Positions 1-64,000 of a stretch of 64,000 nt of DNA are shown here, one piece after another; within the stretch, counting starts at the first letter, position 1, and the number at the start of each line of letters is the position of its first letter. The DNA comes from Candidatus Binataceae bacterium (GTDB lineage: Bacteria > Desulfobacterota > Binatia > Binatales > Binataceae). The DNA is taken from NCBI GenBank assembly GCA_963803045.1, contig CAWDLC010000019.1, positions 17,542-81,541 on the forward strand, given 5' to 3'. The translations under genes were made by a program, and so were the position numbers. A model generated the notes under the pieces. The model was not told where the DNA came from. It did not search any database and worked only from the letters and a program-made list of their open reading frames with translations.

Positions 1-999
1 GCTTCACTTTCGCCGTCGAGGGTGAACCCACGGTCGACTTGATTGCCCGGGGAGTGCGAGCAGGCGCGCGAGGAACAGTGCGACGTGGTCGTCGCCATCG
101 GCGGAGGCAGCGTCATCGACGCGGGAAAAGCCATTGCCGCGCTGCTCACCAATCCCGGCGAGTTGATGGATTATTTGGAGGTGGTGGGCAAGGGGAATGC
201 CCTCCAGAATCCTGCCGCGCCGTTCATCGCCGTGCCCACCACGGCGGGGACGGGGTCAGAGGTCACGCGCAATGCGGTGTTGGGCGTGCCCGCGCGGCAA
301 GTGAAAGTCAGCCTGCGCAGCCCGTTCCTTCTGCCGCGCCTGGCGGTGGTGGACCCGGAACTGACTCTCGGCCTGCCGCCGGCGATTACCGCGCGCACCG
401 GACTCGACGCGCTGACGCAGTTGATTGAGGCCTATGTTTCGATCCGCTCGAACCCCGTGACCGACGGATTCTGCGTGCAGGGAATTCCGCTCGCGGCGCG
501 TTCGCTGCGCCGGGCGTTTCACCAGGGGCATGACCCGGAAGCGCGGCGCGATATGTCGCTCGCGGCGCTGTTCAGCGGATTGGCGCTCGCCAACGCCGGC
601 TTGGGCGTCGTCCACGGATTTGCCGCTCCCCTGGGCGGAAGGTTTCCCGCGCCGCACGGAGCGATTTGCGCGGCCATCCTGCCCTATGGGATGGAAATCA
701 ACCTGCGCGCCCTGCGTGCTCGCGCGCCCCAAAGCGATGCGCTGCGCCGTTACCAGGAGGTGGCGCGCATGCTCACGGGGCGGCCCGACGCCACCGCCGA
801 GGACGGAATTGCGTGGACGCGGGAGATTTGCCGGGAACTCGAAATCCCGCCCCTCAAGGCCTATGGGATCGGGGAACAAGACGTTGCCGATCGCTCATCG
901 CGGAAGCAGCCAAGGCGAGCAGCATGAAAGGGAATCCTCTGGCGCTCACGCCGGAGGAGCTGGCGCGAAGTACTGGACATTGTCGATTGCCGAGTGTGA
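1..999 (+). CDS. iron-containing (group III) alcohol dehydrogenase, 5'-partial, with two compensating frame changes near 890 and 965
   Basis: The frame-1 translation (ORF 43..927) has the Fe-ADH motifs VVVAIGGGSVIDAGKAIA and VPTTAGTGSEVT. The C-terminus continues in frame 3 (LIAEAAKASSMKGNPLALTPEELAR, inside ORF 666..1094), then returns to frame 1 (EVLDIVDCRV) and stops at TGA 997-999. The gene is open at the window start. Confidence 0.8.
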
Positions 1000-1162
1000 C
1001 GATTTCCGGTTTCGCGCTACAGAGCGTTTCTCACAGAGGTCGCAGAATGGCTCCAGAGCGCGAGAAACCCCGCTCTTCTCCGTGTCCTCTGTGAGCACTC
1101 CGTGGCCTCTGTGTGAAACGCCCTTAAGCCGGAAAACTGGGGGCTAGGCGAAACTTTCCCGT

Positions 1163-2105
1163 CTATTCCCGTTTCATTTGCAGATTCTGTAACGCTTCCG
1201 CCTCCGTCTTGGCGTTCAGTGCCTTTGCGAGTGCTTCGACCGTCGGCTTGAGCTCCCGGCCTTCTGCCAAGTAAAGTCTGATACATCAGTGGATAATACT
1301 TCGTGTAGGTCTCATCAAAGGCCAGACCGGCATTGTTGTTGGCGGCCAGACACCGGTTGAACGATTTCGGCTCGGGGCTGATGGCCGTGCACGCCTGGTG
1401 AATTTCCTCGAAAGCCTGCTGCTTTTGCTCCAGCGCGTCGTGCTCGGAAATCTGGCCGGCGCGCGCGGCGGCGTACAACTGGCTCAATTGGGCGTGATAG
1501 CGATTCACGATTTCAGCTTTGCGGGCGAACAGTTCCGGCTCGCGCTGAAGGTTTTGATAGACCTCCGAATTCTCGCCAAACTTCTGCCGCGCCACTTCGG
1601 CGGCGGTGAGAAATCCGATCAGGGTTGCAGACGCTTCGCCCCAGGCTGCCGGCAGTTTGCGTAATTCCTTATTGGCGTGGAAATCCTCGTGCGGAACGAC
1701 CACCAGAAAGCGTTCCACCGACTCGTGCGCCAAGGAGGCGGAGACGGGCGTCTTGCCGCTGGCGTTGGCGTCCATGGGGTAAAAGAACACATCGTATTTT
1801 TGCGTGTCGAGCGGGCAGCCCGCCTTCGTTCCCTGCAACAGTTGCAGCTCCTGATAGGAATCGGGGAGTTCGAGTTTGCCGGTGTAGTAGCAGCGATAAG
1901 CGACGGCGGATTCCGCTGACTCCTTGTGGAAGTTCTTCGTCCGGCGGAAACCCAGTTTCTTTTCCAAACGCTTGACGGCGCTGACCAGGTCTTTGCGGTC
2001 CGCAGCGTTGGGATTTTGGGGCGTGTCGGTGGCAGCAGCAAGGCCCGCAAGCAGCGCCACGAGCACGAGGGTCAACAAAAAGAGCCATGGCGTGGATATC
2101 TTCAC
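1163..2105 (-). CDS. secreted HExxH metallopeptidase-like protein (putative aminopeptidase family), one frame change near 1280
   Basis: ORF 1017..2105 opens with a signal peptide (MKISTPWLFLLTLVLVALLAGLAAA) and contains VVPHEDFH (HExxH). After ...TKYYPLMYQ a protein-like tail (LYLAEGRELKPTVEALAKALNAKTEAEALQNLQMKRE*) lies in another frame and stops at 1163-1165. The family name is from memory only. Confidence 0.5.
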
Positions 2106-2235
2106 ACTTTCATTGTAAACGTATTTCCCGCGGCCGGAGTAGCGACCGTAGCACGGCGCGGCGGAGCCGCATGCTCAGCTTGACTTGTACATACGATTAC
2201 GCTATATTATATATACAACACTTGAGGGTAGGCAC

Positions 2236-2424
2236 ATGGCGGTGACACTCACATCGATAAGGCTGGATACCCATCTGGCGGACGAAGCCCGAAAAGTTCT
2301 CGGCGTGAAATCCCGGACGGAGGCGGTGCATGTAGCGCTCCGGGAGATTGTGGCGCTGAAGCGATTCAAGGACTTGATGAGGAAGCACGCGGGAAAGCTC
2401 TCGTTCGCGGGTCACGGTGAGTAA
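2236..2424 (+). CDS. vapB: type II antitoxin, VapB-like
   Basis: A 62-aa product (MAVTLTSIRLDTHLADEARKVLGVKSRTEAVHVALREIV...) starts at ATG 2236. Its end overlaps the downstream PIN gene start by 8 nt, which is classic TA architecture. Confidence 0.75.
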   Translation: MAVTLTSIRLDTHLADEARKVLGVKSRTEAVHVALREIVALKRFKDLMRKHAGKLSFAGHGE

Positions 2425-2824
2425 CCTCGTCATCTTCGACACTTCGATCTTCATCGATCATCTGCGCACCGGATGTCATCAGCAGCGAATCGAATCGCTG
2501 ACCGGTCTCATCCGAACGTCTTCCGTGGTTTTGGCGGAGTTGTGGCGTGGCGCGACGGAACCGGCGGAGCGGGAGTTCCTGCGAGCGCTGGAGAAGAACC
2601 ATCGCATCCTGACGCCCACGGAAAATAATTGGCTGGAGTCTGGCCGGCTGCTGGGGCAAATTTACGCGGATAAAGGCTTCACGCCCGACAAACTGCGCGA
2701 CCTGCATTTCGACGTGCTCATCGCGCTCACCGCGCGGTCTCACGGCGCCCGGCTGATCACCTCCAACCGCGCCGATTTTGAAATGATCAGCGCCTACCGG
2801 AAATTTCAATTGGAAATATGGTAG
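2417..2824 (+). CDS. vapC: PIN-domain ribonuclease toxin VapC
   Basis: A 135-aa ORF with a GTG start. The N-terminal LVIFDTSIFIDHL carries the PIN acidic residue, and ...DVLIALTARSHGARLITSNRADFE is a typical VapC C-terminal motif. Confidence 0.85.
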   Translation: MSNLVIFDTSIFIDHLRTGCHQQRIESLTGLIRTSSVVLAELWRGATEPAEREFLRALEKNHRILTPTENNWLESGRLLGQIYADKGFTPDKLRDLHFDVLIALTARSHGARLITSNRADFEMISAYRKFQLEIW

Positions 2825-2847
2825 CTCCAGCCCCGGCAGTAAAAAGA

Positions 2848-2904
2848 GCAACAAAAAGGTTGCGTTTTCCGCACTGCCGCGCTAATCTGCAACCTGGAGG
2901 TTGC
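2848..2904 (+). promoter_or_regulatory. two GCAAC(C)-N-GGTTGC palindromes upstream of the SRPBCC/ArsR pair (candidate ArsR operator)
   Basis: GCAACaaaaagGTTGC (2848-2863, followed by GTTTTCC) and GCAACCtggaGGTTGC (2889-2904) both occur here. The second overlaps the GGAGG ribosome-binding site 10 nt before ATG 2911. ArsR/SmtB repressors typically bind such dyads. Confidence 0.3.
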
Positions 2905-2910
2905 CTAACA

Positions 2911-3364
2911 ATGGATCAATCGAATTGAAAAGCGTATTGAACTCAAGGCGCCGGTTTCGCGGGTCTGGCGGGCGCTGACGGATTACCGTGAGTTCGGCGA
3001 GTGGTTTCGCGTGAAACTGGAGGGCCCGTTCGTGCCGGGCCAGGTCTCGCGCGGCCATATTACCTACCCTGGCTACGAGCACGTCAAATGGGAGGCCGTG
3101 GTGCAGAAGATGGAGCCCGAACGGCTCTTTTCCTTCACCTGGCACCCTTATTCCGTCGATCCCAAAATAGATTACTCGAAGGAGACGCCCACGCTCGTCG
3201 AATTCCGGCTGGAGAAGACCGCGACCGGCACACTGCTTCTGCTCACGGAGTCCGGTTTCGACAAAATCCCCAGCGACCGCCGCCTGGAAGCATTCCGCAT
3301 GAATGACGGCGGCTGGACAGAGCAAATGAAGAATATTGAGAGCTATGTCGCACAAAAGCCGTAG
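2911..3364 (+). CDS. SRPBCC (AHSA1/START-like) family protein; start region has a one-base frame problem
   Basis: ORF 3011..3364, plus the same frame upstream, reads NRIEKRIELKAPVSRVWRALTDYREFGEWFRVKLEG...FRMNDGGWTEQMKNIESY. That frame is closed by TAA at 2906-2908 and has no start codon. The only ATG with an RBS (2911) is one base out of frame. Confidence 0.7.
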
Positions 3365-3692
3365 CAGCATGACCGCCAAACGGCAGGCTCATGCATCCGT
3401 CTTTGCCGCGCTGGGCGACGAGACGCGGCTATCGCTGGTGGCGAAGCTTTGCCGCGGGCAGCCGCGTTCGATCTCTCAGCTCACCGCGGGCTCCAAGCTT
3501 ACCCGGCAGGCGATTACCAAGCATCTTCGCGTGTTGGAGAGGGCGGAAATCGTGCACAGCGTCCGTACGGGCCGCGAGAGCCGGTTTGAACTCGATCCGG
3601 AGCCGATGGAAGAACTCAAGAAATACCTCGATCTCGTCTCCGCGCAGTGGGATCAGGCCCTGTCCAGGCTAAAATCGTTCGTCGAGGGTTGA
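3345..3692 (+). CDS. ArsR/SmtB family transcriptional regulator
   Basis: The winged-helix signature is FAALGDETRLSLVAKLCRGQPRSISQLTAGSKLTRQAITKHLRVLERAEIVHSVRTGRESRFEL. The start is ATG 3345 (alternatives 3336 or 3369). It overlaps the end of the SRPBCC gene, a common pairing. Confidence 0.85.
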   Translation: MSHKSRSSMTAKRQAHASVFAALGDETRLSLVAKLCRGQPRSISQLTAGSKLTRQAITKHLRVLERAEIVHSVRTGRESRFELDPEPMEELKKYLDLVSAQWDQALSRLKSFVEG

Positions 3693-4022
3693 GTGCTTGT
3701 GCCCTTTGATCTCGTCGTAAACGATGATCGACATCACGACGAGAACCCACACGGGGAAGACTCCCATTCCCGGAATGGCTTCGACGATCAGCCCTGGCAA
3801 AAGGGCCCACCTTCGACCCAGAATCAGGAACAGCAGGCCTGCCGTTCCCAGGTCAAGCACCCACTGGATGGGCGGAGCAAATTCGGTCCACATGGATAAG
3901 AAATCCGAGATCGCAGCCACGCCAAAAGCGATGGCAAATCTGGCGCGGGAGACACGTTTGATCGGAACAATCTCCTGCCCCGGGCTGACCACGACAGGCC
4001 GATTTTCGGTTTTCATCAACAT
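3669..4022 (-). CDS. small hypothetical membrane protein
   Basis: A 117-aa product starts at ATG 4022 (MLMKTENRP...). It has two or three hydrophobic spans (FAIAFGVAAISDFL, LGTAGLLFLILG, GVFPVWVLVVMSIIVY). I do not recognise a family. Confidence 0.45.
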   Translation of the reverse strand: MLMKTENRPVVVSPGQEIVPIKRVSRARFAIAFGVAAISDFLSMWTEFAPPIQWVLDLGTAGLLFLILGRRWALLPGLIVEAIPGMGVFPVWVLVVMSIIVYDEIKGHKHSTLDERF

Positions 4023-4375
4023 GGTGTCCCCCGCCCTGATCGCATCTTCTTCAAGCCCATCGTGCCATGTTCGCGCGCGATCCGCAAGCGAGCGCGATGG
4101 CCCGACCAAGTCTGTAAAAATTGGTGACGTTGCAAGTAGATCTGGATGCCGAGGCTCTGAGCGGCAACTGTTGCCTTTTGCTCGCCGCGACTCTGCGCGG
4201 TTCACTACTGCTATCAGCGTTCGAACGGGAAGGCTTCCGCACTCCATATTTTGTTGGATGTCGCCGCGTCAGGTGGGCGGGGTGAGCAGTCCGCGTGCAC
4301 TTCCTCTTCTGGTGGGCAAGGCGCTCTCTAAGTACAATCAAGTCCGGCTCGCGCGCTGCCTGAGTTCCTAAACCC

Positions 4376-5245
4376 ATGTCAAAACGGTTGATCTCCATGC
4401 GTAGTGTCCGCCTTCTTATTCTTCTGCTAATCGTTCTCACCGTGGCTTTGCCCGCGCCCGCGCAGAACCCTTGGGAGCGCTTGCCAGCCACTCCTGCGCT
4501 ACCCAAGCCGGAGCGCAGCGGCACCGTCCCGGTGAACGGCATCCGCATGTGGTACGCGGTATTTGGCCACGGGTCTCCGGTGATTCTCCTGCACGGCGGG
4601 CTTGCCAACTCGAACTATTGGGGACTTCAGATTCCCGGCGCTTGCCCCACACTTTGAAGTGATCGTGGTTGACAGCCGCGGTCATGGCCGCAGCACTCGC
4701 GATGGCGAGCCGATCACCTATCACCTGATGGCGATGGATGTGCTTGCGCTGATGGATGCTCTGCACATCCCCAAAGCCGCGCTGGTGGGTTGGAGCGATG
4801 GCGCGATCATCGGCCTCGACATCGCCATCCATCATCCCGAGCGGTTAACCAAGCTCTTTGCCTTCGGAGCGAATTCCAACCTCTCCGGCGTGAAAAGCAG
4901 CGAGGGCAGCGCCATCGTTTGCCGCCTACCAGAGCCGCACCCGGGAAGAATACCGCAAGCTCTCGCCGACGCCTGCGGAGTTCAATGCGTTCCGCGAGCA
5001 ATTGAACAAGATGTGGACTACGCGAGCCGAACTTTTCCGATGCTCAACTCCGCAGCATCACTATGCCCACCTGGATCGTGGATGGCGACCGCGACGAGAT
5101 CATCAAACGCGAAGATACCGACCACATGGCGAGTCTCATCCCCGGCGCCGGCGAACTCATCCTGCCCCGCACCAGCCATTTCGCGTTTCTTCAGGACCCG
5201 AAACAATTCAATGAAGCCTTGCTGCACTTTCTTGGCAGCGAGTAA
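4376..5245 (+). CDS. alpha/beta-fold hydrolase with signal peptide; three +1 frame changes (about 4632, 4912, 5025)
   Basis: Four pieces in successive frames join cleanly. They are: MSKRL...GSPVILLHGGLANSNYWGLQIP; then ALAPHFEVIVVDSRGHGRST...LVGWSDGAIIGL (nucleophile elbow GWSDG); then PSFAAYQSRTREEYRKLSPTPAEFNAFREQLNKMW; then EPNFSDAQLRSITMPTWIVDGDRDEII...SHFAFLQDPKQFNEALLHFLGSE*. Confidence 0.8.
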
Positions 5246-5299
5246 CCACGATGATGGGCAGACCCGGGCCACTTCGCTTCCGGCAAACGGGCGTGCCTT

Positions 5300-5399
5300 G
5301 TAGCGCGGGCATCCTGCCCGCTGGGGCGTGGGCATCCTGCCCGCGCACATCGCGCGAGCGGGACGCTCCCGCCGACAGCGGGCAAGATGCCCGCGCTAC
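5300..5399. repeat. REP-like cluster of four short GC-rich hairpins bounded by a 22-bp inverted repeat
   Basis: The hairpins are GCGGGCAtccTGCCCGC (5306-5322), GTGGGCAtccTGCCCGC (5328-5344), GCGGGAcgcTCCCGC (5358-5372) and GCGGGCAagaTGCCCGC (5378-5394). The outer 22-mers at 5300-5321 and 5378-5399 are reverse complements with one mismatch. The cluster lies in the intergenic region between the hydrolase and mazE. Confidence 0.6.
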
Positions 5400-5478
5400 G
5401 CCCCTTTCGCTGCTATGTCGCACACCCCCGGCAAACCGTCCGCTTGCAGCCCGGTGGACATGTGGTTATACTCAGGGT

Positions 5479-5715
5479 ATGAAAACTGCCGTATCCATTC
5501 CTGATGACGTTTACCATGGCGCGGAGCGTCTGGCGCGCCGCGCGAAGAAGTCGCGCAGCCGGCTGTATGGTGATGCGCTCAAGGAATACTTGGCCCGCCA
5601 CGCGCCGGACGAGGTCACTGAGGCGATGAACCGGGCGTGCGCGGAGGTGGGCGAAGCGAATGATCCCTTCGTTTCGGCAGCCTCGCGCCGCATCCTGGAG
5701 CGAAGCGAGTGGTAA
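5479..5715 (+). CDS. mazE: ribbon-helix-helix/MazE-like antitoxin
   Basis: A 78-aa product, MKTAVSIPDDVYHGAERLARRAKKSRSRLYGDALKEYLARH..., starts at ATG 5479. Its end overlaps the MazF gene start by 7 nt. Confidence 0.7.
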   Translation: MKTAVSIPDDVYHGAERLARRAKKSRSRLYGDALKEYLARHAPDEVTEAMNRACAEVGEANDPFVSAASRRILERSEW

Positions 5716-6053
5716 TCTCCCAAGGCGAGATCTGGTGGGCGGATCTTCCCGCCCCAGCGCGCTCCGGCCCGGGATTCCGCAGGCCGGTTGTCGTCGTGCA
5801 GGGTGATGCATTAAATCGGAGTCGCATTTCCACCGTGGTCTGTGTTCCGCTGACCAGCAATCTCAAATGGGCCTTGGCCCCGGGAAATGTCCACCTGCGG
5901 GCACGTCACACCGGCCTGCCGAAAGATTCCGTCGCCAATGTTTCCCTGATCGTCAGTATCGATAAGGAGTTCCTCACCAAACGCGTGGGCAAACTTCCAC
6001 CCTCCAAACTGCAATTAGTGCTCGCGGGGATCGATACTGTCCTGGGTAAGTAG
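5709..6053 (+). CDS. mazF: MazF/PemK family endoribonuclease toxin
   Basis: A 114-aa ORF with a GTG start. GEIWWADLPAPARSGPGFRRPVVVVQGDALN...VVCVPLTS...NVSLIVSIDK matches the MazF/PemK fold signature. Confidence 0.85.
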   Translation: MVISQGEIWWADLPAPARSGPGFRRPVVVVQGDALNRSRISTVVCVPLTSNLKWALAPGNVHLRARHTGLPKDSVANVSLIVSIDKEFLTKRVGKLPPSKLQLVLAGIDTVLGK

Positions 6054-6312
6054 CAGCCAAGGTCAGCGCCGGGTGCCGCTCGAATTTTATGTTGCTCGCG
6101 CAACGGCGGGGGAGCATGATGGCGTGTGTGCGGTGAGAGCCATGCAGGTTGAGGTTGGGACTGGCAAACCGAAGAGACGCGACACATAATGACGGCTGGC
6201 CCGCAGATGCACCGATAGACCTTTCAGATGTGGCGGAAGTAGTGGCCGCTGTGGGTATCCAAATAGACGATCGTGTACGCGCTCACGTAAGTTCTCAAGT
6301 GAGGCCTGATCC

Positions 6313-7229
6313 TTGGAAGAACTAACGACAGCATACTACGAAAACCTCTTTCGCCTTCGGTACGTCGAGTCTAAGGGTGATGTCTTTCAGGACTTCTTCT
6401 CAACCGTCATGGAAATGAGATATCCCGGCGATTTTGTTCGCGTCCGCCCTTGGGGGAACCTCGGAGACCACAAAAACGACGGCTATCTCGCTTCCAAGCG
6501 ACACCTCTTTCAGTGTTATGCACCCCGCGAAATGAAGATGACGGAATGCAAGGCCAAGATCAATAAGGATTTCGCCGGAGCGCTTCCATATTGGAAGGAT
6601 TATTTCGACAAGTGGTTTTTTACGCACAACAATATCGATGGCCTTCCAGCGGACATTCTGAAACTCCTTCTCGATCTTAGTACGGCACATGCCCCCGTGT
6701 GCGCTGCCCAGTGGGGGTATGGTGAGCTGCGGCAGGAATTCAAGCAACTATCTGAGGTAGACATCTCGAAGCTTCTCGGTCCTGCGCCAAGCCGGAAGGA
6801 GATGGTAGATTTGCGGCTTGAGGATGTGAAAAGGTTGCTGGAGCACGTCGCTCTTCTGCCCGAGCCGCGAGCGGTCGATGTAAGACTCGTCCCCGCTGAC
6901 AAACTCGAATATAACCAGTTGTCGCAAGCCGTCGGGACATTGTTGAAGGCCGGCATGACGCGTTCTGAGCTCGTGAAAAAATACCTCCGTGGTATTGCCG
7001 ATCAAACCAGTTACGATCGCACGGCCGCCGCGTTCCGATTGCGCTATCAGGAGTTGAAAGGAGAGGCCGCGCCCCAGACGATATTTTCGCCGGGCTGCAG
7101 AGGTTCATTGCCGGTGCGGGCGTCGCGAGCCCATCACATCAAGCGGCAACACTTGCCATTCTGGCGTTTTTCTTTGAGGCGTGCGAGATTTTTGAGCGGC
7201 CGCCCGAATTGACGGGTACCTTGTCATGA
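6313..7229 (+). CDS. ABC-3C-like system, first (effector-type) component; one frame change near 7070
   Basis: This is ORF 6313..7212 with a TTG start. The N-terminal region has RPWGNLGDHKNDGYLASKRHLFQCYAP (a GD-x3-DG...Q-x-[K/Y] pattern like Mrr/PD-(D/E)xK nucleases). The C-terminal half is helical. The true tail (RAPDDIFAGLQRFIAGAGVASPSHQAATLAILAFFFEACEIFERPPELTGTLS*) is in another frame and ends with the TGA of an ATGA overlap at 7226-7229. Confidence 0.55.
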
Positions 7230-7477
7230 TTCTTCCTACCAAAGGTCTGGCGCTTGACCGGGCGCTTCTCTCCGTGGGCGCAGAAGTTCTTCGACGACTG
7301 GACAGGCCCAAGACCGTATCACGGCTATGGGATCAAGTGCGGCACCCTAAGAGCAGCCTTCTCGAATCAGTTCCGTATGAATGGTTTCTTCATTCGCTCG
7401 ACTTGTTGTATCTGTGCGGCGCGATCGATTTTGAAGATGGCCAAATTCGCCGGACTCACCGGAGGGCGACCCGATGA
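7226..7477 (+). CDS. ABC-3C-like system, middle component (small helical protein)
   Basis: An 83-aa ORF (MILPTKGLALDRALLSVGAEVLRRLDRPKTVSRLWDQV...) has ATGA overlaps with both neighbours. Its size and its position between the effector and the ATPase fit the 'middle component'. Confidence 0.55.
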   Translation: MILPTKGLALDRALLSVGAEVLRRLDRPKTVSRLWDQVRHPKSSLLESVPYEWFLHSLDLLYLCGAIDFEDGQIRRTHRRATR

Positions 7478-9260
7478 TTCATTGTGTGTTTAGCTCCCTC
7501 AAGACATTCAAAACTCTGCACTTTGCGAGGGGACTCAACATCCTACTTTCAGATAAAATGCCCGACGCAACCGAACAACAGACTCGTAATCGCACGGGGA
7601 AGACAAGCTTCATTGAATTGGTTCATTTCATTTGTGGGGGAAACTGCCGCGCGGACTCCATATTCAGGGCACCAGAACTTATACCGTCGTCGTATGGGTT
7701 AGAGTTTGATGTCTTCGACCAAGTCGTGCAAGTTTCACGCTCCGGCTCTGAGCCATCGAAAATCATCTTGGAGCGTGGTGATGCCACCAAATGGCCGAAG
7801 CAACCGCAGGCCGAGGATGACCCACCCCGCAAGGTCATAAAGAACACGGATTGGCGGACAGTATTGGGACGTGGGTTTTTCGCCATTGATGATGAATCTG
7901 ACTCCGAAGAAGATGAGGGAAGCGGACGACGGCCCACTTTCCGTTCTCTGTTTTCATACTTCGTACGGCGGGAGAACAGCGGAGGGACATGCGAGATCCC
8001 GCTCAACAATACCGGCATGAACAATCGGTGACGACTCAAATCGCGTTGGCATTTCTAATCGGCTTCGACTGGACGATCGCTCAACAGTGGGAAGCGGTAA
8101 GGCAAAAGGGAGAAGCAGATTCGCGAATTGAAGCGAATTGTCGGCCAAGGTGTATTGACGGACGTGCTTGACTCAGCGGCTTCGCTACGGTCTCGTCTTG
8201 TTGTCGCGGACGAGAAGCTGAAGCGCATTATCAGGAATTTATCATCTTTTCGGGTCCACGAACAATATCACGCGTTCGAGCAGGAAGCTTCCGGGATTAC
8301 GCGGGAGATTGCTGGGGTTTCCGATGAAAACACTCTTGATCGCGCCTACATTGCGAACCTCGAAGCCGCGATGGAGGCGGAATCGCCGCCCGCTCCAGAC
8401 GATCTGATTCGTCTTTATGAAGAGGCGGGCATTGTGCTTCCTGACCTGGTGCGGCGACGGGATCGAGGATGTTCTGGTTTTCCACGATTCCGTAATGCGC
8501 AACCGCCGCAGCTACTTGCAAGGGGAATACTCGGCAGCTTCGGAGCGGGTGAAGAATCGCGAGGCGCGGCGGGAAGGACTTGATCAGCGGCGGTCCCAGC
8601 TGATGGAAATGTTGAAGTCACATGGTGCACTAGAACAATTCATAGCCCTACAGGCAGAGCAAGGGAGACTCCAAGGCGAGGTTGAGGCTCTCCGCCGCAG
8701 GTACGAGGCGGCAGCCCAACTAGAGTCAACAAGCTCTTCCCTCGAATCTGAACGTGTCAACTTGGTGGCGAGGCTACGGCAAGAGTTTGAGGAAAGAAGC
8801 GCTGTTCTTGACGATGCGATCAGAGGATTCAGCGCCATCGTTGAGGAACTGTACGGAGAGTCCGGGCGCATCGAGTTCCACGCCAAAAACAATGGGCCGG
8901 AGGTTCGAATCGCTATACCCGGTGATCGGAGTCGGGGTATCGGAAATATGGAAATATTTTGCTTCGACATGATGCTTCAGTTAATGTGTGCCAGGCAGAA
9001 AATCGGGCCGGGTTTTTTGATCCATGACAGCCATCTTTTCGATGGAGTCGATCCGCGTCAGACGGCTCGAAGCCTTGGCCGTCGGCGCACGGCTGGCCGA
9101 GAAAATCGGATTTCAATATATCGTCACCCTGAACTCAGATGTCTTGGCTGAGTTGTCATCAGCGGATTTCAATGCAGATAGGTACTTGGTATCCCAACGT
9201 CTCACGGATGCCACAGAGGACGGAGGCCTTTTTGGAATCCGCTTTGAACCTCCCGGCATC
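7474..9260 (+). CDS. ABC-3C-like system, coiled-coil ABC/SMC-type ATPase (DUF2326/YydD-like); four frame changes (about 7990, 8110, 8455, 9070); 3' end uncertain
   Basis: ORF pieces 7474..8031, 7989..8171, 8128..8583, 8417..9151 and 9024..9542 join into about 590 aa. The protein has a P-loop ([18 protein letters not shown]) and a long coiled coil ([50 protein letters not shown]). It then has [19 protein letters not shown], a Walker B/D-loop ([14 protein letters not shown]) and QYIVTLNSD...GGLFGIRFE. The last frame has no stop before 9542. An indel in the T5 run at 9229-9233 would give a stop at 9244-9246. Confidence 0.65.
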
Positions 9261-9678
9261 GAACAAACGGAGGACGGCAGGAGCCGCCCCTTGCGTCGTC
9301 GTGGTCGTAGCGCAGCCGCCGCTCCTGAGAATCCGACTCCGCAGCCGGCCGCAGCACAACGCGGCCCGCGCCGAAACGTCCGACCACTTCGTGCGGAATT
9401 GTACCGTCCTGGATCGGCACGCGCACCAGGCTTTTCTTGGCCCGATCGACGCCCTTGCGAATCGCCTCGGGCACTTCGTTGGCCTTGCCCAAGCCAAATC
9501 CCACCAGCCCGTTGTGATCGCCTGCGACCACCAGCGCGCTGAAGCTGAAGCGCCGTCCGCCCTTGACGACCTTGGCGACGCGGTTGATATGCACGACCTT
9601 CTCTTTGATCTCGAGGCCCTGCGGATCGATTCGCTGCGTAACAGAGCTTTCTCTTAGCGTTCGTTGCCTGCCGTTCAA
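9202..9678 (-). pseudogene. rpsE: 30S ribosomal protein S5 (uS5), 3'-truncated; homology ends at about 9340
   Basis: The first 113 codons are canonical ([49 protein letters not shown]...[14 protein letters not shown]). The remaining 45 codons ([15 protein letters not shown]...) are non-homologous and run antisense into the ATPase gene's 3' end. Confidence 0.8.
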
Positions 9679-10037
9679 AATTTTAACCCCGCTTCGCGCG
9701 CCGCATCGGCCAGCGCCTTGACGCGGCCGTGATAGAGAAATCCGTTTCGGTCGAACACGACGCTCGAAATCCCGCTCTTAAGGCATCGCTCGGCAATCGC
9801 CTTGCCCACGGCCTTGGCCGCCGCCAGGTTGCGCTTGCTCTTGAGCCCCTCGCGCACGCCGGCGGTGGCGGTCGAAGCCGCGGCGAGCGTACGTCCGCTC
9901 TCGTCGGAGATAACCTGGACGTAAATATGATGCAGCGAGCGGAAGACCGAGAGCCGCGGGCGCTGGTCGTTGCCGACCGCCTTGCGCCGCACCCGGTTCT
10001 GGCGCAGCTTGCGTTTTTCTGATCGCTCTACAGCCAT
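9675..10037 (-). CDS. rplR: 50S ribosomal protein L18
   Basis: A 120-aa intact ORF with [20 protein letters not shown]...[28 protein letters not shown], at the expected spc-operon position. Confidence 0.95.
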
Positions 10038-10052
10038 AATCGCAACTAACCT

Positions 10053-10604
10053 TTATGCCGCGGTCGAGCCCGCCGCAGCCTTGCCTGCTTTGCGGCGAAT
10101 GGTCTCGGTCGCGTACTTGATTCCCTTGCCCTTGTACGGTTCGGGCGGCCTGAGTTCGCGAATCTGGGCCGCGACCGTCCCGAGCAGCTGCCGGTCGGCG
10201 CTCTCGAGGGTAACGGTCACCTGTTTCTCGACTTTGGCGGTGACCCCGGGCGGAAGCTGATAGACGATCGGATGCGAATAGCCGAGCGTCAGGTTGACTT
10301 GCTGGCCCTTGGCTTCCGCGCGGTAGCCCACGCCGTTTATCTCGAGCACGCGGGTAAATCCCTTGCCGACGCCCTCGACCATGTTGGCGATCAATTTGCG
10401 CATGAGACCATGTATGGCGCGCTCTTCGCTGCTATCGCCCGGCCGCTTCACGACGATTTGCGAGTCCTTGATCTCGGCGGTGAAGCCGGGATGAAGCTGG
10501 AGCTCGAGCTTGCCCTTGGGGCCCTCGACTTTAACCGTCGTGCCGGCGACCGACGCCTTGACGCTCTTATCAAGATGAATCGGCAGTCTTCCTATCCGCG
10601 ACAT
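10053..10604 (-). CDS. rplF: 50S ribosomal protein L6
   Basis: A 183-aa intact ORF with MSRIGRLPI...INGVGYRAE...LGYSHPIVY...PEPYKGKGIKY. Confidence 0.95.
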   Translation of the reverse strand: MSRIGRLPIHLDKSVKASVAGTTVKVEGPKGKLELQLHPGFTAEIKDSQIVVKRPGDSSEERAIHGLMRKLIANMVEGVGKGFTRVLEINGVGYRAEAKGQQVNLTLGYSHPIVYQLPPGVTAKVEKQVTVTLESADRQLLGTVAAQIRELRPPEPYKGKGIKYATETIRRKAGKAAAGSTAA

Positions 10605-10610
10605 CGCTGA

Positions 10611-11009
10611 TCACCAAACCCTGCAGAGGATTTCGCCGCCCACGTTCCTGCGCCGCGCCTCGCGTCCGGTCATTACGCCGAGCGGCGTCGATACGATTTG
10701 CACGCCCATCGCGCCCCGCACCTTGCCGATCTCTGCGGCGCCCGCGTAGCGTCGATTGCTCGGCTTGCTGATGCGGTCGATTCCGCGAATCACCGATTCG
10801 CGCGTCGGTGAGTAACGAAGTTTGAGCGCCAGCATCTTCTTGGGCACTTCACCGCCAACCTCGACGCCGCCGAGGAAACCTTCGGCCATCAGCACGCGGC
10901 AAATTGCTTCGCGCATGCGGGAATGGGGCACCGTGAGTTCATTGTACCGCGCGCGCATCGCATTGCGGATTCGCGTAAGCAGTTCTGCGATCGGATCGGT
11001 CTGCGACAT
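10611..11009 (-). CDS. rpsH: 30S ribosomal protein S8
   Basis: A 132-aa intact ORF with DPIAELLTRIRNA...GGEILCRVW. Confidence 0.95.
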   Translation of the reverse strand: MSQTDPIAELLTRIRNAMRARYNELTVPHSRMREAICRVLMAEGFLGGVEVGGEVPKKMLALKLRYSPTRESVIRGIDRISKPSNRRYAGAAEIGKVRGAMGVQIVSTPLGVMTGREARRRNVGGEILCRVW

Positions 11010-11021
11010 GATTCGTCTCTT

Positions 11022-11207
11022 TTACCAGCTCGCCTTGATCACGCCCGGCAACTTGCCGTCGAGCGCCAGTTTGCGCAGACAAAGCCTGCACATTTTGAAA
11101 CGCCGATAGTACGCGCGCGCGCGTCCGCATAGCGGACAGCGGTTGTACCGGCGCACTTTGAATTTTGGTTCACGGGTTGCCTTAACCCGCAGGCACATTT
11201 TCGCCAT
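11022..11207 (-). CDS. rpsN: 30S ribosomal protein S14, type Z (zinc-binding)
   Basis: A 61-aa ORF with CPLCGR...CRLC and the GVIKASW end. Confidence 0.95.
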
Positions 11208-11217
11208 TCAACTATCC

Positions 11218-12050
11218 TTATGCCCCCTGCGCCGGTGCCAGCGCCGCCGCGGCTGCGGCGGCGGCCTTGGCGGCAGCTGCGGCCTCGGCGGCGGCCGCAG
11301 CCTTGGCCGCGTCCGCCTCGCGCTCCGCCGCTCCGCGCATCGGCATCCCGAGCGCGCGGAGCAGCGTCAGCCCCTCGAAGTCACTGCGCGCCGTAGTCGT
11401 GATCGAAATTGTCAATCCCTTCACCTTCTCGACCTTGTCGAGGTTGAGTTCGGGAAAAATCGTATGTTCCTTCAGCCCGAGCGAATAGTTGCCGCGGCCG
11501 TCGAACGCCTTGTCGCTGACGCCGCGGAAGTCGCGCACGCGCGGCAGCGAGATATTCACCAGCCGGTCGAAAAACTCCCACATCTTTTCGCGCCGCAGCG
11601 TTACCATCACGCCAATCGGCATCCCCTGGCGCAGCTTGAAATTCGAAATCGCCTTGCGCGCGCGCGTCAACACCGGCTTCTGCCCGGCGATCACTTGACA
11701 GCTCTTCGAGCGCGGAGTCGAGAATTTTGACGTTGTCGCGCGCTTCCTGGAGCGCCATGTTAATCGTGATCTTCTCAAGGCGCGGCACCCGCATCCGGTT
11801 GTCTATCTTGAGCTCGCGCATCAGGGCCGGCGCGATCTCATTGTCGAACCGAACCGCAGGCGGGCCGGCAGCTTGGGCTCGGGCGGCAGCGGCGCCGCAG
11901 CCGCGGCCTTGGCTTGTTCGGCCGCCTGCTTGCTCTGAGCCTGGCGGGCCTTGCCTTCGCGCTTGGCCTTGGCCGCCTGATCGGACTTGGCGGTCTGTTC
12001 GGACTTGGCGGCTGCTCGGCCTTGTCGGGCTTTCCCTTTTTGTCGGCCAT
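11218..12050 (-). CDS. rplE: 50S ribosomal protein L5 with low-complexity N- and C-terminal extensions; three frame changes (about 12010, 11853, 11698)
   Basis: The conserved core is [36 protein letters not shown]...[46 protein letters not shown]. It is split over ORFs 11381..11821 and 11218..11778. The only start is ATG 12050 (TGATG overlap with the rplX stop), which opens [36 protein letters not shown].... Confidence 0.85.
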
Positions 12051-12382
12051 CAGTCGTTACCTATCACTTCGCCGCAGCGGCGGCAGACCCGGCTCTTGGC
12101 GCCGTCAGCGGCAACCTTGACCCCGACCCTGACCGGAGCGTTGCAGCGATCGCAAAAAAACATGACGTTCGAGATGGCGATGGGCGCTTCCTTCTCGACG
12201 ATACCGCCGGGGCTCTGCGCGCCGCGCGGCTTGCTGTGACGCTTGACGATATTGAGCCGCTCGACGATGACGCGTCCGCGCTCCGGCAGCACGCGCATCA
12301 CCTTGCCGGTCTTGCCCCGGTCGCGGCCGGTGACGACCATCACGATGTCATTCTTCTTGATTCTGTATTTCGCCGACGCCAT
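12050..12382 (-). CDS. rplX: 50S ribosomal protein L24 (with C-terminal Cys4 ribbon)
   Basis: It has the KOW motif IKKNDIVMVVTGRDRGKTGKV. The C-terminus carries CDRC-x19-CRRC, as I recall for Thermus L24. The start is ATG 12382 (GTG 12385 is an alternative). Confidence 0.9.
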   Translation of the reverse strand: MASAKYRIKKNDIVMVVTGRDRGKTGKVMRVLPERGRVIVERLNIVKRHSKPRGAQSPGGIVEKEAPIAISNVMFFCDRCNAPVRVGVKVAADGAKSRVCRRCGEVIGND

Positions 12383-12751
12383 CACAGCACCTCCGGCGCG
12401 AGCGAGATGATCTTCAGAAACTTTTTCGCGCGCAGCTCGCGGGCCACCGGTCCAAAGATGCGGGTGCCGACCGGCTCGTGATCCTTGTCGAGCAGCACCG
12501 CCGAGTTGCCGTCAAAGCGGATGTAACTGCCGTCGTCGCGGCTGATTTCCTTGGCCGTTGCGCACGATAACCGCGCGCGACACGTCGCCCTTTTTGACCT
12601 TGGCGTTGGGAATCGCCTCTTTGACCGCGACCACGATCACGTCGCCGACCGACGCGTATCGGCGCTTGGAGCCGCCAAGCACCTTGATACACATCACTTT
12701 GCGGGCGCCCGAGTTATCGGCGACATCCAGAACCGTTTGTACCTGTACCAT
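12382..12751 (-). CDS. rplN: 50S ribosomal protein L14; one frame change near 12555
   Basis: ORF 12512..12751 gives [27 protein letters not shown]...SRAVIVR. The remainder ([57 protein letters not shown]) is in another frame and stops at 12382-12384. Confidence 0.9.
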
Positions 12752-12760
12752 CGCGCTGCC

Positions 12761-13015
12761 CTACCCCGCGGCCTTCTTGAGAACGCGGCTGACGCGCCAG
12801 CGCTTGTTCTTCGAGAGCGGGCGCGACTCGATAATCTGCACGCGATCGCCTTCCTTGCACTCGCCGCGTTCGTCGTGCGCCATGAAGCGGGTGCTGCGGC
12901 GCACGCGCTTGCCGTACAAGGCATGCTCGACCATGCGGTCCACCCTGACCACCACGGTCTTGGCCATCTTGGCGGACACCACAGTGCCCTCGCGCCGTTT
13001 AATTCGTTCCCGCAT
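12761..13015 (-). CDS. rpsQ: 30S ribosomal protein S17
   Basis: An 84-aa intact ORF with [18 protein letters not shown]...[27 protein letters not shown]. Confidence 0.95.
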
Positions 13016-13232
13016 TGACTACCTTCTTGTCCGCCGCAGCCGGGCCGCGCGCTTTCTCACCGAGCAAAGTCATGATGAGCGCCAGCTCGCGGCGTGCGCG
13101 GCGATAGCCGGCGTGATTATCCAGCTGATTGGTGCGCAGCTTGAGCCGCAGCCGGAAAATTTCCTCGCGCGCCTCGCGCTCCTTGACGCGCAAATCCGGC
13201 GCGGTCATCTGCCTTAGTTCATCAAGCTCCAA
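12999..13232 (-). CDS. rpmC: 50S ribosomal protein L29
   Basis: A 77-aa ORF with a TTG start and [33 protein letters not shown]. It overlaps both rplP and rpsQ. Confidence 0.9.
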
Positions 13233-13647
13233 GGCCGCCCTCCTCGCGCTGGATCATAATTGTTTTTATCGGCAGCTTGTGCGCCGCCAGCCGCATCGCT
13301 TCTTTTGCCGTGGCGTAATCGACGCCTTCCATCTCGAACAGAATCCTGCCCGGCCTGACGCACGCGACCCATCCTTCGGGCGAGCCCTTGCCCTTACCCA
13401 TGCGGGTTTCGGCCGGTTTTTTGGTGAAGGGCTTGTCGGGGAAGACGCGAATCCAGACGCGGCCGCCGCGCTTGATATGGCGGGTCAGCGCGATACGAGC
13501 GGCTTCGAGGGCGCGGGTATCGATGCGGCAAGTCTCGAGCGACTTGAGTCCATAGTCGCCAAACGCGAGCGTGAGTCCGCGCGACTCGGCGCCGCGGACG
13601 CGGCCCTTCATCATTTTGCGCCATTTAACTTTTTTTGGTGCGAGCAT
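13222..13647 (-). CDS. rplP: 50S ribosomal protein L16
   Basis: A 141-aa intact ORF with [16 protein letters not shown]...[16 protein letters not shown]. Confidence 0.95.
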
Positions 13648-13656
13648 TTTGGTTCG

Positions 13657-14334
13657 TCAATTCGCCTGCGCAGGAGCGCCTGCGCGTTTCGCGTCCGCAT
13701 CCTTGCGGGTGAGAACCTCGCCGCGGAAAATCCAGACCTTCACGCCGATCTGGCCGTAGGTCGTGCGCGCTTCGGCAAATCCGTAAGCCACGTCCGCGCG
13801 CAGCGTCTGCAGCGGCACGCGACCCTCGCGGTACCATTCCTGCCGCGCGATTTCCGCGCCGCCCAGGCGTCCGGCGACGTGGACCTTGACGCCCTGCGCA
13901 CCCATCCGCATCGCGCGCGTGACGGCTTCCTTCATCGCGCGGCGAAAGGCCACGCGACGCTCGAGCTGGAGCGCGATATTCTCGGCGACCAGTTGCGGGT
14001 CGAGGTCGGGGCGGCGCACCTCGTGGATGTTGATAAACGAGTCGCGCCCCTTCATCAGCTTCTGGATATCGATCTTGAGCTTGTCGATTTCGGCGCCCTT
14101 CTTGCCGATGACGATGCCGGGGCGCGCCGTGTAAATATTTATTTTGGCCTTGTTGGCCATGCGCTCGATTTCAATCCGCGAGATGCCGGCGTGGTAGAGC
14201 CGCTTCTTGATGAAATCGCGCAGCTTCAAATCCTCGTGCAGCAATTTGGCGTAGTCGTGGCTCGCGTACCATCGGGAGTCCCAGCTTTCGATGATGCCGA
14301 GGCGAAACCCGCGCGGATGTACTTTCTGTCCCAT
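13657..14334 (-). CDS. rpsC: 30S ribosomal protein S3
   Basis: The start is the internal ATG 14334 of ORF 13657..14622. The translation has [15 protein letters not shown]...[17 protein letters not shown] (KH domain)...[10 protein letters not shown]. Confidence 0.95.
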
Positions 14335-14342
14335 CGAAGACC

Positions 14343-14681
14343 TCAGGACGCCCGTTCGTCCACGATTACCGTGAGATGGCTGGTGCGTTTGTGGATCGGC
14401 GTCGAATGCATATGTGCGCGCGTCAGCGATCGCTTCCAGGTCGGCCCGGTGTCGGCGGTCGCGCGTTTTACGAACAACTTGTCCTCGTCCACGTTCTGCT
14501 GATCGCGCGCGTTGGCGATTGCGGCCAGCAGAGTTTTGGAGACGAACCGAGCGGCCTTCTTGGGCGTGAACTCGAGGATCGACAGCGCCTGATCGACTTT
14601 CTTGCCCGCGATCAACTCGCATACAAGCGCGAGCTTGCGTGGCGAGATCCTGATGAAGCGGGTTCGCGATACGGATTCCAT
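14343..14681 (-). CDS. rplV: 50S ribosomal protein L22
   Basis: A 112-aa intact ORF with [34 protein letters not shown]... Confidence 0.95.
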
Positions 14682-14701
14682 GACTGTTACAACTTCCCCG
14701 C

Positions 14702-15028
14702 TTACGCGCCCTTGGCCGCGGCCGGAGCCGGTGCGGCGGGAGCGGCAGCCTGCTTCACTTCGCCCTTGCGATCGCCGGCATGACCGTGGAAGGTCCGGGT
14801 CGGCGCGAATTCGCCGAGCTTGTGGCCGACCATGTTCTCGGTGCAGTACACGGGGATGAACTTGTGCCCGTTGTGGACGGCGAACGTCAGCGCGATCATG
14901 TCCGGCGTTATCATCGAGCGCCGCGACCAGGTCTTGATGATTCGCTTGTCGCCCGAGGCGGACGCGGCGGTGACTTTTTTCTGCAGATGCCCGTCAACGA
15001 ACGGACCTTTTTTGAGTGACCTGGCCAT
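14702..15028 (-). CDS. rpsS: 30S ribosomal protein S19 (Ala/Pro-rich C-terminal tail)
   Basis: It has [12 protein letters not shown]...[29 protein letters not shown]...[13 protein letters not shown]. The tail is [17 protein letters not shown]. Confidence 0.95.
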
Positions 15029-15033
15029 AACGA

Positions 15034-15864
15034 TTAACGCTTCCCGCGCGGCCGGCGGCTAACGATCAGGTTGTCCGACGGTTGCTTCTTGCGCGTCTTG
15101 TAGCCCTTGGCGGGCTGGCCCCACGGCGACTGGGGATGGTTTCCCTTCGACTTGCCCTCGCCACCGCCGTGCGGATGGTCAACCGGGTTCATCGCGACTC
15201 CACGCACATGACTGCGCTTGCCAAGCCATCGCGAGCGTCCGGCCTTGCCGATAGAAATATTTTCGTGGTCGAGATTGCCGACCTGGCCGATAGTGGCGCG
15301 GCAATCGGCCTGCACCATCCGCTGCTCGCCCGAGGGCAGCTTGAGCAGCGCCATCTTGCCCTCTTTCGCCATCAACTGAGCCTGCACACCCGCGCCGCGC
15401 GCGAGCTTCGCGCCAGCTCCCGGTTTCATCTCGATGGCATGAACGACGGTGCCGAGCGGGATGTTCTTGAGCATGAGCGCGTTGCCCGGCTTGATGTCGG
15501 CATTCTCGCCCGACTCGACTTTGGCGCCGACCTTGAGCCCGTCGGGGGCCAGGATGTAGGTCTTGACGCCGTCGGCATAGTGGAGCAGCGCGATATTGGC
15601 GGAGCGATTGGGATCGTATTCGAGCGCGAAGACGACGGCCGGGATACCGTCGCGGTTGCGCTTGAAGTCGATCAGGCGAAGACGGCGCTTGTGTCCGCCG
15701 CCGCGATGACGCGAGGTCATGCGGCCGCGATTGTTGCGCCCGCCGGTGCGCTTGACCGGGACCAGCAGGCTTTTCTCGGGCTCTTTTTTGGTGAGCTCGG
15801 AGAAATCCGCTATCTGCATGAAGCGCTGGCCGGGGGTGCGCGGATTTAATTGTATGACTGCCAT
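15034..15864 (-). CDS. rplB: 50S ribosomal protein L2
   Basis: A 276-aa intact ORF with [19 protein letters not shown]...[18 protein letters not shown]. Confidence 0.95.
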
Positions 15865-15947
15865 TTTTCTTTTTTCAGCTTTTTTCAGTATCTCTTCTGT
15901 CTAGCTCCGAACTCTGTTCCGGACATCGCGCTTCGATGCGGTTCCGT

Positions 15948-16235
15948 CTACAGCCCTTCGAAGAATTCGATCTTGTCGCCTTCCTTGAGGGTTACGTAGG
16001 CCTTCTTCCAGTCCATCTGGCGGCCCTTGATTGCGCCTTTTTTCCGTTCCTTGCCCATGAAGTTCGAAGTGCGAACCTTGAGGACGGTGACATTGAACAG
16101 ATGCTCGACAGCCTCGCGAATCTTGTCCTTGCTCGCCCCCGGGCGCACGCGGAACAGCACCTGGCCGGCCTTTTCGCTGGCCATGGTGCCCTTCTCGGTG
16201 ATGATCGGCGCGAGAATCAGACTCTCGGGGTTCAT
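15948..16235 (-). CDS. rplW: 50S ribosomal protein L23
   Basis: A 95-aa intact ORF with LAPIITEKGT...FRVRPGASKDKIREAVEHLFNVTV...WKKAYVTL. Confidence 0.95.
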   Translation of the reverse strand: MNPESLILAPIITEKGTMASEKAGQVLFRVRPGASKDKIREAVEHLFNVTVLKVRTSNFMGKERKKGAIKGRQMDWKKAYVTLKEGDKIEFFEGL

Positions 16236-16891
16236 TTCGTTTCTCCGGCAAATCGGGCTTCAATTGCCTTGGCGGTCTGGCTGGTCATCACGAGTTCCCG
16301 GTAATTGAGCACGTCGTAAACGTTAAGCCCTTCGACGGCGAGCACCTTGTGCGCGGCGAGGTTGCGCGCGGCGAGAAAAAACTTGCCATCGCCTTCGCCC
16401 AGCACTATCAGCGCGTGCTCGAGGCCGAGCTTGTCGAGCGCGGCCTTGGCGGCTTTGGTTTTCGGCTCGGAAAGATCGAGCGACTCGACGACGAACAGCT
16501 TGCCGTTGCGGGCGCGATCGGAAATCGCGAGGCAGAGCGCGGCGCGCCACGCCTTTTTCGGCATTTTGTACGAATAGTCGCGCGGCTGCGGGCCGAAGAT
16601 GGTTCCGCCGTGACGCCATAGCGGGGATCGCGTCGATCCTGCGCGCGCGCGTCCGGTTCCCTTCTGCCGCCACGGCTTGCGGCCGCCGCCGGAGATGAGT
16701 CCCTTGGTCTTGGTGGACGCCGTTCCGGCGCGCCGATTGGCAAGCTGCATCCGGACCGCCTCGTGCAGCAGCGACGGATCGCCGTCGCGGCCGAAAACTG
16801 TGCCGGCGACTTCGAGCTCGCCGATTTTCTCATGGGCGGCCGAGTACAGCGGCAGCTTGACCGGCAATAGATTTTCGGTCCGCTCAGGCAT
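16232..16891 (-). CDS. rplD: 50S ribosomal protein L4
   Basis: A 219-aa intact ORF with GGGRKPWRQKGTGRARAGSTRSPLWRHGGTIFGP. Confidence 0.95.
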   Translation of the reverse strand: MPERTENLLPVKLPLYSAAHEKIGELEVAGTVFGRDGDPSLLHEAVRMQLANRRAGTASTKTKGLISGGGRKPWRQKGTGRARAGSTRSPLWRHGGTIFGPQPRDYSYKMPKKAWRAALCLAISDRARNGKLFVVESLDLSEPKTKAAKAALDKLGLEHALIVLGEGDGKFFLAARNLAAHKVLAVEGLNVYDVLNYRELVMTSQTAKAIEARFAGETK

Positions 16892-17554
16892 TGGCCACCT
16901 TCACATTCGCGCGGCGGCGCGGGCGGGCCGCGTGATGAACGACGAGCAAGGCTCCGTCGGGTCCGGGCACCGCGCCCGACACGACGACTGCGTTGTCGTC
17001 GGGAAGTATCTCGAGCACCTCGAGGTTCAGGATCGAGGCAGTCTCATTGCCCATCTGCCCCGCCATCCTCATCCCTTTGCGCACGCGTCCGGGATACGAG
17101 CGGTTACCGATCGATCCGCCGTGGCGGAAATACTCGTGGGTGCCGTGGGAGCCGGGGAAGCCGGAAAAATGGTGGCGCTTGATGACGCCGGCGTAGCCGT
17201 GGCCCTTGGAGACGCCGGTCACATCGACCTGGTCGCCGACCTTGAACACGTCGGCAGCGGCAATCGGCTGTCCGAGCTTCAACTCGCCTTCGCCGCGGCG
17301 TTCGAACTCGCCCGATCTCGATTCCGGCCGCGATGTTCGGCGCGCGCGAAATGGCCGCGCTCGCCGCCGGTCACGCGGCTGAGCTTCTTCTTGCCAAAGG
17401 TGACCTGCACGGCTTCGTAGCCGTCGGTCGCCGCGGTCTTCAACTGGGTGACGGTGCATGGACCGAGCGTCAACACGGTGGCGGCGCGCACGCGGCCGGC
17501 GGCGTCGGTCATCTGGGTCATCCCGATTTTCTTTCCAATCAATCCGGTCAGCAT
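16884..17554 (-). CDS. rplC: 50S ribosomal protein L3; at least one (probably two) frame changes near 17300-17335
   Basis: The N-terminus comes from ORF 17279..17554 (MLTGLIGKKIGMTQMTD...GHFARA). The C-terminus comes from ORF 16884..17678 (EFERRGEGELKLGQ...VDVTGVSKGHGYAGVIKRHHFSG...HGTHEYFRHGGSIG). A short NIAAGIEIG piece fits the third frame. Confidence 0.9.
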
Positions 17555-17559
17555 CGGCC

Positions 17560-17868
17560 CTACTCGAGCTTGATTTCGACGTCCACGCCCGCGGCCAGGT
17601 CGAGCTTGCCCAGCGCGTCGATGGTCTGCTGGGTCGGCTCGAGCACGTCGAGCAGACGTTTATGAGTGCGAATTTCAAAATGCTCGCGCGACTTTTTGTC
17701 CACGTGCGGCGAGCGGTTGACGGTGAAGCGCTCGATGCGGGTCGGCAGCGGAATCGGCCCGGCGACGCGGCCGCCGGTGCGCCGGATGGTATCCACGATT
17801 TCGCGCACCGACTGATCGAGCAGGCGGTAGTCGTACGCCTTGAGGCGTATGCGTATCTTGTCGTTCAT
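17560..17868 (-). CDS. rpsJ: 30S ribosomal protein S10
   Basis: A 102-aa intact ORF with [23 protein letters not shown]...[33 protein letters not shown]. Confidence 0.95.
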
Positions 17869-17944
17869 CCTGGGAATACCGCGCCCGATTCGTTAAGCGC
17901 TCTGCTCCATCTCCGCTCGATTGCGCACCCTGCTTCGGTGTCCG

Positions 17945-19146
<1,202 letters not shown>

Positions 19147-19184
19147 GATGTAACCTCCGATTGAGCGCCTTGGCTCACGAGTCG

Positions 19185-21280
19185 TTATGCACGCGCGCGC
19201 GAATCGCCGCCTTCGGCGTCGCGCGCCGTCAACTCCTCAAAAATATTTCGCGGCACGGGTTCATACGCGCCGAACTGCATGGTGTAAGTTGCGCGGCCCT
19301 GGGTCATCGAGCGCAGCCGCGTGGCGTAACCGAACATGGTGGCGAGCGGGACGCGGGCCTCGATGACCTGCGCGCCGGCGCGATTTTCCATGTCGAGAAT
19401 CTTGCCGCGCCGCCCGCTGAGATCGCCGATCACCTCGCCCATGAACTCCTGCGGGGTGACGACCTCGACCTCCATGACGGGCTCGAGCAGAATCGGGTCG
19501 GCCTTTTCGCAGCATTCCTTGAACGCCATCGAGCCGGCGATCTTAAACGCGAGTTCCGACGAGTCCACCTCATGGTACTTGCCGTCGAGCACGATGGCCT
19601 TGATATCGACCATCGGATAGCCGGCGACGACGCCGTTTTCCATCGCCTCTTTGACGCCGTCTTCGATCGACGGAATGAAATTGCGCGGAATCGATCCGCC
19701 CTTGGTGCCGTCCTCGAACTCAAAGCCGGAGCCCTTGGGGAGCGGCTCGATGCGCAGCTCGACGATGCCGTATTGGCCGTGGCCGCCGCTCTGGCGGACG
19801 AACTTGCCCTCGGCTTCGGAGGCGCGCCTGATGGTCTCGCGATAGGCGACCTGCGGCTTGCCGATATTGGCGTCAACTTTGAACTCGCGCAGCATGCGAT
19901 CGACGATGATCTCGAGATGCAACTCGCCCATGCCGGCGATCAGGGTCTGCGAGGTTTCCTTGTTGACGCTGACGCGGAACGACGGGTCTTCCTTGGCGAG
20001 CTTCTGGAGCGCCTCGGCGAGCTTCTCCTGGTCGGCCTTGGTCTTGGGCTCGATGGCAATCTGGATGACGGGCGCGGGAAACTCGATGGACTCGAGCACG
20101 ATGGGCGCGGCCGGATCGCATAGCGTGTCGCCGGTGTTGGTATCGCGCAGGCCGACGGCGCAAATCTCGCCGGCGTAAACCTCGTTAAGCTCCTCGCGCT
20201 TGTTCGCATGCATCTTGAACATGCCGGCCGACGCGTTCGCGCTTGCCGCGCGTCGAGTTGAGCACCGAGGTGCCGGTCTCGAGCTTGCCCGAGTACAGCC
20301 GCAGGAAGGTCAGCGTGCCGAGGTACGGGTCGGTCATTATCTTGAAGGCGAGCGCGGAGAACGGTGCGTCGTCGCGCGGCCATCGCTCTTCGATCTTGTC
20401 GCCCGACCTTGCCGACGACCGGCGGCAGGTCCAGCGGCGACGGCAGGTAGTCGACCACCGCGTCGAGCATCGGCTGCACGCCCTTGTTGCGGAAGGCGGA
20501 GCCGAGAATCACCGGCGTAATCGCCATCTTGAGTGTGGCGGCGCGAATCGCGGCGCGAATCTGGTCGGGCTCGGGCGCCTTGCCTTCGAGATAAAGCTCC
20601 ATGATGTGCTCGTCGTGATCGGCGAGCGTCTCGATCATCTTGTCGCGGTATCCCGCGGCCTGCTCCTTCAAGTCGGCCGGGATCCCTTCGACGCGGTAGC
20701 TCGCGCCGAGCCGATCCTCGTCCCAAATCAGCGCCTTGCGATCGATCAGATCGACCAGCCCGGTGAACTTTTCTTCGGCGCCGATCGGCAGATGCAGCAG
20801 CAGCGGCGTCGCCTTGAGCTTGTCGCGCATCTCCTGCACGACGCGCTCGAACTCCGCGCCGACGCGATCCATCTTGTTGATAAATGCAACCCGCGGCACG
20901 CGGTACTTGTCGGCCTGACGCCAGACGGTTTCCGACTGCGGCTCGACGCCGCCGACCGCGCAGAACACCGCGACCGCGCCATCGAGCACGCGCAGCGAGC
21001 GCTCGACTTCAATGGTGAAATCGACGTGTCCCGGCGTGTCGATAATATTGATGCGGTTGTCGCGCCAGAAGCAGGTGGTCGCCGCCGACGTGATCGTGAT
21101 GCCGCGCTCCTGCTCCTGCACCATCCAGTCCATGGTCGCGGTGCCTTCGTGCACCTCGCCGATCTTGTAGTTGATGCCGGTGTAGAAGAGCACGCGCTCG
21201 GTGGTGGTGGTTTTGCCGGCATCGATGTGCGCCATGATGCCGATATTGCGCACCCGTTCTATTGGTGTCTGACGAGCCAT
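19185..21280 (-). CDS. fusA: elongation factor G; two frame changes (about 20403 and 20228)
   Basis: The N-terminal piece is ORF 19940..21280 ([20 protein letters not shown]...DTPGHVDF...NKMDR). A middle piece ([46 protein letters not shown]) is in a third frame. The C-terminal piece is ORF 19185..20222 ([19 protein letters not shown]...). Confidence 0.95.
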
Positions 21281-21297
21281 CTAAAAAAACTCGGTGA

Positions 21298-21768
21298 TTA
21301 CCAGCGGTAGTGGGCGAACGCCTTGTTGGCGTCAGCCATTCGATGTGTGTCTTCGCGCTTCTTGACCCCGCCGCCGCGATTGGCGGCTGCGTCGAGGATT
21401 TCGGCGGCCAGCCGCTCTTCCATCGACTTCTCGCCGCGCGCGCGCGCCGCCGCAACCAGCCAGCGCATCGCCAGCGAATTGCGCCGCACCGGGCGCACTT
21501 CGCTCGGCACCTGGTAGTTGGCGCCGCCGACCCGGCGCGAGCGAACCTCGACGGCCGGACGAACATTGTCGAGCGCGCGTTTGAAGACGACCAGACCGTC
21601 TTCCTTCGAGCGTTCCGCGACGAGATCGAGCGCGTGATAGAAGATCTGCTCGGCGAGCGACTTCTTGCCGCGTTCCATCACGACGTTCATGAACTTCGCG
21701 ACGGTGCGGTCGTGATACTTGGGGTCCGCCGGAATTTCGCGGACGCGAATTTGTCCTTTGCGCGACAT
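21298..21768 (-). CDS. rpsG: 30S ribosomal protein S7
   Basis: A 156-aa intact ORF with [28 protein letters not shown]...AFAHYRW. Confidence 0.95.
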
Positions 21769-21774
21769 ATAAGT

Positions 21775-22146
21775 CTACTTGGGCTTCTTCGACCCGTACT
21801 TGGAACGGCCCTTGCGCCGCTCCTGCACGCCGATCGAGTCGAGGGTGCCGCGAATCACGTGATAGCGAACGCCCGGCAGGTCGCGCACGCGACCGCCGCG
21901 AATCAGCACCACGGAATGCTCCTGCAGGTTGTGTCCGACGCCCGGGATATAGGTATTCACCTCGAACCCGTTGGACAGCCGCACGCGCGCGACCTTGCGC
22001 AGCGCGGAGTTGGGCTTCTTGGGCGTAGTCGTCTTCACCTGCGTGCATACGCCACGCTTCTGGGGCGAGCCTTCGAGCGCGCGCGCCTTAACCTTGAAGC
22101 GCTTTTTCACGCGCGCCTGTCGGATCAACTGGTTTATCGTCGGCAC
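21775..22146 (-). CDS. rpsL: 30S ribosomal protein S12
   Basis: The start is GTG 22146 inside ORF 21775..22296. The translation has (V)PTINQLIRQ...[22 protein letters not shown]...[15 protein letters not shown]. Confidence 0.95.
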
Positions 22147-22345
22147 GTTATAATTCTCGTTCTCTTCCGCTTCGAGCAGCGTATCCACTGGACGCTCGCC
22201 GATTCTTGAGACCGCTCGACCTTCGTTTCGCGCCGACCCGGTTCGCCGGATTGCCTCTAGTGGGACGCGGTGTTCAAACAAACCCCCCAAGGACACTTAT
22301 GCCCTTGGGGGAAACATCATTATGTACGGGACCAGGCCCCCCGTG

Positions 22346-30772
<8,427 letters not shown>

Positions 30773-30962
30773 CAGCTACCTCACCATGCGTGCGCCACAG
30801 ACTTCGGCGCGCCGCGAAGCAATACAGGACGCGGGCGCAGAGATCTCCCCCGTGCCCACGGCTTCATCGATAAAGACCGTTTGAAATCCGCGCGCGCCTG
30901 CCAGTCCTGCGCCTCGTGAATTTCCCGACCCTTTGTTGTGCGTCAAAAAGACTAAGTCCTTC

Positions 30963-31352
30963 CTACTTCAGCTCCACGCTGCCACCGGCGGCTTCGAGCT
31001 TCTTCTTGATCTCTTCGGCCTCGGCTTTGTTGACGCCTTCCTTGACCGCCTTCGGCGCTCCATCGACCAGGTCCTTGGCCTCCTTGAGGCCGAGTCCGGT
31101 CAATTCGCGCACGACCTTGATCACCTGGATCTTCTTGTCGCCCGAACCCGTCAGCACGACGTTGAACTCTTCCTTCTCGGGCGCCGCCGCGGCCGCACCG
31201 CCGGCTGCCGGAGCGGCAGCCACCGCGACCGGAGCCGCAGCCGATACGCCGAGCTCGGCCTCGAGTTCCTTAACCAGCGCCGCTGCATCGATCAGGCTCA
31301 GGTTCTTCAGATAATCCTTCACCTGATCGCGGCTGAGTTGTGCTTCTGCCAT
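30963..31352 (-). CDS. rplL: 50S ribosomal protein L7/L12
   Basis: A 129-aa intact ORF with an Ala-rich hinge and [50 protein letters not shown]. Confidence 0.95.
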
Positions 31353-31467
31353 GTTACCTTCTCTCCTTGTTCACGCATCCGGGGAGATGTGGGAGCGCCC
31401 CAGGATTTTTTTCAGTGAAAGTTTCGCCCGCGCATTTTTTGACCGCGGAATTAATTGCCTACTCAGA

Positions 31468-32022
31468 TTATCCTTGAGATGCCGTCGGCGCCGGAGCCAC
31501 CGCGCCGACGCCGTTCTTTTTTCCAATCGCGTCGATCACGCGCGCCAGGTACGAGCCCGGCTCATTCAGCAAGCGGACCAACTGGGTCGCCGGCGCATTC
31601 AATAGCCCGAGCAACTGGCCGAAAATCACCGCGCGCGGCGGCAAGGCCGCCAGCGCCTGGACTTCGGCCGGCGTGAGCGCCTTGCCGTCGAGCACCGCAC
31701 CGCGCAGCTTGAGCTTCTCGCCCAGCGGTCCGAATGACGTGAAGGTCTTGGCCAGTACGACCGGATCCTCGTAACTGAGGATCAGCCCGACCTGTCCGCC
31801 GAGGTTGCTGTCGAGCGCCTCGTAGGCCGTGCCCTTGATAGCGCGGCGGACCAGAGTGTTCTTGGCCACGCGCATCTCGCCGCGCACGGCGCGCAAGCGC
31901 TTGCGCATCTCGGTCGATTCCGCCGCCGTCATCCCGCGGTATTCGGACACAAGCGCGATACTGGCGCGGCCGAAACTCTGCGCAAGATCTTCGACCAGCG
32001 CGCTTTTCTCTGATTTCTTCAT
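31468..32022 (-). CDS. rplJ: 50S ribosomal protein L10
   Basis: A 184-aa intact ORF with KSALVEDLAQSFGRASIALVSEYRGMTAAESTEMRKRLR, located upstream of rplL. Confidence 0.9.
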   Translation of the reverse strand: MKKSEKSALVEDLAQSFGRASIALVSEYRGMTAAESTEMRKRLRAVRGEMRVAKNTLVRRAIKGTAYEALDSNLGGQVGLILSYEDPVVLAKTFTSFGPLGEKLKLRGAVLDGKALTPAEVQALAALPPRAVIFGQLLGLLNAPATQLVRLLNEPGSYLARVIDAIGKKNGVGAVAPAPTASQG

Positions 32023-32078
32023 CTAATTATACCGACCCAGCTTCAACGAACCAAAACCCGGCAGCTCCCCGCCCGACC

Positions 32079-32792
32079 TTACGCGGCCGCCGCGAGCGCC
32101 TTGGGCGCCGCCTGCGCCGTATCGACGCGCACTCCCGGGCCCATCGTCGAGGAAAGCGCGACGCTGCGAACGTAATTTCCCTTGGCGCTGGCGGGCTTGG
32201 AGCGAACGATCGCGCCGAGGATCGCGCGCACATTGTCGAGCAGCTTCTGCTCGCCGAAACTCATCTTGCCCACGCGCGCGTGCACCACGCCGGCCTTGTC
32301 CACGCGGTAGTCCACCTTGCCGGCCTTGATCTCGGCGACCGCCTTGGCGACATCAAACGTGACGGTGCCAACCTTGGGATTAGGCATCAGGCCACGGGGT
32401 CCAAGGATTTTGCCGATTCGTCCGACCTGGCCCATCATGTCGGGGGTCGCGATCACGCGGTCGAAGTCGAGCCAGTTCTCTTCCTGGATCTTCTTTATGA
32501 TCTCGTCGCCGCCGACGAAGTCCGCACCCGCCTCGCGCGCCTCGCGCTCTTTCTCGCCCTTGGCGACCACCAGCACGCGTGCAACCGCACCGGTTCCATG
32601 CGGAAGCACGATGGTGCCGCGCACGTTCTGGTCGGCCTGGCGCGGATCGACGCCGAGCCGGACTGCTATCTCGACCGTCTCGTCGAACTTGGCGACCTTG
32701 TTATCGACGACCAGCTTGACCGCTTCCTCGAGCGTGTAGCGGTGTTCGCGATCGATCTTCTTGGCCGCTTCCTTGTATTTCTTGCCTGCCAT
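32079..32792 (-). CDS. rplA: 50S ribosomal protein L1
   Basis: A 237-aa intact ORF with [33 protein letters not shown]...[15 protein letters not shown]. Confidence 0.95.
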
Positions 32793-32826
32793 CTTCTTGC
32801 CTGTTTAACTGCCGCTCCCGCCCAAG

Positions 32827-33252
32827 TTAATCCGTGACGTCGATGCCCATGCTGCGCGCGGTACCCGAAACGGTATTGACCGCCGCGGCCAGGTCGGCCG
32901 CGGTCAGGTCCTTGAGCTTGGTCTTGGCGATTTCCTCGACCTGCGCGCGGGTGACCTTGCCGACCTTGTTCTTGTTCGGCATCGGCGAGCCCTTTTCGAT
33001 TCCCGCCGCGCGCAGCAGCAGAATCGACGCGGGCGGGCTCTTGGTGACGAAGGTAAACGAACGGTCGGCGTAAACGGTGACTATCACCGGGATCAGCAGG
33101 CCCTGCATGTTCTGGGTCTGGGCGTTGAAGGCCTTGCAGAACTCCATGATATTGACGCCGCGCTGGCCGAGCGCCGGCCCCACCGGCGGCGAAGGATTCG
33201 CCGCGCCGGCCGGAATCTGCAGCTTGATCGATCCGACTACTTTCTTAGCCAC
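32827..33252 (-). CDS. rplK: 50S ribosomal protein L11
   Basis: A 141-aa intact ORF with [36 protein letters not shown]. Confidence 0.95.
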
Positions 33253-33341
33253 TTTAAAATCGTTCCTGGTTGCTCAGCCGCGAACGCCGCTTGCGCGCAC
33301 GGGCCGCGCGCATCCGGCGAATCGCGCGTTTTCTTGCTGTT

Positions 33342-33905
33342 TCAGGCCTTCTCTACCTGCACAAAGTCGAGTTCGACCGGGGTTGCGCGGCCGAAGATCG
33401 AGATCAGAACGCGCACCTTGCCCTTTTCCGGCTTGACTTCCTCGACGGTGCCGTTGAAGTCCTGGAAAGGGCCGTCGACGACTTTGATCGCCTCTCCCAC
33501 CTCGAACAGCACCTTGGGCTTGGGCCTGAGCGCCCCTTCTTCCATCTGCTGCTCGATCTCTTCGACTTCGGACATCGGAACTTCGGGCGGATTGGTGGCA
33601 TGGCCGACGAAGCCGGTAATTTTCGGCGTGTTCTTGATGACGTGCCAGGTCTCGTCGTCGAGCACCATCTGCACGAAGATGTAGCCGGGAAAAAACTTGC
33701 GGCTCGAAACCTTGCGCGCGCCGCCCTTGCCGAGTTCCTGCACGCGCTCGATAGGCACCAGCACCTTGCCTATCTTGTCTTCCTTGTGGAGCGAGCGCAC
33801 CCGTTCCTCGAGCGCGGCCTTGGCCTTGTGCTCGTAACCCGAATAGGTATGAACGACATACCATTTCATCGCGGGCTTGGCGGTTTCGGTCATCGGTTCA
33901 GTCAT
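33342..33905 (-). CDS. nusG: transcription termination/antitermination factor NusG
   Basis: The start is the internal ATG 33905 of ORF 33342..33983. It has an NGN domain (KWYVVHTYSGYEHKAKAALEERV) and a KOW domain (FEVGEAIKVVDGPFQDFNGTVEEV). Confidence 0.95.
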   Translation of the reverse strand: MTEPMTETAKPAMKWYVVHTYSGYEHKAKAALEERVRSLHKEDKIGKVLVPIERVQELGKGGARKVSSRKFFPGYIFVQMVLDDETWHVIKNTPKITGFVGHATNPPEVPMSEVEEIEQQMEEGALRPKPKVLFEVGEAIKVVDGPFQDFNGTVEEVKPEKGKVRVLISIFGRATPVELDFVQVEKA

Positions 33906-33939
33906 TTGAATGAGCGGCCCTGCGCCCGGTCGTTTGTCC

Positions 33940-34143
33940 CTAGCGGAGCAGCATCTGCACGCCGCGAACCGCGAAAAAGTCAATCACCCCGAGCCACAAA
34001 GCCATCACAAACGCCAGACCGACAACCACAATCGTGGCCTGCATGGTTTCCTTGGGCGAGGGGTAATGGACCTTGGCAAGCTCCGTCCATGCTTCCGTGA
34101 CGAAACTTACGCCCTGATTGAAGTAACTTTTCAGACTATCCAT
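33940..34143 (-). CDS. secE: preprotein translocase subunit SecE
   Basis: A 67-aa single-TM ORF (VTEAWTELAKVHYPSPKETMQATIVVVGLAFVMALWLGVID) located between tRNA-Trp and nusG. Confidence 0.9.
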   Translation of the reverse strand: MDSLKSYFNQGVSFVTEAWTELAKVHYPSPKETMQATIVVVGLAFVMALWLGVIDFFAVRGVQMLLR

Positions 34144-34198
34144 TTTTCGTGCCTAAATCAAGGACCGTGATTTACATCCGGTAAAGCCGTGTCATTTT

Positions 34199-34275
34199 TG
34201 GCGGGCCAGCCAGGATTCGAACCTGGAACCCTCGGATTTGGAGTCCGATGCTCTGCCAATTAGAGCTACTGACCC
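34199..34275 (-). tRNA. tRNA-Trp (anticodon CCA), CCA encoded
   Basis: The reverse complement is GGGTCAGTAGCTCTAATTGGCAGAGCATCGGACTCCAAATCCGAGGGTTCCAGGTTCGAATCCTGGCTGGCCCGCCA. It folds as a cloverleaf with anticodon loop CTCCAAA. Confidence 0.9.
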
Positions 34276-34375
34276 TTTTTTCAATGTACTGTCGGGCGTC
34301 GAGGCTCACTCGACCCCGAACCCATTTTTTTCAATGTACCAGCGAGCGTGAGTGGCTCACTGGAACTTGGACCCG
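34276..34375. repeat. tandem ~50-nt unit (x2): CCC(A)T6-7CAATGTAC followed by a GC-rich hairpin
   Basis: The units start at 34273 and 34321. The shared motif TTTTTTCAATGTAC occurs at 34276-34289 and 34326-34339. Hairpins follow: GTCGAGgctcaCTCGAC and CCAGCGAGcgtgagtggCTCACTGG. Confidence 0.55.
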
Positions 34376-34531
34376 TCAAGTAACCTTGCCTTCCTTGTGC
34401 ACCGTGTGCGCGCGGCACTTGGGACAGAATTTCTTGATTGAAAATTTGTCGGTTTGCGTCTTCTTGTTCTTGGTCGTCGTGTAGTTGCGCGATTTGCAAC
34501 CGTCACATGAAAGCGAAATCAGATCTCTCAT
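34376..34531 (-). CDS. rpmG: 50S ribosomal protein L33 (zinc-ribbon form)
   Basis: Not in the ORF track because it is under 60 aa. My translation is MRDLISLSCDGCKSRNYTTTKNKKTQTDKFSIKKFCPKCRAHTVHKEGKVT*. ATG is at 34529-34531 and TGA at 34376-34378. Confidence 0.85.
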   Translation of the reverse strand: MRDLISLSCDGCKSRNYTTTKNKKTQTDKFSIKKFCPKCRAHTVHKEGKVT

Positions 34532-34586
34532 TGTCGTCCGCCTCGAAAAAAAACTTTTCCGCCGCCTGCATGGCGCAAATTTGGAA

Positions 34587-34659
<73 letters not shown>

Positions 34660-34750
34660 ATTCGTGCACCGCTCAACCGGACCAATCGCTGCCCAAAAAA
34701 CTTTCGCCAAAAAAACTGCCGCCGCTTCGACCCATCGCCGATGGTTTTTT

Positions 34751-34826
34751 TGGAGCGGGAAACGGGACTCGAACCCGCGACCCCGAGCTTGGAAGGCTCG
34801 CGCTCTACCAACTGAGCTATTCCCGC
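34751..34826 (-). tRNA. tRNA-Gly (anticodon TCC), CCA encoded
   Basis: The reverse complement is GCGGGAATAGCTCAGTTGGTAGAGCGCGAGCCTTCCAAGCTCGGGGTCGCGGGTTCGAGTCCCGTTTCCCGCTCCA. Confidence 0.9.
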
Positions 34827-34852
34827 TCTCCCCTTCAAACTCACTATCATAC

Positions 34853-34938
<86 letters not shown>

Positions 34939-34961
34939 TCCCAAGGCTATCGTGCCGACCA

Positions 34962-35033
34962 AGCCGATGGCGAGAATCGAACTCGCAACCACCTGATTAC
35001 AAATCAGTTGCTCTACCGTTGAGCTACATCGGC
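34962..35033 (-). tRNA. tRNA-Thr (anticodon TGT)
   Basis: The reverse complement is GCCGATGTAGCTCAACGGTAGAGCAACTGATTTGTAATCAGGTGGTTGCGAGTTCGATTCTCGCCATCGGCT. Confidence 0.85.
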
Positions 35034-35052
35034 AAACGACGTTAAAAAGAAA

Positions 35053-35081
35053 AAGTTATTCGCCGCCGCCGCGACTGTCAA
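35053..35081 (-). promoter_or_regulatory. candidate sigma70 promoter for the tRNA cluster
   Basis: On the minus strand there is TTGACA (35076-35081), a 17-nt spacer, then TAACTT (35053-35058). It lies about 20 nt upstream of the first tRNA. Confidence 0.4.
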
Positions 35082-35236
35082 GCTGAAGAGCGTTTTAGGG
35101 TCTGTTTCTTGCATCACGGCGCGCGGGCGGCAGGTCACATTCGGCAATTGCGGCGCGAAAAAAACTCGCCCTCGCGTTCCCCAAGTGACAACGCGAACCT
35201 TGCAGCTGCTGGTACCGATCTACGACAGTGTTTGTC

Positions 35237-35602
35237 ATGGCGAAACTCAAGCCTCCTGCCAGCAGCGCCTCGATCGATCTCCAATGGGCCAGGCTTTACG
35301 CGGACCGCATCAAGGGCGAACTGAAGCTGCTTGCCAAGACGCTGTCCGACCTCAACGTGCACGGGATGCATCCGCATCTCGCCAAGGGCGCGGTACTGCT
35401 GAGAGCGCACATGAAGGAAGCCAGCCAGCAGCTTGGCGGGATGAGAAAAATCGCGAGCCAGTTCGAATCCAACTGGGTGAACACGATCAAGAAGGCGCTG
35501 GCCCGGAAGTATCCGGGTTTGGCCGAGCGCAAATCGGCCCAAGCCAAGCCGAAGGCAAAAACAACCGCCACCAGCGAATCGCGGCCGGCTCGACGGTCCT
35601 AG
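35237..35602 (+). CDS. hypothetical protein (helical, Lys/Ala-rich C-terminus)
   Basis: ATG 35237 lies within ORF 35228..35602 (MAKLKPPASSASIDLQWARLYADRIKGELKLLAKTLSDL...). I do not recognise a family. Coding status rests on ORF length only. Confidence 0.4.
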   Translation: MAKLKPPASSASIDLQWARLYADRIKGELKLLAKTLSDLNVHGMHPHLAKGAVLLRAHMKEASQQLGGMRKIASQFESNWVNTIKKALARKYPGLAERKSAQAKPKAKTTATSESRPARRS

Positions 35603-35683
35603 CTCGACAGCCTGCGGATTCGGGGAAGCCCGCGACTGGCACAGCCCGGAGGCTGCGCTCAAAGATGAACCTGTTCAGGTTTG

Positions 35684-35732
35684 TTGACAGGGGCGCGGCC
35701 AGGGTCTATAAAAGATGAATGGGTTCATCTTT
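35684..35732 (+). promoter_or_regulatory. near-consensus sigma70 promoter with overlapping dyad operator for the TetR gene
   Basis: TTGACA (35684-35689), a 17-nt spacer, then TATAAA (35707-35712). The perfect dyad AAAGATGAAtgggTTCATCTTT (35711-35732) spans the -10 element, the predicted transcription start and ATG 35719. A degenerate copy (AAAGATGAAcctgTTCAGGTTT) sits at 35660-35682. Confidence 0.55.
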
Positions 35733-36384
35733 AGATGCGCGGCCGGCCGGACTCCGCCACCGGCAGAAGCAGGAGCGCGAGCGGCGCATCGTGCAGGCCG
35801 CCGAGAAACTGTTTGCCAGGAAAGGCTACGCCAAGGCCGCGATGGAGGATGTCGCCGCGCGCGCGGGCCTCGCGGTGGGCACAATCTACAACTACTTCCC
35901 CTCCAAATCCGTCCTGCTGCTCGCGATCGTAAGGCGTGAAACGCAGTCGCTGCTGGCGCGTGGGCGGAAGATCCTTGACGATCCGCCGCGCGACCCGGTC
36001 GCGGCCGTGTCCGCGTTCACCGAGATTTTTCTCGACGACTTTACGCGTGACGACCGGCGGCTGTGGCGCGAACTGTTCGGCGCCGCGATCGCGGAGCCGT
36101 CCACTGTGGGGCAGCGACTGTTCGAAGCGGACACGCAACTCGTAACGCAGCTCGCATCGATGCTCGAGCGATACCGGAGCAACGGCGTTCTCGCGTCCGA
36201 CATGGAACCGATGACGGCGGCGACCGTGCTTTACGGTGTGTGCTTCACCTGGATGACCGCGTACCTGATGAACGACGCGATCAGCGCCGAGATGGTGCGC
36301 AGCGAAATCCGCCGCGGCACGGCGATCGCGATGCGCGGTCTGTTTCCGCGCGCGGACGCGACCTCAATTAACACGGGAGGATAG
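35719..36384 (+). CDS. TetR/AcrR family transcriptional regulator
   Basis: The N-terminal HTH is RIVQAAEKLFARKGYAKAAMEDVAARAGLAVGTIYNYFPSKSVLL. Confidence 0.9.
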   Translation: MGSSLDARPAGLRHRQKQERERRIVQAAEKLFARKGYAKAAMEDVAARAGLAVGTIYNYFPSKSVLLLAIVRRETQSLLARGRKILDDPPRDPVAAVSAFTEIFLDDFTRDDRRLWRELFGAAIAEPSTVGQRLFEADTQLVTQLASMLERYRSNGVLASDMEPMTAATVLYGVCFTWMTAYLMNDAISAEMVRSEIRRGTAIAMRGLFPRADATSINTGG

Positions 36385-36755
36385 TGGCTATGATCGAGAT
36401 TATCGAAGGCCTTCCCGACAATGTAGTGGGAATCCTGGGCAGGGGAGTGGTGACGAGAAAGGACTACCTTGAGGTGGTGATACCGGCGATAGACAAGTCG
36501 CTGAAGCGGAATGCCAAGCTGCGGCTTTATTACGATCTGGGTTCGCAATTCACCGGGATCGATTTCGGCGCCGGTTGGGAGGACTTCAAAATAGGAATTG
36601 AGCATCTTTCACGCTGGGAACGGATGGCCATCGTGACCGACGTCGCCTGGATCAGGCATCTGGTCGGCGCTCTTCGCTTTCTGATGCCCGGAGAGATGCG
36701 AGTCTTCACGACCGCCGAAGCATCAGAGGCCCGGAAATGGATCGTCGCGACGTAG
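36384..36755 (+). CDS. STAS/SpoIIAA-like (SEC14-like) domain protein
   Basis: A 123-aa ORF (MIEIIEGLPDNVVGILGRGVVTRKDYLEVVIPAIDKSLKRNAKLRLYYDLG...WERMAIVTDVAWIRH) resembles the DUF3478/SpoIIAA-like family as I recall it. Confidence 0.6.
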   Translation: MAMIEIIEGLPDNVVGILGRGVVTRKDYLEVVIPAIDKSLKRNAKLRLYYDLGSQFTGIDFGAGWEDFKIGIEHLSRWERMAIVTDVAWIRHLVGALRFLMPGEMRVFTTAEASEARKWIVAT

Positions 36756-36815
36756 GCTGATGCCGGACAGATTGCGGCATTTCGGTGATTGCCGGCATCG
36801 CCAACTGGTTGACCC

Positions 36816-37958
36816 GTGATGAAGTTTGCGATGCTGGTGTGGAGGAATCTACGCCGCGGTCCGCGGCGCACGATCCTCACTGTCCTGGCGATTGCTCTGG
36901 CGGCGTTCACGTACTCGTCGCTGTCGAGCCTTCCAAATGTCACCCGCCAAATGCTGAGCACGCCCGATTCCGCGCGGCGCATCGTGGTGATGAGCGATTC
37001 GGGATTTTTCAATCGCTTGCCCAATTCGTACAAGCGCAAAATTCTTGCGGCACCGCACGTCATTGCAGCTTCGGGACTGGTGTACTTCGGCGGAGTCTAC
37101 CGCAGTCCCAGCGACCAGCTCGGAATCGCGGTCGACGCGGACCAGGCCGAATTGATGTGGCCCGATTGGGGCGTCACCTCGGTGCGAGCCGGCGAGTTCC
37201 GCGCCAGCGCGACGGCGTGTCTCGTGCCGGCGGCGATGATGCAAAAGTACGGCTGGCACGTCGGCGAGCAGATCATCCTCAAAGGCACGATCGTGCCGGT
37301 GGACCTGACCCTGCGCATCGCCGACACGCTGGGCACCAGCGCGCCACCTGACACGTTGCTCTTTCGCCGCGACTATCTGGAACGGTCGCTGGGCGGGAGC
37401 CCGACCGTGAATGCGTATCACGTCATGCTCGATCGCGCCGATTCGGTGCCCTCGGCGATCGCGGCGATCGATGAGCTATTCTCGAACTCAGCGGCCGAGA
37501 CTCGCAGCCAATCCGAAGCGGAATGGGTTTCAAACTTCATCAACCTCGACACGCTGTTCGCGATGCTCCGGGCGATGGCGCTACTCGTAGTCGCCGCGGT
37601 CGCTCTAGTAGCACTCAACAGCGTGGTGATCGCGGTGCGCGAGCGGCGTACCGAAATTGCAATCATGCGCGCGATCGGTTTCGATCCCGCATCGATCCTG
37701 TGCCTGACGGTCGCGGAATCAACGCTGCTTGGCGTTGCGGGAGGGGTACTTGGGTGCGCGGCAACTTTTCTTATCGCGAAGATTCTGCCCTTCGCATTTT
37801 TGCCGCTGGGACCGATAGATCTGCTCGCGATCGTTTCGCCAGGAGTGATCGTGCAGGCCTTTGTCTTATCGATTGCGATTGGAGCGGCGGCGGGACTGGT
37901 CCCGGCGCTTGGTTCCGTGCGCCAATCGGTGGTCGATTCAATCCGCGCGATAGCCTAG
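36816..37958 (+). CDS. FtsX/MacB-like ABC transporter permease (no cognate ATPase adjacent)
   Basis: A 380-aa ORF with an N-terminal TM helix (WRNLRRGPRRTILTVLAIALAAF), a periplasmic domain, and a C-terminal FtsX module (VRERRTEIAIMRAIGFDPASI...). Confidence 0.8.
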   Translation: MMKFAMLVWRNLRRGPRRTILTVLAIALAAFTYSSLSSLPNVTRQMLSTPDSARRIVVMSDSGFFNRLPNSYKRKILAAPHVIAASGLVYFGGVYRSPSDQLGIAVDADQAELMWPDWGVTSVRAGEFRASATACLVPAAMMQKYGWHVGEQIILKGTIVPVDLTLRIADTLGTSAPPDTLLFRRDYLERSLGGSPTVNAYHVMLDRADSVPSAIAAIDELFSNSAAETRSQSEAEWVSNFINLDTLFAMLRAMALLVVAAVALVALNSVVIAVRERRTEIAIMRAIGFDPASILCLTVAESTLLGVAGGVLGCAATFLIAKILPFAFLPLGPIDLLAIVSPGVIVQAFVLSIAIGAAAGLVPALGSVRQSVVDSIRAIA

Positions 37959-38027
37959 TCCGCGACATTTGCAGCTTCGGGTCCGGCCGCGCGTCGCGAC
38001 ACCATAGCGCGATTATCCCCTTAGGCG

Positions 38028-38939
38028 CTAAACCGCCTGTTTCGCGGCACAGCGGCGGCGGGCGATTTCGAATAGCGCCACCGCTGCAGCGACCGACACG
38101 TTGAGCGAGCCGACTTTGCCGCGCATCGGAATGTCCACGACGAAGTCCGCGCCCTTTTTCACGATGTCGCGGACGCCGCGCCCCTCGGAGCCGACGATGA
38201 TCGCGAGCTTGCGCGAGGTGTCGAGCGCGTAGATTGAGGTAGCCCCGCCGGGCGCGAGCGCCGCAGTCCAGTAGCCCGCCTGTTTGAGCTGCTCGATCGT
38301 GCGCGCGACGTTACCGCATCGCGCGATCTTCAGATGTATCCACGCACCGGCCGACGACTTGACCGCGGCGGGGGTGATGCCCACCGTTCTGTCCCGCGCA
38401 ATAACGATCGCGCCGACGCCGGCGCCTTCCGCCGAGCGCATCAGGGCGCCCAGGTTGCGCGGATCGGTGACGCCGTCCACCAGCACAATCGGATCGGGCT
38501 GCTCGGCGAGAATCTGCTCGAGCGGCGTGTACTCGTACTCGCGCATCAGGGCCGCGATCCCCTGATGGCGAGCTGCGGGTCCCGCCAATCGCTCCAATCC
38601 GGCTTCATCGGCGAATTCGACCCGGCCTCCGCCGGTTCTGACGAGATCAATCTCAGCCGCGAAGCGCCGCTCGTCGCCGGATTTCACGTAGAGCGCTCGA
38701 ATCGAGCCGGGCGCCGAAGCCACCAGCTCGCGGATCGGTTCGACGCCATAAACTATTTCGCGGTTGCTGCCGCTTGCGTGCCGAGTCTCGCCCGCGCCCG
38801 CATCCGCACGCCGATAGTCGTGGCCCGAGGCCGGCGCCACGGCAGGTTTGGGATTGGACGCGGGCGATTGTCGGCGCGGCGGACTCGGCGCGGTGCGGTT
38901 GAAGCGGGGATTGCGGCCCTTGTCGCGAAAGTCTCTCAT
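38028..38939 (-). CDS. rlmB: TrmH/SpoU family 23S rRNA (guanosine-2'-O)-methyltransferase, RlmB-like
   Basis: It has REIVYGVEPIRELV...VDGVTDPRNLGALMRSAEGAGVGAIVI...IVGSEGRGVRD...IPMRGKVGSLNVSVAAAVALFE. The start is taken as ATG 38939 within ORF 38028..39008. Confidence 0.8.
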   Translation of the reverse strand: MRDFRDKGRNPRFNRTAPSPPRRQSPASNPKPAVAPASGHDYRRADAGAGETRHASGSNREIVYGVEPIRELVASAPGSIRALYVKSGDERRFAAEIDLVRTGGGRVEFADEAGLERLAGPAARHQGIAALMREYEYTPLEQILAEQPDPIVLVDGVTDPRNLGALMRSAEGAGVGAIVIARDRTVGITPAAVKSSAGAWIHLKIARCGNVARTIEQLKQAGYWTAALAPGGATSIYALDTSRKLAIIVGSEGRGVRDIVKKGADFVVDIPMRGKVGSLNVSVAAAVALFEIARRRCAAKQAV

Positions 38940-39074
38940 CGAGGGTGATACTATCAGAGCATCGCGCAAGTAGCTGTCCCGGTCCGCGAGAAGAAAATCG
39001 AATCGCAAGTTTCAATCGCGCGCCGGGATGTCTAGACTTGGAGGCGACTCCTTGCCGGCGGCAGGGATCAAACA

Positions 39075-40265
39075 ATGAGACTAGCAATCCCGGGATTTGC
39101 CATTATCGACCGCTACGTCGCCCGCGAAGTGCTGGCGCCGTTCGCGGTCGACGTCGGCCTGCTGACCTTCGCGCTGGTCACGGGCAAGTTGCTCAAGCTG
39201 ATGGACATGGTCGTCAATCACGGCGTCAGCCTCGGCGAGGTGATGGGGATCATGGGGTACATCATGCCGGCCTTTTTGGAACTCACGTTTCCGATGGCGG
39301 TGCTGCTCGGGGTGTTGATGGGATTCGGGCGGATGTCGAGCGACCAGGAGATGACCGCGGCGCGCGCCTGCGGCGTCAGCTTGTACCGGCTGGCGGTGCC
39401 CGTGATGATGGTGGCGCTTTGCGTGTACGCGATTTCGAGTTACTTCGCGTTCTCGCTGAGGCCGTGGGCGAATTCCAATCTGCGCAACAAGCTCTACGAA
39501 CTCAGCCAGACCCGGACCAGCGCCGGGCTGAAGGAAAAAGTCTTCAACAGCAATTTCCCCGGGCTGGTCGTTTATGTCGACGAGATGTCGGATACCGACT
39601 CCAGCATGAAGGGCGTCATGATCTCGGACGCGCGCGATCCGCACAACCAGAACACGATAATCGCCAAGCATGGAATGATGCTGCCCGACGCGCACAACAA
39701 GTCGATCACACTGCGGCTGTTCGACGGTTCGATCTTCGGCGTCGAGCCCGCCGACAACGCGACTCACATGACCAGCTTCAAGACCTACGATCTCGGCGTC
39801 AGCCCCGAGGCGGCGCTGGACGTGAGCGAGCAGGATCCGGGCGAAATGAAGTACTCGCAACTGCGCGCTGACATCAAGGCGGCGCGCGGCAAAGGGAAAC
39901 CGGACTACGCCGCCGAGACCGAGATGGCGGGCAAGTTTACCGTCCCGTTCGCCACGATGCTGTTCGCGCTGCTCGGCATCTCGCTCGGGCTCAAACCGGC
40001 GCGCGGCGGCCATTCGGAGCGCTTCGGCGTCAGCGTCGCGCTGTTCTTTCTCTATTACTCGCTGATGCGCGTGGGCGAGACGCTGGCGCAGCGCGGCAAG
40101 CTCGACGCGTGGGTCGCGATGAGCATCCCCGACATCGTATTCATGGCGCTGGCGTTCTGGTTCTTCTATCGCGCCGCGTCCGACAAGGGCGACCAGGGCC
40201 GCGGCCCCGGCGACATCATCTGGGATCTGGTCGAGCGCTACGAACGCAGCAGGCAGGCCGCATGA
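39075..40265 (+). CDS. lptF: LPS export ABC transporter permease LptF
   Basis: A 396-aa intact ORF in the YjgP/YjgQ family (IIDRYVAREVLAPF...). It is paired with the downstream lptG through an ATGA overlap. Confidence 0.85.
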   Translation: MRLAIPGFAIIDRYVAREVLAPFAVDVGLLTFALVTGKLLKLMDMVVNHGVSLGEVMGIMGYIMPAFLELTFPMAVLLGVLMGFGRMSSDQEMTAARACGVSLYRLAVPVMMVALCVYAISSYFAFSLRPWANSNLRNKLYELSQTRTSAGLKEKVFNSNFPGLVVYVDEMSDTDSSMKGVMISDARDPHNQNTIIAKHGMMLPDAHNKSITLRLFDGSIFGVEPADNATHMTSFKTYDLGVSPEAALDVSEQDPGEMKYSQLRADIKAARGKGKPDYAAETEMAGKFTVPFATMLFALLGISLGLKPARGGHSERFGVSVALFFLYYSLMRVGETLAQRGKLDAWVAMSIPDIVFMALAFWFFYRAASDKGDQGRGPGDIIWDLVERYERSRQAA

Positions 40266-41360
40266 GACTTCGACCGCGCCTTTCGCCGGTGATGGACCGC
40301 TTCATCGCGGGCCAGTTCTTCGGCCCGTTCATGGTTTGCCTGGCTGCCTTCACTGCGGCCTATCTGCTCGGCGACATGTTCGATCGATTCGACGATTTGA
40401 TCCGCTACGGCGGGCTGGGGTTATTGGGGCTGGAGTACTTCGCGCTCAAGCTGCCGCTGATCGTCTCGCAGGTTCTGCCGGTAGCGTGCCTGGCCGGCGT
40501 GCTGCTGGGCTTCGCGCTGCTCAATCGATCGGGAGAGGTGCTGGCCTGCCAGCAACTCGGCATCAGCCGGTTCGAGATGGCGGTGCCGGTGCTGATAGTC
40601 GCGGTGTTGATTTCGGGTTTTGATTTTATCATCAGCGAAACAGTTGTTCCCGCCGCGACGCGCCAGGCGAAGTATATCTACGCGGTGGAACTCAAGAAGC
40701 ACCAGCTCAAGGCGGTATTCGCCAACCGGCGCATCTGGGTGCGCGTGCGCGACGGATTCATTTCGGCCGACAGCTACGACCAGAAAAACGTCGCAGCTCG
40801 CCGGAATTACCCACTATCAACTCGACGACGATTTCGGCCTCAAGGATCTCGAGCATGCGTCGAGCGCGAAATGGAACGGTCACGAATGGGTTGAGACCGG
40901 GTTGAATTCGTTCCAGATCGCCGAGGGCGGCGCGGTGACCAAGACTGACACGCGCCTCGAGCTTGGACTGACGCCTGCCGATTTCGGCCTGCTGCGCTTC
41001 GACCCGGAGGAGTTCAGCTTGTGGGAACTCGACCGCTACATCGCCGATCTGCGCAGCAAGGGACTCGACCCGGGCGGCTACGTAGTCGATCGCGATCTGA
41101 AGTACGCGATGCCGCTGGCGTGCCTGATAATGGCCGCGCTCGGGATGGCGCTCAGCCTCGATCCGCTGCCGCGCAACCTGAGTCTGGGCCGCAGCTTCGG
41201 GTTGGCAATCGTGATCGGCTTCGCCTACTGGACGTCGCTCGGAATCACGTCCGCGCTGGGTCGTTCGGGGCTGCTGCCCGCGGTGATCGCCGCCTGGATT
41301 CCGAATTTCATGTTCGCGATGATCGCGATCGCGATATTCCTGTTCGGCGAAGAACGCTGA
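40262..41360 (+). CDS. lptG: LPS export ABC transporter permease LptG; one frame change in an A5 run at 40784-40788
   Basis: The N-terminus lies in the ORF 40109..40894 frame (MRLRPRLSPVMDRFIAGQFFGPF...). The C-terminus is in ORF 40620..41360 (TSQLAGITHYQLDDDFGL...LPAVIAAWIPNFMFAMIAIAIFLFGEER). Confidence 0.85.
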
Positions 41361-41387
41361 CCGCAGCTAGACCCGAGGTGTCCTGGC

Positions 41388-42419
41388 TCAGCCGCCGATT
41401 TGGTACATCGAGCGATCCTGCGTCGAGCGGCCCTCGAGCAGGTGATGTCCTGTCGGCTTGAGCTCACCGCGCGCTTGAGAATTCGCGCCACGTCGGCGAT
41501 TACGTCGCCTGAGTTCGAGCGCAACGCCCTGCGCACGTCGAGTTCGTCGTCATTGAGCAGACACAGGTGGAATTTTCCGTCCGCCGTCAGCCGCATCCGG
41601 TTGCAGGTCCCGCAGTAAGGCTCGCTGACAGGACTGATGAAGCCGACTACGCCGCGCGCGCCCGCAAGCCGGAAGTTGCGCGATTCGTCGGCCGGATTTC
41701 CGGACGGGATTTCAGTGAGCGCGCCGAGCGCCGCCTCGATTCTCCGCCGCGTCTCGATGTTGGACACGTAGCGCTTCATCGCCAGCCGGGCGCATTCGCC
41801 GCCGCCCAGCGGCATCAGCTCGATGAATCGCACGTGCCAATCGCGCTCTGAGCGTCAGGCGCGCCAGCTCGACGACGTCGGATTCGTTGTAGCCGGCCGT
41901 CACGACCGAGTTGAGCTTGATCGGCGTGAGTCCCGCCTGTTCGGCCGCGACGATCCCGCGCCAGATTTTCTCGAAGCTGCCCAATCGCATTTGCCGCTCG
42001 ACGGTCGCGGGGTCCAGGCTGTCGAGATGCACGTTGATTCGATTCAGCCCCGCGCGTTTCAGCGCCGGCGCAAGCTCCGGGAGCAGCAGCCCGTTGGTCG
42101 TAAGCGCCAGGCCGTCCACCCCGGGGACGCGTGCCAGCCGCTCGACTATCTGCACGATATCGAGCCGCAGGGTAGGCTCGCCGCCGGTCAGCCGGAATTT
42201 TCGAAAGCCCACGCCGACCGCGGCGCGCGCGACGGTCTCGAACTCCGCCGGGGTCAGCAACTCGTCTTTGGGAAGAAAGCGCAATCCTTCCAGCGGCATA
42301 CAGTAAACGCATCGCAGGTTGCAGTTGTCGATTACCGATAGCCGCAGGTAATCTATCTCGCGATTGAACGAGTCGCGGGGCACACGCCAATAGTTATCGA
42401 AGCAGCCCGCGCGAAACAA
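41388..42419 (-). CDS. moaA: GTP 3',8-cyclase MoaA (radical SAM); two frame changes (about 41849 and 41468)
   Basis: It has YLRLSVIDNCNLRCVYCMP (the CxxxCxxC cluster), FRLTGGEPTL, then ERDWHVRFIELMPLGG...EPYCGTCNRMRLTADGKFHLCL. The tail ELKPTGHHLLEGRSTQDRSMYQIGG* stops at 41388-41390. The start is TTG 42419 or GTG 42383. Confidence 0.85.
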
Positions 42420-42513
42420 CTAAACACCCGGCCGGGCTGAACGGGGGCTCGATCTTGCCAATTTGCTCGCGGCGCCTATTATCATTGGCATTGGGATGAA
42501 TGGGGGCCTGAAG

Positions 42514-43173
42514 ATGGTTTATCGATGGCGCGACAAATCGCGACTGAATCTGGTCTTGATTCGCGCCATCGCGATCACCGCATTGGGAGTCCTGGCGATC
42601 GCATCTTCGAGCTACGCGGCCGGCGCCAACCGCGCCGCATCCGACGCGGTCGTCGCCGAGGCGGAAAAGTTGATCATGCAGGCCGGCCACGAGGATCCTG
42701 TCGATACCAGGAAAATCCACACGGCGATGGACAAGCTGCATGAGGCGCTGCGCATCGATCCTCGAAACGACTCAGCGTACGTGGACCTCGGCTTCTGCTA
42801 CGGCGTGCTGCGCGACGGCGCAACCGCAATCGACATGTACCACACTGCGACCGAGCTGAATCCGTCGGGCAACAACTTCATCGAGCTGGCCGACGTGTAT
42901 CTGCGCGTCGGCGACTCTGAGGATGCCCTGCTCGCCGCCAACGCCGGAATAGTCAAGGATCCTGCCAACGCGCGGCTCTACAACGCCAAGGGCATGGCGC
43001 TGAACGATTTGCAGCGCTTCGCCGAAGCCGAAGAAGCCTGGGAGAAGGCCCTCCAGCTCAATCCTAATCTGAGAGTCGCGCAGCTAAATCTCGACGCACT
43101 CAACAGCGGCTCAAGCGGCCGCGGCAGTATCGTCAAGCATCCGCAACAACCGCCGGCAAGCACGACGCGCTAG
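42514..43173 (+). CDS. TPR-repeat protein with N-terminal signal/anchor
   Basis: The start is the internal ATG 42514 of ORF 42463..43173. It has LIRAIAITALGVLAIASSSYA followed by TPR-like repeats (ALRIDPRNDSAYVDLGFCY, ATELNPSGNNFIELADVY, KDPANARLYNAKGMAL, ALQLNPNL). Confidence 0.7.
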   Translation: MVYRWRDKSRLNLVLIRAIAITALGVLAIASSSYAAGANRAASDAVVAEAEKLIMQAGHEDPVDTRKIHTAMDKLHEALRIDPRNDSAYVDLGFCYGVLRDGATAIDMYHTATELNPSGNNFIELADVYLRVGDSEDALLAANAGIVKDPANARLYNAKGMALNDLQRFAEAEEAWEKALQLNPNLRVAQLNLDALNSGSSGRGSIVKHPQQPPASTTR

Positions 43174-43505
43174 CCGCCAGTGATCGGACGCTCGGGCTCC
43201 GCCACGCAATATGCGCATCGGCAGAGGTTCCTGAGTTGGGACATCGTGTAGATAGTCTCGTGGCCGTCAGCCCATCCGATAAACACTGCCGCTTCGCCCA
43301 GCCGCGAAAGCTGCCGCATGCGGATGCTCGCGGGCGGCACGTCACCGTTCACGTTGCCCTTGCACGCGTCGCACGGGCATCCGCGGCGCAAATTTTCCAG
43401 CGGGAAAATGCTGTCGTGACCGTCGACCCATTGCACGCCAACGGCGTAGCGCCCGACTTCGTGAAGCCCTTTGATCTTCGGAGTCTTTGACTTGATAAGC
43501 GCCAT
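43170..43505 (-). CDS. DUF971 domain protein (gamma-butyrobetaine hydroxylase N-terminal-like)
   Basis: A 111-aa ORF with two repeats of the W.DGH....... pattern (VQWVDGHDSIFPLENLRRGCPCDAC and IGWADGHETIYTMSQLRNLCRCAYC). Confidence 0.65.
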   Translation of the reverse strand: MALIKSKTPKIKGLHEVGRYAVGVQWVDGHDSIFPLENLRRGCPCDACKGNVNGDVPPASIRMRQLSRLGEAAVFIGWADGHETIYTMSQLRNLCRCAYCVAEPERPITGG

Positions 43506-43685
43506 CGGTGCAGCCTTTGCGTGAGTATATCTCCGGCGCCGACGGCTGTGGAGACCACGCGATGGCGAAGGACTCGAAGAAGTTTGCGCTCTCGATGCAC
43601 TCGGTGATCACATGGATTCCGCTGAGATTAGAATCGACGAACTGAGCCGCGCGCTCAGCGCCTAACCGCGAGCGCCAGCGGCGAG

Positions 43686-44672
43686 TTGCTCGCCAAGCAG
43701 CCTCATTGGGGCGACGCGATTGCGTGCGACGGCCTCGTTTACGCCGCGCGCGCTCTCAAGACCAGCGCCCCGATCGAGGCGGCCGAGCGATGGTTCGCGC
43801 CAAAGCTCGCGGCGGGTCCGCGCACCAACGGATGGTTCTGGTTCTGGGCGGCCGAAGCGCTGCCGGCACTCGACCTGCACCTGAAGACGAATGATCCGCG
43901 CTACCTGGAATATGCACGCGCGATCGTCGGCTTCATGGAAAATTCAGCCGCGCGAACCCCCGACGGCGCTTTCGTCCCGCATCCACCGGCGCTCGAAGTG
44001 TGGATCGACGTCTGCTACTTCACCGCGCCCGCGATCGCATTACTCGGCCGAATCTCAGGCGACCCCGCGATGCTCGAGCGTGCGCTGGATCAGATGATCG
44101 TTCATCACGATCATCTGGCCGACCCCGGAAGCCGGCTTTTCTGGCATGTCGCCTACCTTGACCGAAAATCGCATTCGCCGTGTTTGTGGGCGCGCGGCAA
44201 CAGCTGGTTTTCGGTCGCGGCGCCGCAAGTGCTGGCCGAAATCGAGGCGGCCGGCCCGCTTCAACCGCTCGCTACAAAGGTTGACAAGATTGGCAAGGCG
44301 CTGGCGCTTCAACTCAATAAAGTCGCCTCGTTGCAGGACGAGTCCGGCCTGTGGCACACCGTGATCGATCGTGACGATTCGTATCTCGAGGCGTCGGCGG
44401 CGGCCGGATTTGCGCTCGCACTCGGCCGCGCTATTGGGACCCGGCTGCCCGGTCTCGACGATGCTCGCGCACGCCACGCGTACTCGCGCGCGCTTGGCGC
44501 GATTTGCTCGAAGATAGACTCGCACGGCGCGTTCACGGGCGTGTCGCAGCAAACGCCGCCGGGGGACTTTGCCTTTTACAATTCGATCGAAATCGGAACT
44601 GCGCCGTTCGCGACCGGCGTATGCATGATGGCGCTCAGCGAGGCGGTTGAGACATGGCAAACAAGAAAGTAG
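43686..44672 (+). CDS. glycoside hydrolase family 88/105-like (unsaturated glucuronyl/rhamnogalacturonyl hydrolase)
   Basis: It has ...WIDVCYFTAPAIALLG...LFWHVAYLD......WARGNSWFSVA...SGLWHTVIDRDDSYLEASAAAGFA. TTG 43686 is a weak start. An ATG at 43613 (MDSAEIRIDELSRALSA) in another frame suggests one more frame change. Confidence 0.6.
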   Translation: MLAKQPHWGDAIACDGLVYAARALKTSAPIEAAERWFAPKLAAGPRTNGWFWFWAAEALPALDLHLKTNDPRYLEYARAIVGFMENSAARTPDGAFVPHPPALEVWIDVCYFTAPAIALLGRISGDPAMLERALDQMIVHHDHLADPGSRLFWHVAYLDRKSHSPCLWARGNSWFSVAAPQVLAEIEAAGPLQPLATKVDKIGKALALQLNKVASLQDESGLWHTVIDRDDSYLEASAAAGFALALGRAIGTRLPGLDDARARHAYSRALGAICSKIDSHGAFTGVSQQTPPGDFAFYNSIEIGTAPFATGVCMMALSEAVETWQTRK

Positions 44673-44724
44673 TAGTGCTGCCGGGAAGCTACTAACCGAA
44701 TTTTTTTCGTGGAGAGACGTTCCG

Positions 44725-45141
44725 ATGCCCGAAGCAGCCGCGTCACAATCGAACCTCTATTCCGTTTCGCCCGATCCGATGCTCAACGGGGGATACTGCC
44801 GCGCGTGCGGCTACGTATTCTTTCCACCACAGAACTATGGTTGCGAGTCTTGCGGCGCATCGCCGGAGAAACTCGAACCGAAATCACTCAAAGGCGAAGG
44901 TGTGCTGAGTTCTTTCGCGACGGTCAATCTGCATCAGGGCAAGGGAATCGAGCCTCCGTTCACGGTCGGTGTAATTGTTCTTGATGACGGTCCCGCGATT
45001 CGAGCGGTTCTGACTCACAAGAGCGGCCAGGGCTTGAAGATCGGAGATCGGATGCGTGCGGTTATCGTCGCCGCCGCCGATGACGAGCGCGGTGCGCCCG
45101 CAAACGAACTCCGTTTCGCGAAGCAGGAGACTCAGCGATGA
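44725..45141 (+). CDS. Zn-ribbon/OB-fold protein (DUF35), thiolase partner
   Basis: It has CRACGYVFFPPQNYGCESCG (rubredoxin-like ribbon) followed by an OB-fold. The start is the internal ATG 44725. It joins the thiolase gene through an ATGA overlap. Confidence 0.75.
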   Translation: MPEAAASQSNLYSVSPDPMLNGGYCRACGYVFFPPQNYGCESCGASPEKLEPKSLKGEGVLSSFATVNLHQGKGIEPPFTVGVIVLDDGPAIRAVLTHKSGQGLKIGDRMRAVIVAAADDERGAPANELRFAKQETQR

Positions 45142-46289
45142 AAAAGACACTGCGCGAGATGCGTCCCGTGTACGTTGTGGGCATCGGGCTGCATCGCTAT
45201 CAGCGCATGAGCGAGACTCCCTACGTCACACTCGGGCTGACCGCCGTGCGCGAGGCGCTTTCGGACGCGAATATCGAGTGGCGCTCGGTTGAATCCGCAT
45301 ACACCGGCACCGCGCTGCTTGGAATGGCGGCGAGTCGCCCGATGCTGCGCTACCTCGGCGCCACCGGCATCCCGATGGCGCAGGTGGAGAACGCGTCAGC
45401 TTCGGGTTCGACCGCCGTTCGCCAAGCCTGTCTCGACGTCGCCAGCGGCATCACCGATGTCTCAATCGCGGTCGGAGTGGATAAGCCGGGACCGGTGGCG
45501 ATGGCTCCGGCAAAGGCTAACATTCACGACCTGGCCGGGCGCTACATCGTTCCGTTTACGCATTTCGCGCTGCTCGCCAACGAGTACATGAATCGCTACG
45601 CTGCCACCGCCGAGCAGGTTGCGGCTGTGGCAGTGAAGAATAATCGCAATGGTGCAAACAACCCGTACGCGCAGCGACAGAAGGCGGTCAGCCTGGAAGA
45701 GGTGCTCGCCGGTCCGCAGATTTCCGGCTCGCTGACGCGGCTGCAATGCTGCCCGGTCGGCGAAGGAGCAGCCGCGGCGATCGTTGCGTCGGACGACGCG
45801 ATCGAAAAGCTTCGAATCAATCGCGCGCGCGCGGTGCGTGTAATTGCGTCAGTCTCGCGGAGCGAAAGGGTTTACCGCGGCGCAAAGAACTTCGATGCCG
45901 AACTCACTCGCGAAACCGTTGCGCAAGCGTATGAGCAGGCACAAATTTCGCCCAAGGACCTCGACGTGGTCGAACTGCACGATGCGTTCACGATCGAAGA
46001 ACTGCTGTACGCCGAAGCCATGGGCCTGTGTGGCGAAGGCGAGGCAGTGCGGATGGTCGCGAGCGGCGCGGCCGACATCGGCGGGAAATGCGCGATAAGC
46101 GCCTCGGGAGGATTGCTCGCGATGGGCCATCCGATTGGACCCACGGGAGCGGGGCAGGTGGTGGAGATTGCGCGTCAGTTGCGCGGAGAAGCGGGAGTTC
46201 GCCAGCAGCCGAATGCGCGGATCGGACTGGCGCATATGGTCGGCGTCGGCGCGGTCTGCGTGGTGCACGTCTTGCAGAAGGCGGCCTAA
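45138..46289 (+). CDS. thiolase-family protein (SCP-x/nonspecific lipid-transfer type)
   Basis: A 383-aa intact ORF with VENASASGSTAVRQA (active-site Cys replaced or contextual)...CPVGEGAAAAIV...GGLLAMGHPIGPTGAGQVVE. Confidence 0.8.
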   Translation: MKKTLREMRPVYVVGIGLHRYQRMSETPYVTLGLTAVREALSDANIEWRSVESAYTGTALLGMAASRPMLRYLGATGIPMAQVENASASGSTAVRQACLDVASGITDVSIAVGVDKPGPVAMAPAKANIHDLAGRYIVPFTHFALLANEYMNRYAATAEQVAAVAVKNNRNGANNPYAQRQKAVSLEEVLAGPQISGSLTRLQCCPVGEGAAAAIVASDDAIEKLRINRARAVRVIASVSRSERVYRGAKNFDAELTRETVAQAYEQAQISPKDLDVVELHDAFTIEELLYAEAMGLCGEGEAVRMVASGAADIGGKCAISASGGLLAMGHPIGPTGAGQVVEIARQLRGEAGVRQQPNARIGLAHMVGVGAVCVVHVLQKAA

Positions 46290-46301
46290 AGGAACCCGCG
46301 A

Positions 46302-47084
46302 TCACTCCGGCAGATTGAGCTGCTTTGCGAGGCGACGGAGTTCCTCCTTGCGGCCCGGAATCGGCGCCGGCGTTTGCAGCATTTTGGTTTTCTTCAGCTC
46401 CTCGACGACTTTAGGATCGCGCGGAAACGGATTTCCGTACTTGCCGAGGAAGTACTGCTCCTCGAACGGAGGCCGCGGCCGCTGCCCGCCCGCTTCGCGA
46501 GACTCCAGCGAGTAGCCGATGTTGAGCTGGTAGAGCGGGAACCAATCCGCGGGCGGCTTGGTGATCGCGCCGATGACGGGTGCGGTGAACGAGGTAAGAC
46601 ACGCACCGAGCCCTTGCTCGAACGCCATCAGCAGGCCCTGGCACGCCGCGACGCCGCAATCGAAAGCGGCCATGGTCGAATAGTACGGCGATTCGGTCAT
46701 CGGCTTCAGGATCTGCGGATACACGACCTCATCGATGAACTTGACACTCCAGCCGTGGGTCGAAGCGACGATGTCCGCATCGAATAACTGCCTGAGACGG
46801 GCACCCTTGACCCGATTGACGACGCCGAGGTCGGCATAGAAGTAGATATGCACGGGGGCGAGTGTAATGACGGTGGCCTGCACCGGGTTCTTGAGCTTCT
46901 CGAGTTCGGCCTTGGGTATGTCGTCGCGCTTGACGACGATTGCGCGCAGCCAGTGCGCATTGACGGCGCATGAAGCGATCAGGCAGGCCTCCAGAATTTT
47001 CTGAATCTTGTCCTGTTCGACGGGTCGATTGGGATCGAAGAAGCGAATCGAACGTCGCGTGCCGATTAATTCCTGATATTCCAT
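46302..47084 (-). CDS. nitroreductase-family protein
   Basis: The start is the internal ATG 47084 of ORF 46302..47204. It opens with MEYQELIGTRRSIRFFDPNRPVEQDKIQKILEACLIA, a typical nitroreductase N-terminus. Confidence 0.7.
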   Translation of the reverse strand: MEYQELIGTRRSIRFFDPNRPVEQDKIQKILEACLIASCAVNAHWLRAIVVKRDDIPKAELEKLKNPVQATVITLAPVHIYFYADLGVVNRVKGARLRQLFDADIVASTHGWSVKFIDEVVYPQILKPMTESPYYSTMAAFDCGVAACQGLLMAFEQGLGACLTSFTAPVIGAITKPPADWFPLYQLNIGYSLESREAGGQRPRPPFEEQYFLGKYGNPFPRDPKVVEELKKTKMLQTPAPIPGRKEELRRLAKQLNLPE

Positions 47085-47149
47085 TGTCCTTCCCCGGGTC
47101 GCGGAAGTTTTTTTTGCACCGCCATTGCGCCGCCCCGCTGGCGGCTGGT

Positions 47150-48721
47150 TCATGCCGGCGTGCGTGTTCGTTCGACTTTGATGCCTGCCTGCTCGCGATC
47201 CCACGCGCCGGCGACGCCGAGCGCCTTCAGCGCTGCATATTGGATGCGCTCAGTGCCGGTCTTGGGAAGCTCGCCGATAAATTCGATGAAACGCGGCACC
47301 GCGTAGTAGGCCATCCGGCCGCGGCAAAACTCGATGAGATCTTCGGGGCGAAGTTTCGCGTTGGGCGCCAGCACGACCGCGATCTTGACTTCATCCTCCC
47401 CGAGTTCCGACGGCACCGCATAGGCCGCCGACTCCAACACTGCGGGATGCTGATTGACGACGGTCTCGATCTCCCAGGCGGAAATGTTCTCGCCGCGGCG
47501 CCGGATCGACGCCTTCTTGCGTCCGCAGAAATAATAGAAACCGTCCTCGTCGGTCCTGGCGAGATCGCCCGAATGGAACCATCCGCCGCGGTATGCATCC
47601 GCAGTCGCATCGGGAAGCTTGTGATAATGACTGAGCTGGCCCTTGGGATGACGGAAGACGAGTTCGCCGACCTTGCCCGCCGGGAGCGGGTTGTCGTTGT
47701 CGTCGACCACGCGGAACTCGACCTCGCCGACCGGCTTACCCATCGAGCCGACGCGGTCGACGTCGTTCATAAGGAAGCCGGGCGAATCGACCATTCCATA
47801 AACTTCGATGATCCTGACGCCGAAACGATCCTCGAATTCCTTCCACACTGATGGCGGACATGCTGCCGAGAGCACCACACGCACTTCGTGCTGGCGATCG
47901 TCGGGACGTGGCGGCTGCTTGAGCAGAATCGGAATCATGCCGCCCAGGGTGTTGAACTCGACGGCGTGGTACTTGCGGCATTCGTCCCAGAATCGCGACG
48001 CGCTGAAGCGCTCGGCGATCGCGAATTTGGCATCGAGAAGGATCGAGCCGAATCCCGAGATCATCAGCGCGTTGCCGTGAAACAGCGGGAGCGCCGTGTA
48101 GATGGTCTCGCCGGGACGCAGCTTGAGAGCGCCCAGCACCGCACCGAGGGCAGTGCTATCTCCGCCGCTGGCGATGACGCCTTTGGGAGGCCCGGTGGTG
48201 CCCGAGGTGTACATCATGCTTGCGCCACCGGCGCCTGAGCCAACATCGACGTCAGGTTCCCGATCGGGATGCGCCATCAGGGCGTCCAGAGTCGTATCGA
48301 CGCCGTTGCCCGCCTTGCCGTCGGCTACCACCTTGGCTTTCAGGCTCGGCAGCGAGTCCTTTACCGCCATCACCGAATCGCGCAGCAGCTCTTCGAAGAT
48401 CACCGCCGCGGAGTCGGAGTCCGCGAGCACGTGATGCAAGGTCACGCCGCGCTGCGAGGTGTTGACGGGAACGCTCACCGCGCCAATGAAACCGATGGCG
48501 AAGTGTATCCACAAAAATTCGGGGCGATTCCCCATCATGATCGCGACGCGGTCGCCCGGCGCGATGCCGAGAGCGAGCAAGCCGTTGGCAGCGCGATGAA
48601 TGTTACTCAACACTTGCTGCCACGAAAATTCCTGGTCTTTGAACTTGAGCCAGGTTTCGTGTGGATGCTGCTTCACGCGCAGCCTGATCAGCTGCTCAAT
48701 CGCTCCCTGTACCCGCGCCAT
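47150..48721 (-). CDS. AMP-dependent acyl-CoA synthetase/ligase
   Basis: A 523-aa intact ORF with MMYTSGTTGPPKGV, WFHSGDLA and IRRRGENIS motifs. Confidence 0.9.
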   Translation of the reverse strand: MARVQGAIEQLIRLRVKQHPHETWLKFKDQEFSWQQVLSNIHRAANGLLALGIAPGDRVAIMMGNRPEFLWIHFAIGFIGAVSVPVNTSQRGVTLHHVLADSDSAAVIFEELLRDSVMAVKDSLPSLKAKVVADGKAGNGVDTTLDALMAHPDREPDVDVGSGAGGASMMYTSGTTGPPKGVIASGGDSTALGAVLGALKLRPGETIYTALPLFHGNALMISGFGSILLDAKFAIAERFSASRFWDECRKYHAVEFNTLGGMIPILLKQPPRPDDRQHEVRVVLSAACPPSVWKEFEDRFGVRIIEVYGMVDSPGFLMNDVDRVGSMGKPVGEVEFRVVDDNDNPLPAGKVGELVFRHPKGQLSHYHKLPDATADAYRGGWFHSGDLARTDEDGFYYFCGRKKASIRRRGENISAWEIETVVNQHPAVLESAAYAVPSELGEDEVKIAVVLAPNAKLRPEDLIEFCRGRMAYYAVPRFIEFIGELPKTGTERIQYAALKALGVAGAWDREQAGIKVERTRTPA

Positions 48722-48762
48722 CGGCGATCTCCATCGCGATCAGCTAAATGCGACCGTAGCTG

Positions 48763-50034
48763 CTAGGCGTGCGCGTGGCCATTGGCCTCGGCGAGGATGT
48801 GTCGCGCGCCAGCCAGGCTCAGGACTTCGTTGGTGCCGTCCTCGATCAGCGAGGCGCGCGCATCGCGGAACATTTTCTCGACCGGGTATTCCTTGCTCAG
48901 CCCGTTGCCGCCGAAGATCTGCACGGCGTCGCTGGCCACCTCGAATGCGGCCTGAGTGCAGAAGGTCTTCGCGGCGATGGCATGTTGGAGTGAAGGCGCC
49001 CCTGACGAGCTGTTGTAAACGGTAACCGCACGCGAGAGGGCGCGGCAAGCCTCGACCTTGGTGAACATTTCGAACAGGCGTTTCTGCACCAGCTGATGCT
49101 CACAGATGGGACGCCCGCCCTGGACGCGTTCCCTCGAATAGTCGAGTGCGGCCTCATATGCGGCGCGGGCGAGCCCGGTAAATGCGGTGGACATGCCGCC
49201 GTTGGCGCCGGTCAGCGTCGCGGTCGTGTGCTGCTCATAGGTATCAGAGTTCACCACCATGTAATGGCGCGGGATGCGCACGTTCTCGAAAAAGATCTCG
49301 CCCTGGTTGAGCGCGCGCTGCCCCATTTTGTTGAGCGGCTTGCCCTTCGACACTCCCCGCAGGTTGAGCGGAACCACCGCGACGCCGCCGCCGGACATTC
49401 CTACTGCTGCATGAGGCGGTTCGGATTCGATCCTGAGAAAGAGTGCGGCGTGAGTCGCGATGGTGCCGTTGGAAACCCATGACGACTTCTGGCCGTTGAT
49501 GACATAGGAGTCGCCGTCGGCGCGCGCGACGACTTCAGCCTTCACCTTGGGATCGTGATACTCGGGCGTGCCTACCATTATATGATCAGATCCATGGTTG
49601 GGCTCGGTGATAGCCCAACATCCTATGAAGGCGGCTTCGCGGTCCGCGATGTAGGGCTTCACGATGGTTTCGTACAGATCGGGATTGCCGCTGCGGGCGG
49701 CAACACCGGCCGGGAAACCCGCGCATCCGATAGATAACGACAGGTCAACCGATCCCCACGCCAGTTCCTCATGGAGGATGTGACTGGCGAGCGGATCGAG
49801 TCCCAGCCCACCCATCGCGACCGGGATTCCCCCCACATGATAGCCGAGGCCGTAGGCCTTCTTCAGAACCTGTCGTAGCGGGGAATCCGGCGCGATGACA
49901 TCCTTGGGATCGGCCATGCGATCGAGTTCGGCCGCGGCCGGACGCATCACTTCTTTCGCGAAGCGATGAGCGGTCGCGCGCAGCGACTCGTACTCTTTCG
50001 GGACCCCGAGACAGAGTTCACGGTAAGTGTCCAT
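48763..50034 (-). CDS. acyl-CoA dehydrogenase
   Basis: The start is the internal ATG 50034. It has ...AITEPNHGSD...INGQKSSWVSNG...QIFGGNGLSKEYPVEKMFRDARASLIEDGTNEV. Confidence 0.9.
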   Translation of the reverse strand: MDTYRELCLGVPKEYESLRATAHRFAKEVMRPAAAELDRMADPKDVIAPDSPLRQVLKKAYGLGYHVGGIPVAMGGLGLDPLASHILHEELAWGSVDLSLSIGCAGFPAGVAARSGNPDLYETIVKPYIADREAAFIGCWAITEPNHGSDHIMVGTPEYHDPKVKAEVVARADGDSYVINGQKSSWVSNGTIATHAALFLRIESEPPHAAVGMSGGGVAVVPLNLRGVSKGKPLNKMGQRALNQGEIFFENVRIPRHYMVVNSDTYEQHTTATLTGANGGMSTAFTGLARAAYEAALDYSRERVQGGRPICEHQLVQKRLFEMFTKVEACRALSRAVTVYNSSSGAPSLQHAIAAKTFCTQAAFEVASDAVQIFGGNGLSKEYPVEKMFRDARASLIEDGTNEVLSLAGARHILAEANGHAHA

Positions 50035-50265
50035 CGGCCTATTTTCTCCTCGCTCTGCGGCTCGAGAGAGTCGCCACTGCATAGCTAATCGGTGTTATTT
50101 TTGACTTTCGAGTTTGGCGCCGACACTGCGGTGTCGATGGCCGCGGTCGCAATTCCGGCGACCATCGCGACAAATGTCGACGAGACGCTCCCGCCATTAG
50201 TCGTGCACCAGGCCTGAGAGATCGTTCCGACCCAGCTCGGGGCCTCGCACCCGGACCATGCGGCC

Positions 50266-51678
50266 CTAGCGGCCGGTGCCGACCGCAGCCGCCGCCAGAC
50301 CCGCCTCCCGCGCGGCGGTCTCAAGCGCCACCGCCGCCTTCGCGGCGCGGTAGAAGCGGCCCTGCGACAGGGACATCGCGATGATGTACCCGATCATTGC
50401 GCAGGCCGCGACCCAGATCCATGTGCCCCAGCCGTGATGCACCGCGACGTAGAGACACAACGGCGCCGTGATCGCCCCCGACACGCGCGCGACCAGCCCG
50501 AAGAACGCCCAACCGGTCGCTTGGAGCGCGGGCGAGATGTCCTCGAGCGTTTCGGAGAACTGCGCCGCCCACGGCACGTACGCGATCCCCAGGAAGCATC
50601 CCAGCATGCTCGCGACCAGCGCCAGAGTCCGCTCGGGCTGTGCGTGCCCGAACATCGGAATCCAGTACGCCGTCAGCGCGGTCACCAGAATCGCGCCGAT
50701 GATTGAGACGTGTTTGCGAATCTGCAGCCGGTCGGAAACAAACCCAGCGAGCAGCAGCGATCCGATGTTGGAGAGCCAGAAATAGCTGGTGAGCCGCGCC
50801 GCGTCGGCCGCGGAGTAGTGGAACGCGTCGGTGAATATCAGCGGGCCGAACGCCTGGATCGCCGTGTACAGAATCAGGAACAGCTGAATCCCGACCACCA
50901 GCAGCCAGATTTCAAAGTGCTTGAGCAGCCGCGCGTACGCGTCGCGGATGCTCGACGGCAGCTCGGCCGGGGTCGGCAGGCGACGGCCCTCGGCAGCCAT
51001 CGCCGCCATCTCGCTCCTGAAGATCCGCACCCGCAGCTCGGGGCTCAGGTCGCTCAACCAGATCGCGATCGGGATGTACAGCGCGATCCCAATGAAGCCC
51101 ATGATCCAGATCTGCGACTGCCAGGTGTGATAAATTGGCAGGGTCGCGCCCGCGACGAAGGTCACAAGGAAGCTCGATCCCACCGGCCCGATGGTCAGCA
51201 TCCCGAACGAGAGCGCCCGTGTCAGCCGCGGCGACATATCGCGCACCAGCGCCGAGAGAGCGCCCGCCATCAGTCCCGCGACGATTCCCATCGAAGCGCG
51301 AACAATCACGAAGGTCGTGACGTTGGTGATGAAGAGGTTCGCGAACACCAACACGATAACGATTGCGAGGCAAACGTCGATCACCAGCACACGGCCGTAC
51401 CGGTCGGCGAGCGGTCCGCCGTAGAACGCCGAAATTCCGCCGAGCAGAATCAGCATTGTGATCATATAGCCGTAGCCGATCCGGCTCATGTGCAGGTACG
51501 GCAACAGCAGCGGCAGCAATGGCGCGAGCTGGAACTCGTACGAGGCGAGGATGCTCGCAAGCATGGTCAGCAGCAGCAGGGTCCAGCGGTACCCGCCGCG
51601 CGGATATTCGATCAAGGTGCGCGCGCGGACGAACTCGGTTATCCGGCCCGCCGAAGCCAATGGCTGCTCGTTTGGCAT
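50266..51678 (-). CDS. MFS transporter
   Basis: A 470-aa intact ORF with about 12-14 hydrophobic spans and a GGPLADRYGR loop motif between TM2 and TM3. Confidence 0.8.
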   Translation of the reverse strand: MPNEQPLASAGRITEFVRARTLIEYPRGGYRWTLLLLTMLASILASYEFQLAPLLPLLLPYLHMSRIGYGYMITMLILLGGISAFYGGPLADRYGRVLVIDVCLAIVIVLVFANLFITNVTTFVIVRASMGIVAGLMAGALSALVRDMSPRLTRALSFGMLTIGPVGSSFLVTFVAGATLPIYHTWQSQIWIMGFIGIALYIPIAIWLSDLSPELRVRIFRSEMAAMAAEGRRLPTPAELPSSIRDAYARLLKHFEIWLLVVGIQLFLILYTAIQAFGPLIFTDAFHYSAADAARLTSYFWLSNIGSLLLAGFVSDRLQIRKHVSIIGAILVTALTAYWIPMFGHAQPERTLALVASMLGCFLGIAYVPWAAQFSETLEDISPALQATGWAFFGLVARVSGAITAPLCLYVAVHHGWGTWIWVAACAMIGYIIAMSLSQGRFYRAAKAAVALETAAREAGLAAAAVGTGR

Positions 51679-51894
51679 AAATTAGTCCCCTGTGCGGCAC
51701 GCGTCCCCGTTGTCCCCGCCGCGCGCCGCGCGATGCTATTCTCTACAACCATCGAGCCGCATAACACAAGGCGCGGATGCGCGCGCGACGGCTGGATGCG
51801 CCGACTCGCTTCGCACCCGTGGTCTGGTATTGAATGGAGCCGCTCAGGCGGCAGTGGTGGGTGCAAAGCGCGGCGCGATGGGCAAGAATTGGTC

Positions 51895-52689
51895 ATGCCT
51901 GAAGAGTCACTCAACGAGCGCGCGGGAATTGCTCAATACTTCGGCCGTCTCGCGAAGACCTATGGCGCGGGCGCCTACTACGGGAAGCGGCGAGCGGCGG
52001 TGATTGGCGCGCTGCGTGACGAAATCCAGGGGGCGCCGCGACTGCTGGACCTTGGTTGCGGCAGCGGGGCGAACCTATTCGAATTGCGCGACGCGATCGG
52101 CTGCGAAGTGATCGTCGGCGCGGATCTCTCGCGCCAGATGCTCGCCGAGGCCGACCGCCGCCAGCGCGCCGGCGCGCGCGTGCCGCTGGTATGCGCCGAC
52201 GCGATGGCGCTGCCGTTCCCCACGGGCGCGTGGGATGTAGTGTTTTGCAGCCACGTCTTGCAGATGGTGCCCGACCTTGGCGGCTGCCTGCGCGGGATCG
52301 GCGTGGTTCTCAAGCCCGGCGGACTGCTGGCGGTCGCGGGCGGCGGCGACAGGATGGGCGGTCAACTGCTCGCGAGCCTCACCGGCGAGCAGCGCGCCCT
52401 GCTGCGTGCGGGGCGGCGGGGAGGCGATGCCCGCCGCGCCCGGGTTCGCGACCGCGAGCTGATTCGAGACACGTACGAAACCGCCGGCTTCGCTGTGGAG
52501 TGGAAGCGATTTCCCTTCACGGTCACAGGAGCTGAGTTGGCCGAGTGGTACCGGGTCCGGTGGATGCCGGTGATCGAGGACTCGCTGCGAGCGGCGGCCG
52601 ACAAAGTTCTCGAGCAGGTCATGAACGAGCGCGGCGCGGAGCAGTTCGAGGCGGCGGAAACGCTGTTGCTCGCGCGCAAGCCGGGCTGA
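51895..52689 (+). CDS. class I SAM-dependent methyltransferase
   Basis: This is the C-terminal part of ORF 50710..52689, starting at ATG 51895. It has LLDLGCGSGANL (motif I) and ADAMALPFPTGAWDVVFCSHVLQMV. Confidence 0.8.
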   Translation: MPEESLNERAGIAQYFGRLAKTYGAGAYYGKRRAAVIGALRDEIQGAPRLLDLGCGSGANLFELRDAIGCEVIVGADLSRQMLAEADRRQRAGARVPLVCADAMALPFPTGAWDVVFCSHVLQMVPDLGGCLRGIGVVLKPGGLLAVAGGGDRMGGQLLASLTGEQRALLRAGRRGGDARRARVRDRELIRDTYETAGFAVEWKRFPFTVTGAELAEWYRVRWMPVIEDSLRAAADKVLEQVMNERGAEQFEAAETLLLARKPG

Positions 52690-52872
52690 TCGGGGCGGAC
52701 AGCCGAAGATGTACGCGTATCCGCTCGCACACGGCGCGCTCCGGTCCCGACCATCCGCGGCTTGGATAAGCGCGATCAGCCGGGCGACCGGGAAGTGCGC
52801 GTATGACCGCGAATACCAGGCACAGCATCAACCCCCCTGCCAGCGCGATTATCGCGCGCGTCCACAATTTAT

Positions 52873-53664
52873 CTAGACCGCGAATGAGTAGCCTCCGTTT
52901 ACGGGAATCGTCTGCCCTGTCATCCAGCTCGACGCATCGGAGGCGAGAAACAGGACCATGTTGGCCGCGTCTTCCGGCTCGCCCAGGCGCCGAATCGGGT
53001 AATGGCGCAGCACCTTTTTCGTGTACTCTTCCACCTCCAGCATACGCGCGGTCGTGGGGGTGCGCGTGGTGCCAAGAGCCACGCAGTTCGCGGTCACTGA
53101 ATAGCGGCCCACGTCCTTGGCGATCGCGCGGATGAATCCGGCAGCGCCGGCCTTGGCGCCGGAATATATTTCGAGATTGGGCTCGCCGACCCGGCCCGCG
53201 TCGGAGATCACGGTGACGATCCGGCCATAACCACGCTCGATCATCCCCGGCAGCGCCGCGCGGGTGCAGTTCAGCACGCCGAAGAAATTGGTCTGGAGCG
53301 CAGCCTGCCATTCGTTGGGCGATTGCTCCCAGAACGGCTTGCGGGAAATGTTGCGCGGATCGGGTCCGTAATTCCCGGCGTTGTTGACCAGGATGTCGAC
53401 CGGTCCCAACGCGCGCACGGCCTGCTCGAATGCGCCGATCACGCCCGCGAAATCGGTCACGTCGCAACTGGCGGCGAGCCCCTTGCATCCGAGCTTTTCC
53501 ACTTCCGCGACGACCGCCTTCGCGCGTTCCTCGTAATAGTCATTCACCACCACGCCGCCTGCGCCGTTGGCGGCAAGGTGCAGCGCGATTTGCCTTCCAA
53601 CGCCCTGTCCCGCGCCGGTCACGAGACCGATGCGGCCCTTCAGATCGAGTATTCCGCCCGCCAT
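52873..53664 (-). CDS. SDR family oxidoreductase (FabG-like)
   Basis: It has LVTGAGQGVGRQIA (TGxxxGxG), NNAG and YSGAKAG (YxxxK). ATG 53664 is preceded by AAGGAG. The alternative ATG 53679 forms an ATGA overlap with the upstream gene fragment. Confidence 0.9.
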   Translation of the reverse strand: MAGGILDLKGRIGLVTGAGQGVGRQIALHLAANGAGGVVVNDYYEERAKAVVAEVEKLGCKGLAASCDVTDFAGVIGAFEQAVRALGPVDILVNNAGNYGPDPRNISRKPFWEQSPNEWQAALQTNFFGVLNCTRAALPGMIERGYGRIVTVISDAGRVGEPNLEIYSGAKAGAAGFIRAIAKDVGRYSVTANCVALGTTRTPTTARMLEVEEYTKKVLRHYPIRRLGEPEDAANMVLFLASDASSWMTGQTIPVNGGYSFAV

Positions 53665-53675
53665 GGCCTGCTCCT

Positions 53676-53990
53676 TCATCGAATCGCCGATCTCCCGGCC
53701 AACGCGCGGCCGACGATCAGCTTTTGAATCTGAGTTGTTCCGTCCGGCATCGTCAGCATCCGTGCGTCGCGCATGCATCGCTCGACCCGGTTTTCAGTCG
53801 CGAGTCCGTTCGCACCCAGGCACTGTATCGCGGTCGACGCCACTTTGACCGCTGCTTCTGTCGCATACCATTTCGCCATCGAGGCTTCCACGTCCGCGCG
53901 TCCCCGCCGGAGCGCGAGAAAGGCACCATGGCAGAGCAGGCGCACCGCGTCGATCTCGGTTGCCATCTCGGCAACCATCGCGGCGATCAC
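53676..53990 (-). pseudogene. acyl-CoA dehydrogenase, C-terminal fragment only (5'-truncated at about 53993)
   Basis: The 104 aa (VIAAMVAEMATEIDAVRLLCHGA...SMAKWYATEAAVKVASTAIQCLGANGLATENRVERCMRDARMLTMPDGTTQIQ) match only the last helical domain of ACADs. An in-frame TAG lies immediately upstream, followed by unrelated AT-richer sequence. Confidence 0.75.
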
Positions 53991-54081
53991 CTACGTACCG
54001 GGTTCCAAGAAGCGAATACTAAATGTAGAACGTTGCAAAGAGATTGCACAATTCAAGCAATCTTACTCCTTGCCGTTCGCT

Positions 54082-54528
54082 TTATGATTCAATCGCGACA
54101 GTAGTCGCATCCTTGGTTGGATTTGAGGCTTTGGTCTTTTTCCTCGATCGAGACTTCTTGGCGGCAGTTGCCAGTGACACTCGAGCATCTGCAGTCATCG
54201 TGTCCGCATGCTGCACGTCGTTGAGTCCGACCTCAGGTTTGGCGAAAATCGCGCTCGGAACAAAATTCGGTCGATCGGCACCTTTCAGGTCGGGGTCGCG
54301 GAGTTCAAGATAACGCATTCGGGTGGTGCTGATGCCAACGAACACTGGTCCGTCGATTCCGTTTCTTCCGACCGAGCGACACTCGAAGCGGGTATCGATT
54401 ATCGGAAAGGGTTCCAAGGCAGTGACGGACAGCACGGAACCGGGCCACCATCTTCCTTTGCCTACGCGGACGATCCAGACCCAGACAGGAGTGCCTGGAC
54501 GAACTTGGCAGGCCTGATTAACTTCCAT
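54082..54528 (-). CDS. hypothetical protein (possible Tudor/PWWP-like beta-barrel N-terminus, Lys-rich tail)
   Basis: A 148-aa ORF with GTPVWVWIVRVGKGRWWPGSVLSV near the N-terminus and a C-terminal AAKKSRSRKKTKASNPTKD. I do not recognise a family. Confidence 0.4.
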   Translation of the reverse strand: MEVNQACQVRPGTPVWVWIVRVGKGRWWPGSVLSVTALEPFPIIDTRFECRSVGRNGIDGPVFVGISTTRMRYLELRDPDLKGADRPNFVPSAIFAKPEVGLNDVQHADTMTADARVSLATAAKKSRSRKKTKASNPTKDATTVAIES

Positions 54529-54603
54529 TGAGTAGTCTACCCTCCATCTCAGTTGTTACGTCAACGACTTTCAGCTGATAGGTAAGATTTTTTTCGAAAT
54601 AGG

Positions 54604-55404
54604 TCACGGCAGTTTTCTCAGGGCCTCGCTTGTCGCCGAGATCCCCAAATCACGCTCGGCGTCAGAGAGGGCTGCGAAGATGGCGTCGGCGGTGACGGCG
54701 GCCATTATGGTTCGCAGCGTTTCAGGTCGTGAACACATCTGAGGGAGCTTTGCCAGCCAGGGAAGGTGCAGTTCGTGATACTTAAGGCCGAGTACGAAAA
54801 ACAGATGAGTGGGCTTACCGTCGAGAGCGTCGAAATCGACGCCGCCGCGTGATCGGCCCAAGATCATGAACGGTTTGACTACGTGCTCGGGATGGCGATT
54901 GAGCGTGTGCAGAAAAGCGAGTCCGTTACCGGTCGCGCTCGGCATGATATTCTCGCGCTCGATAAGAGCGCCGACGAACCAGGTCTTGTCCCTCACCAAA
55001 TTCAGCCGGCTAGCCAGATTCGCCAGCTCCTCGATGACTCCGGTTTTGGTGCTGGCCTCCAGGTCGGGAATTATGTGGCTTGGCTGAAAGCAACTCGCGA
55101 GATTTAGCATCCTGCGCGCTGCGGGCGCGCCTCTGGAAACGTCAACGCTCCGTGGCGTGACTCCCAGCATTTGATCGTCGAGCCAAGCGTCCAGCATCGC
55201 CTTGCGGAAGCGCCATTGATTTCCGATTTTGACTCCGGGTAACTCCCCGTCGGATACCAATTTGAGCACGGTCCGCTCGTTGAGGTTCAGGTAAGCAGCG
55301 AGTTGGCGAACAGTCAGCAACCTGTCTGCCGGTTCCGGGGATGTTTCCGTGGTCTTACGGATAATGTTCGACACTGTGCGTAAGAATACGTAAGAATCCG
55401 GCAA
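54604..55404 (-). CDS. HTH (excisionase/MerR-type) fused to a PTS EIIA type-2 (EIIA-Ntr-like) domain
   Basis: The HTH is LLTVRQLAAYLNLNERTVLKLVSDGELPGVKIGNQWRFRKAMLDAWL. The EIIA-like part is IIPDLEASTKTGVIEELANL...ERENIMPSATGNGLAFLHTL...DGKPTHLFFVL. The start is uncertain (TTG 55404 or GTG 55374). Confidence 0.7.
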   Translation of the reverse strand: MPDSYVFLRTVSNIIRKTTETSPEPADRLLTVRQLAAYLNLNERTVLKLVSDGELPGVKIGNQWRFRKAMLDAWLDDQMLGVTPRSVDVSRGAPAARRMLNLASCFQPSHIIPDLEASTKTGVIEELANLASRLNLVRDKTWFVGALIERENIMPSATGNGLAFLHTLNRHPEHVVKPFMILGRSRGGVDFDALDGKPTHLFFVLGLKYHELHLPWLAKLPQMCSRPETLRTIMAAVTADAIFAALSDAERDLGISATSEALRKLP

Positions 55405-55426
55405 ACTACAACGGATTACTCAAAAT

Positions 55427-55456
55427 TGAGAAAAAACGCATACTGCGCAAATGCGT
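55427..55456 (-). terminator. candidate intrinsic terminator after the USP pair
   Basis: On the minus strand there is ACGCATttgcgcagtATGCGT followed by TTTTTTCTC. The stem is only 6 bp. Confidence 0.35.
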
Positions 55457-55538
55457 CTGCGAACGTTTGCCCGGCTGAGGTGAAGCGAAGGCCGTCGTCT
55501 GAAGATCTATGTATCGGAGGGTTTTTTTCGATCTCGAA

Positions 55539-56015
55539 TCAGGAATTGGCCGCTCCAGATGAACGGGCGGAAGCGGCTGGGGGACCATGTTTTCTGACCG
55601 TCAGGACCGGGACCGACGATTCGCGCACAACGCGCTCGGCCACGCTGCCCAAGAAAGCGTGACCCAGGCCCGTGCGACCATGTGTCGCGACTACGATCAG
55701 ATCCGGACGAAGCTCACGCGCGGCCTCGAGAATGGCGCTCGCCGGATCGCCGCGCTTGAGCGATGCCTGGTACTTGACCCCATCGGACAGATGCTTGGCC
55801 GCGAACTTCTCCAGGCGCACGCGCGCGTCGCGCTGCCATTCGGGCAAAAACGCTTCAACCGGCTGCTCCGACGGCTCGAACGGGAGCTTGACCACGTGTA
55901 GCAGATACAGCGCCCCGTGGTATTCGCGGGCGAGCCGCGCGGCAAAATCCAAGGCGGCGGCGGAGTTAGGATCGAAATCCACCGGGCAAAGAATTTTCTT
56001 GAATTTGGTCTTCAT
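55539..56015 (-). CDS. universal stress protein (UspA family)
   Basis: It has KKILCPVDFDPNSAAALDFAARLA...LIVVATHGRTGLGHAFLGSVAERVVRESSVPVLTV. Confidence 0.9.
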   Translation of the reverse strand: MKTKFKKILCPVDFDPNSAAALDFAARLAREYHGALYLLHVVKLPFEPSEQPVEAFLPEWQRDARVRLEKFAAKHLSDGVKYQASLKRGDPASAILEAARELRPDLIVVATHGRTGLGHAFLGSVAERVVRESSVPVLTVRKHGPPAASARSSGAANS

Positions 56016-56079
56016 AGCGTTTGACGATCAAGGCGGGCAGCCGCCGAGGACATTTGAAGCAGCTCGCCAATGCAGATCG

Positions 56080-56565
56080 CTACAAGCGTCCTCCTCCCGC
56101 GCCCGCTTTGCGAACGGCCCTTCCGGCAGCGGAGGCTTTGGGCCTGACCGTCAGGACCGAACGTCCCGCGCTGCGGATGACCTTTTCTGCGACGCTGCCC
56201 AGAAACAGGTGCGCCACCCCGCTCCTGCCGTGAGTCGCCATCACGATCAGGTCCGCGTCGAGGTCTTCGGCGGCTGCGGATATCTGATCGGCCGGCTCCC
56301 CGATCTTGACCACGATTTCATGCCGCACTTTCCGGCCGACGCGCTCGCGGACGATTTTCTCGAGATGAAGTTTTGCCGGCTCGGTTGACACCGAAGCGTA
56401 CGGCTCAAGCGGCAATGCGGTGGTTGTCAGGGGCACAGAGATTACGTGCATCAGGTACAGGACGGCATCGTTGTCCCTCGCCAGTTCCGCCGCGGTGTCG
56501 AGCGCGGCCATCGAGTTGTCGTCGAAGTCGACGGGACAGAGGATCTTTTTGAAGAATTTTGCCAT
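56080..56565 (-). CDS. universal stress protein (UspA family)
   Basis: The start is the internal ATG 56565, preceded by GGAGGAG. It has KKILCPVDFDDNSMAALDTAAELA...LIVMATHGRSGVAHLFLGSVAEKVIRSAGRSVLTV. Confidence 0.9.
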   Translation of the reverse strand: MAKFFKKILCPVDFDDNSMAALDTAAELARDNDAVLYLMHVISVPLTTTALPLEPYASVSTEPAKLHLEKIVRERVGRKVRHEIVVKIGEPADQISAAAEDLDADLIVMATHGRSGVAHLFLGSVAEKVIRSAGRSVLTVRPKASAAGRAVRKAGAGGGRL

Positions 56566-56642
56566 TGAACTCCTCCTTCTTCTTGCGCCTCGTGCATCTC
56601 CTCCTTGTCCGTCATAAATTCGCAACAAGCAAGCACCAATCG

Positions 56643-56658
56643 CGCATCGGCCGTGCCA
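56643..56658 (-). promoter_or_regulatory. candidate sigma54 (-24/-12) promoter upstream of the USP pair
   Basis: The minus strand reads TGGCACGgccgATGCg. The GG and GC doublets have the canonical spacing of TGGCACG-N4-TTGCW. It lies about 78 nt upstream of ATG 56565. Confidence 0.5.
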
Positions 56659-56671
56659 CGATGTTGACCTA

Positions 56672-56825
56672 GCAGGCTGTTGAAAAAGTAATTTTCAACG
56701 CCTGCTCCCTCTCTCTTGTCTCCCCCAAAGGGGGAGATGTTGTAGGTAAGAAGCCAGTTTTTACGCAGGGTGTTGAATGGTTCGGGACCTGAACCGCCCT
56801 TCGATATGAGTTTTTCAACACCCTG
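56672..56825. repeat. three strong hairpins, two sharing a CAGGnnGTTGAA...TTCAACnnCCTG core (REP-like)
   Basis: The hairpins are GCAGGCTGTTGAAAAagtaaTTTTCAACGCCTGC (56672-56705), TCTCCCCCaaaGGGGGAGA (about 56719-56737), and CAGGGTGTTGAA-36 nt-TTCAACACCCTG (56766-56825). Confidence 0.6.
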
Positions 56826-57470
56826 TTAGGGGAAGGTCAGTCCCGTCGCGCCTTCGAGGTCAGCCAAAGCCTGGGGCTCCCTCACCACCTTGATCGCCAC
56901 CATCCCGAGCTGCGCCGCTGCCTTGCAGTTGATGCCCAGGTCGTCCAGATAGACGCAGGCCTTAGCCTCTACTCGAAGCCGCTCGCACATCATCAGGTAG
57001 ATCCTGGGGTCGGGTTTTCGCACGCCGACCTTGGAGCTTTCGATGATTGCGTCGAAGTGCTGCATGATGTCGCCGGCACGCGAGGCGCTCTGGGGGTTTG
57101 TGGCCATGGCTGATCCGTGACCATGGACCATGTTGTTGGTGATGCAACCGACCTTGAAACGCTGCTTGCAAACGGTCAGCGCCCCGACCATCCGCGGCCG
57201 TACCTCGCCGGAAAGCAGGGGCAAAACTTCGGCTCCGCGCACCGGGTGACCGCGCGCGGCCGTTTCCTCGAGGAATTTCCGGTCAAACCCGGCGCCATCG
57301 AGTTCGCCACGCTCGAACAGCGCCCAGGCGTTGGAATCGGGATTAGTGGTGTTAACAGTTCGAATGAGGTCCCTGGGCAGGCCGCGTTGGGCCTCAAAGC
57401 GGTTGAAGGCCTCGAAGGGAGAGGTCGTGAAAACGCCGCCAAAATCCCAAATCACCGCCTCTATGGTCAC
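56826..57470 (-). CDS. HAD-superfamily hydrolase (subfamily IA)
   Basis: GTG start. It has VIWDFGGVF (DxG-type motif I variant), CITNN, KVGVRKPDPRIY and VYLDDLGINC. Confidence 0.8.
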   Translation of the reverse strand: MTIEAVIWDFGGVFTTSPFEAFNRFEAQRGLPRDLIRTVNTTNPDSNAWALFERGELDGAGFDRKFLEETAARGHPVRGAEVLPLLSGEVRPRMVGALTVCKQRFKVGCITNNMVHGHGSAMATNPQSASRAGDIMQHFDAIIESSKVGVRKPDPRIYLMMCERLRVEAKACVYLDDLGINCKAAAQLGMVAIKVVREPQALADLEGATGLTFP

Positions 57471-57695
57471 GTCGATATTCTTCCCTATTCAAATTGGCGC
57501 GATGCCGGAATGTCCGAGAAAACTTCCCGGATTTGTCTTTCTTAGGATAGGCGCCGACGAAATGCGAGAGTAGTTGGAAAACTCAGGCGGCATTCATGAA
57601 TCGCGCTCGAACTGCTTGCACGTGCAACCTGTCGCGAAATAGGGGTAGTTTATGCACGGGCCTCGTTTCATGAGGCCTTTTCTCGGAGAGGCTGA

Positions 57696-58619
57696 ATGAT
57701 TCCCTTTGCCGGTAATCCCCTTAATCGCGCGAGCGAAAAGCGCACCGACGCAAACTGGATCGAGTTCAAACGGCGCGATCTGTCTTCGCTTGTACTCCCA
57801 ATGTGGCGCCTCGAGCCGTTTCTTCTTGGGCCGGAAAAGTCGGGCCCTCCGATCGAGCTTGGCCTGTTGCGGCCAGGAATTGCGGATTCGCTCGCGGGTG
57901 CCGGAGCACCGTGCATCTTTCTGGGTCTCGATGGCGACAGGGCGGTATTTGCGCTTGACGTGTCGGAAGCCGGCGACCCTGCGAACGTGGGACCGCTCGC
58001 CGGACTCGGCTATTTCCGTGACGCACGTATGGCGGCAGCGATGGTCTCGATCAAAGACGCCGCAATCATCGCGCAGGCGAAGGCCATGATCGATTGGCAT
58101 CAGCGGCACGGCTTCTGCCCGCGCTGCGGCGCGCCCACGAAGATGATGGACGCGGGTTACCGGCGGCTGTGCGGCAAATGCAACGCCGAGCATTTTCCGC
58201 GCGTCGATCCGGTGGTCATCATGCTCGCGACCGAGGGTGAGGCGTGTCTGGTGGGACGCGGCAAGCAGTTTGCGCCCGGGATGTTTTCCGCGCTAGCGGG
58301 CTTTGTCGAGCCCGGCGAAACGATCGAGGAAGCGGTGCGGCGCGAACTGATGGAGGAAGCTGCCGTGAAAGTGGGCGAGGTAACTTATTACGCGACGCAG
58401 CCCTGGCCGTTTCCCTCCTCGCTGATGATCGGATGTTTCGCAAAGGCCGAAAGCCGCGATGCGAAGGTGGACGAGAACGAGCTCGCCGAAGTGCGCTGGA
58501 TAGAACGCAGTGTGGCGCGCGAGCTGATCGAGGGAAAGCAGGTGGATGGTCTACGGGTGCCGTCGCCAATCGCGATCGCCCATCATCTAATTAAGACGTG
58601 GGCTCTCGGCGAGAAATGA
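57696..58619 (+). CDS. nudC: NAD(+) diphosphatase (NADH pyrophosphatase) NudC
   Basis: It has a zinc ribbon (CPRCGAPTKMMDAGYRRLCGKCNAEHFPR), a Nudix box (GFVEPGETIEEAVRRELMEEAAV) and QPWPFPSSLM. Confidence 0.85.
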   Translation: MIPFAGNPLNRASEKRTDANWIEFKRRDLSSLVLPMWRLEPFLLGPEKSGPPIELGLLRPGIADSLAGAGAPCIFLGLDGDRAVFALDVSEAGDPANVGPLAGLGYFRDARMAAAMVSIKDAAIIAQAKAMIDWHQRHGFCPRCGAPTKMMDAGYRRLCGKCNAEHFPRVDPVVIMLATEGEACLVGRGKQFAPGMFSALAGFVEPGETIEEAVRRELMEEAAVKVGEVTYYATQPWPFPSSLMIGCFAKAESRDAKVDENELAEVRWIERSVARELIEGKQVDGLRVPSPIAIAHHLIKTWALGEK

Positions 58620-59028
58620 CTGCCTAATTTCTGGAGACAAAGATCGGGTTATTCGGCAGAGCCGTCGGAAATTCACCCTGAGTCCGTTGCTATGGCAGGA
58701 GCCCTCCGTTCATCGACGAGACCCAGAGGCCGACGCAGCAGATAGACCAGCGTGGAAAGTGGAGCGCGATCCGCAGGAGCGCGGTTACATCGACATCGTC
58801 GAGTATTACGACGATTCCGGCAAGCTGATTCGCCGCGAAGTGCGCCAGAAATAGCGTCTGTATCCTGTCGATTGAGCCCGCCCTAGACCCGCGGTTAAGC
58901 GGCCCTTGCGAGTGACTTGCGTTCTGATGCGAAAGGCATTCTTGGGCACTGAGACGGCGTTTCGCACTTCTTTGCCGAGCTACGTATACCGCCTGTGCTC
59001 CGGAACGCCGCGCCGGAGATGAAACTCG

Positions 59029-60096
59029 CTAATTCCTCGGAGTTGAATCGAGTCCGTAGCGTTTGCGCCTGCGCCACAGCGTCGAGACATTGATGCCCAG
59101 CTTGTTGGCGGCGCTTTCGAGCGTTGGGCTTTCCGCGATGACGCGCATGATATGTTCGCGCTCGATGTCGTCGAGGCTCGCCGACGGGGTAGTGGTCGAG
59201 GGCGGCTGAGAATCATCGTTACAAAGCACGTCTGGCAGATACTCAGGCGTCACCACGTCGCTCAGGCACAGAACGACCGCGCGCTCGATGACATTACGCA
59301 ACTCACGGATATTTCCTGGCCATCGATAGCGCACGAGGGCGGATGATGCCTCTGGAGAAAGACGGAGAGCCGGACGATGGTTACGGGCGGCGGCGCCGGC
59401 AAGCATTCGCATCGCCAAGGGCAGAACATCGGCTGGATGCTCGCGCAACGCGGGAACCTGCAAAGTGATCACGCCAAGTCGATAGTAGAGGTCCTCGCGG
59501 AATCGTCGCGTCGCAACTTCCGAAGCCAGGTCGTGGTTCGATGCAGCGATGATTCGGGTGTCGACCGTAATCGTGTTTTCACTTCCCATCCTTTCGAAAC
59601 TCTGTTCCTTGATGAAGTGCAAGAGTTTGGTCTGAAGGGGTCCGGTCAGATCTGAAATTTCATCGAGGAGGATGGATCCGCCGTGCGCGGCTTCGAGGAG
59701 TCCGGGCTTATCCTTGATTGCGCCCTCAAAGGCACCGCGTACATGACCGAACAACTCGCTCTCAAGAAGATGCTCGGAATGGCTGGTACTGTGGACGGTC
59801 ACGAACGGACATTCGGCGCGACGGCTCCATCGATGGATCTGATGCGCAAGAACGTCCTTGCCGGTACCGCTCTCGCCGGTAAGAAGAATCGTTGCGTCGC
59901 TGAAGGCTGCGCGCTTCGCCTTCTCCAGCAGTCGTTGCATCACCGGGTCGTTCGATTCGAGCAGTGGGGCGAAATCGCCAGCGGTAGCGGCATCGGACGA
60001 TAAGGATCTTCGCGTGCTTCGTCCACCGTCGGCCCCTTGTCCTAAGTCAGTTCCCGCGTTCAAACCCGACAACGTCGATTCTGAAACCCGCGCCAC
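59029..60096 (-). CDS. sigma54-activator-like AAA+ regulator with Fis-type HTH, no receiver domain, GAFEGA variant loop
   Basis: It has Walker A (LLTGESGTGKDV), ESELFGHVRGAFEGA (canonical is GAFTGA), Walker B (ILLDEISDL), FREDLYYRL and WPGNIRELRNVIERAVV. The C-terminal HTH is SAANKLGINVSTLWRRRKRYGL. Only about 50 aa precede the AAA+ core. Confidence 0.8.
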   Translation of the reverse strand: MARVSESTLSGLNAGTDLGQGADGGRSTRRSLSSDAATAGDFAPLLESNDPVMQRLLEKAKRAAFSDATILLTGESGTGKDVLAHQIHRWSRRAECPFVTVHSTSHSEHLLESELFGHVRGAFEGAIKDKPGLLEAAHGGSILLDEISDLTGPLQTKLLHFIKEQSFERMGSENTITVDTRIIAASNHDLASEVATRRFREDLYYRLGVITLQVPALREHPADVLPLAMRMLAGAAARNHRPALRLSPEASSALVRYRWPGNIRELRNVIERAVVLCLSDVVTPEYLPDVLCNDDSQPPSTTTPSASLDDIEREHIMRVIAESPTLESAANKLGINVSTLWRRRKRYGLDSTPRN

Positions 60097-60226
60097 GGAT
60101 CAACAGGCCGGAATAAACGGTGCGCCCAAATGGGCCAATCGTAGATTGCTCGTTGTTGAATTCTCGGCGCGTGATGCAGCCATTCGACTGCGACATCAGG
60201 AAATCAGAACAACAAGTCCCGATCCG

Positions 60227-60841
60227 TTATGATGCGGCAGCCCGCGGGTACCCCCCCTTTTCCCGTCTTCCGCGAGTGGGAATCCCAAGAGCATGAAGAA
60301 GTTTCGAGAAAATACTGAAAACCGTAATGGTGTTGTGTGGTTCAGGCGCCAGAAACTCAATATTAGGAAATGCGGGGCAGGGTCCCTTATGAAATGTCAG
60401 CGCGCGTTTCGTGTTCTCGGGTTCGGGTAAATGCCTGCCCAATCCGTCCAGCGCAATGATTGAGCCGCGCGAATCATTGATGCGAAAAATCCATCTGCAG
60501 CGAACGCAAGTATATAGATACGGCTGGGGGCGGAAGGACCCGGGTTTCTCAAGGGCCTCGACCGCGAAGTAGTGCCGCATTTCCTCCGCGGTGAAGGCCA
60601 TCTTCCGCCTCGCGCGTCCGCCGGCTTCCTGCGTCGCGGAGGATAGCACGCTTCCACCGACGGGGTTCTCCTGGGTGGCATAGGGATCGAATGGGTGCAC
60701 TTGCATAAATGAGATCTCATCCACCTTCGCGCCTAGGAAAGCAGTCAAAAGGCGAGGCTGAATTTGTCGAATCGACTTCATAAGGCTTTGTCGACCGCGA
60801 CGACGCTTCGCGCGCTCAAAATGTAGAGCAGCAAGTCTCAC
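60227..60841 (-). CDS. hypothetical protein
   Basis: A 204-aa ORF. The likely start is a later Met (MKSIRQIQ..., 60781). It contains YTCVRCRWIFRINDSRG...HKGPCPAF. I do not recognise a family. Confidence 0.35.
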   Translation of the reverse strand: MRLAALHFERAKRRRGRQSLMKSIRQIQPRLLTAFLGAKVDEISFMQVHPFDPYATQENPVGGSVLSSATQEAGGRARRKMAFTAEEMRHYFAVEALEKPGSFRPQPYLYTCVRCRWIFRINDSRGSIIALDGLGRHLPEPENTKRALTFHKGPCPAFPNIEFLAPEPHNTITVFSIFSKLLHALGIPTRGRREKGGYPRAAAS

Positions 60842-61141
60842 GCCAGCGGCGGCCTGGCGCCAGTCAATCGGAAGGATTCGCCCTCACGAAACGAAAAATC
60901 ATTGGCCAATGGAGAAGAAACGGCTTCAAATGTGCCCCAGGCGCGGTGATCTCAGTTTCTTGGTTACCCAGGAAACAGACCTAAGAGGCTTTCAACAATG
61001 CAAAGTGAATTGTCGCGTAATTTCATTCTGAACGATGGGGTTATCTACCTGTTCGTAGCGCTGATTCGCCCGGAGTGGTTCTAAGCACCGCGACAGTAAT
61101 AGCCAACGAGAATAGCCAAAATAGCCAGCGGGTAAAATTCA

Positions 61142-62959
61142 ATGTGGCTTCTTCCCATATCGTTGATGGTTTTCACCACGATCCTCGCAATACCGATGAG
61201 TCGGTATATGGCCTGAATCATGGACGGCAAATACAACCCGCCCGCCTTTCTGCGCTGGTTTGAAAAGCGCCTGGACAGCGGCGGGCAGAACTGGAAGCAG
61301 TATGCGGCCGCGCTGCTGATCTTCAACACCGCCATGTTCATTTACAGCTACATCGTGCTGGCGGTGCAGCCGATCGCACCGCTTAATCCGCGTGGCTTGG
61401 GGATATTGGCTCCGACGGCCATCTTCAACAGCGTCGCGTCGTTCATAACGAACACCAACATCCAGCACTATTCGGGTGATCAACACCTGTCCAACTGGAG
61501 CCAAATCTTCTTCGTTATCTTCAACCAATTCGTTTCGGCCGCGGTCGGACTGTGCGCCTTAACCGCGATTATTCGATGTTTCCGGGCGGAGAAGCACGTC
61601 GGCAATTTCTTTGTCGATATGTGGCGGGTGATCATTTACATGTTCATTCCGGTTTGCCTGGTACTTGGAATCCTGTTCATGCAGCAGGGGATGCCAATGA
61701 CCTTCGCAAGCACCCAGCAGGTTTCGACCCTGGAACCGGCGGCGATGGGCATCGCCGACAACGGTCAGCCCAAGCAACAGACCCTGGTGGTGGGTCCGGT
61801 GGCTTCAGTCATTCCGATCAAGATGTTCGGCACCAATGGTGGCGGGTTCTACGGTATGAACTCGGCAGTCCCGTTCGAAAACCCCAGCGCTTGGACCAAT
61901 TTTCTGACCTGCTTCGCCATGATGTTTTTCCCGTTTTCCCTGGTGCTGATGTATGGCCGGATGCTGAATCGCAAACGCCATGCCTGGGTGATCTTTTCGG
62001 TCATGTTCGTGTTGATGGCCAGTACCATTATATGGGCGATCTACTACGACACCTTGAAACCCAATCCTGGTCTGACCGCCCATCCTACAAGTCAGACGTT
62101 TGAAATACCAAGTGTAACCGCCCCGGGTGGGAAACTGCCCGTGACGATTCCAACGGTCGCCGGGCTTCCAGTCGATCAGCACCTCGGCAACCTGGAGGGC
62201 AAGGAGTTGCGTTTCGGGACCTCTGCCGGCGCGACGTTCGCGGCAGTCACCGTGGACGTGACCTGCGGCGCGGTCAACTGCGAGCACGATAGCTTGAATC
62301 CGATAGCGGCTTTGTCGCCGATGTGGGGGATGTGGGTCAACTGCATATATGGCGGCAAGGGCGTGGGCATGATCAATCTGCTTCTGTTCCTGATCATCGG
62401 GATCTTCTTGGCCGGCCAGATGGTGGGACGCACGCCCGAGTACCTGGGCAAGAAAATCGGCGCGAGAGAGATGAAGCTCGCGGTAATCGCCCTGCTGGTC
62501 CATCCCTTCATGATTTTGGGGCCAACGGGCCTTTTTGCGGCCACCGACTGGGGGATCAAGGCGGAAAGCAACCCCGGGGCACATGGCTTTTCTCAAATCA
62601 TGTACCAGTTCTCATCCTCTTCCGCGAACAACGGCTCGGCCTTCGATGGACTGGGAGTAACCTATGGCTTCAACAACAATCCGAGTCCCGCTCCAGAAGC
62701 CCGGCAGTGGGATATAGCATCCGGTCTGGTGATGCTCTTCAGCCGGTATTTGCCGATAGTCGCTCCAATGGCGATGGCGGCGGCGCTGGGATACAAAAAG
62801 GAAACACCCTTCGGCCTCGGAACACTGCGGGACAATACGTTTACTTTCGGCTGCCTTCTGTTCGGCACGATCGTGGTCATCGGCGCCCTGATGTTTCTCC
62901 CGGTGGCCGCGCTTGGCCCCTTGGCCGAGCACTTTGGCCCGATTCCTTTCGGCGGCTGA
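61142..62959 (+). CDS. kdpA: potassium-transporting ATPase subunit KdpA, interrupted by an in-frame TGA at 61214-61216
   Basis: ORF 61220..62959 (NWKQYAAALLIFN...TNTNIQHYSGD...GTNGGGFYGMNSAVPFENP...) lacks TM1. TM1 (MWLLPISLMVFTTILAIPMSRYMA) lies in the same frame upstream, separated by one TGA at the position where KdpA proteins usually read ...PLGxYMARV.... Confidence 0.85.
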
Positions 62960-62992
62960 ACGAAGACTATTTCTCCTGTCGAGGAAACTTAG

Positions 62993-64000
62993 ATGAACAC
63001 GCTAGATGTTGCACTCTCGGCGCCACAAATCCCACCGACAACGCCGGGAATGTCTCCGCCGCCTCGCCGCTCCAGACGCGTGGCTCTATTTGCGCCTGAG
63101 TTGGTTCGAGTCGCGCTCACGCAAGCATTCATAATGTTGCGGCCCGACATCCAATGGGCCAACCCCGTGATGTTTGTCGTCGAAGTGGGTGCCGTCCTGA
63201 CGCTTCTGTTCGTAATCGCGGCGGCGATGGGACAGTCGGCCAGCCAGGTTCCAATCACCTACTTCATCGCATTGGATGTATGGCTATTTCTGACAGTACT
63301 GTTTGCCAATTTCGCGACTGCCCTGGCTGAGGCTCGTGGCAAGGCGCAAGCCGATTCACTCCGAAGGGCACGACGCGACACCCCGGCGTATCGCCTGCGC
63401 GGCAAAGATACTATCGAAGAGGTTCCATCGAACGAATTGAGGCCGGACGATCGGGTTGTAGTTCAGGCGGGCCAGATGATTCCCGGTGACGGAGAGATCA
63501 TCGAAGGCATCGCGTCTGTCGACGAAGCAGCTATCACCGGAGAGTCCGCACCGGTGATTCGCGAAGCAGGCGGTGACCGCTCCGGTGTCACTGGCGGCAC
63601 CCGGGTTCTTTCAGATCGCATCGTGGTGCGAATCACGGCCGCCACTGGGGAATCTTTTCTCGATCGAATGATCGCCCTGGTTGAAGGCGCGGTGCGTCAG
63701 CGCACGCCCAACGAGATCGCGCTTACGTTGGTGCTGTCGGCCTTCACCCTCATCTTCCTGATAGTGGTAGTGCCCCTGTGGTGGATGGCCTATAACGCCG
63801 AACTGTACATGACCGCCTTTCTCGGACTCAGTCAGCCACTGCACAGCTTGGGGACGGACGCGCCGACCCTGGTGGCGCTGCTGGTCTGCCTGATTCCTAC
63901 GACGATCGGAGCCTTGCTTGCCGCTATCGGCATCGCCGGCATGGACCGCGCGCTCCAGGCCAATATCATCGCTAAGAGCGGCAGAGCGGTTGAGACCGCC
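62993..64000 (+). CDS. kdpB: potassium-transporting ATPase subunit KdpB (P-type ATPase), 3'-partial
   Basis: Not in the ORF track because it has no stop in the window. ATG 62993 follows GAGGAA. My translation is MNTLDVALSAP...FANFATALAEARGKAQADSLR...VVVQAGQMIPGDGEIIEGIASVDEAAITGESAPVIREAGGDRSGVTGGT...LLVCLIPTTIGALL.... Confidence 0.85.
   Translation, partial: MNTLDVALSAPQIPPTTPGMSPPPRRSRRVALFAPELVRVALTQAFIMLRPDIQWANPVMFVVEVGAVLTLLFVIAAAMGQSASQVPITYFIALDVWLFLTVLFANFATALAEARGKAQADSLRRARRDTPAYRLRGKDTIEEVPSNELRPDDRVVVQAGQMIPGDGEIIEGIASVDEAAITGESAPVIREAGGDRSGVTGGTRVLSDRIVVRITAATGESFLDRMIALVEGAVRQRTPNEIALTLVLSAFTLIFLIVVVPLWWMAYNAELYMTAFLGLSQPLHSLGTDAPTLVALLVCLIPTTIGALLAAIGIAGMDRALQANIIAKSGRAVETA

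Follow-up and report, generated by a model that had tools for sequence, protein, structure and literature searches.

Genes with changed reading frames

The window, i.e., the whole stretch of 64,000 nucleotides analysed here, belongs to a metagenome-assembled genome of 50 contigs. A 77-kb contig contains a complete 16S gene. An accessory region at 1-9.4 kb is followed by ribosomal protein genes, tuf, fusA, rpoC and rpoB, and later by lptG and moaA. In all the genes of Table 1, the coding sequence passes from one reading frame to another.

Table 1. Genes with frame changes in the window; signs give bases gained (+) or lost (-), and support is the number of same-genus relatives that agree at the DNA level.
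Gene	Positions	Strand	Frame changes	Support	Remarks
Fe-ADH (iron-containing alcohol dehydrogenase)	3..992	+	~57 (+1), ~885-891 (-1 or +2)		
Predicted aminopeptidase	1166..2105	-	~1269-1279 (+1)		PF10023 in homologues
Alpha/beta hydrolase	4397..5242	+	~4636 (+1), ~4900-4916 (+1), ~5023 (+1)		
Defence-cassette gene 1	6313..7226	+	~7053-7080 (-1 or +2)		CTD10, PADLOC PDC-M68A
Defence-cassette ATPase	7474..9245	+	~7977 (-1 or +2), ~8104-8132 (+1), ~8460 (+1), ~9069-9079 (+1)		DUF2326, PADLOC PDC-M68B
rplE (L5, terminal extensions)	11218..12050	-	12006-12 (-1), 11854 (-1), 11694-99 (+1, compound)	5/5	
rplN (L14)	12382..12751	-	12558-60 (+1)	5/5 (net +1)	
rplC (L3)	16884..17554	-	17338-45 (+1), 17316-19 (+1)	5/5	tblastn frame -1 to -3
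tuf (EF-Tu)	17945..19146	-	18609 (+1), 18429-32 (+1)	4/5, 5/5	
fusA (EF-G)	19185..21280	-	20402-04 (+1, CC to CCC), 20223 (+1)	5/5	tblastn three frames
rpoC	22346..26620	-	26596-600 (+1), 26100-03 (+1), 25133-35 (+1)	5/5	
rpoB	26642..30772	-	29540-44 (+1), 27290-95 (+2), 27201 (+1), 27165-66 (+1), 26838-41 (+1)	5/5	
lptG	40109..41360	+	40789-91 (+1)	4/4	tblastn frame 2 to 3
moaA	41388..42419	-	41849 (+1), 41465 (-1)	3/3	

Five genomes of the same genus, syntenic with positions 9337-44685 of the window, were used for the DNA comparison and place 21 events within a few bases. The other 11 show up where the match to a homologous protein or a profile model passes into a different frame. Twenty of the frame-changing indel clusters are private to the window and backed by all covering relatives (three to five), while the 21st is backed by four of five. 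A preliminary description of this DNA had listed 33 frame-change positions, and 30 of them are recovered here, mostly within about 10 bases; the offset is larger, about 12-16 bases, for 7990 and 18597. Two events lie beyond that list, the second +1 in rplC and the frame change near 57 in Fe-ADH. The three remaining positions of the list are not confirmed: 965 in Fe-ADH, beyond which only about nine residues are left, 2915, where an in-frame start is absent ahead of the SRPBCC domain, and about 43650, at the start of the GH88 gene, whose N-terminus is divergent.

In the accessory region, the 5' end of Fe-ADH lies outside the window and its 3' end is approximate. Pfam Fe-ADH and ADH_Fe_C are matched in the frame of 43-924, and six homologues (91-94% identical) run by tblastn through frames 3, 1 and 3. 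For the aminopeptidase, five of six homologues pass from frame -3 to frame -1 at 1279. The hydrolase aligns as four pieces in frames 2, 3, 1 and 2 with seven of ten genus orthologues and as two or three overlapping pieces with the other three; these orthologues have about 291-304 residues, with one ORF called at 455. Positions 20-102 and 194-245 of Abhydrolase_1 are found in different frames. The first gene of the defence cassette is likewise divided between two frames, both by CTD10 (2-92 and 86-134) and by PDC-M68A (114-207 and 204-252). In the ATPase, the PDC-M68B profile is spread over five consecutive ORF pieces (1-160, 161-211, 202-320, 321-526 and 523-581) in frames 1, 3, 1, 2 and 3, and DUF2326 is divided at about 9070.

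In the second region, the closest relative, G008 (92-93% DNA identity to the window), has an intact rplE orthologue that scores as L5. By tblastn, the rplE of the window is 73% identical to it at the protein level over one run, which spans an out-of-frame stretch. The rplN match is divided between frames -1 and -2; tuf is spread over three frames, with its outer two segments 97-99% identical; rpoC extends across three frames at 96-98% identity, and rpoB falls into four pieces. The G008 orthologues of rplN, lptG and moaA are matched by NCBIfam TIGR01067, TIGR04408 and TIGR02666, respectively.

The frame changes are private to this assembly

The same test for private events gives 20 in 31.5 kb for the window and none in 40.6 kb for G008. 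Three are found in G007, five in G004, nine in G009 and 13 in the more distant G006. In tuf, fusA, rpoC, rpoB, rplN, rplC and lptG, the longer frame segments mostly show 89-99% protein identity to G008 (tblastn), and the short or overlapping pieces between breaks show 75-84%. Neither rpoB nor rpoC was found in a second copy in the genome.

Contigs of four other metagenome runs, which represent related populations, lack the extra base or contain the missing one for at least nine of the 18 window events at 11-30 kb, among the matches listed (figures from 12 of 128 indel rows). Among these matches, a base is missing from the other runs' contigs at 18429 and 18609 in tuf, at 26600, 26102 and 25137 in rpoC, and at 27166 and 27201 in rpoB. 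A search for the source reads found no matching run, the best one containing only 0.32 of the sampled words.

Insertions, homopolymers and strain alleles

Insertions outnumber deletions by about four to one (26 vs 6). The preliminary description spoke of single-base changes: the frame changes are clearly there, but they are not simple single-base slips, since a +2 insertion is among them and several are combined with substitutions next to them. In the 12 bases around the indels, private substitutions show a 2.4-fold enrichment.

It had also placed the offending base in short homopolymers, and this does not hold as a general rule. Only one of 17 +1 insertions (20402-04) is a pure homopolymer extension, compared with 39% expected for random insertions. 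Among the five runs given there as examples, those at 18426-28 and 26591-94 are equally long in the relatives, and the A5 run at 40784-88 exceeds theirs through a substitution alone; at all three, the extra base is a few positions off the run. The case at 29540-42 is ambiguous. In two other contigs, two of 28 insertions are pure homopolymer insertions; against a local null of 38-39%, p is 0.0025 for the window and 0.00025 for these contigs.

A different pattern is seen at many insertions, where the inserted base and the one beside it correspond to two alleles that the relatives show at a single column. This two-allele form accounts for 8/17 insertions in the window and 11/28 in the two other contigs, with a null of 13-15% (p = 0.0007 and 0.0014). 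The idea arose from the window, and the two other contigs were tested afterwards, so the latter are the only independent test. The remaining insertions (9/17 and 17/28) are without this form, thus at least one further error process must be present. G009, a genome of six contigs, carries eight different private +1 insertions in the region compared, rpoB and rpoC included, and five of the eight are of the two-allele form.

Distribution in the window and in the genome

The frame changes are unevenly distributed, as had been noted from the sequence. Within 44.7-50.1 and 52.7-54.0 kb, the 6.6 kb covered by at least three relatives contain no private coding frame change, and none was found at 30.8-40.7 kb where relatives align; the part at 35.6-38.0 kb is without an aligned relative and was covered by the Pfam screen only. 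However, the proposed concentration in conserved and essential genes is not borne out. At 1-9.4 kb, the accessory region with its defence cassette, hydrolase, aminopeptidase and Fe-ADH has 11 confirmed events, about 1.2 per kb, and is at least as dense as 9.7-30.8 kb, with 18 events in 21 kb or about 0.86 per kb. The apparent concentration in essential genes therefore looks like ascertainment.

In 187 kb aligned to G008, 47 frames are broken here and open in G008, against nine the reverse, and 38 of the 47 are +1. These genome-wide counts follow an ORF and GC3 rule, by which 146 of the 227 frame-changing clusters go unassigned, with an open frame in neither genome. The density of broken frames ranges from 0 in three contigs (C41, C17 and C26) to 1.17 per kb in C47, where 2.6 kb contain 19 of 20 private events. 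Marker completeness is about 81.5%, compared with 85-98% in 12 relatives of the genus.

Origin of the frame changes

We conclude, with a probability of roughly 93%, that these frame changes are mistakes in the consensus sequence, made in assembly, and not mutations of the organism, whose real genes would then be intact. The preliminary description had proposed consensus indel error rather than gene loss, and this has the support of every test made here, by the privacy of the events to this assembly, by the otherwise conserved single-copy essential genes, by the genome-wide patches and by the low completeness.

Real frameshifts, in a decaying population or a non-functional copy with essential genes among its pseudogenes, are very improbable. 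Two features elsewhere in the window would fit decay, namely an in-frame stop in kdpA that is independent of the frame changes (TGA at 61214-16, TGG in two relatives) and a truncated acyl-CoA dehydrogenase at 53679-53990. However, the organism would then have broken genes for RNA polymerase (rpoB, rpoC), for elongation factors (tuf, fusA) and for three ribosomal proteins, with no second rpoB or rpoC to replace them, and the high protein identity of most long segments is unexpected under relaxed selection. Apart from the kdpA stop, the frame changes are the sole interruption of the genes checked. Two-allele insertions have no known mutational basis, and another assembly, G009, shows insertions in these genes that differ from those of the window. 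The seamless continuation of the proteins in another frame is the sole point in favour of programmed recoding, in which the reading frame is regained through ribosomal frameshifting or transcriptional slippage. Programmed frameshift sites, e.g., in prfB and dnaX, are conserved among relatives. Here, more than 30 sites lie in 15 unrelated genes, the three to five same-genus relatives read straight through them, no site is conserved at the 21 positions tested by DNA, and a base run, three bases long, is present at a single site; the probability of recoding is practically negligible. It is also scarcely credible that the extra bases are real in a living population whose RNA polymerase, EF-Tu, EF-G and ribosomal proteins are still full-length owing to a site-unspecific frame correction.

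Among consensus errors, plain low-coverage long-read noise, i.e., random insertions in thin or unpolished patches without any strain mixture, is a serious though rather unlikely possibility. It fits the kilobase-scale patchiness, the dominance of insertions, which agrees with the raw PacBio continuous-read spectrum given in the proovframe preprint (10.1101/2021.08.23.457338), and the more than half of the insertions without the two-allele form. However, about 38% of random insertions should extend the neighbouring base, compared with 3/45 observed, and 13-15% should mimic two known alleles, compared with 19/45.

The statistics, with the excess of insertions and the two alleles side by side, instead point to a consensus over mixed strains. 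We suggest that several close strains went into the consensus together, by way of noisy long reads or merged assemblies. Where the strains differ in one base, both alleles would then have been written, one of them as an insertion, with no choice made between the two. The indels of this consensus are small, in most cases a single extra base, and lie in patches on the kilobase scale. The two-allele insertion may be a systematic and recognisable mark of consensus building over mixed strains.

Consequences for the record

Biologically, there is nothing new in these genes. As the broken frames are almost certainly assembly mistakes, these genes are best taken to be intact, and it is the record that calls for correction. 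The record stands as the genome of its species in a reference collection. At about 0.25 broken frames per kb aligned, it would contain several hundred false frameshifts over 3.5 Mb, a number that is an extrapolation and not a measurement. Such errors split gene calls, depress completeness estimates and lead to false readings as "pseudogene" or "decayed element". The same kind of error is found in rpoB and rpoC of at least one further genome of the genus, G009. Because homopolymers are avoided and strain-variable sites favoured, a homopolymer-aware correction would miss these errors, and a reference-guided or frame-aware correction would be needed. If the two-allele signature is true, several species-representative genomes of the genus are affected, and such records could be flagged or corrected without reads.

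Comparison with known error types

Long-read consensus indels are described as a cause of frameshifts in low-coverage metagenome bins (PMC9262707; PMC13543314), and in Nanopore assemblies and bins frameshift indels are gauged by protein-length tests such as IDEEL (PMC9262707). The errors in the window resemble the Nanopore consensus indels described there in that gene calls are fragmented, more so at low coverage, completeness is lowered and the errors are absent from short-read assemblies of relatives (PMC9262707). They differ from the homopolymer errors of that description, as only 3/45 are pure homopolymer insertions, the indels are rich in insertions and many lie at strain-variable sites. 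The pattern does not fit the classical Nanopore error in homopolymer length, since pure homopolymer insertions are rarer than chance. For PacBio continuous raw reads, the proovframe preprint gives about 8% insertions and 3% deletions (10.1101/2021.08.23.457338). The excess of insertions over deletions and the independence of homopolymers are shared with these errors. However, the figures given there are for raw reads, while ours are for a consensus, and they do not predict an excess at variable sites.

In the literature searched, we found no description of two alleles standing side by side, although one may well be in print. There is a likeness to the effects of microdiversity in collapsed strains, where co-existing close strains disturb the assembly of a single consensus (PMC9262707; PMC9426551). 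The effect described in the relevant parts of these reports is fragmentation, while in the window the two alleles are instead placed next to each other as an insertion.

Comparison with related genomes

The genome that contains the window (G000) comprises 3.51 Mb in 50 contigs, with a marker completeness of 81.5% and a contamination of 3.4%; the G+C content is about 62%. A complete 16S gene lies within a 77-kb contig, which hints at long reads and at nothing beyond. For two window genes, the source labels of the nearest protein clusters read 'Terriglobia' or 'Acidobacteriota' bacterium. Twelve genomes of the same genus were drawn for comparison, and most of these relatives have a marker completeness of 92-98%. 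The closest is G008 (100 contigs), with 92-93% DNA identity to the window. G009 (6 contigs), another species-representative genome, as well as G004 and G007 show about 90-92% across the ribosomal and polymerase stretch and less in flanking pieces, and G006 about 86%. The window is syntenic with these five relatives from 9337 to 44685.

Frame changes in the syntenic region

Gaps in the pairwise alignments between the window and the five relatives were clustered within 12 bases and their net length change was compared. This was adopted because gap placement varies between pairwise alignments; strict per-position matching was rejected, as it recovered only three common events. Twenty clusters are private to the window, i.e., present in this assembly and in none of the compared relatives, with a net length that is not a multiple of three, unanimously in all covering relatives (three to five). 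For a 21st cluster (18588-18609) four of five relatives concur. Positions were refined by local multiple alignments. In 18 of the 21 clusters the window carries an insertion, of a single base in 17 cases and of two bases in one, and the other three are deletions. In the DNA alignments they fall in rplE (3), rplN (1), rplC (2), tuf (2), fusA (2), rpoC (3), rpoB (5), lptG (1) and moaA (2).

The gene names are those of NCBIfam equivalog models, and all nine intact G008 orthologues score above the curated cut-offs. These orthologous ORFs were picked by strand and GC3; choosing the longest ORF was abandoned, as it yielded antisense ORFs, among them one opposite rpoC. The very long ORFs antisense to rpoC, see the table, are putatively antisense frames of the kind in which stop codons are scarce because the DNA is G+C-rich. 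When the G008 proteins are searched against the window with tblastn, they align in successive frames, for rpoB in -1, -2, -3 and -1. G008 MoaA gave no piece above the 70% identity filter, so the evidence for both moaA events is the DNA alignment.

Ribosomal protein L5 of this genus has N-terminal and C-terminal extensions, since the L5 model spans only residues 63-239 of its 277 aa. The N-terminal extension is apparently Lys/Ala-rich, from the short stretch inspected.

Frame changes at 1-9.4 kb

A DNA search of positions 1-9400 against 40 genomes of the genus matched only the hydrolase (12 of 40 genomes, about 70% identity), and this part was therefore tested with proteins and profile models. 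Seven of ten orthologues split the hydrolase into four pieces that pass through frames 2, 3, 1 and 2; the other three give two or three overlapping pieces. PDC-M68B, the PADLOC model of the cassette ATPase (581 positions), is covered by five ORF pieces: profile positions 1-160 (frame 1), 161-211 (frame 3), 202-320 (frame 1), 321-526 (frame 2) and 523-581 (frame 3). Breaks were also located in the first cassette gene, Fe-ADH and the aminopeptidase, see the table. The aminopeptidase ORF itself has no Pfam or NCBIfam match, and its homologues carry PF10023. Judged by the direction of the frame step, the 11 events in this part are eight of +1 and three of -1 (or +2).

Features of the window and of related loci, in window coordinates unless a locus or contig is named
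Feature	Position	Observation
Fe-ADH breaks	~57; ~885-891	Frames 3, 1 and 3 in succession, six homologues
Aminopeptidase break	~1269-1279	Frame -3 to -1 in 5/6 homologues
VapB/PIN and MazF-like genes	2152-2821, 5664-6050	Adjoin the cassette
Defence-type cassette	6313-9245	CTD10 protein (PDC-M68A), middle component MC6, DUF2326 ATPase (PDC-M68B); region without DNA match in 40 genus genomes, hydrolase excepted
Cassette gene 1 break	~7053-7080	Both PDC-M68A and Pfam CTD10 split
Ribosomal protein L5	11218-12050; L022:17503-18336 (relative)	277 aa
Events matched in metagenome contigs	11693/11698, 12011, 18429, 18609, 25137, 26102, 26600, 27166, 27201
fusA segment	19501-21000	Private substitutions in 40/1179 conserved columns (3.4%)
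ORF antisense to rpoC	22322-25168 (+)	948 aa
ORF antisense to rpoC, G008	C42:21889-27255	1788 aa
Segment not at this place in G008	35582-38021	~2.4 kb; TetR regulator, SpoIIAA-like protein, MacB/FtsX-type permease
Acyl-CoA dehydrogenase, partial	53679-54054	Last 104 residues only; G008 orthologue 388 aa
kdpA in-frame TGA	61214-61216	TGG (Trp) in two relatives (L057, L058)

Of the 33 positions at which the preliminary description had read a frame change from the sequence, 30, all except 965, 2915 and about 43650, are borne out by the DNA of relatives, homologous proteins and profile models. Two further events, a second rplC insertion and the first Fe-ADH break, bring the confirmed total to 32, with 26 insertions and six deletions.

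Chance control and distribution

As a chance control, the test for private events was repeated with each relative in turn. The window has 20 private frame-changing events in 31.5 kb, G008 none in 40.6 kb, G007 three, G004 five, G009 nine and G006, the most divergent relative, 13.

The events were also described as unevenly spread, and this holds, because 30.8-40.7 kb and 44.7-54 kb contain no private in-gene frame change where they are covered. In the former, this refers to the parts with an alignment to relatives; at 35.6-38.0 kb, where there is no such alignment, the screen used Pfam only. The error-rich zones are 1-30 kb and 40.7-41.9 kb. In the latter, it refers to 44733-50112 and 52695-53992, of which 6567 bases are covered by at least three of up to 16 relatives, with shared length differences at gene borders only. 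At 50-64 kb the Pfam domains are whole, each within a single ORF. A concentration of the events in conserved and essential genes, as first proposed, is contradicted by the accessory part at 1-9.4 kb, which has about 1.2 events per kb versus about 0.86 per kb at 9.7-30.8 kb.

Synteny with the relatives stops at about 53993 and the G+C content falls to 0.56 in 54-56 kb; the partial acyl-CoA dehydrogenase here marks a rearrangement border, an island border or a misjoin. Further on, an apparent N-terminal cut of KdpA in Pfam was considered as a frame change and rejected, as it is an in-frame stop, and the remainder of the 605-aa protein lies in one frame with 78-79% identity. The TGA may be a genuine nonsense mutation, or else this assembly may have a wrong base here.

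Genome-wide, 18 contigs of G000 contributed 187 kb that were aligned to 20 stretches of G008, and 227 of 326 gap clusters are frame-changing. By a crude rule based on ORFs and GC3, the frame is broken in G000 and open in G008 in 47 clusters, versus nine in the reverse direction; 25 are open in both and 146 in neither, mostly intergenic or close pairs. Among the 47, 38 are +1 and six -1. Error density ranges from zero in contigs C41 (11.2 kb), C17 and C26 to 0.90 per kb in C22 and 1.17 per kb in C47, where 19 of 20 private events are packed into 2.6 kb. The errors therefore occur in kilobase-scale patches throughout the G000 assembly, with hot zones at 24.7-27.3 kb of C47 and 28.3-31.4 kb of C22.

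Form of the insertions

For each +1 insertion we asked which window base, once removed, best fits the allele sets of the relatives. Random bases inserted into the same regions served as the null, and a second null was confined to the surroundings of the real events, up to 150 bases away. Pure homopolymer extensions account for 1 of 17 insertions in the window (p = 0.0025), versus 38-39% in the null. In eight of 17 (p = 0.0007; null 13-15%) the removable base differs from its neighbour and both are alleles found at that one column in the relatives, so that two known alleles stand side by side. Sites of this form include 12558-12560, 17316-17317, 26100-26103, 26596-26600, 26838-26841, 27165-27166 and 40789-40791. 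The idea of the two-allele class arose on the window data and was then tested on two regions fetched later, each compared with five relatives: C47:20001-37000, which contains 20 private frame-changing events, and C22:21501-32000, which contains 18. Over both regions, 30 of these events are +1. Here 2 of 28 insertions are pure extensions (p = 0.00025) and 11 of 28 are two-allele (p = 0.0014).

The offending base had been placed in short homopolymers, which thus fails as a general rule. Of the five examples offered, only 20402-20404, a three-base run, is truly an extended run. The runs at 18426-18428 and 26591-26594 have equal length in the relatives, and the A5 run at 40784-40788 is longer through substitution only; for these three examples the extra base is found outside the run, a few bases off. 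At 29540-29542 its placement is ambiguous.

Private substitutions are enriched beside indels: of the 349 conserved columns that lie no more than 12 bases from one, 12 carry such a substitution, versus 319 of 22386 elsewhere (p = 0.005). The substitution excess in the fusA segment, compared with an average of about 1.4%, could reflect further errors, or else divergence or recombination in this segment.

Other assemblies and public reads

Within the same 40 kb, eight +1 insertions are private to G009 (loci L013-L016, the region of window 24-39 kb), several in rpoB and rpoC, and five of the eight have the two-allele form.

When words sampled from window 20000-29999 were looked up in public runs, none contained as much as half of them; the highest share, 0.32, was reached in soil, peat and wetland metagenomes. 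Four such runs, which represent related populations and not the source, were compared through their contigs over 11000-30000. Among the indel rows listed (12 of 128), at least nine window events were matched, and at each of these sites the extra base of the window is absent, or the missing one present, in contigs from between one and four of the runs. These contigs add to the evidence from the relatives; coming from related populations, they are not a decisive read test. By eye, the error sites show no association with the depth bins of the four related runs, nine of 18 events falling in the 14 of 30 bins with the greatest summed depth. Contig depth is in any case a poor measure, and runs available as contigs can show neither depth nor the backing of individual window bases by reads.

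Origin of the frame changes

The frame changes are very probably a consensus artefact, with a probability of 0.93, because every frame segment is conserved, the events are private, insertions of this form make no sense as mutations, and another assembly, G009, has different events in the same genes. Real decay of the genes is very improbable, as it is contradicted both by the sequence conservation and by the essential genes among those broken. The likelihood of programmed recoding is negligible, as the shifts are absent from all relatives.

Within the artefact reading, a good part of the errors would arise where reads or contigs from close strains are merged into one consensus. We consider this origin somewhat favoured, because two-allele insertions are in excess and base runs are avoided, and the remaining errors may be ordinary noise where coverage is thin. 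That coverage noise without any strain mixture produced all of them is rather unlikely, given the scarce homopolymer extensions and the excess of two-allele insertions. The finding is a genuine observation of an unreal feature and means little for biology; frameshifts anywhere in the G000 assembly, and in G009, are no evidence of gene loss.

Comparison with known consensus errors

Frameshifting indels, mainly in homopolymers, are described for long-read consensus sequences in the available text of PMC9262707, according to which low-coverage bins need polishing, and the accessible part of a review reports the same indels for low-depth metagenomes (PMC13543314). The raw errors of PacBio continuous reads are insertion-rich, as stated in the part available of the proovframe preprint (10.1101/2021.08.23.457338). 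In the portions available of the literature on long-read consensus frameshifts, no description of the two-allele form was found. The insertions in the window differ from the errors described in the available text of PMC9262707, as the latter lie mainly in homopolymers, while pure homopolymer insertions in the window are rarer than in the null.

What the first reader, a model, noticed from the sequence alone, without database searches (positions are those of the whole stretch)
6313..9260. Three-gene ABC-3C-like conflict operon (effector / middle component / coiled-coil ABC ATPase) in a lower-GC islet
Three co-directional ORFs are linked by 4-nt ATGA stop/start overlaps at 7226-7229 and 7474-7477. 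After joining five frame pieces, gene 3 gives about 590 aa. It has an N-terminal P-loop ([18 protein letters not shown]) and a long heptad-rich coiled coil ([27 protein letters not shown]...). It then has a signature-like [19 protein letters not shown], Walker B/D-loop [14 protein letters not shown] and [10 protein letters not shown] associate this layout with the DUF2326/YydD-type ATPases of the computationally defined ABC-three-component systems, from the 2020 classification of ABC ATPases by Aravind and colleagues. Gene 2 (83 aa, helical) sits in the 'middle component' position. Gene 1 (about 305 aa) has an N-terminal GD-x3-DG...FQCY pattern reminiscent of Mrr/PD-(D/E)xK nucleases and a helical C-terminal half. 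To my knowledge no member of this class has been tested experimentally. The operon lies directly beside MazEF and near VapBC, which is a defence-island context. Hand GC counts on 60-nt lines are 45% (6361-6420), 40% (7501-7560), 52% (7621-7680) and 63% (8641-8700), against 63% in mazF (5761-5820).
Basis: partly seen in the sequence, partly recalled or inferred. Interest (0 to 1): 0.8.

Follow-up and report, generated by a model that had tools for sequence, protein, structure and literature searches.

The report
Lamassu-like ABC-3C defence operon, assembly-damaged
This is a three-gene bacterial anti-phage operon of the already known ABC-3C / type II Lamassu kind, and the copy here is broken by what are most likely sequencing indels and sits on a wrongly joined contig, so it is an ordinary new member whose only unannotated part is its nuclease-like effector domain.

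Summary
Three co-directional genes run from 6313 to 9336, with ATGA overlaps at 7226-7229 and 7474-7477. The operon has 54% GC against 60-62% in the flanks.

Profile searches confirm the ABC-3C reading:
- Gene 1 carries a CTD10 domain.
- Gene 2 is middle component MC6.
- Gene 3 is a DUF2326 ATPase and matches PADLOC PDC-M68B over its full length at 5e-146.
- All 41 relatives of gene 3 that I scanned also match LmuB models.

The literature equates ABC-3C with type II Lamassu, which has been tested and solved by cryo-EM. "No member tested" is therefore wrong for the class. I found no test of this subfamily.

The N-domain of gene 1 has no Pfam or PADLOC model. Its predicted fold is restriction-endonuclease-like, but it lacks the canonical strand-3 lysine. 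It also heads uncharacterised STAND NTPases.

The frame changes (one in gene 1, four in gene 3) are most likely consensus errors. An ortholog that is 99.7% identical at the substitution level is intact, and rpoB, rpoC and tuf in the same window are also frameshifted.

The contig is a chimera of Terriglobia and Binatota DNA. The join at 9337-9339 cuts off the last four codons of gene 3.

Verdict: new member of a known kind, low to moderate interest.

The parts
6313..7229 (+). Gene 1, an LmuA-like effector protein. It is 305 aa after bridging a 1-nt deletion at about 7064 (GGG to GG). TTG start; GAGG lies 7 nt upstream.
   Evidence: It is 98% identical to the intact 305-aa ortholog in L001/L002. 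There are 334 homologs, nearly all 300-306 aa.
6313..6816 (+). N-terminal effector domain of gene 1 (residues 1-168). The predicted fold is restriction-endonuclease-like (alpha-alpha-beta-beta-beta-alpha-beta-alpha-beta). D52, D56, G57, K82 and D86 are invariant; K54 and Y69 are nearly invariant.
   Evidence: AlphaFold2 model, pLDDT 88.5. Foldseek top hits are EcoT38I, EcoO109I, XPF/Hef and viral 'restriction endonuclease' proteins, with probability 0.9-1.0, E 6e-4 to 6e-3 and TM 0.45-0.55. No Pfam hit. Residue conservation. The domain is also found on NB-ARC/NACHT/TPR proteins.
6823..7197 (+). All-helical C-terminal domain of gene 1 (residues 171-295), Pfam CTD10. It is the presumed docking and oligomerisation domain.
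   Evidence: PF20275 at 5.3e-17. PADLOC PDC-M68A at 1.2e-20, aligned to the C-terminal half of the model only. Helical in the model.
7226..7477 (+). Gene 2, the ABC-3C middle component MC6 (LmuC position). 83 aa, intact, with ATGA overlaps to both neighbours.
   Evidence: PF20293 at 2.9e-18. 100% identical to the L002 copy. Same position in all related loci.
7474..9336 (+). Gene 3, a DUF2326 / LmuB-like coiled-coil ABC ATPase. The ortholog is 623 aa. Here the gene has four net frame changes and loses its last 4 codons and stop codon at the junction.
   Evidence: PF10088 at 1e-36 and PDC-M68B at 4.6e-146 over the full length. 97% identical to intact P0001. All 41 family members scanned hit PADLOC LmuB model PDLC03859.
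7582..7608 (+). Walker A / P-loop TRNRTGKTS (residues 37-45). T37, R38, G42, K43 and S45 are invariant.
8921..8950 (+). Signature-like motif [11 protein letters not shown]482, S485, G487, N490 and M491 (P0001 numbering) are invariant.
9011..9052 (+). Walker B and D-loop, [14 protein letters not shown]. The Walker B aspartate is followed by Ser, not Glu (invariant H-D-S-H).
   Evidence: This matches the hhhhD[Q/S/T/E] described for short LmuB.
7064..7064 (+). 1-nt deletion relative to the intact ortholog. This is the gene 1 frame change.
7986..8034 (+). Cluster of six indel bases (five events) relative to L001, net +2. This is the first frame change of gene 3, and it garbles the conserved MRDPLxNxSMQQIGDAQ stretch.
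8108..8108 (+). 1-nt insertion (GG to GGG); frame change.
8463..8463 (+). 1-nt insertion; frame change.
9070..9070 (+). 1-nt insertion (A to AA); frame change.
9337..9339 (.). Contig junction. Similarity to the Terriglobia locus L001 ends at 9336. From 9340 the minus strand encodes ribosomal protein S5, cut after its N-domain, followed by a Binatota-like ribosomal and rpoBC region.
5479..6053 (+). Context only: an RHH antitoxin (5479-5715) and a PemK/MazF toxin (5709-6053) directly upstream. They lie in the same 99.7%-identical block as the operon.

Best explanation
The region is a type II (short) Lamassu-like ABC-3C anti-phage operon of the DUF2326 / MC6 / CTD10 subfamily, which PADLOC lists as candidate PDC-M68. 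It sits in a Terriglobia (Acidobacteriota) genome segment.

The proposed mechanism is taken by analogy with solved Lamassu complexes and is inferred, not shown here:
1. A dimer of the coiled-coil ABC ATPase (gene 3) and the small middle component (gene 2) hold the helical CTD10 domain of the effector (gene 1). This keeps the effector monomeric and inactive.
2. When the ATPase senses abnormal DNA made during phage or plasmid replication, such as DNA ends or replication intermediates, the effector is released.
3. The effector oligomerises through its CTD.
4. Its restriction-endonuclease-fold N-domain then degrades DNA, which aborts the infection.

The five frame changes in this copy are most likely indel errors of the consensus, so the real operon is probably intact. 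The 3' truncation comes from a chimeric contig join.
For: Shown here:
- Domain identities come from curated profiles.
- LmuB homology holds for the whole family. 41 of 41 members hit PDLC03859, with a best E of 3.8e-13. 26 of 41 hit PDLC03863, with a best E of 7e-15.
- The ATPase is about 620 aa, has Walker B 'HDS' and has no CxxC hook. This agrees with the description of short LmuB in bioRxiv 10.1101/2025.04.02.646746.
- The gene order and tight coupling are conserved in Acidobacteriota, Gammaproteobacteria, Lentisphaerota, Armatimonadota and on plasmids of several phyla.
- The N-domain has a restriction-endonuclease-like fold.
- The N-domain also sits at the N-terminus of NB-ARC/NACHT/TPR proteins, the usual place for effectors.
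- D52, K54, D56, K82 and D86 are invariant or nearly invariant in 149 divergent clusters.

From the literature:
- ABC-3C is type II Lamassu.
- All three genes and the ATPase site are needed for defence, and defence works by abortive infection.
- The effector is sequestered and then released to form tetramers.

For the indels being errors:
- The ortholog in L001 is intact. Over 6100-9336 it differs by about 8 substitutions but 9 indel events (10 inserted or deleted bases).
- rpoB, rpoC and tuf in the same window carry 3, 2 and 2 frame changes. That is 0.74 per kb, against 1.7 per kb in the operon (Poisson P = 0.07).
Against: - No member of this exact subfamily has been tested in the literature I could search.
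- Gene 2 has no hit to PADLOC LmuC models. Gene 1 hits LmuA models only weakly, in 6 of 60 members.
- No solved structure is detectable by sequence for gene 1 or gene 3.
- The fold matches of the N-domain are weak (E no better than 6e-4, TM no more than 0.55). The canonical strand-3 lysine is replaced by Tyr in 144 of 149 clusters, so nuclease activity is not assured.
- The indel density in the operon is 2.3 times that of the essential genes. Six inserted or deleted bases also cluster within 50 bp, which is not what purely random errors would give.
- I had no reads.
Confidence: 0.75

Rival explanations
1. The operon is a genuinely decayed relic. The frame changes are real mutations that inactivated gene 1 and gene 3 in this strain.
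For: - There are five net frame changes in 2.95 kb, which is 2.3 times the density seen in rpoB, rpoC and tuf.
- A cluster of six indel bases lies within 7986-8034.
- Defence systems are often lost. In L006 the gene 1 homolog is destroyed by an IS91-like transposase.
Against: - Essential genes in the same window are also frameshifted, so the consensus is indel-prone.
- Apart from the indels, the region has only about 8 substitutions in 3.2 kb against an intact ortholog. That indel-to-substitution ratio is typical of long-read error, not of pseudogene decay.
- Neighbouring genes such as the hydrolase at 4376-5303 carry the same kind of single-base insertions.
- A related MAG of the same project also shows a frameshift, in gene 2 (L003).
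Confidence: 0.2
2. The N-domain of gene 1 is not a DNase. It has a restriction-endonuclease-like fold but a remodelled or lost active site, and it acts as a binding module or an enzyme of another kind. The output of the system would then differ from that of nuclease Lamassu.
For: - Strand 3 reads Q/A-x-Y instead of (D/E/Q)-x-K. Tyr is found in 144 of 149 clusters, and Q67 is replaced by Ala in 23.
- The candidate helix-1 acid E34 is conserved in only 81 of 149 clusters.
- There is no sequence match to Mrr or to any Pfam nuclease family.
- Fold-search E-values are weak.
Against: - The conserved D52-x-K54-x-D56 with K82 and D86 gives enough acidic and basic residues for a metal-dependent nuclease site. 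PD-(D/E)xK families with relocated catalytic residues are known (my own knowledge, not tested here).
- Every high-probability fold match is a nuclease.
- The domain occupies the effector position in two unrelated sensor architectures.
Confidence: 0.25
3. The operon serves the mobile element or the host DNA metabolism (plasmid stabilisation, repair) and not phage defence.
For: - LmuB-like ATPases descend from Rad50/SbcC repair proteins.
- Homologs are common on plasmids and lie next to toxin-antitoxin genes.
- There were no matches in the phage collection.
Against: - The full three-part ABC-3C architecture, with a swappable effector head, is the hallmark of conflict systems.
- Tested relatives defend against phages and plasmids.
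- The same effector head occurs on STAND NTPases.
Confidence: 0.07

Closest known systems
Type II / short Lamassu (LmuA-LmuC-LmuB; DdmABC of Vibrio cholerae; Salmonella LmuACB)
   Same: - Three co-directional genes: an effector with a variable N-domain and a helical CTD, a small middle protein, and an SMC/Rad50-like ABC ATPase of about 600 aa.
- Walker B aspartate followed by a non-Glu residue.
- No zinc hook, as in the Vc-Cap4 clade.
- All family members hit LmuB HMMs.
- The CTD and middle component belong to the same Pfam ABC-3C series (CTD7/MC3 in DdmAB, CTD10/MC6 here).
   Different: - A different CTD family and a different MC family.
- The middle component is only 83 aa.
- The effector head is not Cap4, Sir2 or any other annotated domain, and has no Pfam or PADLOC model.
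- The ATPase is a DUF2326 type with no sequence-detectable solved structure.
- PADLOC 2.0 files it as candidate PDC-M68, not as Lamassu.
- I found no experimental test.
PADLOC phage-defence candidate PDC-M68 (A and B)
   Same: Gene 3 matches PDC-M68B end to end (1-593 against 1-581 of 581, 4.6e-146). The gene 1 CTD matches both PDC-M68A models.
   Different: The PDC-M68A models align only from model position 114 (or 83) onward. Their N-terminal part is a different head, so the effector domain here is a swapped-in variant. PDC-M68 has no model for the middle component.
Lamassu-Mrr / Lamassu-PDDEXK subtypes (Millman et al. 2022)
   Same: A Lamassu core with a restriction-endonuclease-fold effector. 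The E. coli SE15 Lamassu-Mrr system was shown to defend by abortive infection.
   Different: There is no sequence similarity of the N-domain to E. coli Mrr or to Pfam Mrr_cat. The Q-x-K lysine is absent. No DNA homolog of this subfamily was found in 5,426 complete E. coli genomes.
STAND (NB-ARC/NACHT) antiviral ATPases with N-terminal nuclease effectors (Avs-like)
   Same: The same N-domain (E 1e-42 to 1e-64) heads proteins with NB-ARC or NACHT modules and TPR/HEAT repeats. Shared effector heads between Lamassu and Avs are reported.
   Different: The sensor module is different. The proteins I tested match no known Avs model in PADLOC 2.0.

Membership tests
ABC-3C (ABC-three component) systems, Pfam CTD/MC/DUF2326 series | Coiled-coil ABC ATPase of the DUF2326/YydD type | tested here: met
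   PF10088 at 1e-36, above the curated cut-off (126 against 28.7 bits). Walker A, signature-like motif, Walker B and D-loop are conserved.
ABC-3C (ABC-three component) systems, Pfam CTD/MC/DUF2326 series | Small middle component encoded between the effector and the ATPase | tested here: met
   PF20293 MC6 at 2.9e-18 (66 against 27.2 bits). The position is conserved in 9 related loci and on plasmids.
ABC-3C (ABC-three component) systems, Pfam CTD/MC/DUF2326 series | Effector protein with a family-specific C-terminal domain | tested here: met
   PF20275 CTD10 at 5.3e-17 on residues 171-295 of gene 1.
ABC-3C (ABC-three component) systems, Pfam CTD/MC/DUF2326 series | N-terminal domain of the effector protein is a toxic or enzymatic head | tested here: inconclusive
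   Restriction-endonuclease-like fold with weak statistics. No profile hit. It occupies the effector position on STAND proteins. Activity was not tested.
Lamassu (short / type II) | LmuB: SMC/Rad50-like ATPase homologous to known LmuB, about 600 aa, Walker B hhhhD[Q/S/T/E] | tested here: met
   41 of 41 family members hit PADLOC LmuB PDLC03859 (best 3.8e-13) and 26 of 41 hit PDLC03863. Length 582-623 aa with an invariant HDS. Criterion taken.
Lamassu (short / type II) | LmuC homolog | tested here: not met
   Gene 2 hits no PADLOC LmuC model. Only position, size and the Pfam ABC-3C MC series link it to LmuC. LmuC families are known to be diverse.
Lamassu (short / type II) | LmuA: effector head plus a CTD that docks on LmuB/LmuC | tested here: inconclusive
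   The architecture fits. A PADLOC LmuA model is hit by only 6 of 60 members, at E no better than 2e-4.
Lamassu (short / type II) | Protects against phage or plasmids by abortive infection and needs all three genes | not testable with these tools
   Shown for other Lamassu systems only.
PADLOC PDC-M68 | PDC-M68B and PDC-M68A proteins encoded side by side | tested here: met
   B at 4.6e-146, full length. A at 1.2e-20, but over the CTD half only.
Mrr / PD-(D/E)xK nucleases | alpha-beta-beta-beta-alpha-beta core fold | tested here: met
   The AlphaFold2 N-domain model (pLDDT 88.5) has this order of elements. Best matches are EcoT38I (probability 0.98, TM 0.45-0.55), EcoO109I and viral restriction endonucleases (probability 1.0, E 6e-4 to 6e-3). 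This is fold-level and weak.
Mrr / PD-(D/E)xK nucleases | Catalytic D ... (D/E/Q)-x-K, with the lysine on strand 3 | tested here: not met
   Strand 3 reads Q67-x-Y69. Tyr is present in 144 of 149 clusters and never Lys. Q67 is Ala in 23. Other invariant charged residues exist: D52, K54, D56, K82 and D86.
Mrr / PD-(D/E)xK nucleases | Sequence match to Mrr_cat or another nuclease profile | tested here: not met
   No Pfam family at E up to 10 for any of 39 members. hhalign against E. coli Mrr gives probability 0.3.

The most novel reading that the evidence does not exclude
The unannotated N-domain of gene 1 defines a new effector family. It has a restriction-endonuclease-like fold with a relocated or altered active site (D-x-K-x-D before strand 2, K-x3-D in the following helix, Tyr in place of the strand-3 lysine). 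It is shared between a still untested DUF2326 branch of Lamassu and a set of uncharacterised STAND NTPases. Its activity could differ from the plain DNA cleavage known for Cap4 Lamassu. The CTD10-like segment inside the ATPase coiled coil could point to a docking mode different from the one in solved Lamassu complexes.
Probability: 0.2. Interest if true: 0.5.

Novelty: new member of a known kind. Interest (0 to 1): 0.27.

Why it matters
At the class level it adds nothing. ABC-3C / Lamassu is a well-studied defence family, and RefSeq already names these proteins.

Two points are useful:
- The DUF2326 / MC6 / CTD10 branch is large. I found more than 1,500 ATPase homologs, spread over many phyla and plasmids. 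In the literature I could search it has no experimental test and no solved structure.
- Its effector head has no Pfam or PADLOC model, lacks the canonical nuclease lysine, and recurs on STAND NTPases. It is a reasonable target for a defined experiment.

For genome scanning the case is also a caution. The frame changes and the odd 3' end come from an indel-prone, chimeric long-read contig and not from biology.

Tried and rejected
- Looking up the source contig through the window's own proteins found nothing on record.
- Sequence searches of the PDB with the gene 1 and gene 3 family profiles gave nothing meaningful, even at E up to 10.
- Foldseek with the two-domain gene 1 model was uninformative (best E 0.02). 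I therefore modelled the N-domain alone.
- A Pfam scan of 39 N-domain sequences at E up to 10 gave only noise.
- hhalign of the N-domain profile against E. coli Mrr gave no match.
- I tested whether the gene 1 CTD and the middle of gene 3 are homologous to each other, since both hit Pfam CTD10. hhalign and hmmsearch found nothing. The likely reason is transitive homology seen through narrow profiles (Neff 2.4), but this is unresolved.
- tblastn of the ATPase against phage genomes gave no match.
- blastn of an enterobacterial homolog operon against all complete E. coli genomes gave no match. The tested E. coli Lamassu-Mrr system could therefore not be compared.
- The Krishnan et al. 2020 paper is not in the held library. 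What I say about it comes from papers that cite it.
- Rfam found nothing in 1-12000.
- The promoter and terminator scan gave only consensus-level sites: a promoter-like site at 6161-6190 and a weak hairpin at 6070-6082.
- I considered programmed frameshifting and rejected it, because all orthologs are single open frames.
- I considered a real insertion of Terriglobia DNA into a Binatota rpsE gene and rejected it. It would destroy an essential gene, and both genes at the join are cut.
Full report
**1. What is in the sequence**

Region 6313-9336 holds three co-directional genes on the + strand.
- Gene 1 starts at a TTG at 6313, the same N-terminus as in its homologs. It ends at the TGA of an ATGA overlap at 7226-7229.
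- Gene 2 runs 7226-7477 and is an intact 83-codon frame.
- Gene 3 starts in a second ATGA overlap at 7474-7477.

Gene 1 needs one frame change near 7064 to give its 305 residues. Gene 3 must be read in five pieces, in frames 1, 0, 1, 2, 0.

The operon is 54.0% GC, against 60.0% upstream and 61.8% downstream. One correction applies: gene 3 continues beyond 9260 to at least 9336.

**2. Identity of the three genes**

Pfam gives these matches:
- CTD10 of ABC-3C systems on residues 171-295 of gene 1 (5e-17).
- ABC-3C middle component 6 on gene 2 (3e-18).
- DUF2326 (1e-36) plus an internal CTD10-like match on gene 3.

PADLOC-DB gives PDC-M68B over the full length of gene 3 (4.6e-146). It gives PDC-M68A on the C-terminal half of gene 1, and weak LmuB hits on gene 3. 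NCBIfam has nothing relevant.

Gene 3 has more than 1,500 homologs with the same DUF2326 plus CTD10 annotation, at 580-623 aa. Gene 1 has 334 homologs, nearly all 300-306 aa.

The order gene 1, gene 2, gene 3 is kept in MAGs of Acidobacteriota, Thermoanaerobaculia, Gammaproteobacteria, Lentisphaerales and Chthonomonadales. It is also kept on 49 plasmids of Proteobacteria, Bacteroidota and Streptomyces. RefSeq already names those plasmid proteins 'ABC-three component system protein' and 'ABC-three component system middle component 6'.

**3. Relation to Lamassu**

Papers in the held library state that type II Lamassu is the system Krishnan et al. called ABC-3C. DdmA and DdmB of Vibrio cholerae carry CTD7 and MC3 of the same Pfam series.

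I scanned 41 members of the gene 3 family against PADLOC. All 41 hit LmuB model PDLC03859 (best 3.8e-13) and 26 hit PDLC03863 (best 7e-15). Other ATPase families appear only sporadically.

The family alignment shows these invariant features:
- Walker A: TR..GK.S.
- A signature-like G..S.G..NM.
- Walker B: H-D-S-H, with Ser where ABC ATPases usually have the catalytic Glu.
- A D-loop: FDGVD.
- No CxxC hook.

Haudiquet et al. describe short LmuB as about 600 aa with Walker B hhhhD[Q/S/T/E] and a variable hook. That fits.

Gene 2 has no PADLOC LmuC hit, and gene 1 hits LmuA only weakly, in 6 of 60 members. I therefore file the system as a Lamassu-like ABC-3C operon of a distinct subfamily, not as a proven Lamassu subtype.

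Lamassu systems, including a Lamassu-Mrr system, were shown to defend by abortive infection and to need all three genes. Cryo-EM showed that the effector is sequestered by LmuB2-LmuC and then released to form tetramers. The statement that no member of the class has been tested is therefore out of date. I found no paper on DUF2326, PDC-M68, CTD10 or MC6 systems as such.

**4. The effector head**

Residues 1-168 of gene 1 have no Pfam, NCBIfam or PADLOC model. The PDC-M68A models align only with the CTD half, so the reference systems carry a different head.

An AlphaFold2 model of the N-domain (pLDDT 88.5) has two helices, three strands, a helix, a strand, a helix and a strand. The Foldseek results were:
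- Against the PDB: EcoT38I (E 6.5e-3, probability 0.98, TM up to 0.55), EcoO109I, XPF/Hef/FAAP24, Cap4 and Can2.
- Against predicted viral structures: mostly proteins named restriction endonuclease, PD-(D/E)XK nuclease or Vsr (best E 6e-4, probability 1.0).

A profile search of 1.84 billion representative proteins found 1,657 clusters with this domain. In the best 149, D52, D56, G57, K82 and D86 are invariant and K54 is present in 147. The strand-3 position where Mrr has Q-x-K reads Q/A-x-Y, with Tyr in 144 clusters and never Lys. There is no sequence similarity to E. coli Mrr.

Of the 149 clusters, 24 are 450 aa or longer. Seven of the ten I scanned with Pfam carry NB-ARC, NACHT, AAA or TPR/HEAT modules behind this head, and eight scanned with PADLOC match no known Avs model. 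The domain thus behaves as a mobile effector head. Its chemistry is inferred, not shown.

**5. Are the frame changes real?**

The best homolog of gene 3 (P0001, 623 aa, intact) lies on contig_6739 of MAG MFD05580.bin.2.50 (locus L001/L002). That locus is syntenic with window 1-9336: hydrolase, RHH antitoxin, PemK toxin, gene 1, gene 2, gene 3.

Over 6100-9336 the two sequences differ by about 8 substitutions but by 9 indel events covering 10 bases (1 in gene 1 and 8 events, or 9 bases, in gene 3). Most are single-base insertions in the window. The upstream hydrolase carries three more such insertions.

In the same window, essential genes are also frameshifted:
- rpoB is read in four frame pieces.
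- rpoC is read in three.
- tuf is read in three.

That is 7 frame changes in 9.5 kb, or 0.74 per kb. The operon has 5 in 2.95 kb, or 1.7 per kb (Poisson P = 0.07).

An indel-prone consensus is the simplest explanation. The related MAGs come from a long-read project, by my reading of the MFD isolate names, and one of them (L003) also has a frameshift, in gene 2. The excess density and the cluster of six indel bases at 7986-8034 leave about a one-in-five chance of real decay. Only reads can decide.

**6. The 3' end and the contig**

Similarity to L001 stops at 9336, 14 nt before the stop codon of the ortholog. In L001 the next gene is pntB. In the window, the minus strand from 9340 encodes ribosomal protein S5, cut after its N-domain. 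Then come the ribosomal protein, tuf and rpoBC genes.

- A gene at 48.8-50.1 kb is 91% identical in protein to Candidatus Binatus soli, and its relatives are Binataceae.
- A gene of the L001 contig has only Terriglobia/Acidobacteriota relatives.

The window is therefore an inter-phylum chimera joined at 9337-9339. The truncation of gene 3 and the apparent position next to a ribosomal operon are artefacts.

The block 5350-9336 (toxin-antitoxin pair plus operon) is 99.7% identical to L001 at the substitution level, while 1-5100 is only 89-92% identical. This could mean recent transfer of the block. On a contig that is demonstrably chimeric, it could equally be a strain switch.

**7. Context**

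The neighbours are an RHH/PemK (MazEF-like) pair at 5479-6053 and a VapB/PIN pair at 2236-2824. These fit a variable region, but they are weak evidence for a defence island. On an Enterobacter kobei IncF plasmid the homologous operon sits next to a RelB antitoxin, a JAB protein and a RES toxin. Low GC, plasmid carriage and 66-78% protein identity across phyla point to horizontal mobility.

**8. Verdict**

The system is a new member of a known and experimentally characterised class (Lamassu / ABC-3C). It belongs to a subfamily that is annotated in RefSeq and listed as a PADLOC candidate, but that has not been tested as far as I could find.

The proposed mechanism (sequestration of the effector by the ATPase dimer and the middle component, release on sensing aberrant DNA, oligomerisation, DNA cleavage, abortive infection) is carried over from solved Lamassu systems. 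It is inferred here.

The one element that is not yet described in the libraries at hand is the effector head. This particular copy is a poor substrate for follow-up, because it is damaged by probable assembly errors and lies at a chimeric join. Intact orthologs on cultivable plasmids are better.

Noticed in passing
window 9337-9339 (left part 1-9336, right part 9340-64000): The window is an inter-phylum chimera. The left part is syntenic with a Terriglobia/Acidobacteriota MAG contig at 89-99.7% DNA identity. The right part is Binatota-like (acyl-CoA dehydrogenase 91% identical to Ca. Binatus soli). The join cuts both the ABC ATPase gene and rpsE.
   Followed up: yes
window 17948-19146 (tuf), 22397-26601 (rpoC), 26663-30754 (rpoB), minus strand: Essential genes are read in three or four frame pieces (2, 2 and 3 frame changes). 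The whole consensus is therefore indel-prone, and any pseudogene call in this window is suspect.
   Followed up: partly
window 4376-5303 (+): An alpha/beta-hydrolase gene is split by three single-base insertions relative to the intact 281-aa ortholog in L001. This stretch is also about 11% diverged from L001, unlike the operon.
   Followed up: partly
window 5350-9336 against 1-5100: There is a sharp change in identity to L001, from about 90% to 99.7% at the substitution level, just upstream of the RHH/PemK pair. Either the toxin-antitoxin plus ABC-3C block was recently transferred, or the assembly switched strains here.
   Followed up: no
L006 1536-2687 (Gammaproteobacteria MAG JBGPMS010000363.1): The gene 1 homolog is replaced by an IS91-like transposase ORF (zinc-binding CPACAH...CPSCG motif). 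Only the last ~15 residues of gene 1 (ACEIFERPP...) are left in front of intact MC6 and ATPase genes. This is a natural knockout of the effector.
   Followed up: partly
L003 5752-6001 (Acidobacteriaceae MAG MFD04434.bin.1.61): The MC6 gene of this related locus is read in two frames. This is another frameshift in a MAG of the same project.
   Followed up: no
window 6823-7197 (gene 1 CTD) and about 8353-8730 (gene 3 residues 294-418): Pfam CTD10 matches both the effector CTD (5e-17) and the middle of the ATPase (3e-15) over the whole model. Family profiles of the two regions show no similarity to each other (hhalign E 0.36; hmmsearch no better than 0.06). This is either transitive homology through a broader family or a heterogeneous Pfam model. 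It is unexplained.
   Followed up: partly
proteins P0249, P0260, P0285, P0299, P0256, P0267: The gene 1 N-domain also heads long NB-ARC/NACHT/TPR/HEAT proteins, and those scanned against PADLOC 2.0 match no known Avs type there. P0262, which was not scanned against PADLOC, carries it in front of a family 2 glycosyltransferase domain.
   Followed up: partly
window 2236-2824 (+): An intact VapB antitoxin (PF09957, 2e-7) and PIN-domain toxin (PF01850, 2e-10) pair, with a 4-8 nt overlap.
   Followed up: yes
window 6054-6312: The 259-nt spacer between mazF and gene 1 holds a weak terminator-like hairpin (6070-6082) and a promoter-like site (6161-6190, 9 of 12 matches). These are consensus matches only. 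There is no Rfam family in 1-12000.
   Followed up: partly

Follow-up and report, generated by a model that had tools for sequence, protein, structure and literature searches.

A blunt join inside rpsE in an 84-kb metagenome contig, probably a technical chimera of Terriglobia-like and Candidatus Binatus DNA

The window studied here, a stretch of DNA of 64,000 nt, contains a single point at which homology to one phylum ends and homology to another begins. From the sequence comparisons described below, we consider this junction to be most probably (about 0.9) a technical assembly or read chimera of two phyla and not a real feature of either genome. DNA of a Terriglobia-like acidobacterium (1-9336) would have been joined head-on to DNA of Candidatus Binatus (9337-64000) in an 84.4-kb metagenome contig, and the join would cut the acidobacterial ATPase gene 4 codons before its stop and the Binatus rpsE gene after codon 114. 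An earlier note on this DNA, made from its sequence alone, had proposed three explanations for the truncated rpsE and chosen none of them. Our results strongly favour the first, a chimeric join, and the other two, a rearrangement or insertion and an artificial splice, are both disfavoured. The features on which the argument turns are as follows (window coordinates):

1..9336, unstranded: left block, Terriglobia-like (Acidobacteriota) DNA, colinear with contig L089 at 90-97% nucleotide identity, ending at 9336; its genes are Fe-ADH, an aminopeptidase-like gene, VapB/PIN, AHSA1, an ArsR-type HTH, an alpha/beta hydrolase, an RHH antitoxin/PemK toxin pair and an ABC-3C cassette
9336..9337, unstranded: putative blunt chimeric junction, from a three-way comparison of the window with the left and right parents
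9337..64000, minus strand: right block, Candidatus Binatus (Binatota) chromosome segment, from nucleotide identity to loci L001-L005, protein clusters and tetranucleotides; it holds the spc and S10 operons, tuf, fusA, rpoC, rpoB, a tRNA cluster and other genes, with many indel errors
9337..9678, minus strand: rpsE fragment (uS5 codons 1-114, N-terminal domain only), with Pfam PF00333 alone and 99.1% identity to residues 1-114 of the S5 of L003
9202..9336, minus strand: spurious read-through of rpsE, 44 codons, antisense to the ATPase 3' end and without S5 homology; the ATPase is coded on the other strand

The minus-strand open reading frame at 9202..9678 encodes a 158-aa product whose sole Pfam match is the N-terminal domain of ribosomal protein S5 (PF00333, residues 25-88, E=5.4e-31). 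The C-terminal S5 domain (PF03719), which is present in all relatives, gave no Pfam match in this ORF. When the full 181-aa S5 of a close relative (taken from L003, whose gene calls agree with those of L001) was searched against the window by tblastn, residues 1-114 alone were matched, at 9678-9337 and with 99.1% identity; residues 115-181 found no match in any frame of the whole 64-kb window at E<=1e-3. Against the 181-aa S5 of L001, the window product differs in one residue before the break, beyond which L001 reads GTGVIAAGGVRAV... and the window is unrelated. Up to the break the rpsE fragment shows 8 nucleotide differences to L001, 7 of which are synonymous. That the spc operon stops inside rpsE and that the S5 C-terminal domain is missing, as the earlier note had maintained, is thus borne out by Pfam, by tblastn over all window frames and by the end of nucleotide homology at 9337. 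Two of its details needed correction: the last conserved codon is 114 (the Glu is retained) and not 113, and the tail that the rpsE frame runs into the ATPase 3' end is 44 codons long, not 45. Since it is at 9337 that the window ceases to match the relatives at nucleotide level, no indel can bring the C-terminal domain back. Rescue by indel correction, the outcome that had been named as speaking against truncation, is ruled out: no S5 C-terminal homology was recovered and residues 115-181 occur in no frame.

The same kind of search (tblastn, any frame of the 64-kb window, E<=1e-3) gave no match for L30, L15, SecY, Adk, Map, IF1, L36, S13, S11, S4, RpoA or L17, and none of the genes from rpmD through rplQ lies within the window. 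A move of the downstream operon to another place in the window was ruled out by the null tblastn result for 13 downstream proteins and by blastn, which returned no second HSP. Apart from being cut short, the ribosomal cluster follows the canonical S10-spc-alpha arrangement. Its order in the right block, from tuf/rpsJ to rplR-rpsE, is colinear with the Binatus relatives, but the window stops at rpsE codon 114, whereas the relatives go on with rpmD, rplO, secY, adk, map, infA, (rpmJ), rpsM, rpsK, rpsD, rpoA and rplQ. These are the genes that had been reported as missing from the window, and the tblastn results agree with that report.

From 9337 onwards the window matches Candidatus Binatus. By blastn, window 9337-20071 aligned to Binatus loci at 94.9% identity, and the alignment begins at 9337 in all of them (8/8 loci). 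The sequence of the window L18 (9675..10037) is found in identical form on the 22 contigs examined, whose sources are metagenomes of peat and soil (JGI, NCBI, Logan). In each of the 8 distinct places shown among these contigs, L30 and L15 come next after a 181-aa two-domain S5; the longer contigs go on to encode SecY, Adk, Map, IF1, S13, S11, S4, RpoA and L17, and additional S5-bearing contigs likewise have the intact arrangement. GTDB representative genomes scanned with the full S5 gave the lineage as Candidatus Binatus/Binataceae (S5 97-98% identical); in these genomes homology begins at or after 9337, with a best nucleotide identity of ~89%, and no locus matches 1-9336. Cluster names point the same way: S8, L6 and L18 are named Candidatus Binatus sp., S5 likewise clusters with Candidatus Binatus, and the NudC-like gene (57.7 kb) groups with a Candidatus Binataceae protein. 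Some MAGs labelled Acidoferrum/Acidiferrales also carry Binatus-type ribosomal proteins.

The left block follows L089 (ENA ERZ25039544 contig_6739, 218,912 bp) in three colinear segments, window 1-2126 (90%), 2177-4093 (92%) and 4350-9336 (97.4% nucleotide identity), and the alignment ends exactly at window 9336, 14 nt short of where the ATPase gene ends. The named matches of PntA and PntB from L089 (86-94% identity) carry the names Terriglobia or Acidobacteriia bacterium, and some are encoded on 580-830 kb contigs; Binatia do not occur among the named matches of the two proteins. The part of this block next to the break is an ABC-3C cassette, which comprises the following:

6313..7226, plus strand: ABC-3C effector-type protein with a CTD10 domain (Pfam), lying in two frames in the window; the relatives' protein has 305 aa
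7226..7477, plus strand: ABC-3C middle component MC6, 83 aa, intact (Pfam MC6 PF20293, E=2.9e-18; 97.6% identity to the MC6 of L094)
7474..9336, plus strand: ABC-3C ATPase of the DUF2326/YydD family (CTD10 and DUF2326, from Pfam), spread over at least three frames and lacking its last 4 codons and the stop
9337..9542, plus strand: spurious extension of the ATPase ORF (ORF 9024..9542), antisense to rpsE, its own stop lost at the junction

Reconstructed from several frames, the ATPase is 96% identical to the 623-aa protein P0001 encoded on L089 and 92-96% identical to 623-aa homologues. Residues 532-619 of the L089 protein correspond to window 9072-9335 with 100% identity, and the final KMIA and the stop are missing in the window, so the gene is truncated 14 nt (4 codons and the stop) before its natural end. 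The label "ABC-3C ATPase" given in the earlier note is correct, as judged from Pfam DUF2326 and CTD10 and from the full length of the homologues (623 aa). So is the observation of a plus-strand ORF that reads antisense through rpsE up to 9542. What had been called the final frame of the gene is indeed open to that position, but it is one of at least three frames, all products of indel errors; the truncation and frameshifting of the ATPase had not been noticed. The effector protein of L094 matched the window by tblastn in frames 1 and 3, and the effector gene is intact in L089-L097.

Relatives of the cassette are complete. The 623-aa ATPase was found whole in 9/9 contigs (L089-L097), the MC6 and effector genes were called wherever the contig extends that far, and the order effector-MC6-ATPase in the window matches theirs. 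The ATPase is followed tail-to-tail by pntB in L089, L094 and L095, the latter two being short-read contigs with 92% ATPase identity, and L090-L093 carry the intact cassette within a different defence island. As a conflict system the cassette falls within the described ABC-3C class, in which it is nothing unusual, and it has no functional relation to rpsE. All three components (CTD10 effector, MC6 and DUF2326/YydD ATPase) are here and in the order known from relatives; the window differs by the frameshifted effector and ATPase and by the loss of the last 4 ATPase codons and the stop. The reading frames of the effector (two frames) and of the ATPase (at least three) are interrupted, and these are assembly defects, attributed to sequence errors and to the chimeric cut.

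At the junction itself the window reads GAATCCGA/CTCCGCAG, the slash marking the break, and in a longer view ...CTGAGAATCCGA/CTCCGCAGCCGG... Beyond the break the left parent continues with AGATGATAGCCTGA..., and before it the right parent reads ...CACTCCGGTGCC, ending in GGTGCC. The three-way comparison revealed no common bases, no microhomology and no filler at the junction. No tRNA, direct repeat or inverted repeat was found at or near it, and no mobile-element signature at it. The left relatives all end at or before 9336, the right relatives all start at or after 9337, and the ATPase and rpsE genes are both truncated at one base. A common repeat that could have misled an overlap assembler was sought and rejected; all that was seen is a GC-rich resemblance of 12-13 nt about 20 nt off.

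The junction appears once in the public record. Among more than 40 related loci fetched from either side, 0 cross 9336/9337. The 158-aa junction-spanning ORF forms a singleton cluster among ~15 billion proteins, derived from one 84,402-bp contig (NCBI and ENA), and one 84,402-bp contig is also the recorded source of proteins of the left block (the PemK toxin, the 185-aa and 244-aa ATPase fragments and the effector) and of the right block (S8, L6, an MFS transporter, NudC, KdpA and others). Words of 40 and 24 nt spanning the junction were not found in the JGI metagenome contigs, among which close relatives of both sides do occur.

Base composition changes at the same point. GC by position ranges over 0.54-0.62 in the left block and 0.62-0.64 in the right one (block means 0.58 vs ~0.63). 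For tetranucleotides, references were taken from DNA non-homologous to the window, the Terriglobia-like one consisting of L089 downstream and upstream sequence and L094. The left block correlates with this reference at r = 0.914 vs 0.864 with the Binatus reference, and it is the sole 9.3-kb chunk that fits the Terriglobia-like reference better than Binatus. When the right block was divided into sixteen 9.3-kb chunks, the 15 starting at or before 51,337 showed r of 0.955-0.974 to Binatus and 0.78-0.87 to the Terriglobia-like reference; the last one (54,337-63,672) is ambiguous, with r of 0.902 to Binatus vs 0.896 to Terriglobia-like. The compositional boundary that had been suspected at the break is therefore borne out, by the GC step and by the tetranucleotide switch at the junction. 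Lower-GC stretches are present inside the right block too, at 34-35 kb and 54-62 kb.

Compared with intact short-read relatives, many window genes are split into 2-4 frames by frame-breaking indels of 1-2 nt. These affect tuf, rplC, rplN, rplE, fusA, rpoB and rpoC in the right block and the hydrolase, effector and ATPase genes in the left block, at a density of ~1 per 0.8-0.9 kb on either side of the junction. For 14 ribosomal protein genes that are in frame, comparison with L001 gave 179 synonymous and 57 non-synonymous substitutions (dN/dS = 0.097). Because substitutions are dominated by synonymous changes, the lineage appears to be under normal purifying selection and the indels to be sequencing or consensus errors, not decay; pseudogenisation as the source of the frameshifts was ruled out by the dN/dS of ~0.10 and the similar indel density in both blocks. 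Errors of this kind point to a long-read assembly that is noisy and probably of low coverage. On both sides, sibling contigs of the relatives bear Flye-style names and come from consecutive ENA analyses (ERZ250394xx to ERZ250395xx). We infer a long-read platform for the source contig from the indel errors, the NCBI and ENA provenance and these sibling names. In the Microflora Danica long-read study, assembly was done with Flye --meta --nano-hq followed by one Medaka round (PMC12313526).

Taken side by side, the flanks are colinear with different references and both homologies end at the junction; the flank taxa differ (Binatus on the right, Terriglobia on the left) and the tetranucleotide profiles switch; and the junction was not reproduced in independent assemblies, as seen from the singleton ORF, the JGI words and the fetched relatives. 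Both ancestral arrangements, the rpsE-rpmD-rplO operon and the ATPase cassette with pntB, were seen intact many times. As the cut falls in both genes, each ORF continues without meaning into the antisense strand of the other. The likeliest route would be a single chimeric long read accepted by the assembler, possibly since the depth was too low for its rejection. Ligation of two molecules in library preparation could have given such a read, as could concatenation of two reads at base-calling. In ONT data sets, 1.7-8.2% of the reads are chimeric, interspecies chimeras included (PMC10025935).

The window shares with chimeric contigs of the ONT/metaFlye type the colinear blocks of two taxa that meet at one blunt point, the genes truncated on both sides, the junction confined to one contig, the compositional switch at the break and the indel-rich, noisy consensus. 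It differs from them in that the join was recognized in the assembled contig and not at read level, that the platform is a deduction, and that neither adapter nor low-quality filler is seen at the junction. The lack of adapter or filler speaks more for a ligation-type chimera or a polished consensus than for concatenated reads left unsplit. In a living Binatus cell, rpsE-rpmD-rplO-secY...rplQ would be expected intact, with the 3' half of rpsE reading GGCACCGGAGTGATC..., and in a living acidobacterium the ATPase gene would be expected to have pntB next to it. Two caveats attach to the chimera reading: the taxon labels of MAG proteins can be wrong, and mobile defence and toxin-antitoxin genes such as those of the left block can in principle move between phyla.

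A real recombinant formed in vivo is a very unlikely alternative. In one version, illegitimate recombination at the ATPase 3' end would have brought 55 kb or more of Binatus chromosome into a Terriglobia cell; in the other, an acidobacterial island would have entered rpsE in a Binatus cell that had another, intact rpsE elsewhere. The deposited contig does contain the join, the left block has genes of mobile type (toxin-antitoxin pairs, and an ABC-3C cassette that occurs in at least two genomic contexts), and frameshifts in foreign housekeeping genes could be read as decay. Yet their density is about equal in both blocks and dN/dS is ~0.1, so that they look like sequencing errors, and the rpsE fragment is under purifying selection up to the break. 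Both genes are cut without microhomology, att site, tRNA or repeat, the C-terminal part of S5 and the downstream operon genes are nowhere in the window, the junction is in no other contig, and the operon is intact in all Binatus relatives examined. The rpsE gene is essential, and its disruption, together with the uncoupling of secY, rpoA and other downstream genes, would be lethal without prior duplication. A real recombinant would have to survive either with its essential rpsE truncated or with more than 55 kb of imported foreign core genes, bear no trace of integration and be confined to one contig.

With respect to an island or integrative element placed in a gene, the likeness lies in a lower-GC block with toxin-antitoxin and defence genes that adjoins a housekeeping operon. 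Here, however, there is no integrase, att site, direct repeat, tRNA or remainder of the target gene in the window, and the left block is chromosomal and syntenic with the Terriglobia-like contig, housekeeping neighbours included, to window base 1. Insertion of a mobile element was ruled out, as no tRNA, direct or inverted repeats are present at the junction. We regard it as quite improbable that the molecule itself is real. It would then be the product of natural recombination between phyla, present in a living cell or in environmental DNA, and would link 55 kb or more of Binatus core chromosome (ribosomal operons, tuf, fusA, rpoBC) covalently to a Terriglobia chromosome where the ABC-3C cassette ends.

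It is very improbable that both blocks belong to one genome, with the junction an intragenomic misjoin or a true inversion or translocation. The GC gap of merely ~4-5 points, the lower-GC stretches of the right block (34-35 kb and 54-62 kb), the compositionally intermediate chunk at 54.3-63.7 kb and the Acidoferrum-labelled MAGs with Binatus-type ribosomal proteins could be taken in favour of a single genome. On the other hand, L089 and L094 DNA that does not overlap the window is unlike Binatus, with r of 0.78-0.87 for 15/16 right-block chunks vs 0.955-0.974 with the Binatus reference; the Pnt proteins of L089 match Terriglobia/Acidobacteriia alone among named matches, including those on 580-830 kb contigs; and a true inversion through rpsE would still be lethal. 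An artificial splice added after deposition is scarcely credible: the junction is perfectly blunt and without biological signature, as a splice would be, but the exact 158-aa junction ORF is in the public protein collection (NCBI and ENA, one 84,402-bp contig), and proteins of the left (PemK toxin, ATPase fragments, effector) and of the right (S8, L6, KdpA, NudC) are recorded from a single contig of that length.

With the technical chimera as the preferred reading, there is nothing biologically novel at the junction, which matches a known class of chimeric contigs in long-read metagenomes. The junction has no biological significance, and the finding is useful for quality control. An 84-kb MAG contig in the public record appears to combine DNA of two phyla. 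Two spurious products, the chimeric 158-aa "S5" and the extended ATPase ORF, are now in protein databases, and the many frameshifts of the contig make its gene calls unfit for inference of pseudogenes or gene loss. The fused contig would contaminate the MAG to which it belongs and could yield false calls of horizontal transfer or of a "truncated essential gene".

Frame-breaking indels of 1-2 nt were found on both sides of the junction at 9336/9337, at a density of approximately one per 0.8-0.9 kb. To the right (window 9337-31000), they interrupt the essential genes tuf, fusA, rpoB, rpoC, rplC, rplN and rplE; to the left (window 4350-9336), they affect the genes for an alpha/beta hydrolase, the CTD10 effector and the ABC-3C ATPase. 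Only a minority lie in homopolymers, and several consist of one extra base inserted after TT or T. The dN/dS of approximately 0.1 for substitutions in the window shows these indels to be consensus errors. The features of the right-hand block considered here are as follows:

11218-12050, rplE (counterpart at 7989-8819 in L001, a Binatus relative contig with an intact ribosomal protein operon)
14702-15028, rpsS
34199-35033, minus strand, five tRNA genes (Trp, Thr-GGT, Gly-TCC, Tyr, Thr-TGT)
54300-63700, genes for an HTH/PTS-EIIA-like regulator, two universal stress proteins, a HAD hydrolase, NudC, a sigma-54-type regulator and KdpA

The Binatus L5 protein comprises 276-281 aa vs. the typical ~180 aa, with an N-terminal Lys/Pro/Ala-rich and a C-terminal Ala-rich extension; the S19 tail is likewise Ala/Pro-rich. 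In related Binatus strains, two long-read contigs, ERZ25039470 contig_29804 (232 kb) and ERZ25039468 contig_46784 (126 kb), have their start or end within the same ribosomal protein operon, close to rplE/rpsN and rpsH. The region is conserved and multi-strain, and looks like an assembly trouble spot. Binatus-type S5, S8 and L6 proteins also occur on short contigs of several MAGs labelled Candidatus Acidiferrales, Acidoferrales or Acidoferrum (contig L009 and cluster members of the window S8/L6), a pattern that points to repeated mis-binning of, or cross-contamination between, co-occurring genomes of Binatus and acidobacteria.

The GC content dips at the tRNA cluster, which in minus-strand orientation is located upstream of the tuf copy at ~17.9-19.1 kb, at a distance of approximately 15 kb. 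The 54300-63700 stretch is atypical in composition, with a GC content of 0.54-0.60 and a tetranucleotide correlation to the Binatus reference of 0.90 vs. at least 0.955 in all other right-hand chunks. Its NudC nevertheless clusters with a Binataceae protein. The stretch may represent either an island or another join.

In the left-hand block, at 5300-5399, two 24-nt arms that are 96% complementary and separated by a 52-nt spacer form a near-perfect inverted repeat. It is adjoined by a 19-nt direct repeat, and an RHH-antitoxin/PemK toxin pair lies directly downstream. In the nine contigs related to window 6313-9336 (L089-L097), the ABC-3C cassette encodes a 305-aa CTD10 protein, an 83-aa MC6 and a 623-aa DUF2326 ATPase. 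It is adjoined by pntB and toxin-antitoxin genes in some of them, and in others lies within a different island with a SNF2 helicase, a large methylase-like protein and DUF4062. Judging from these two neighbourhoods, the ABC-3C cassette behaves as a mobile defence cassette.
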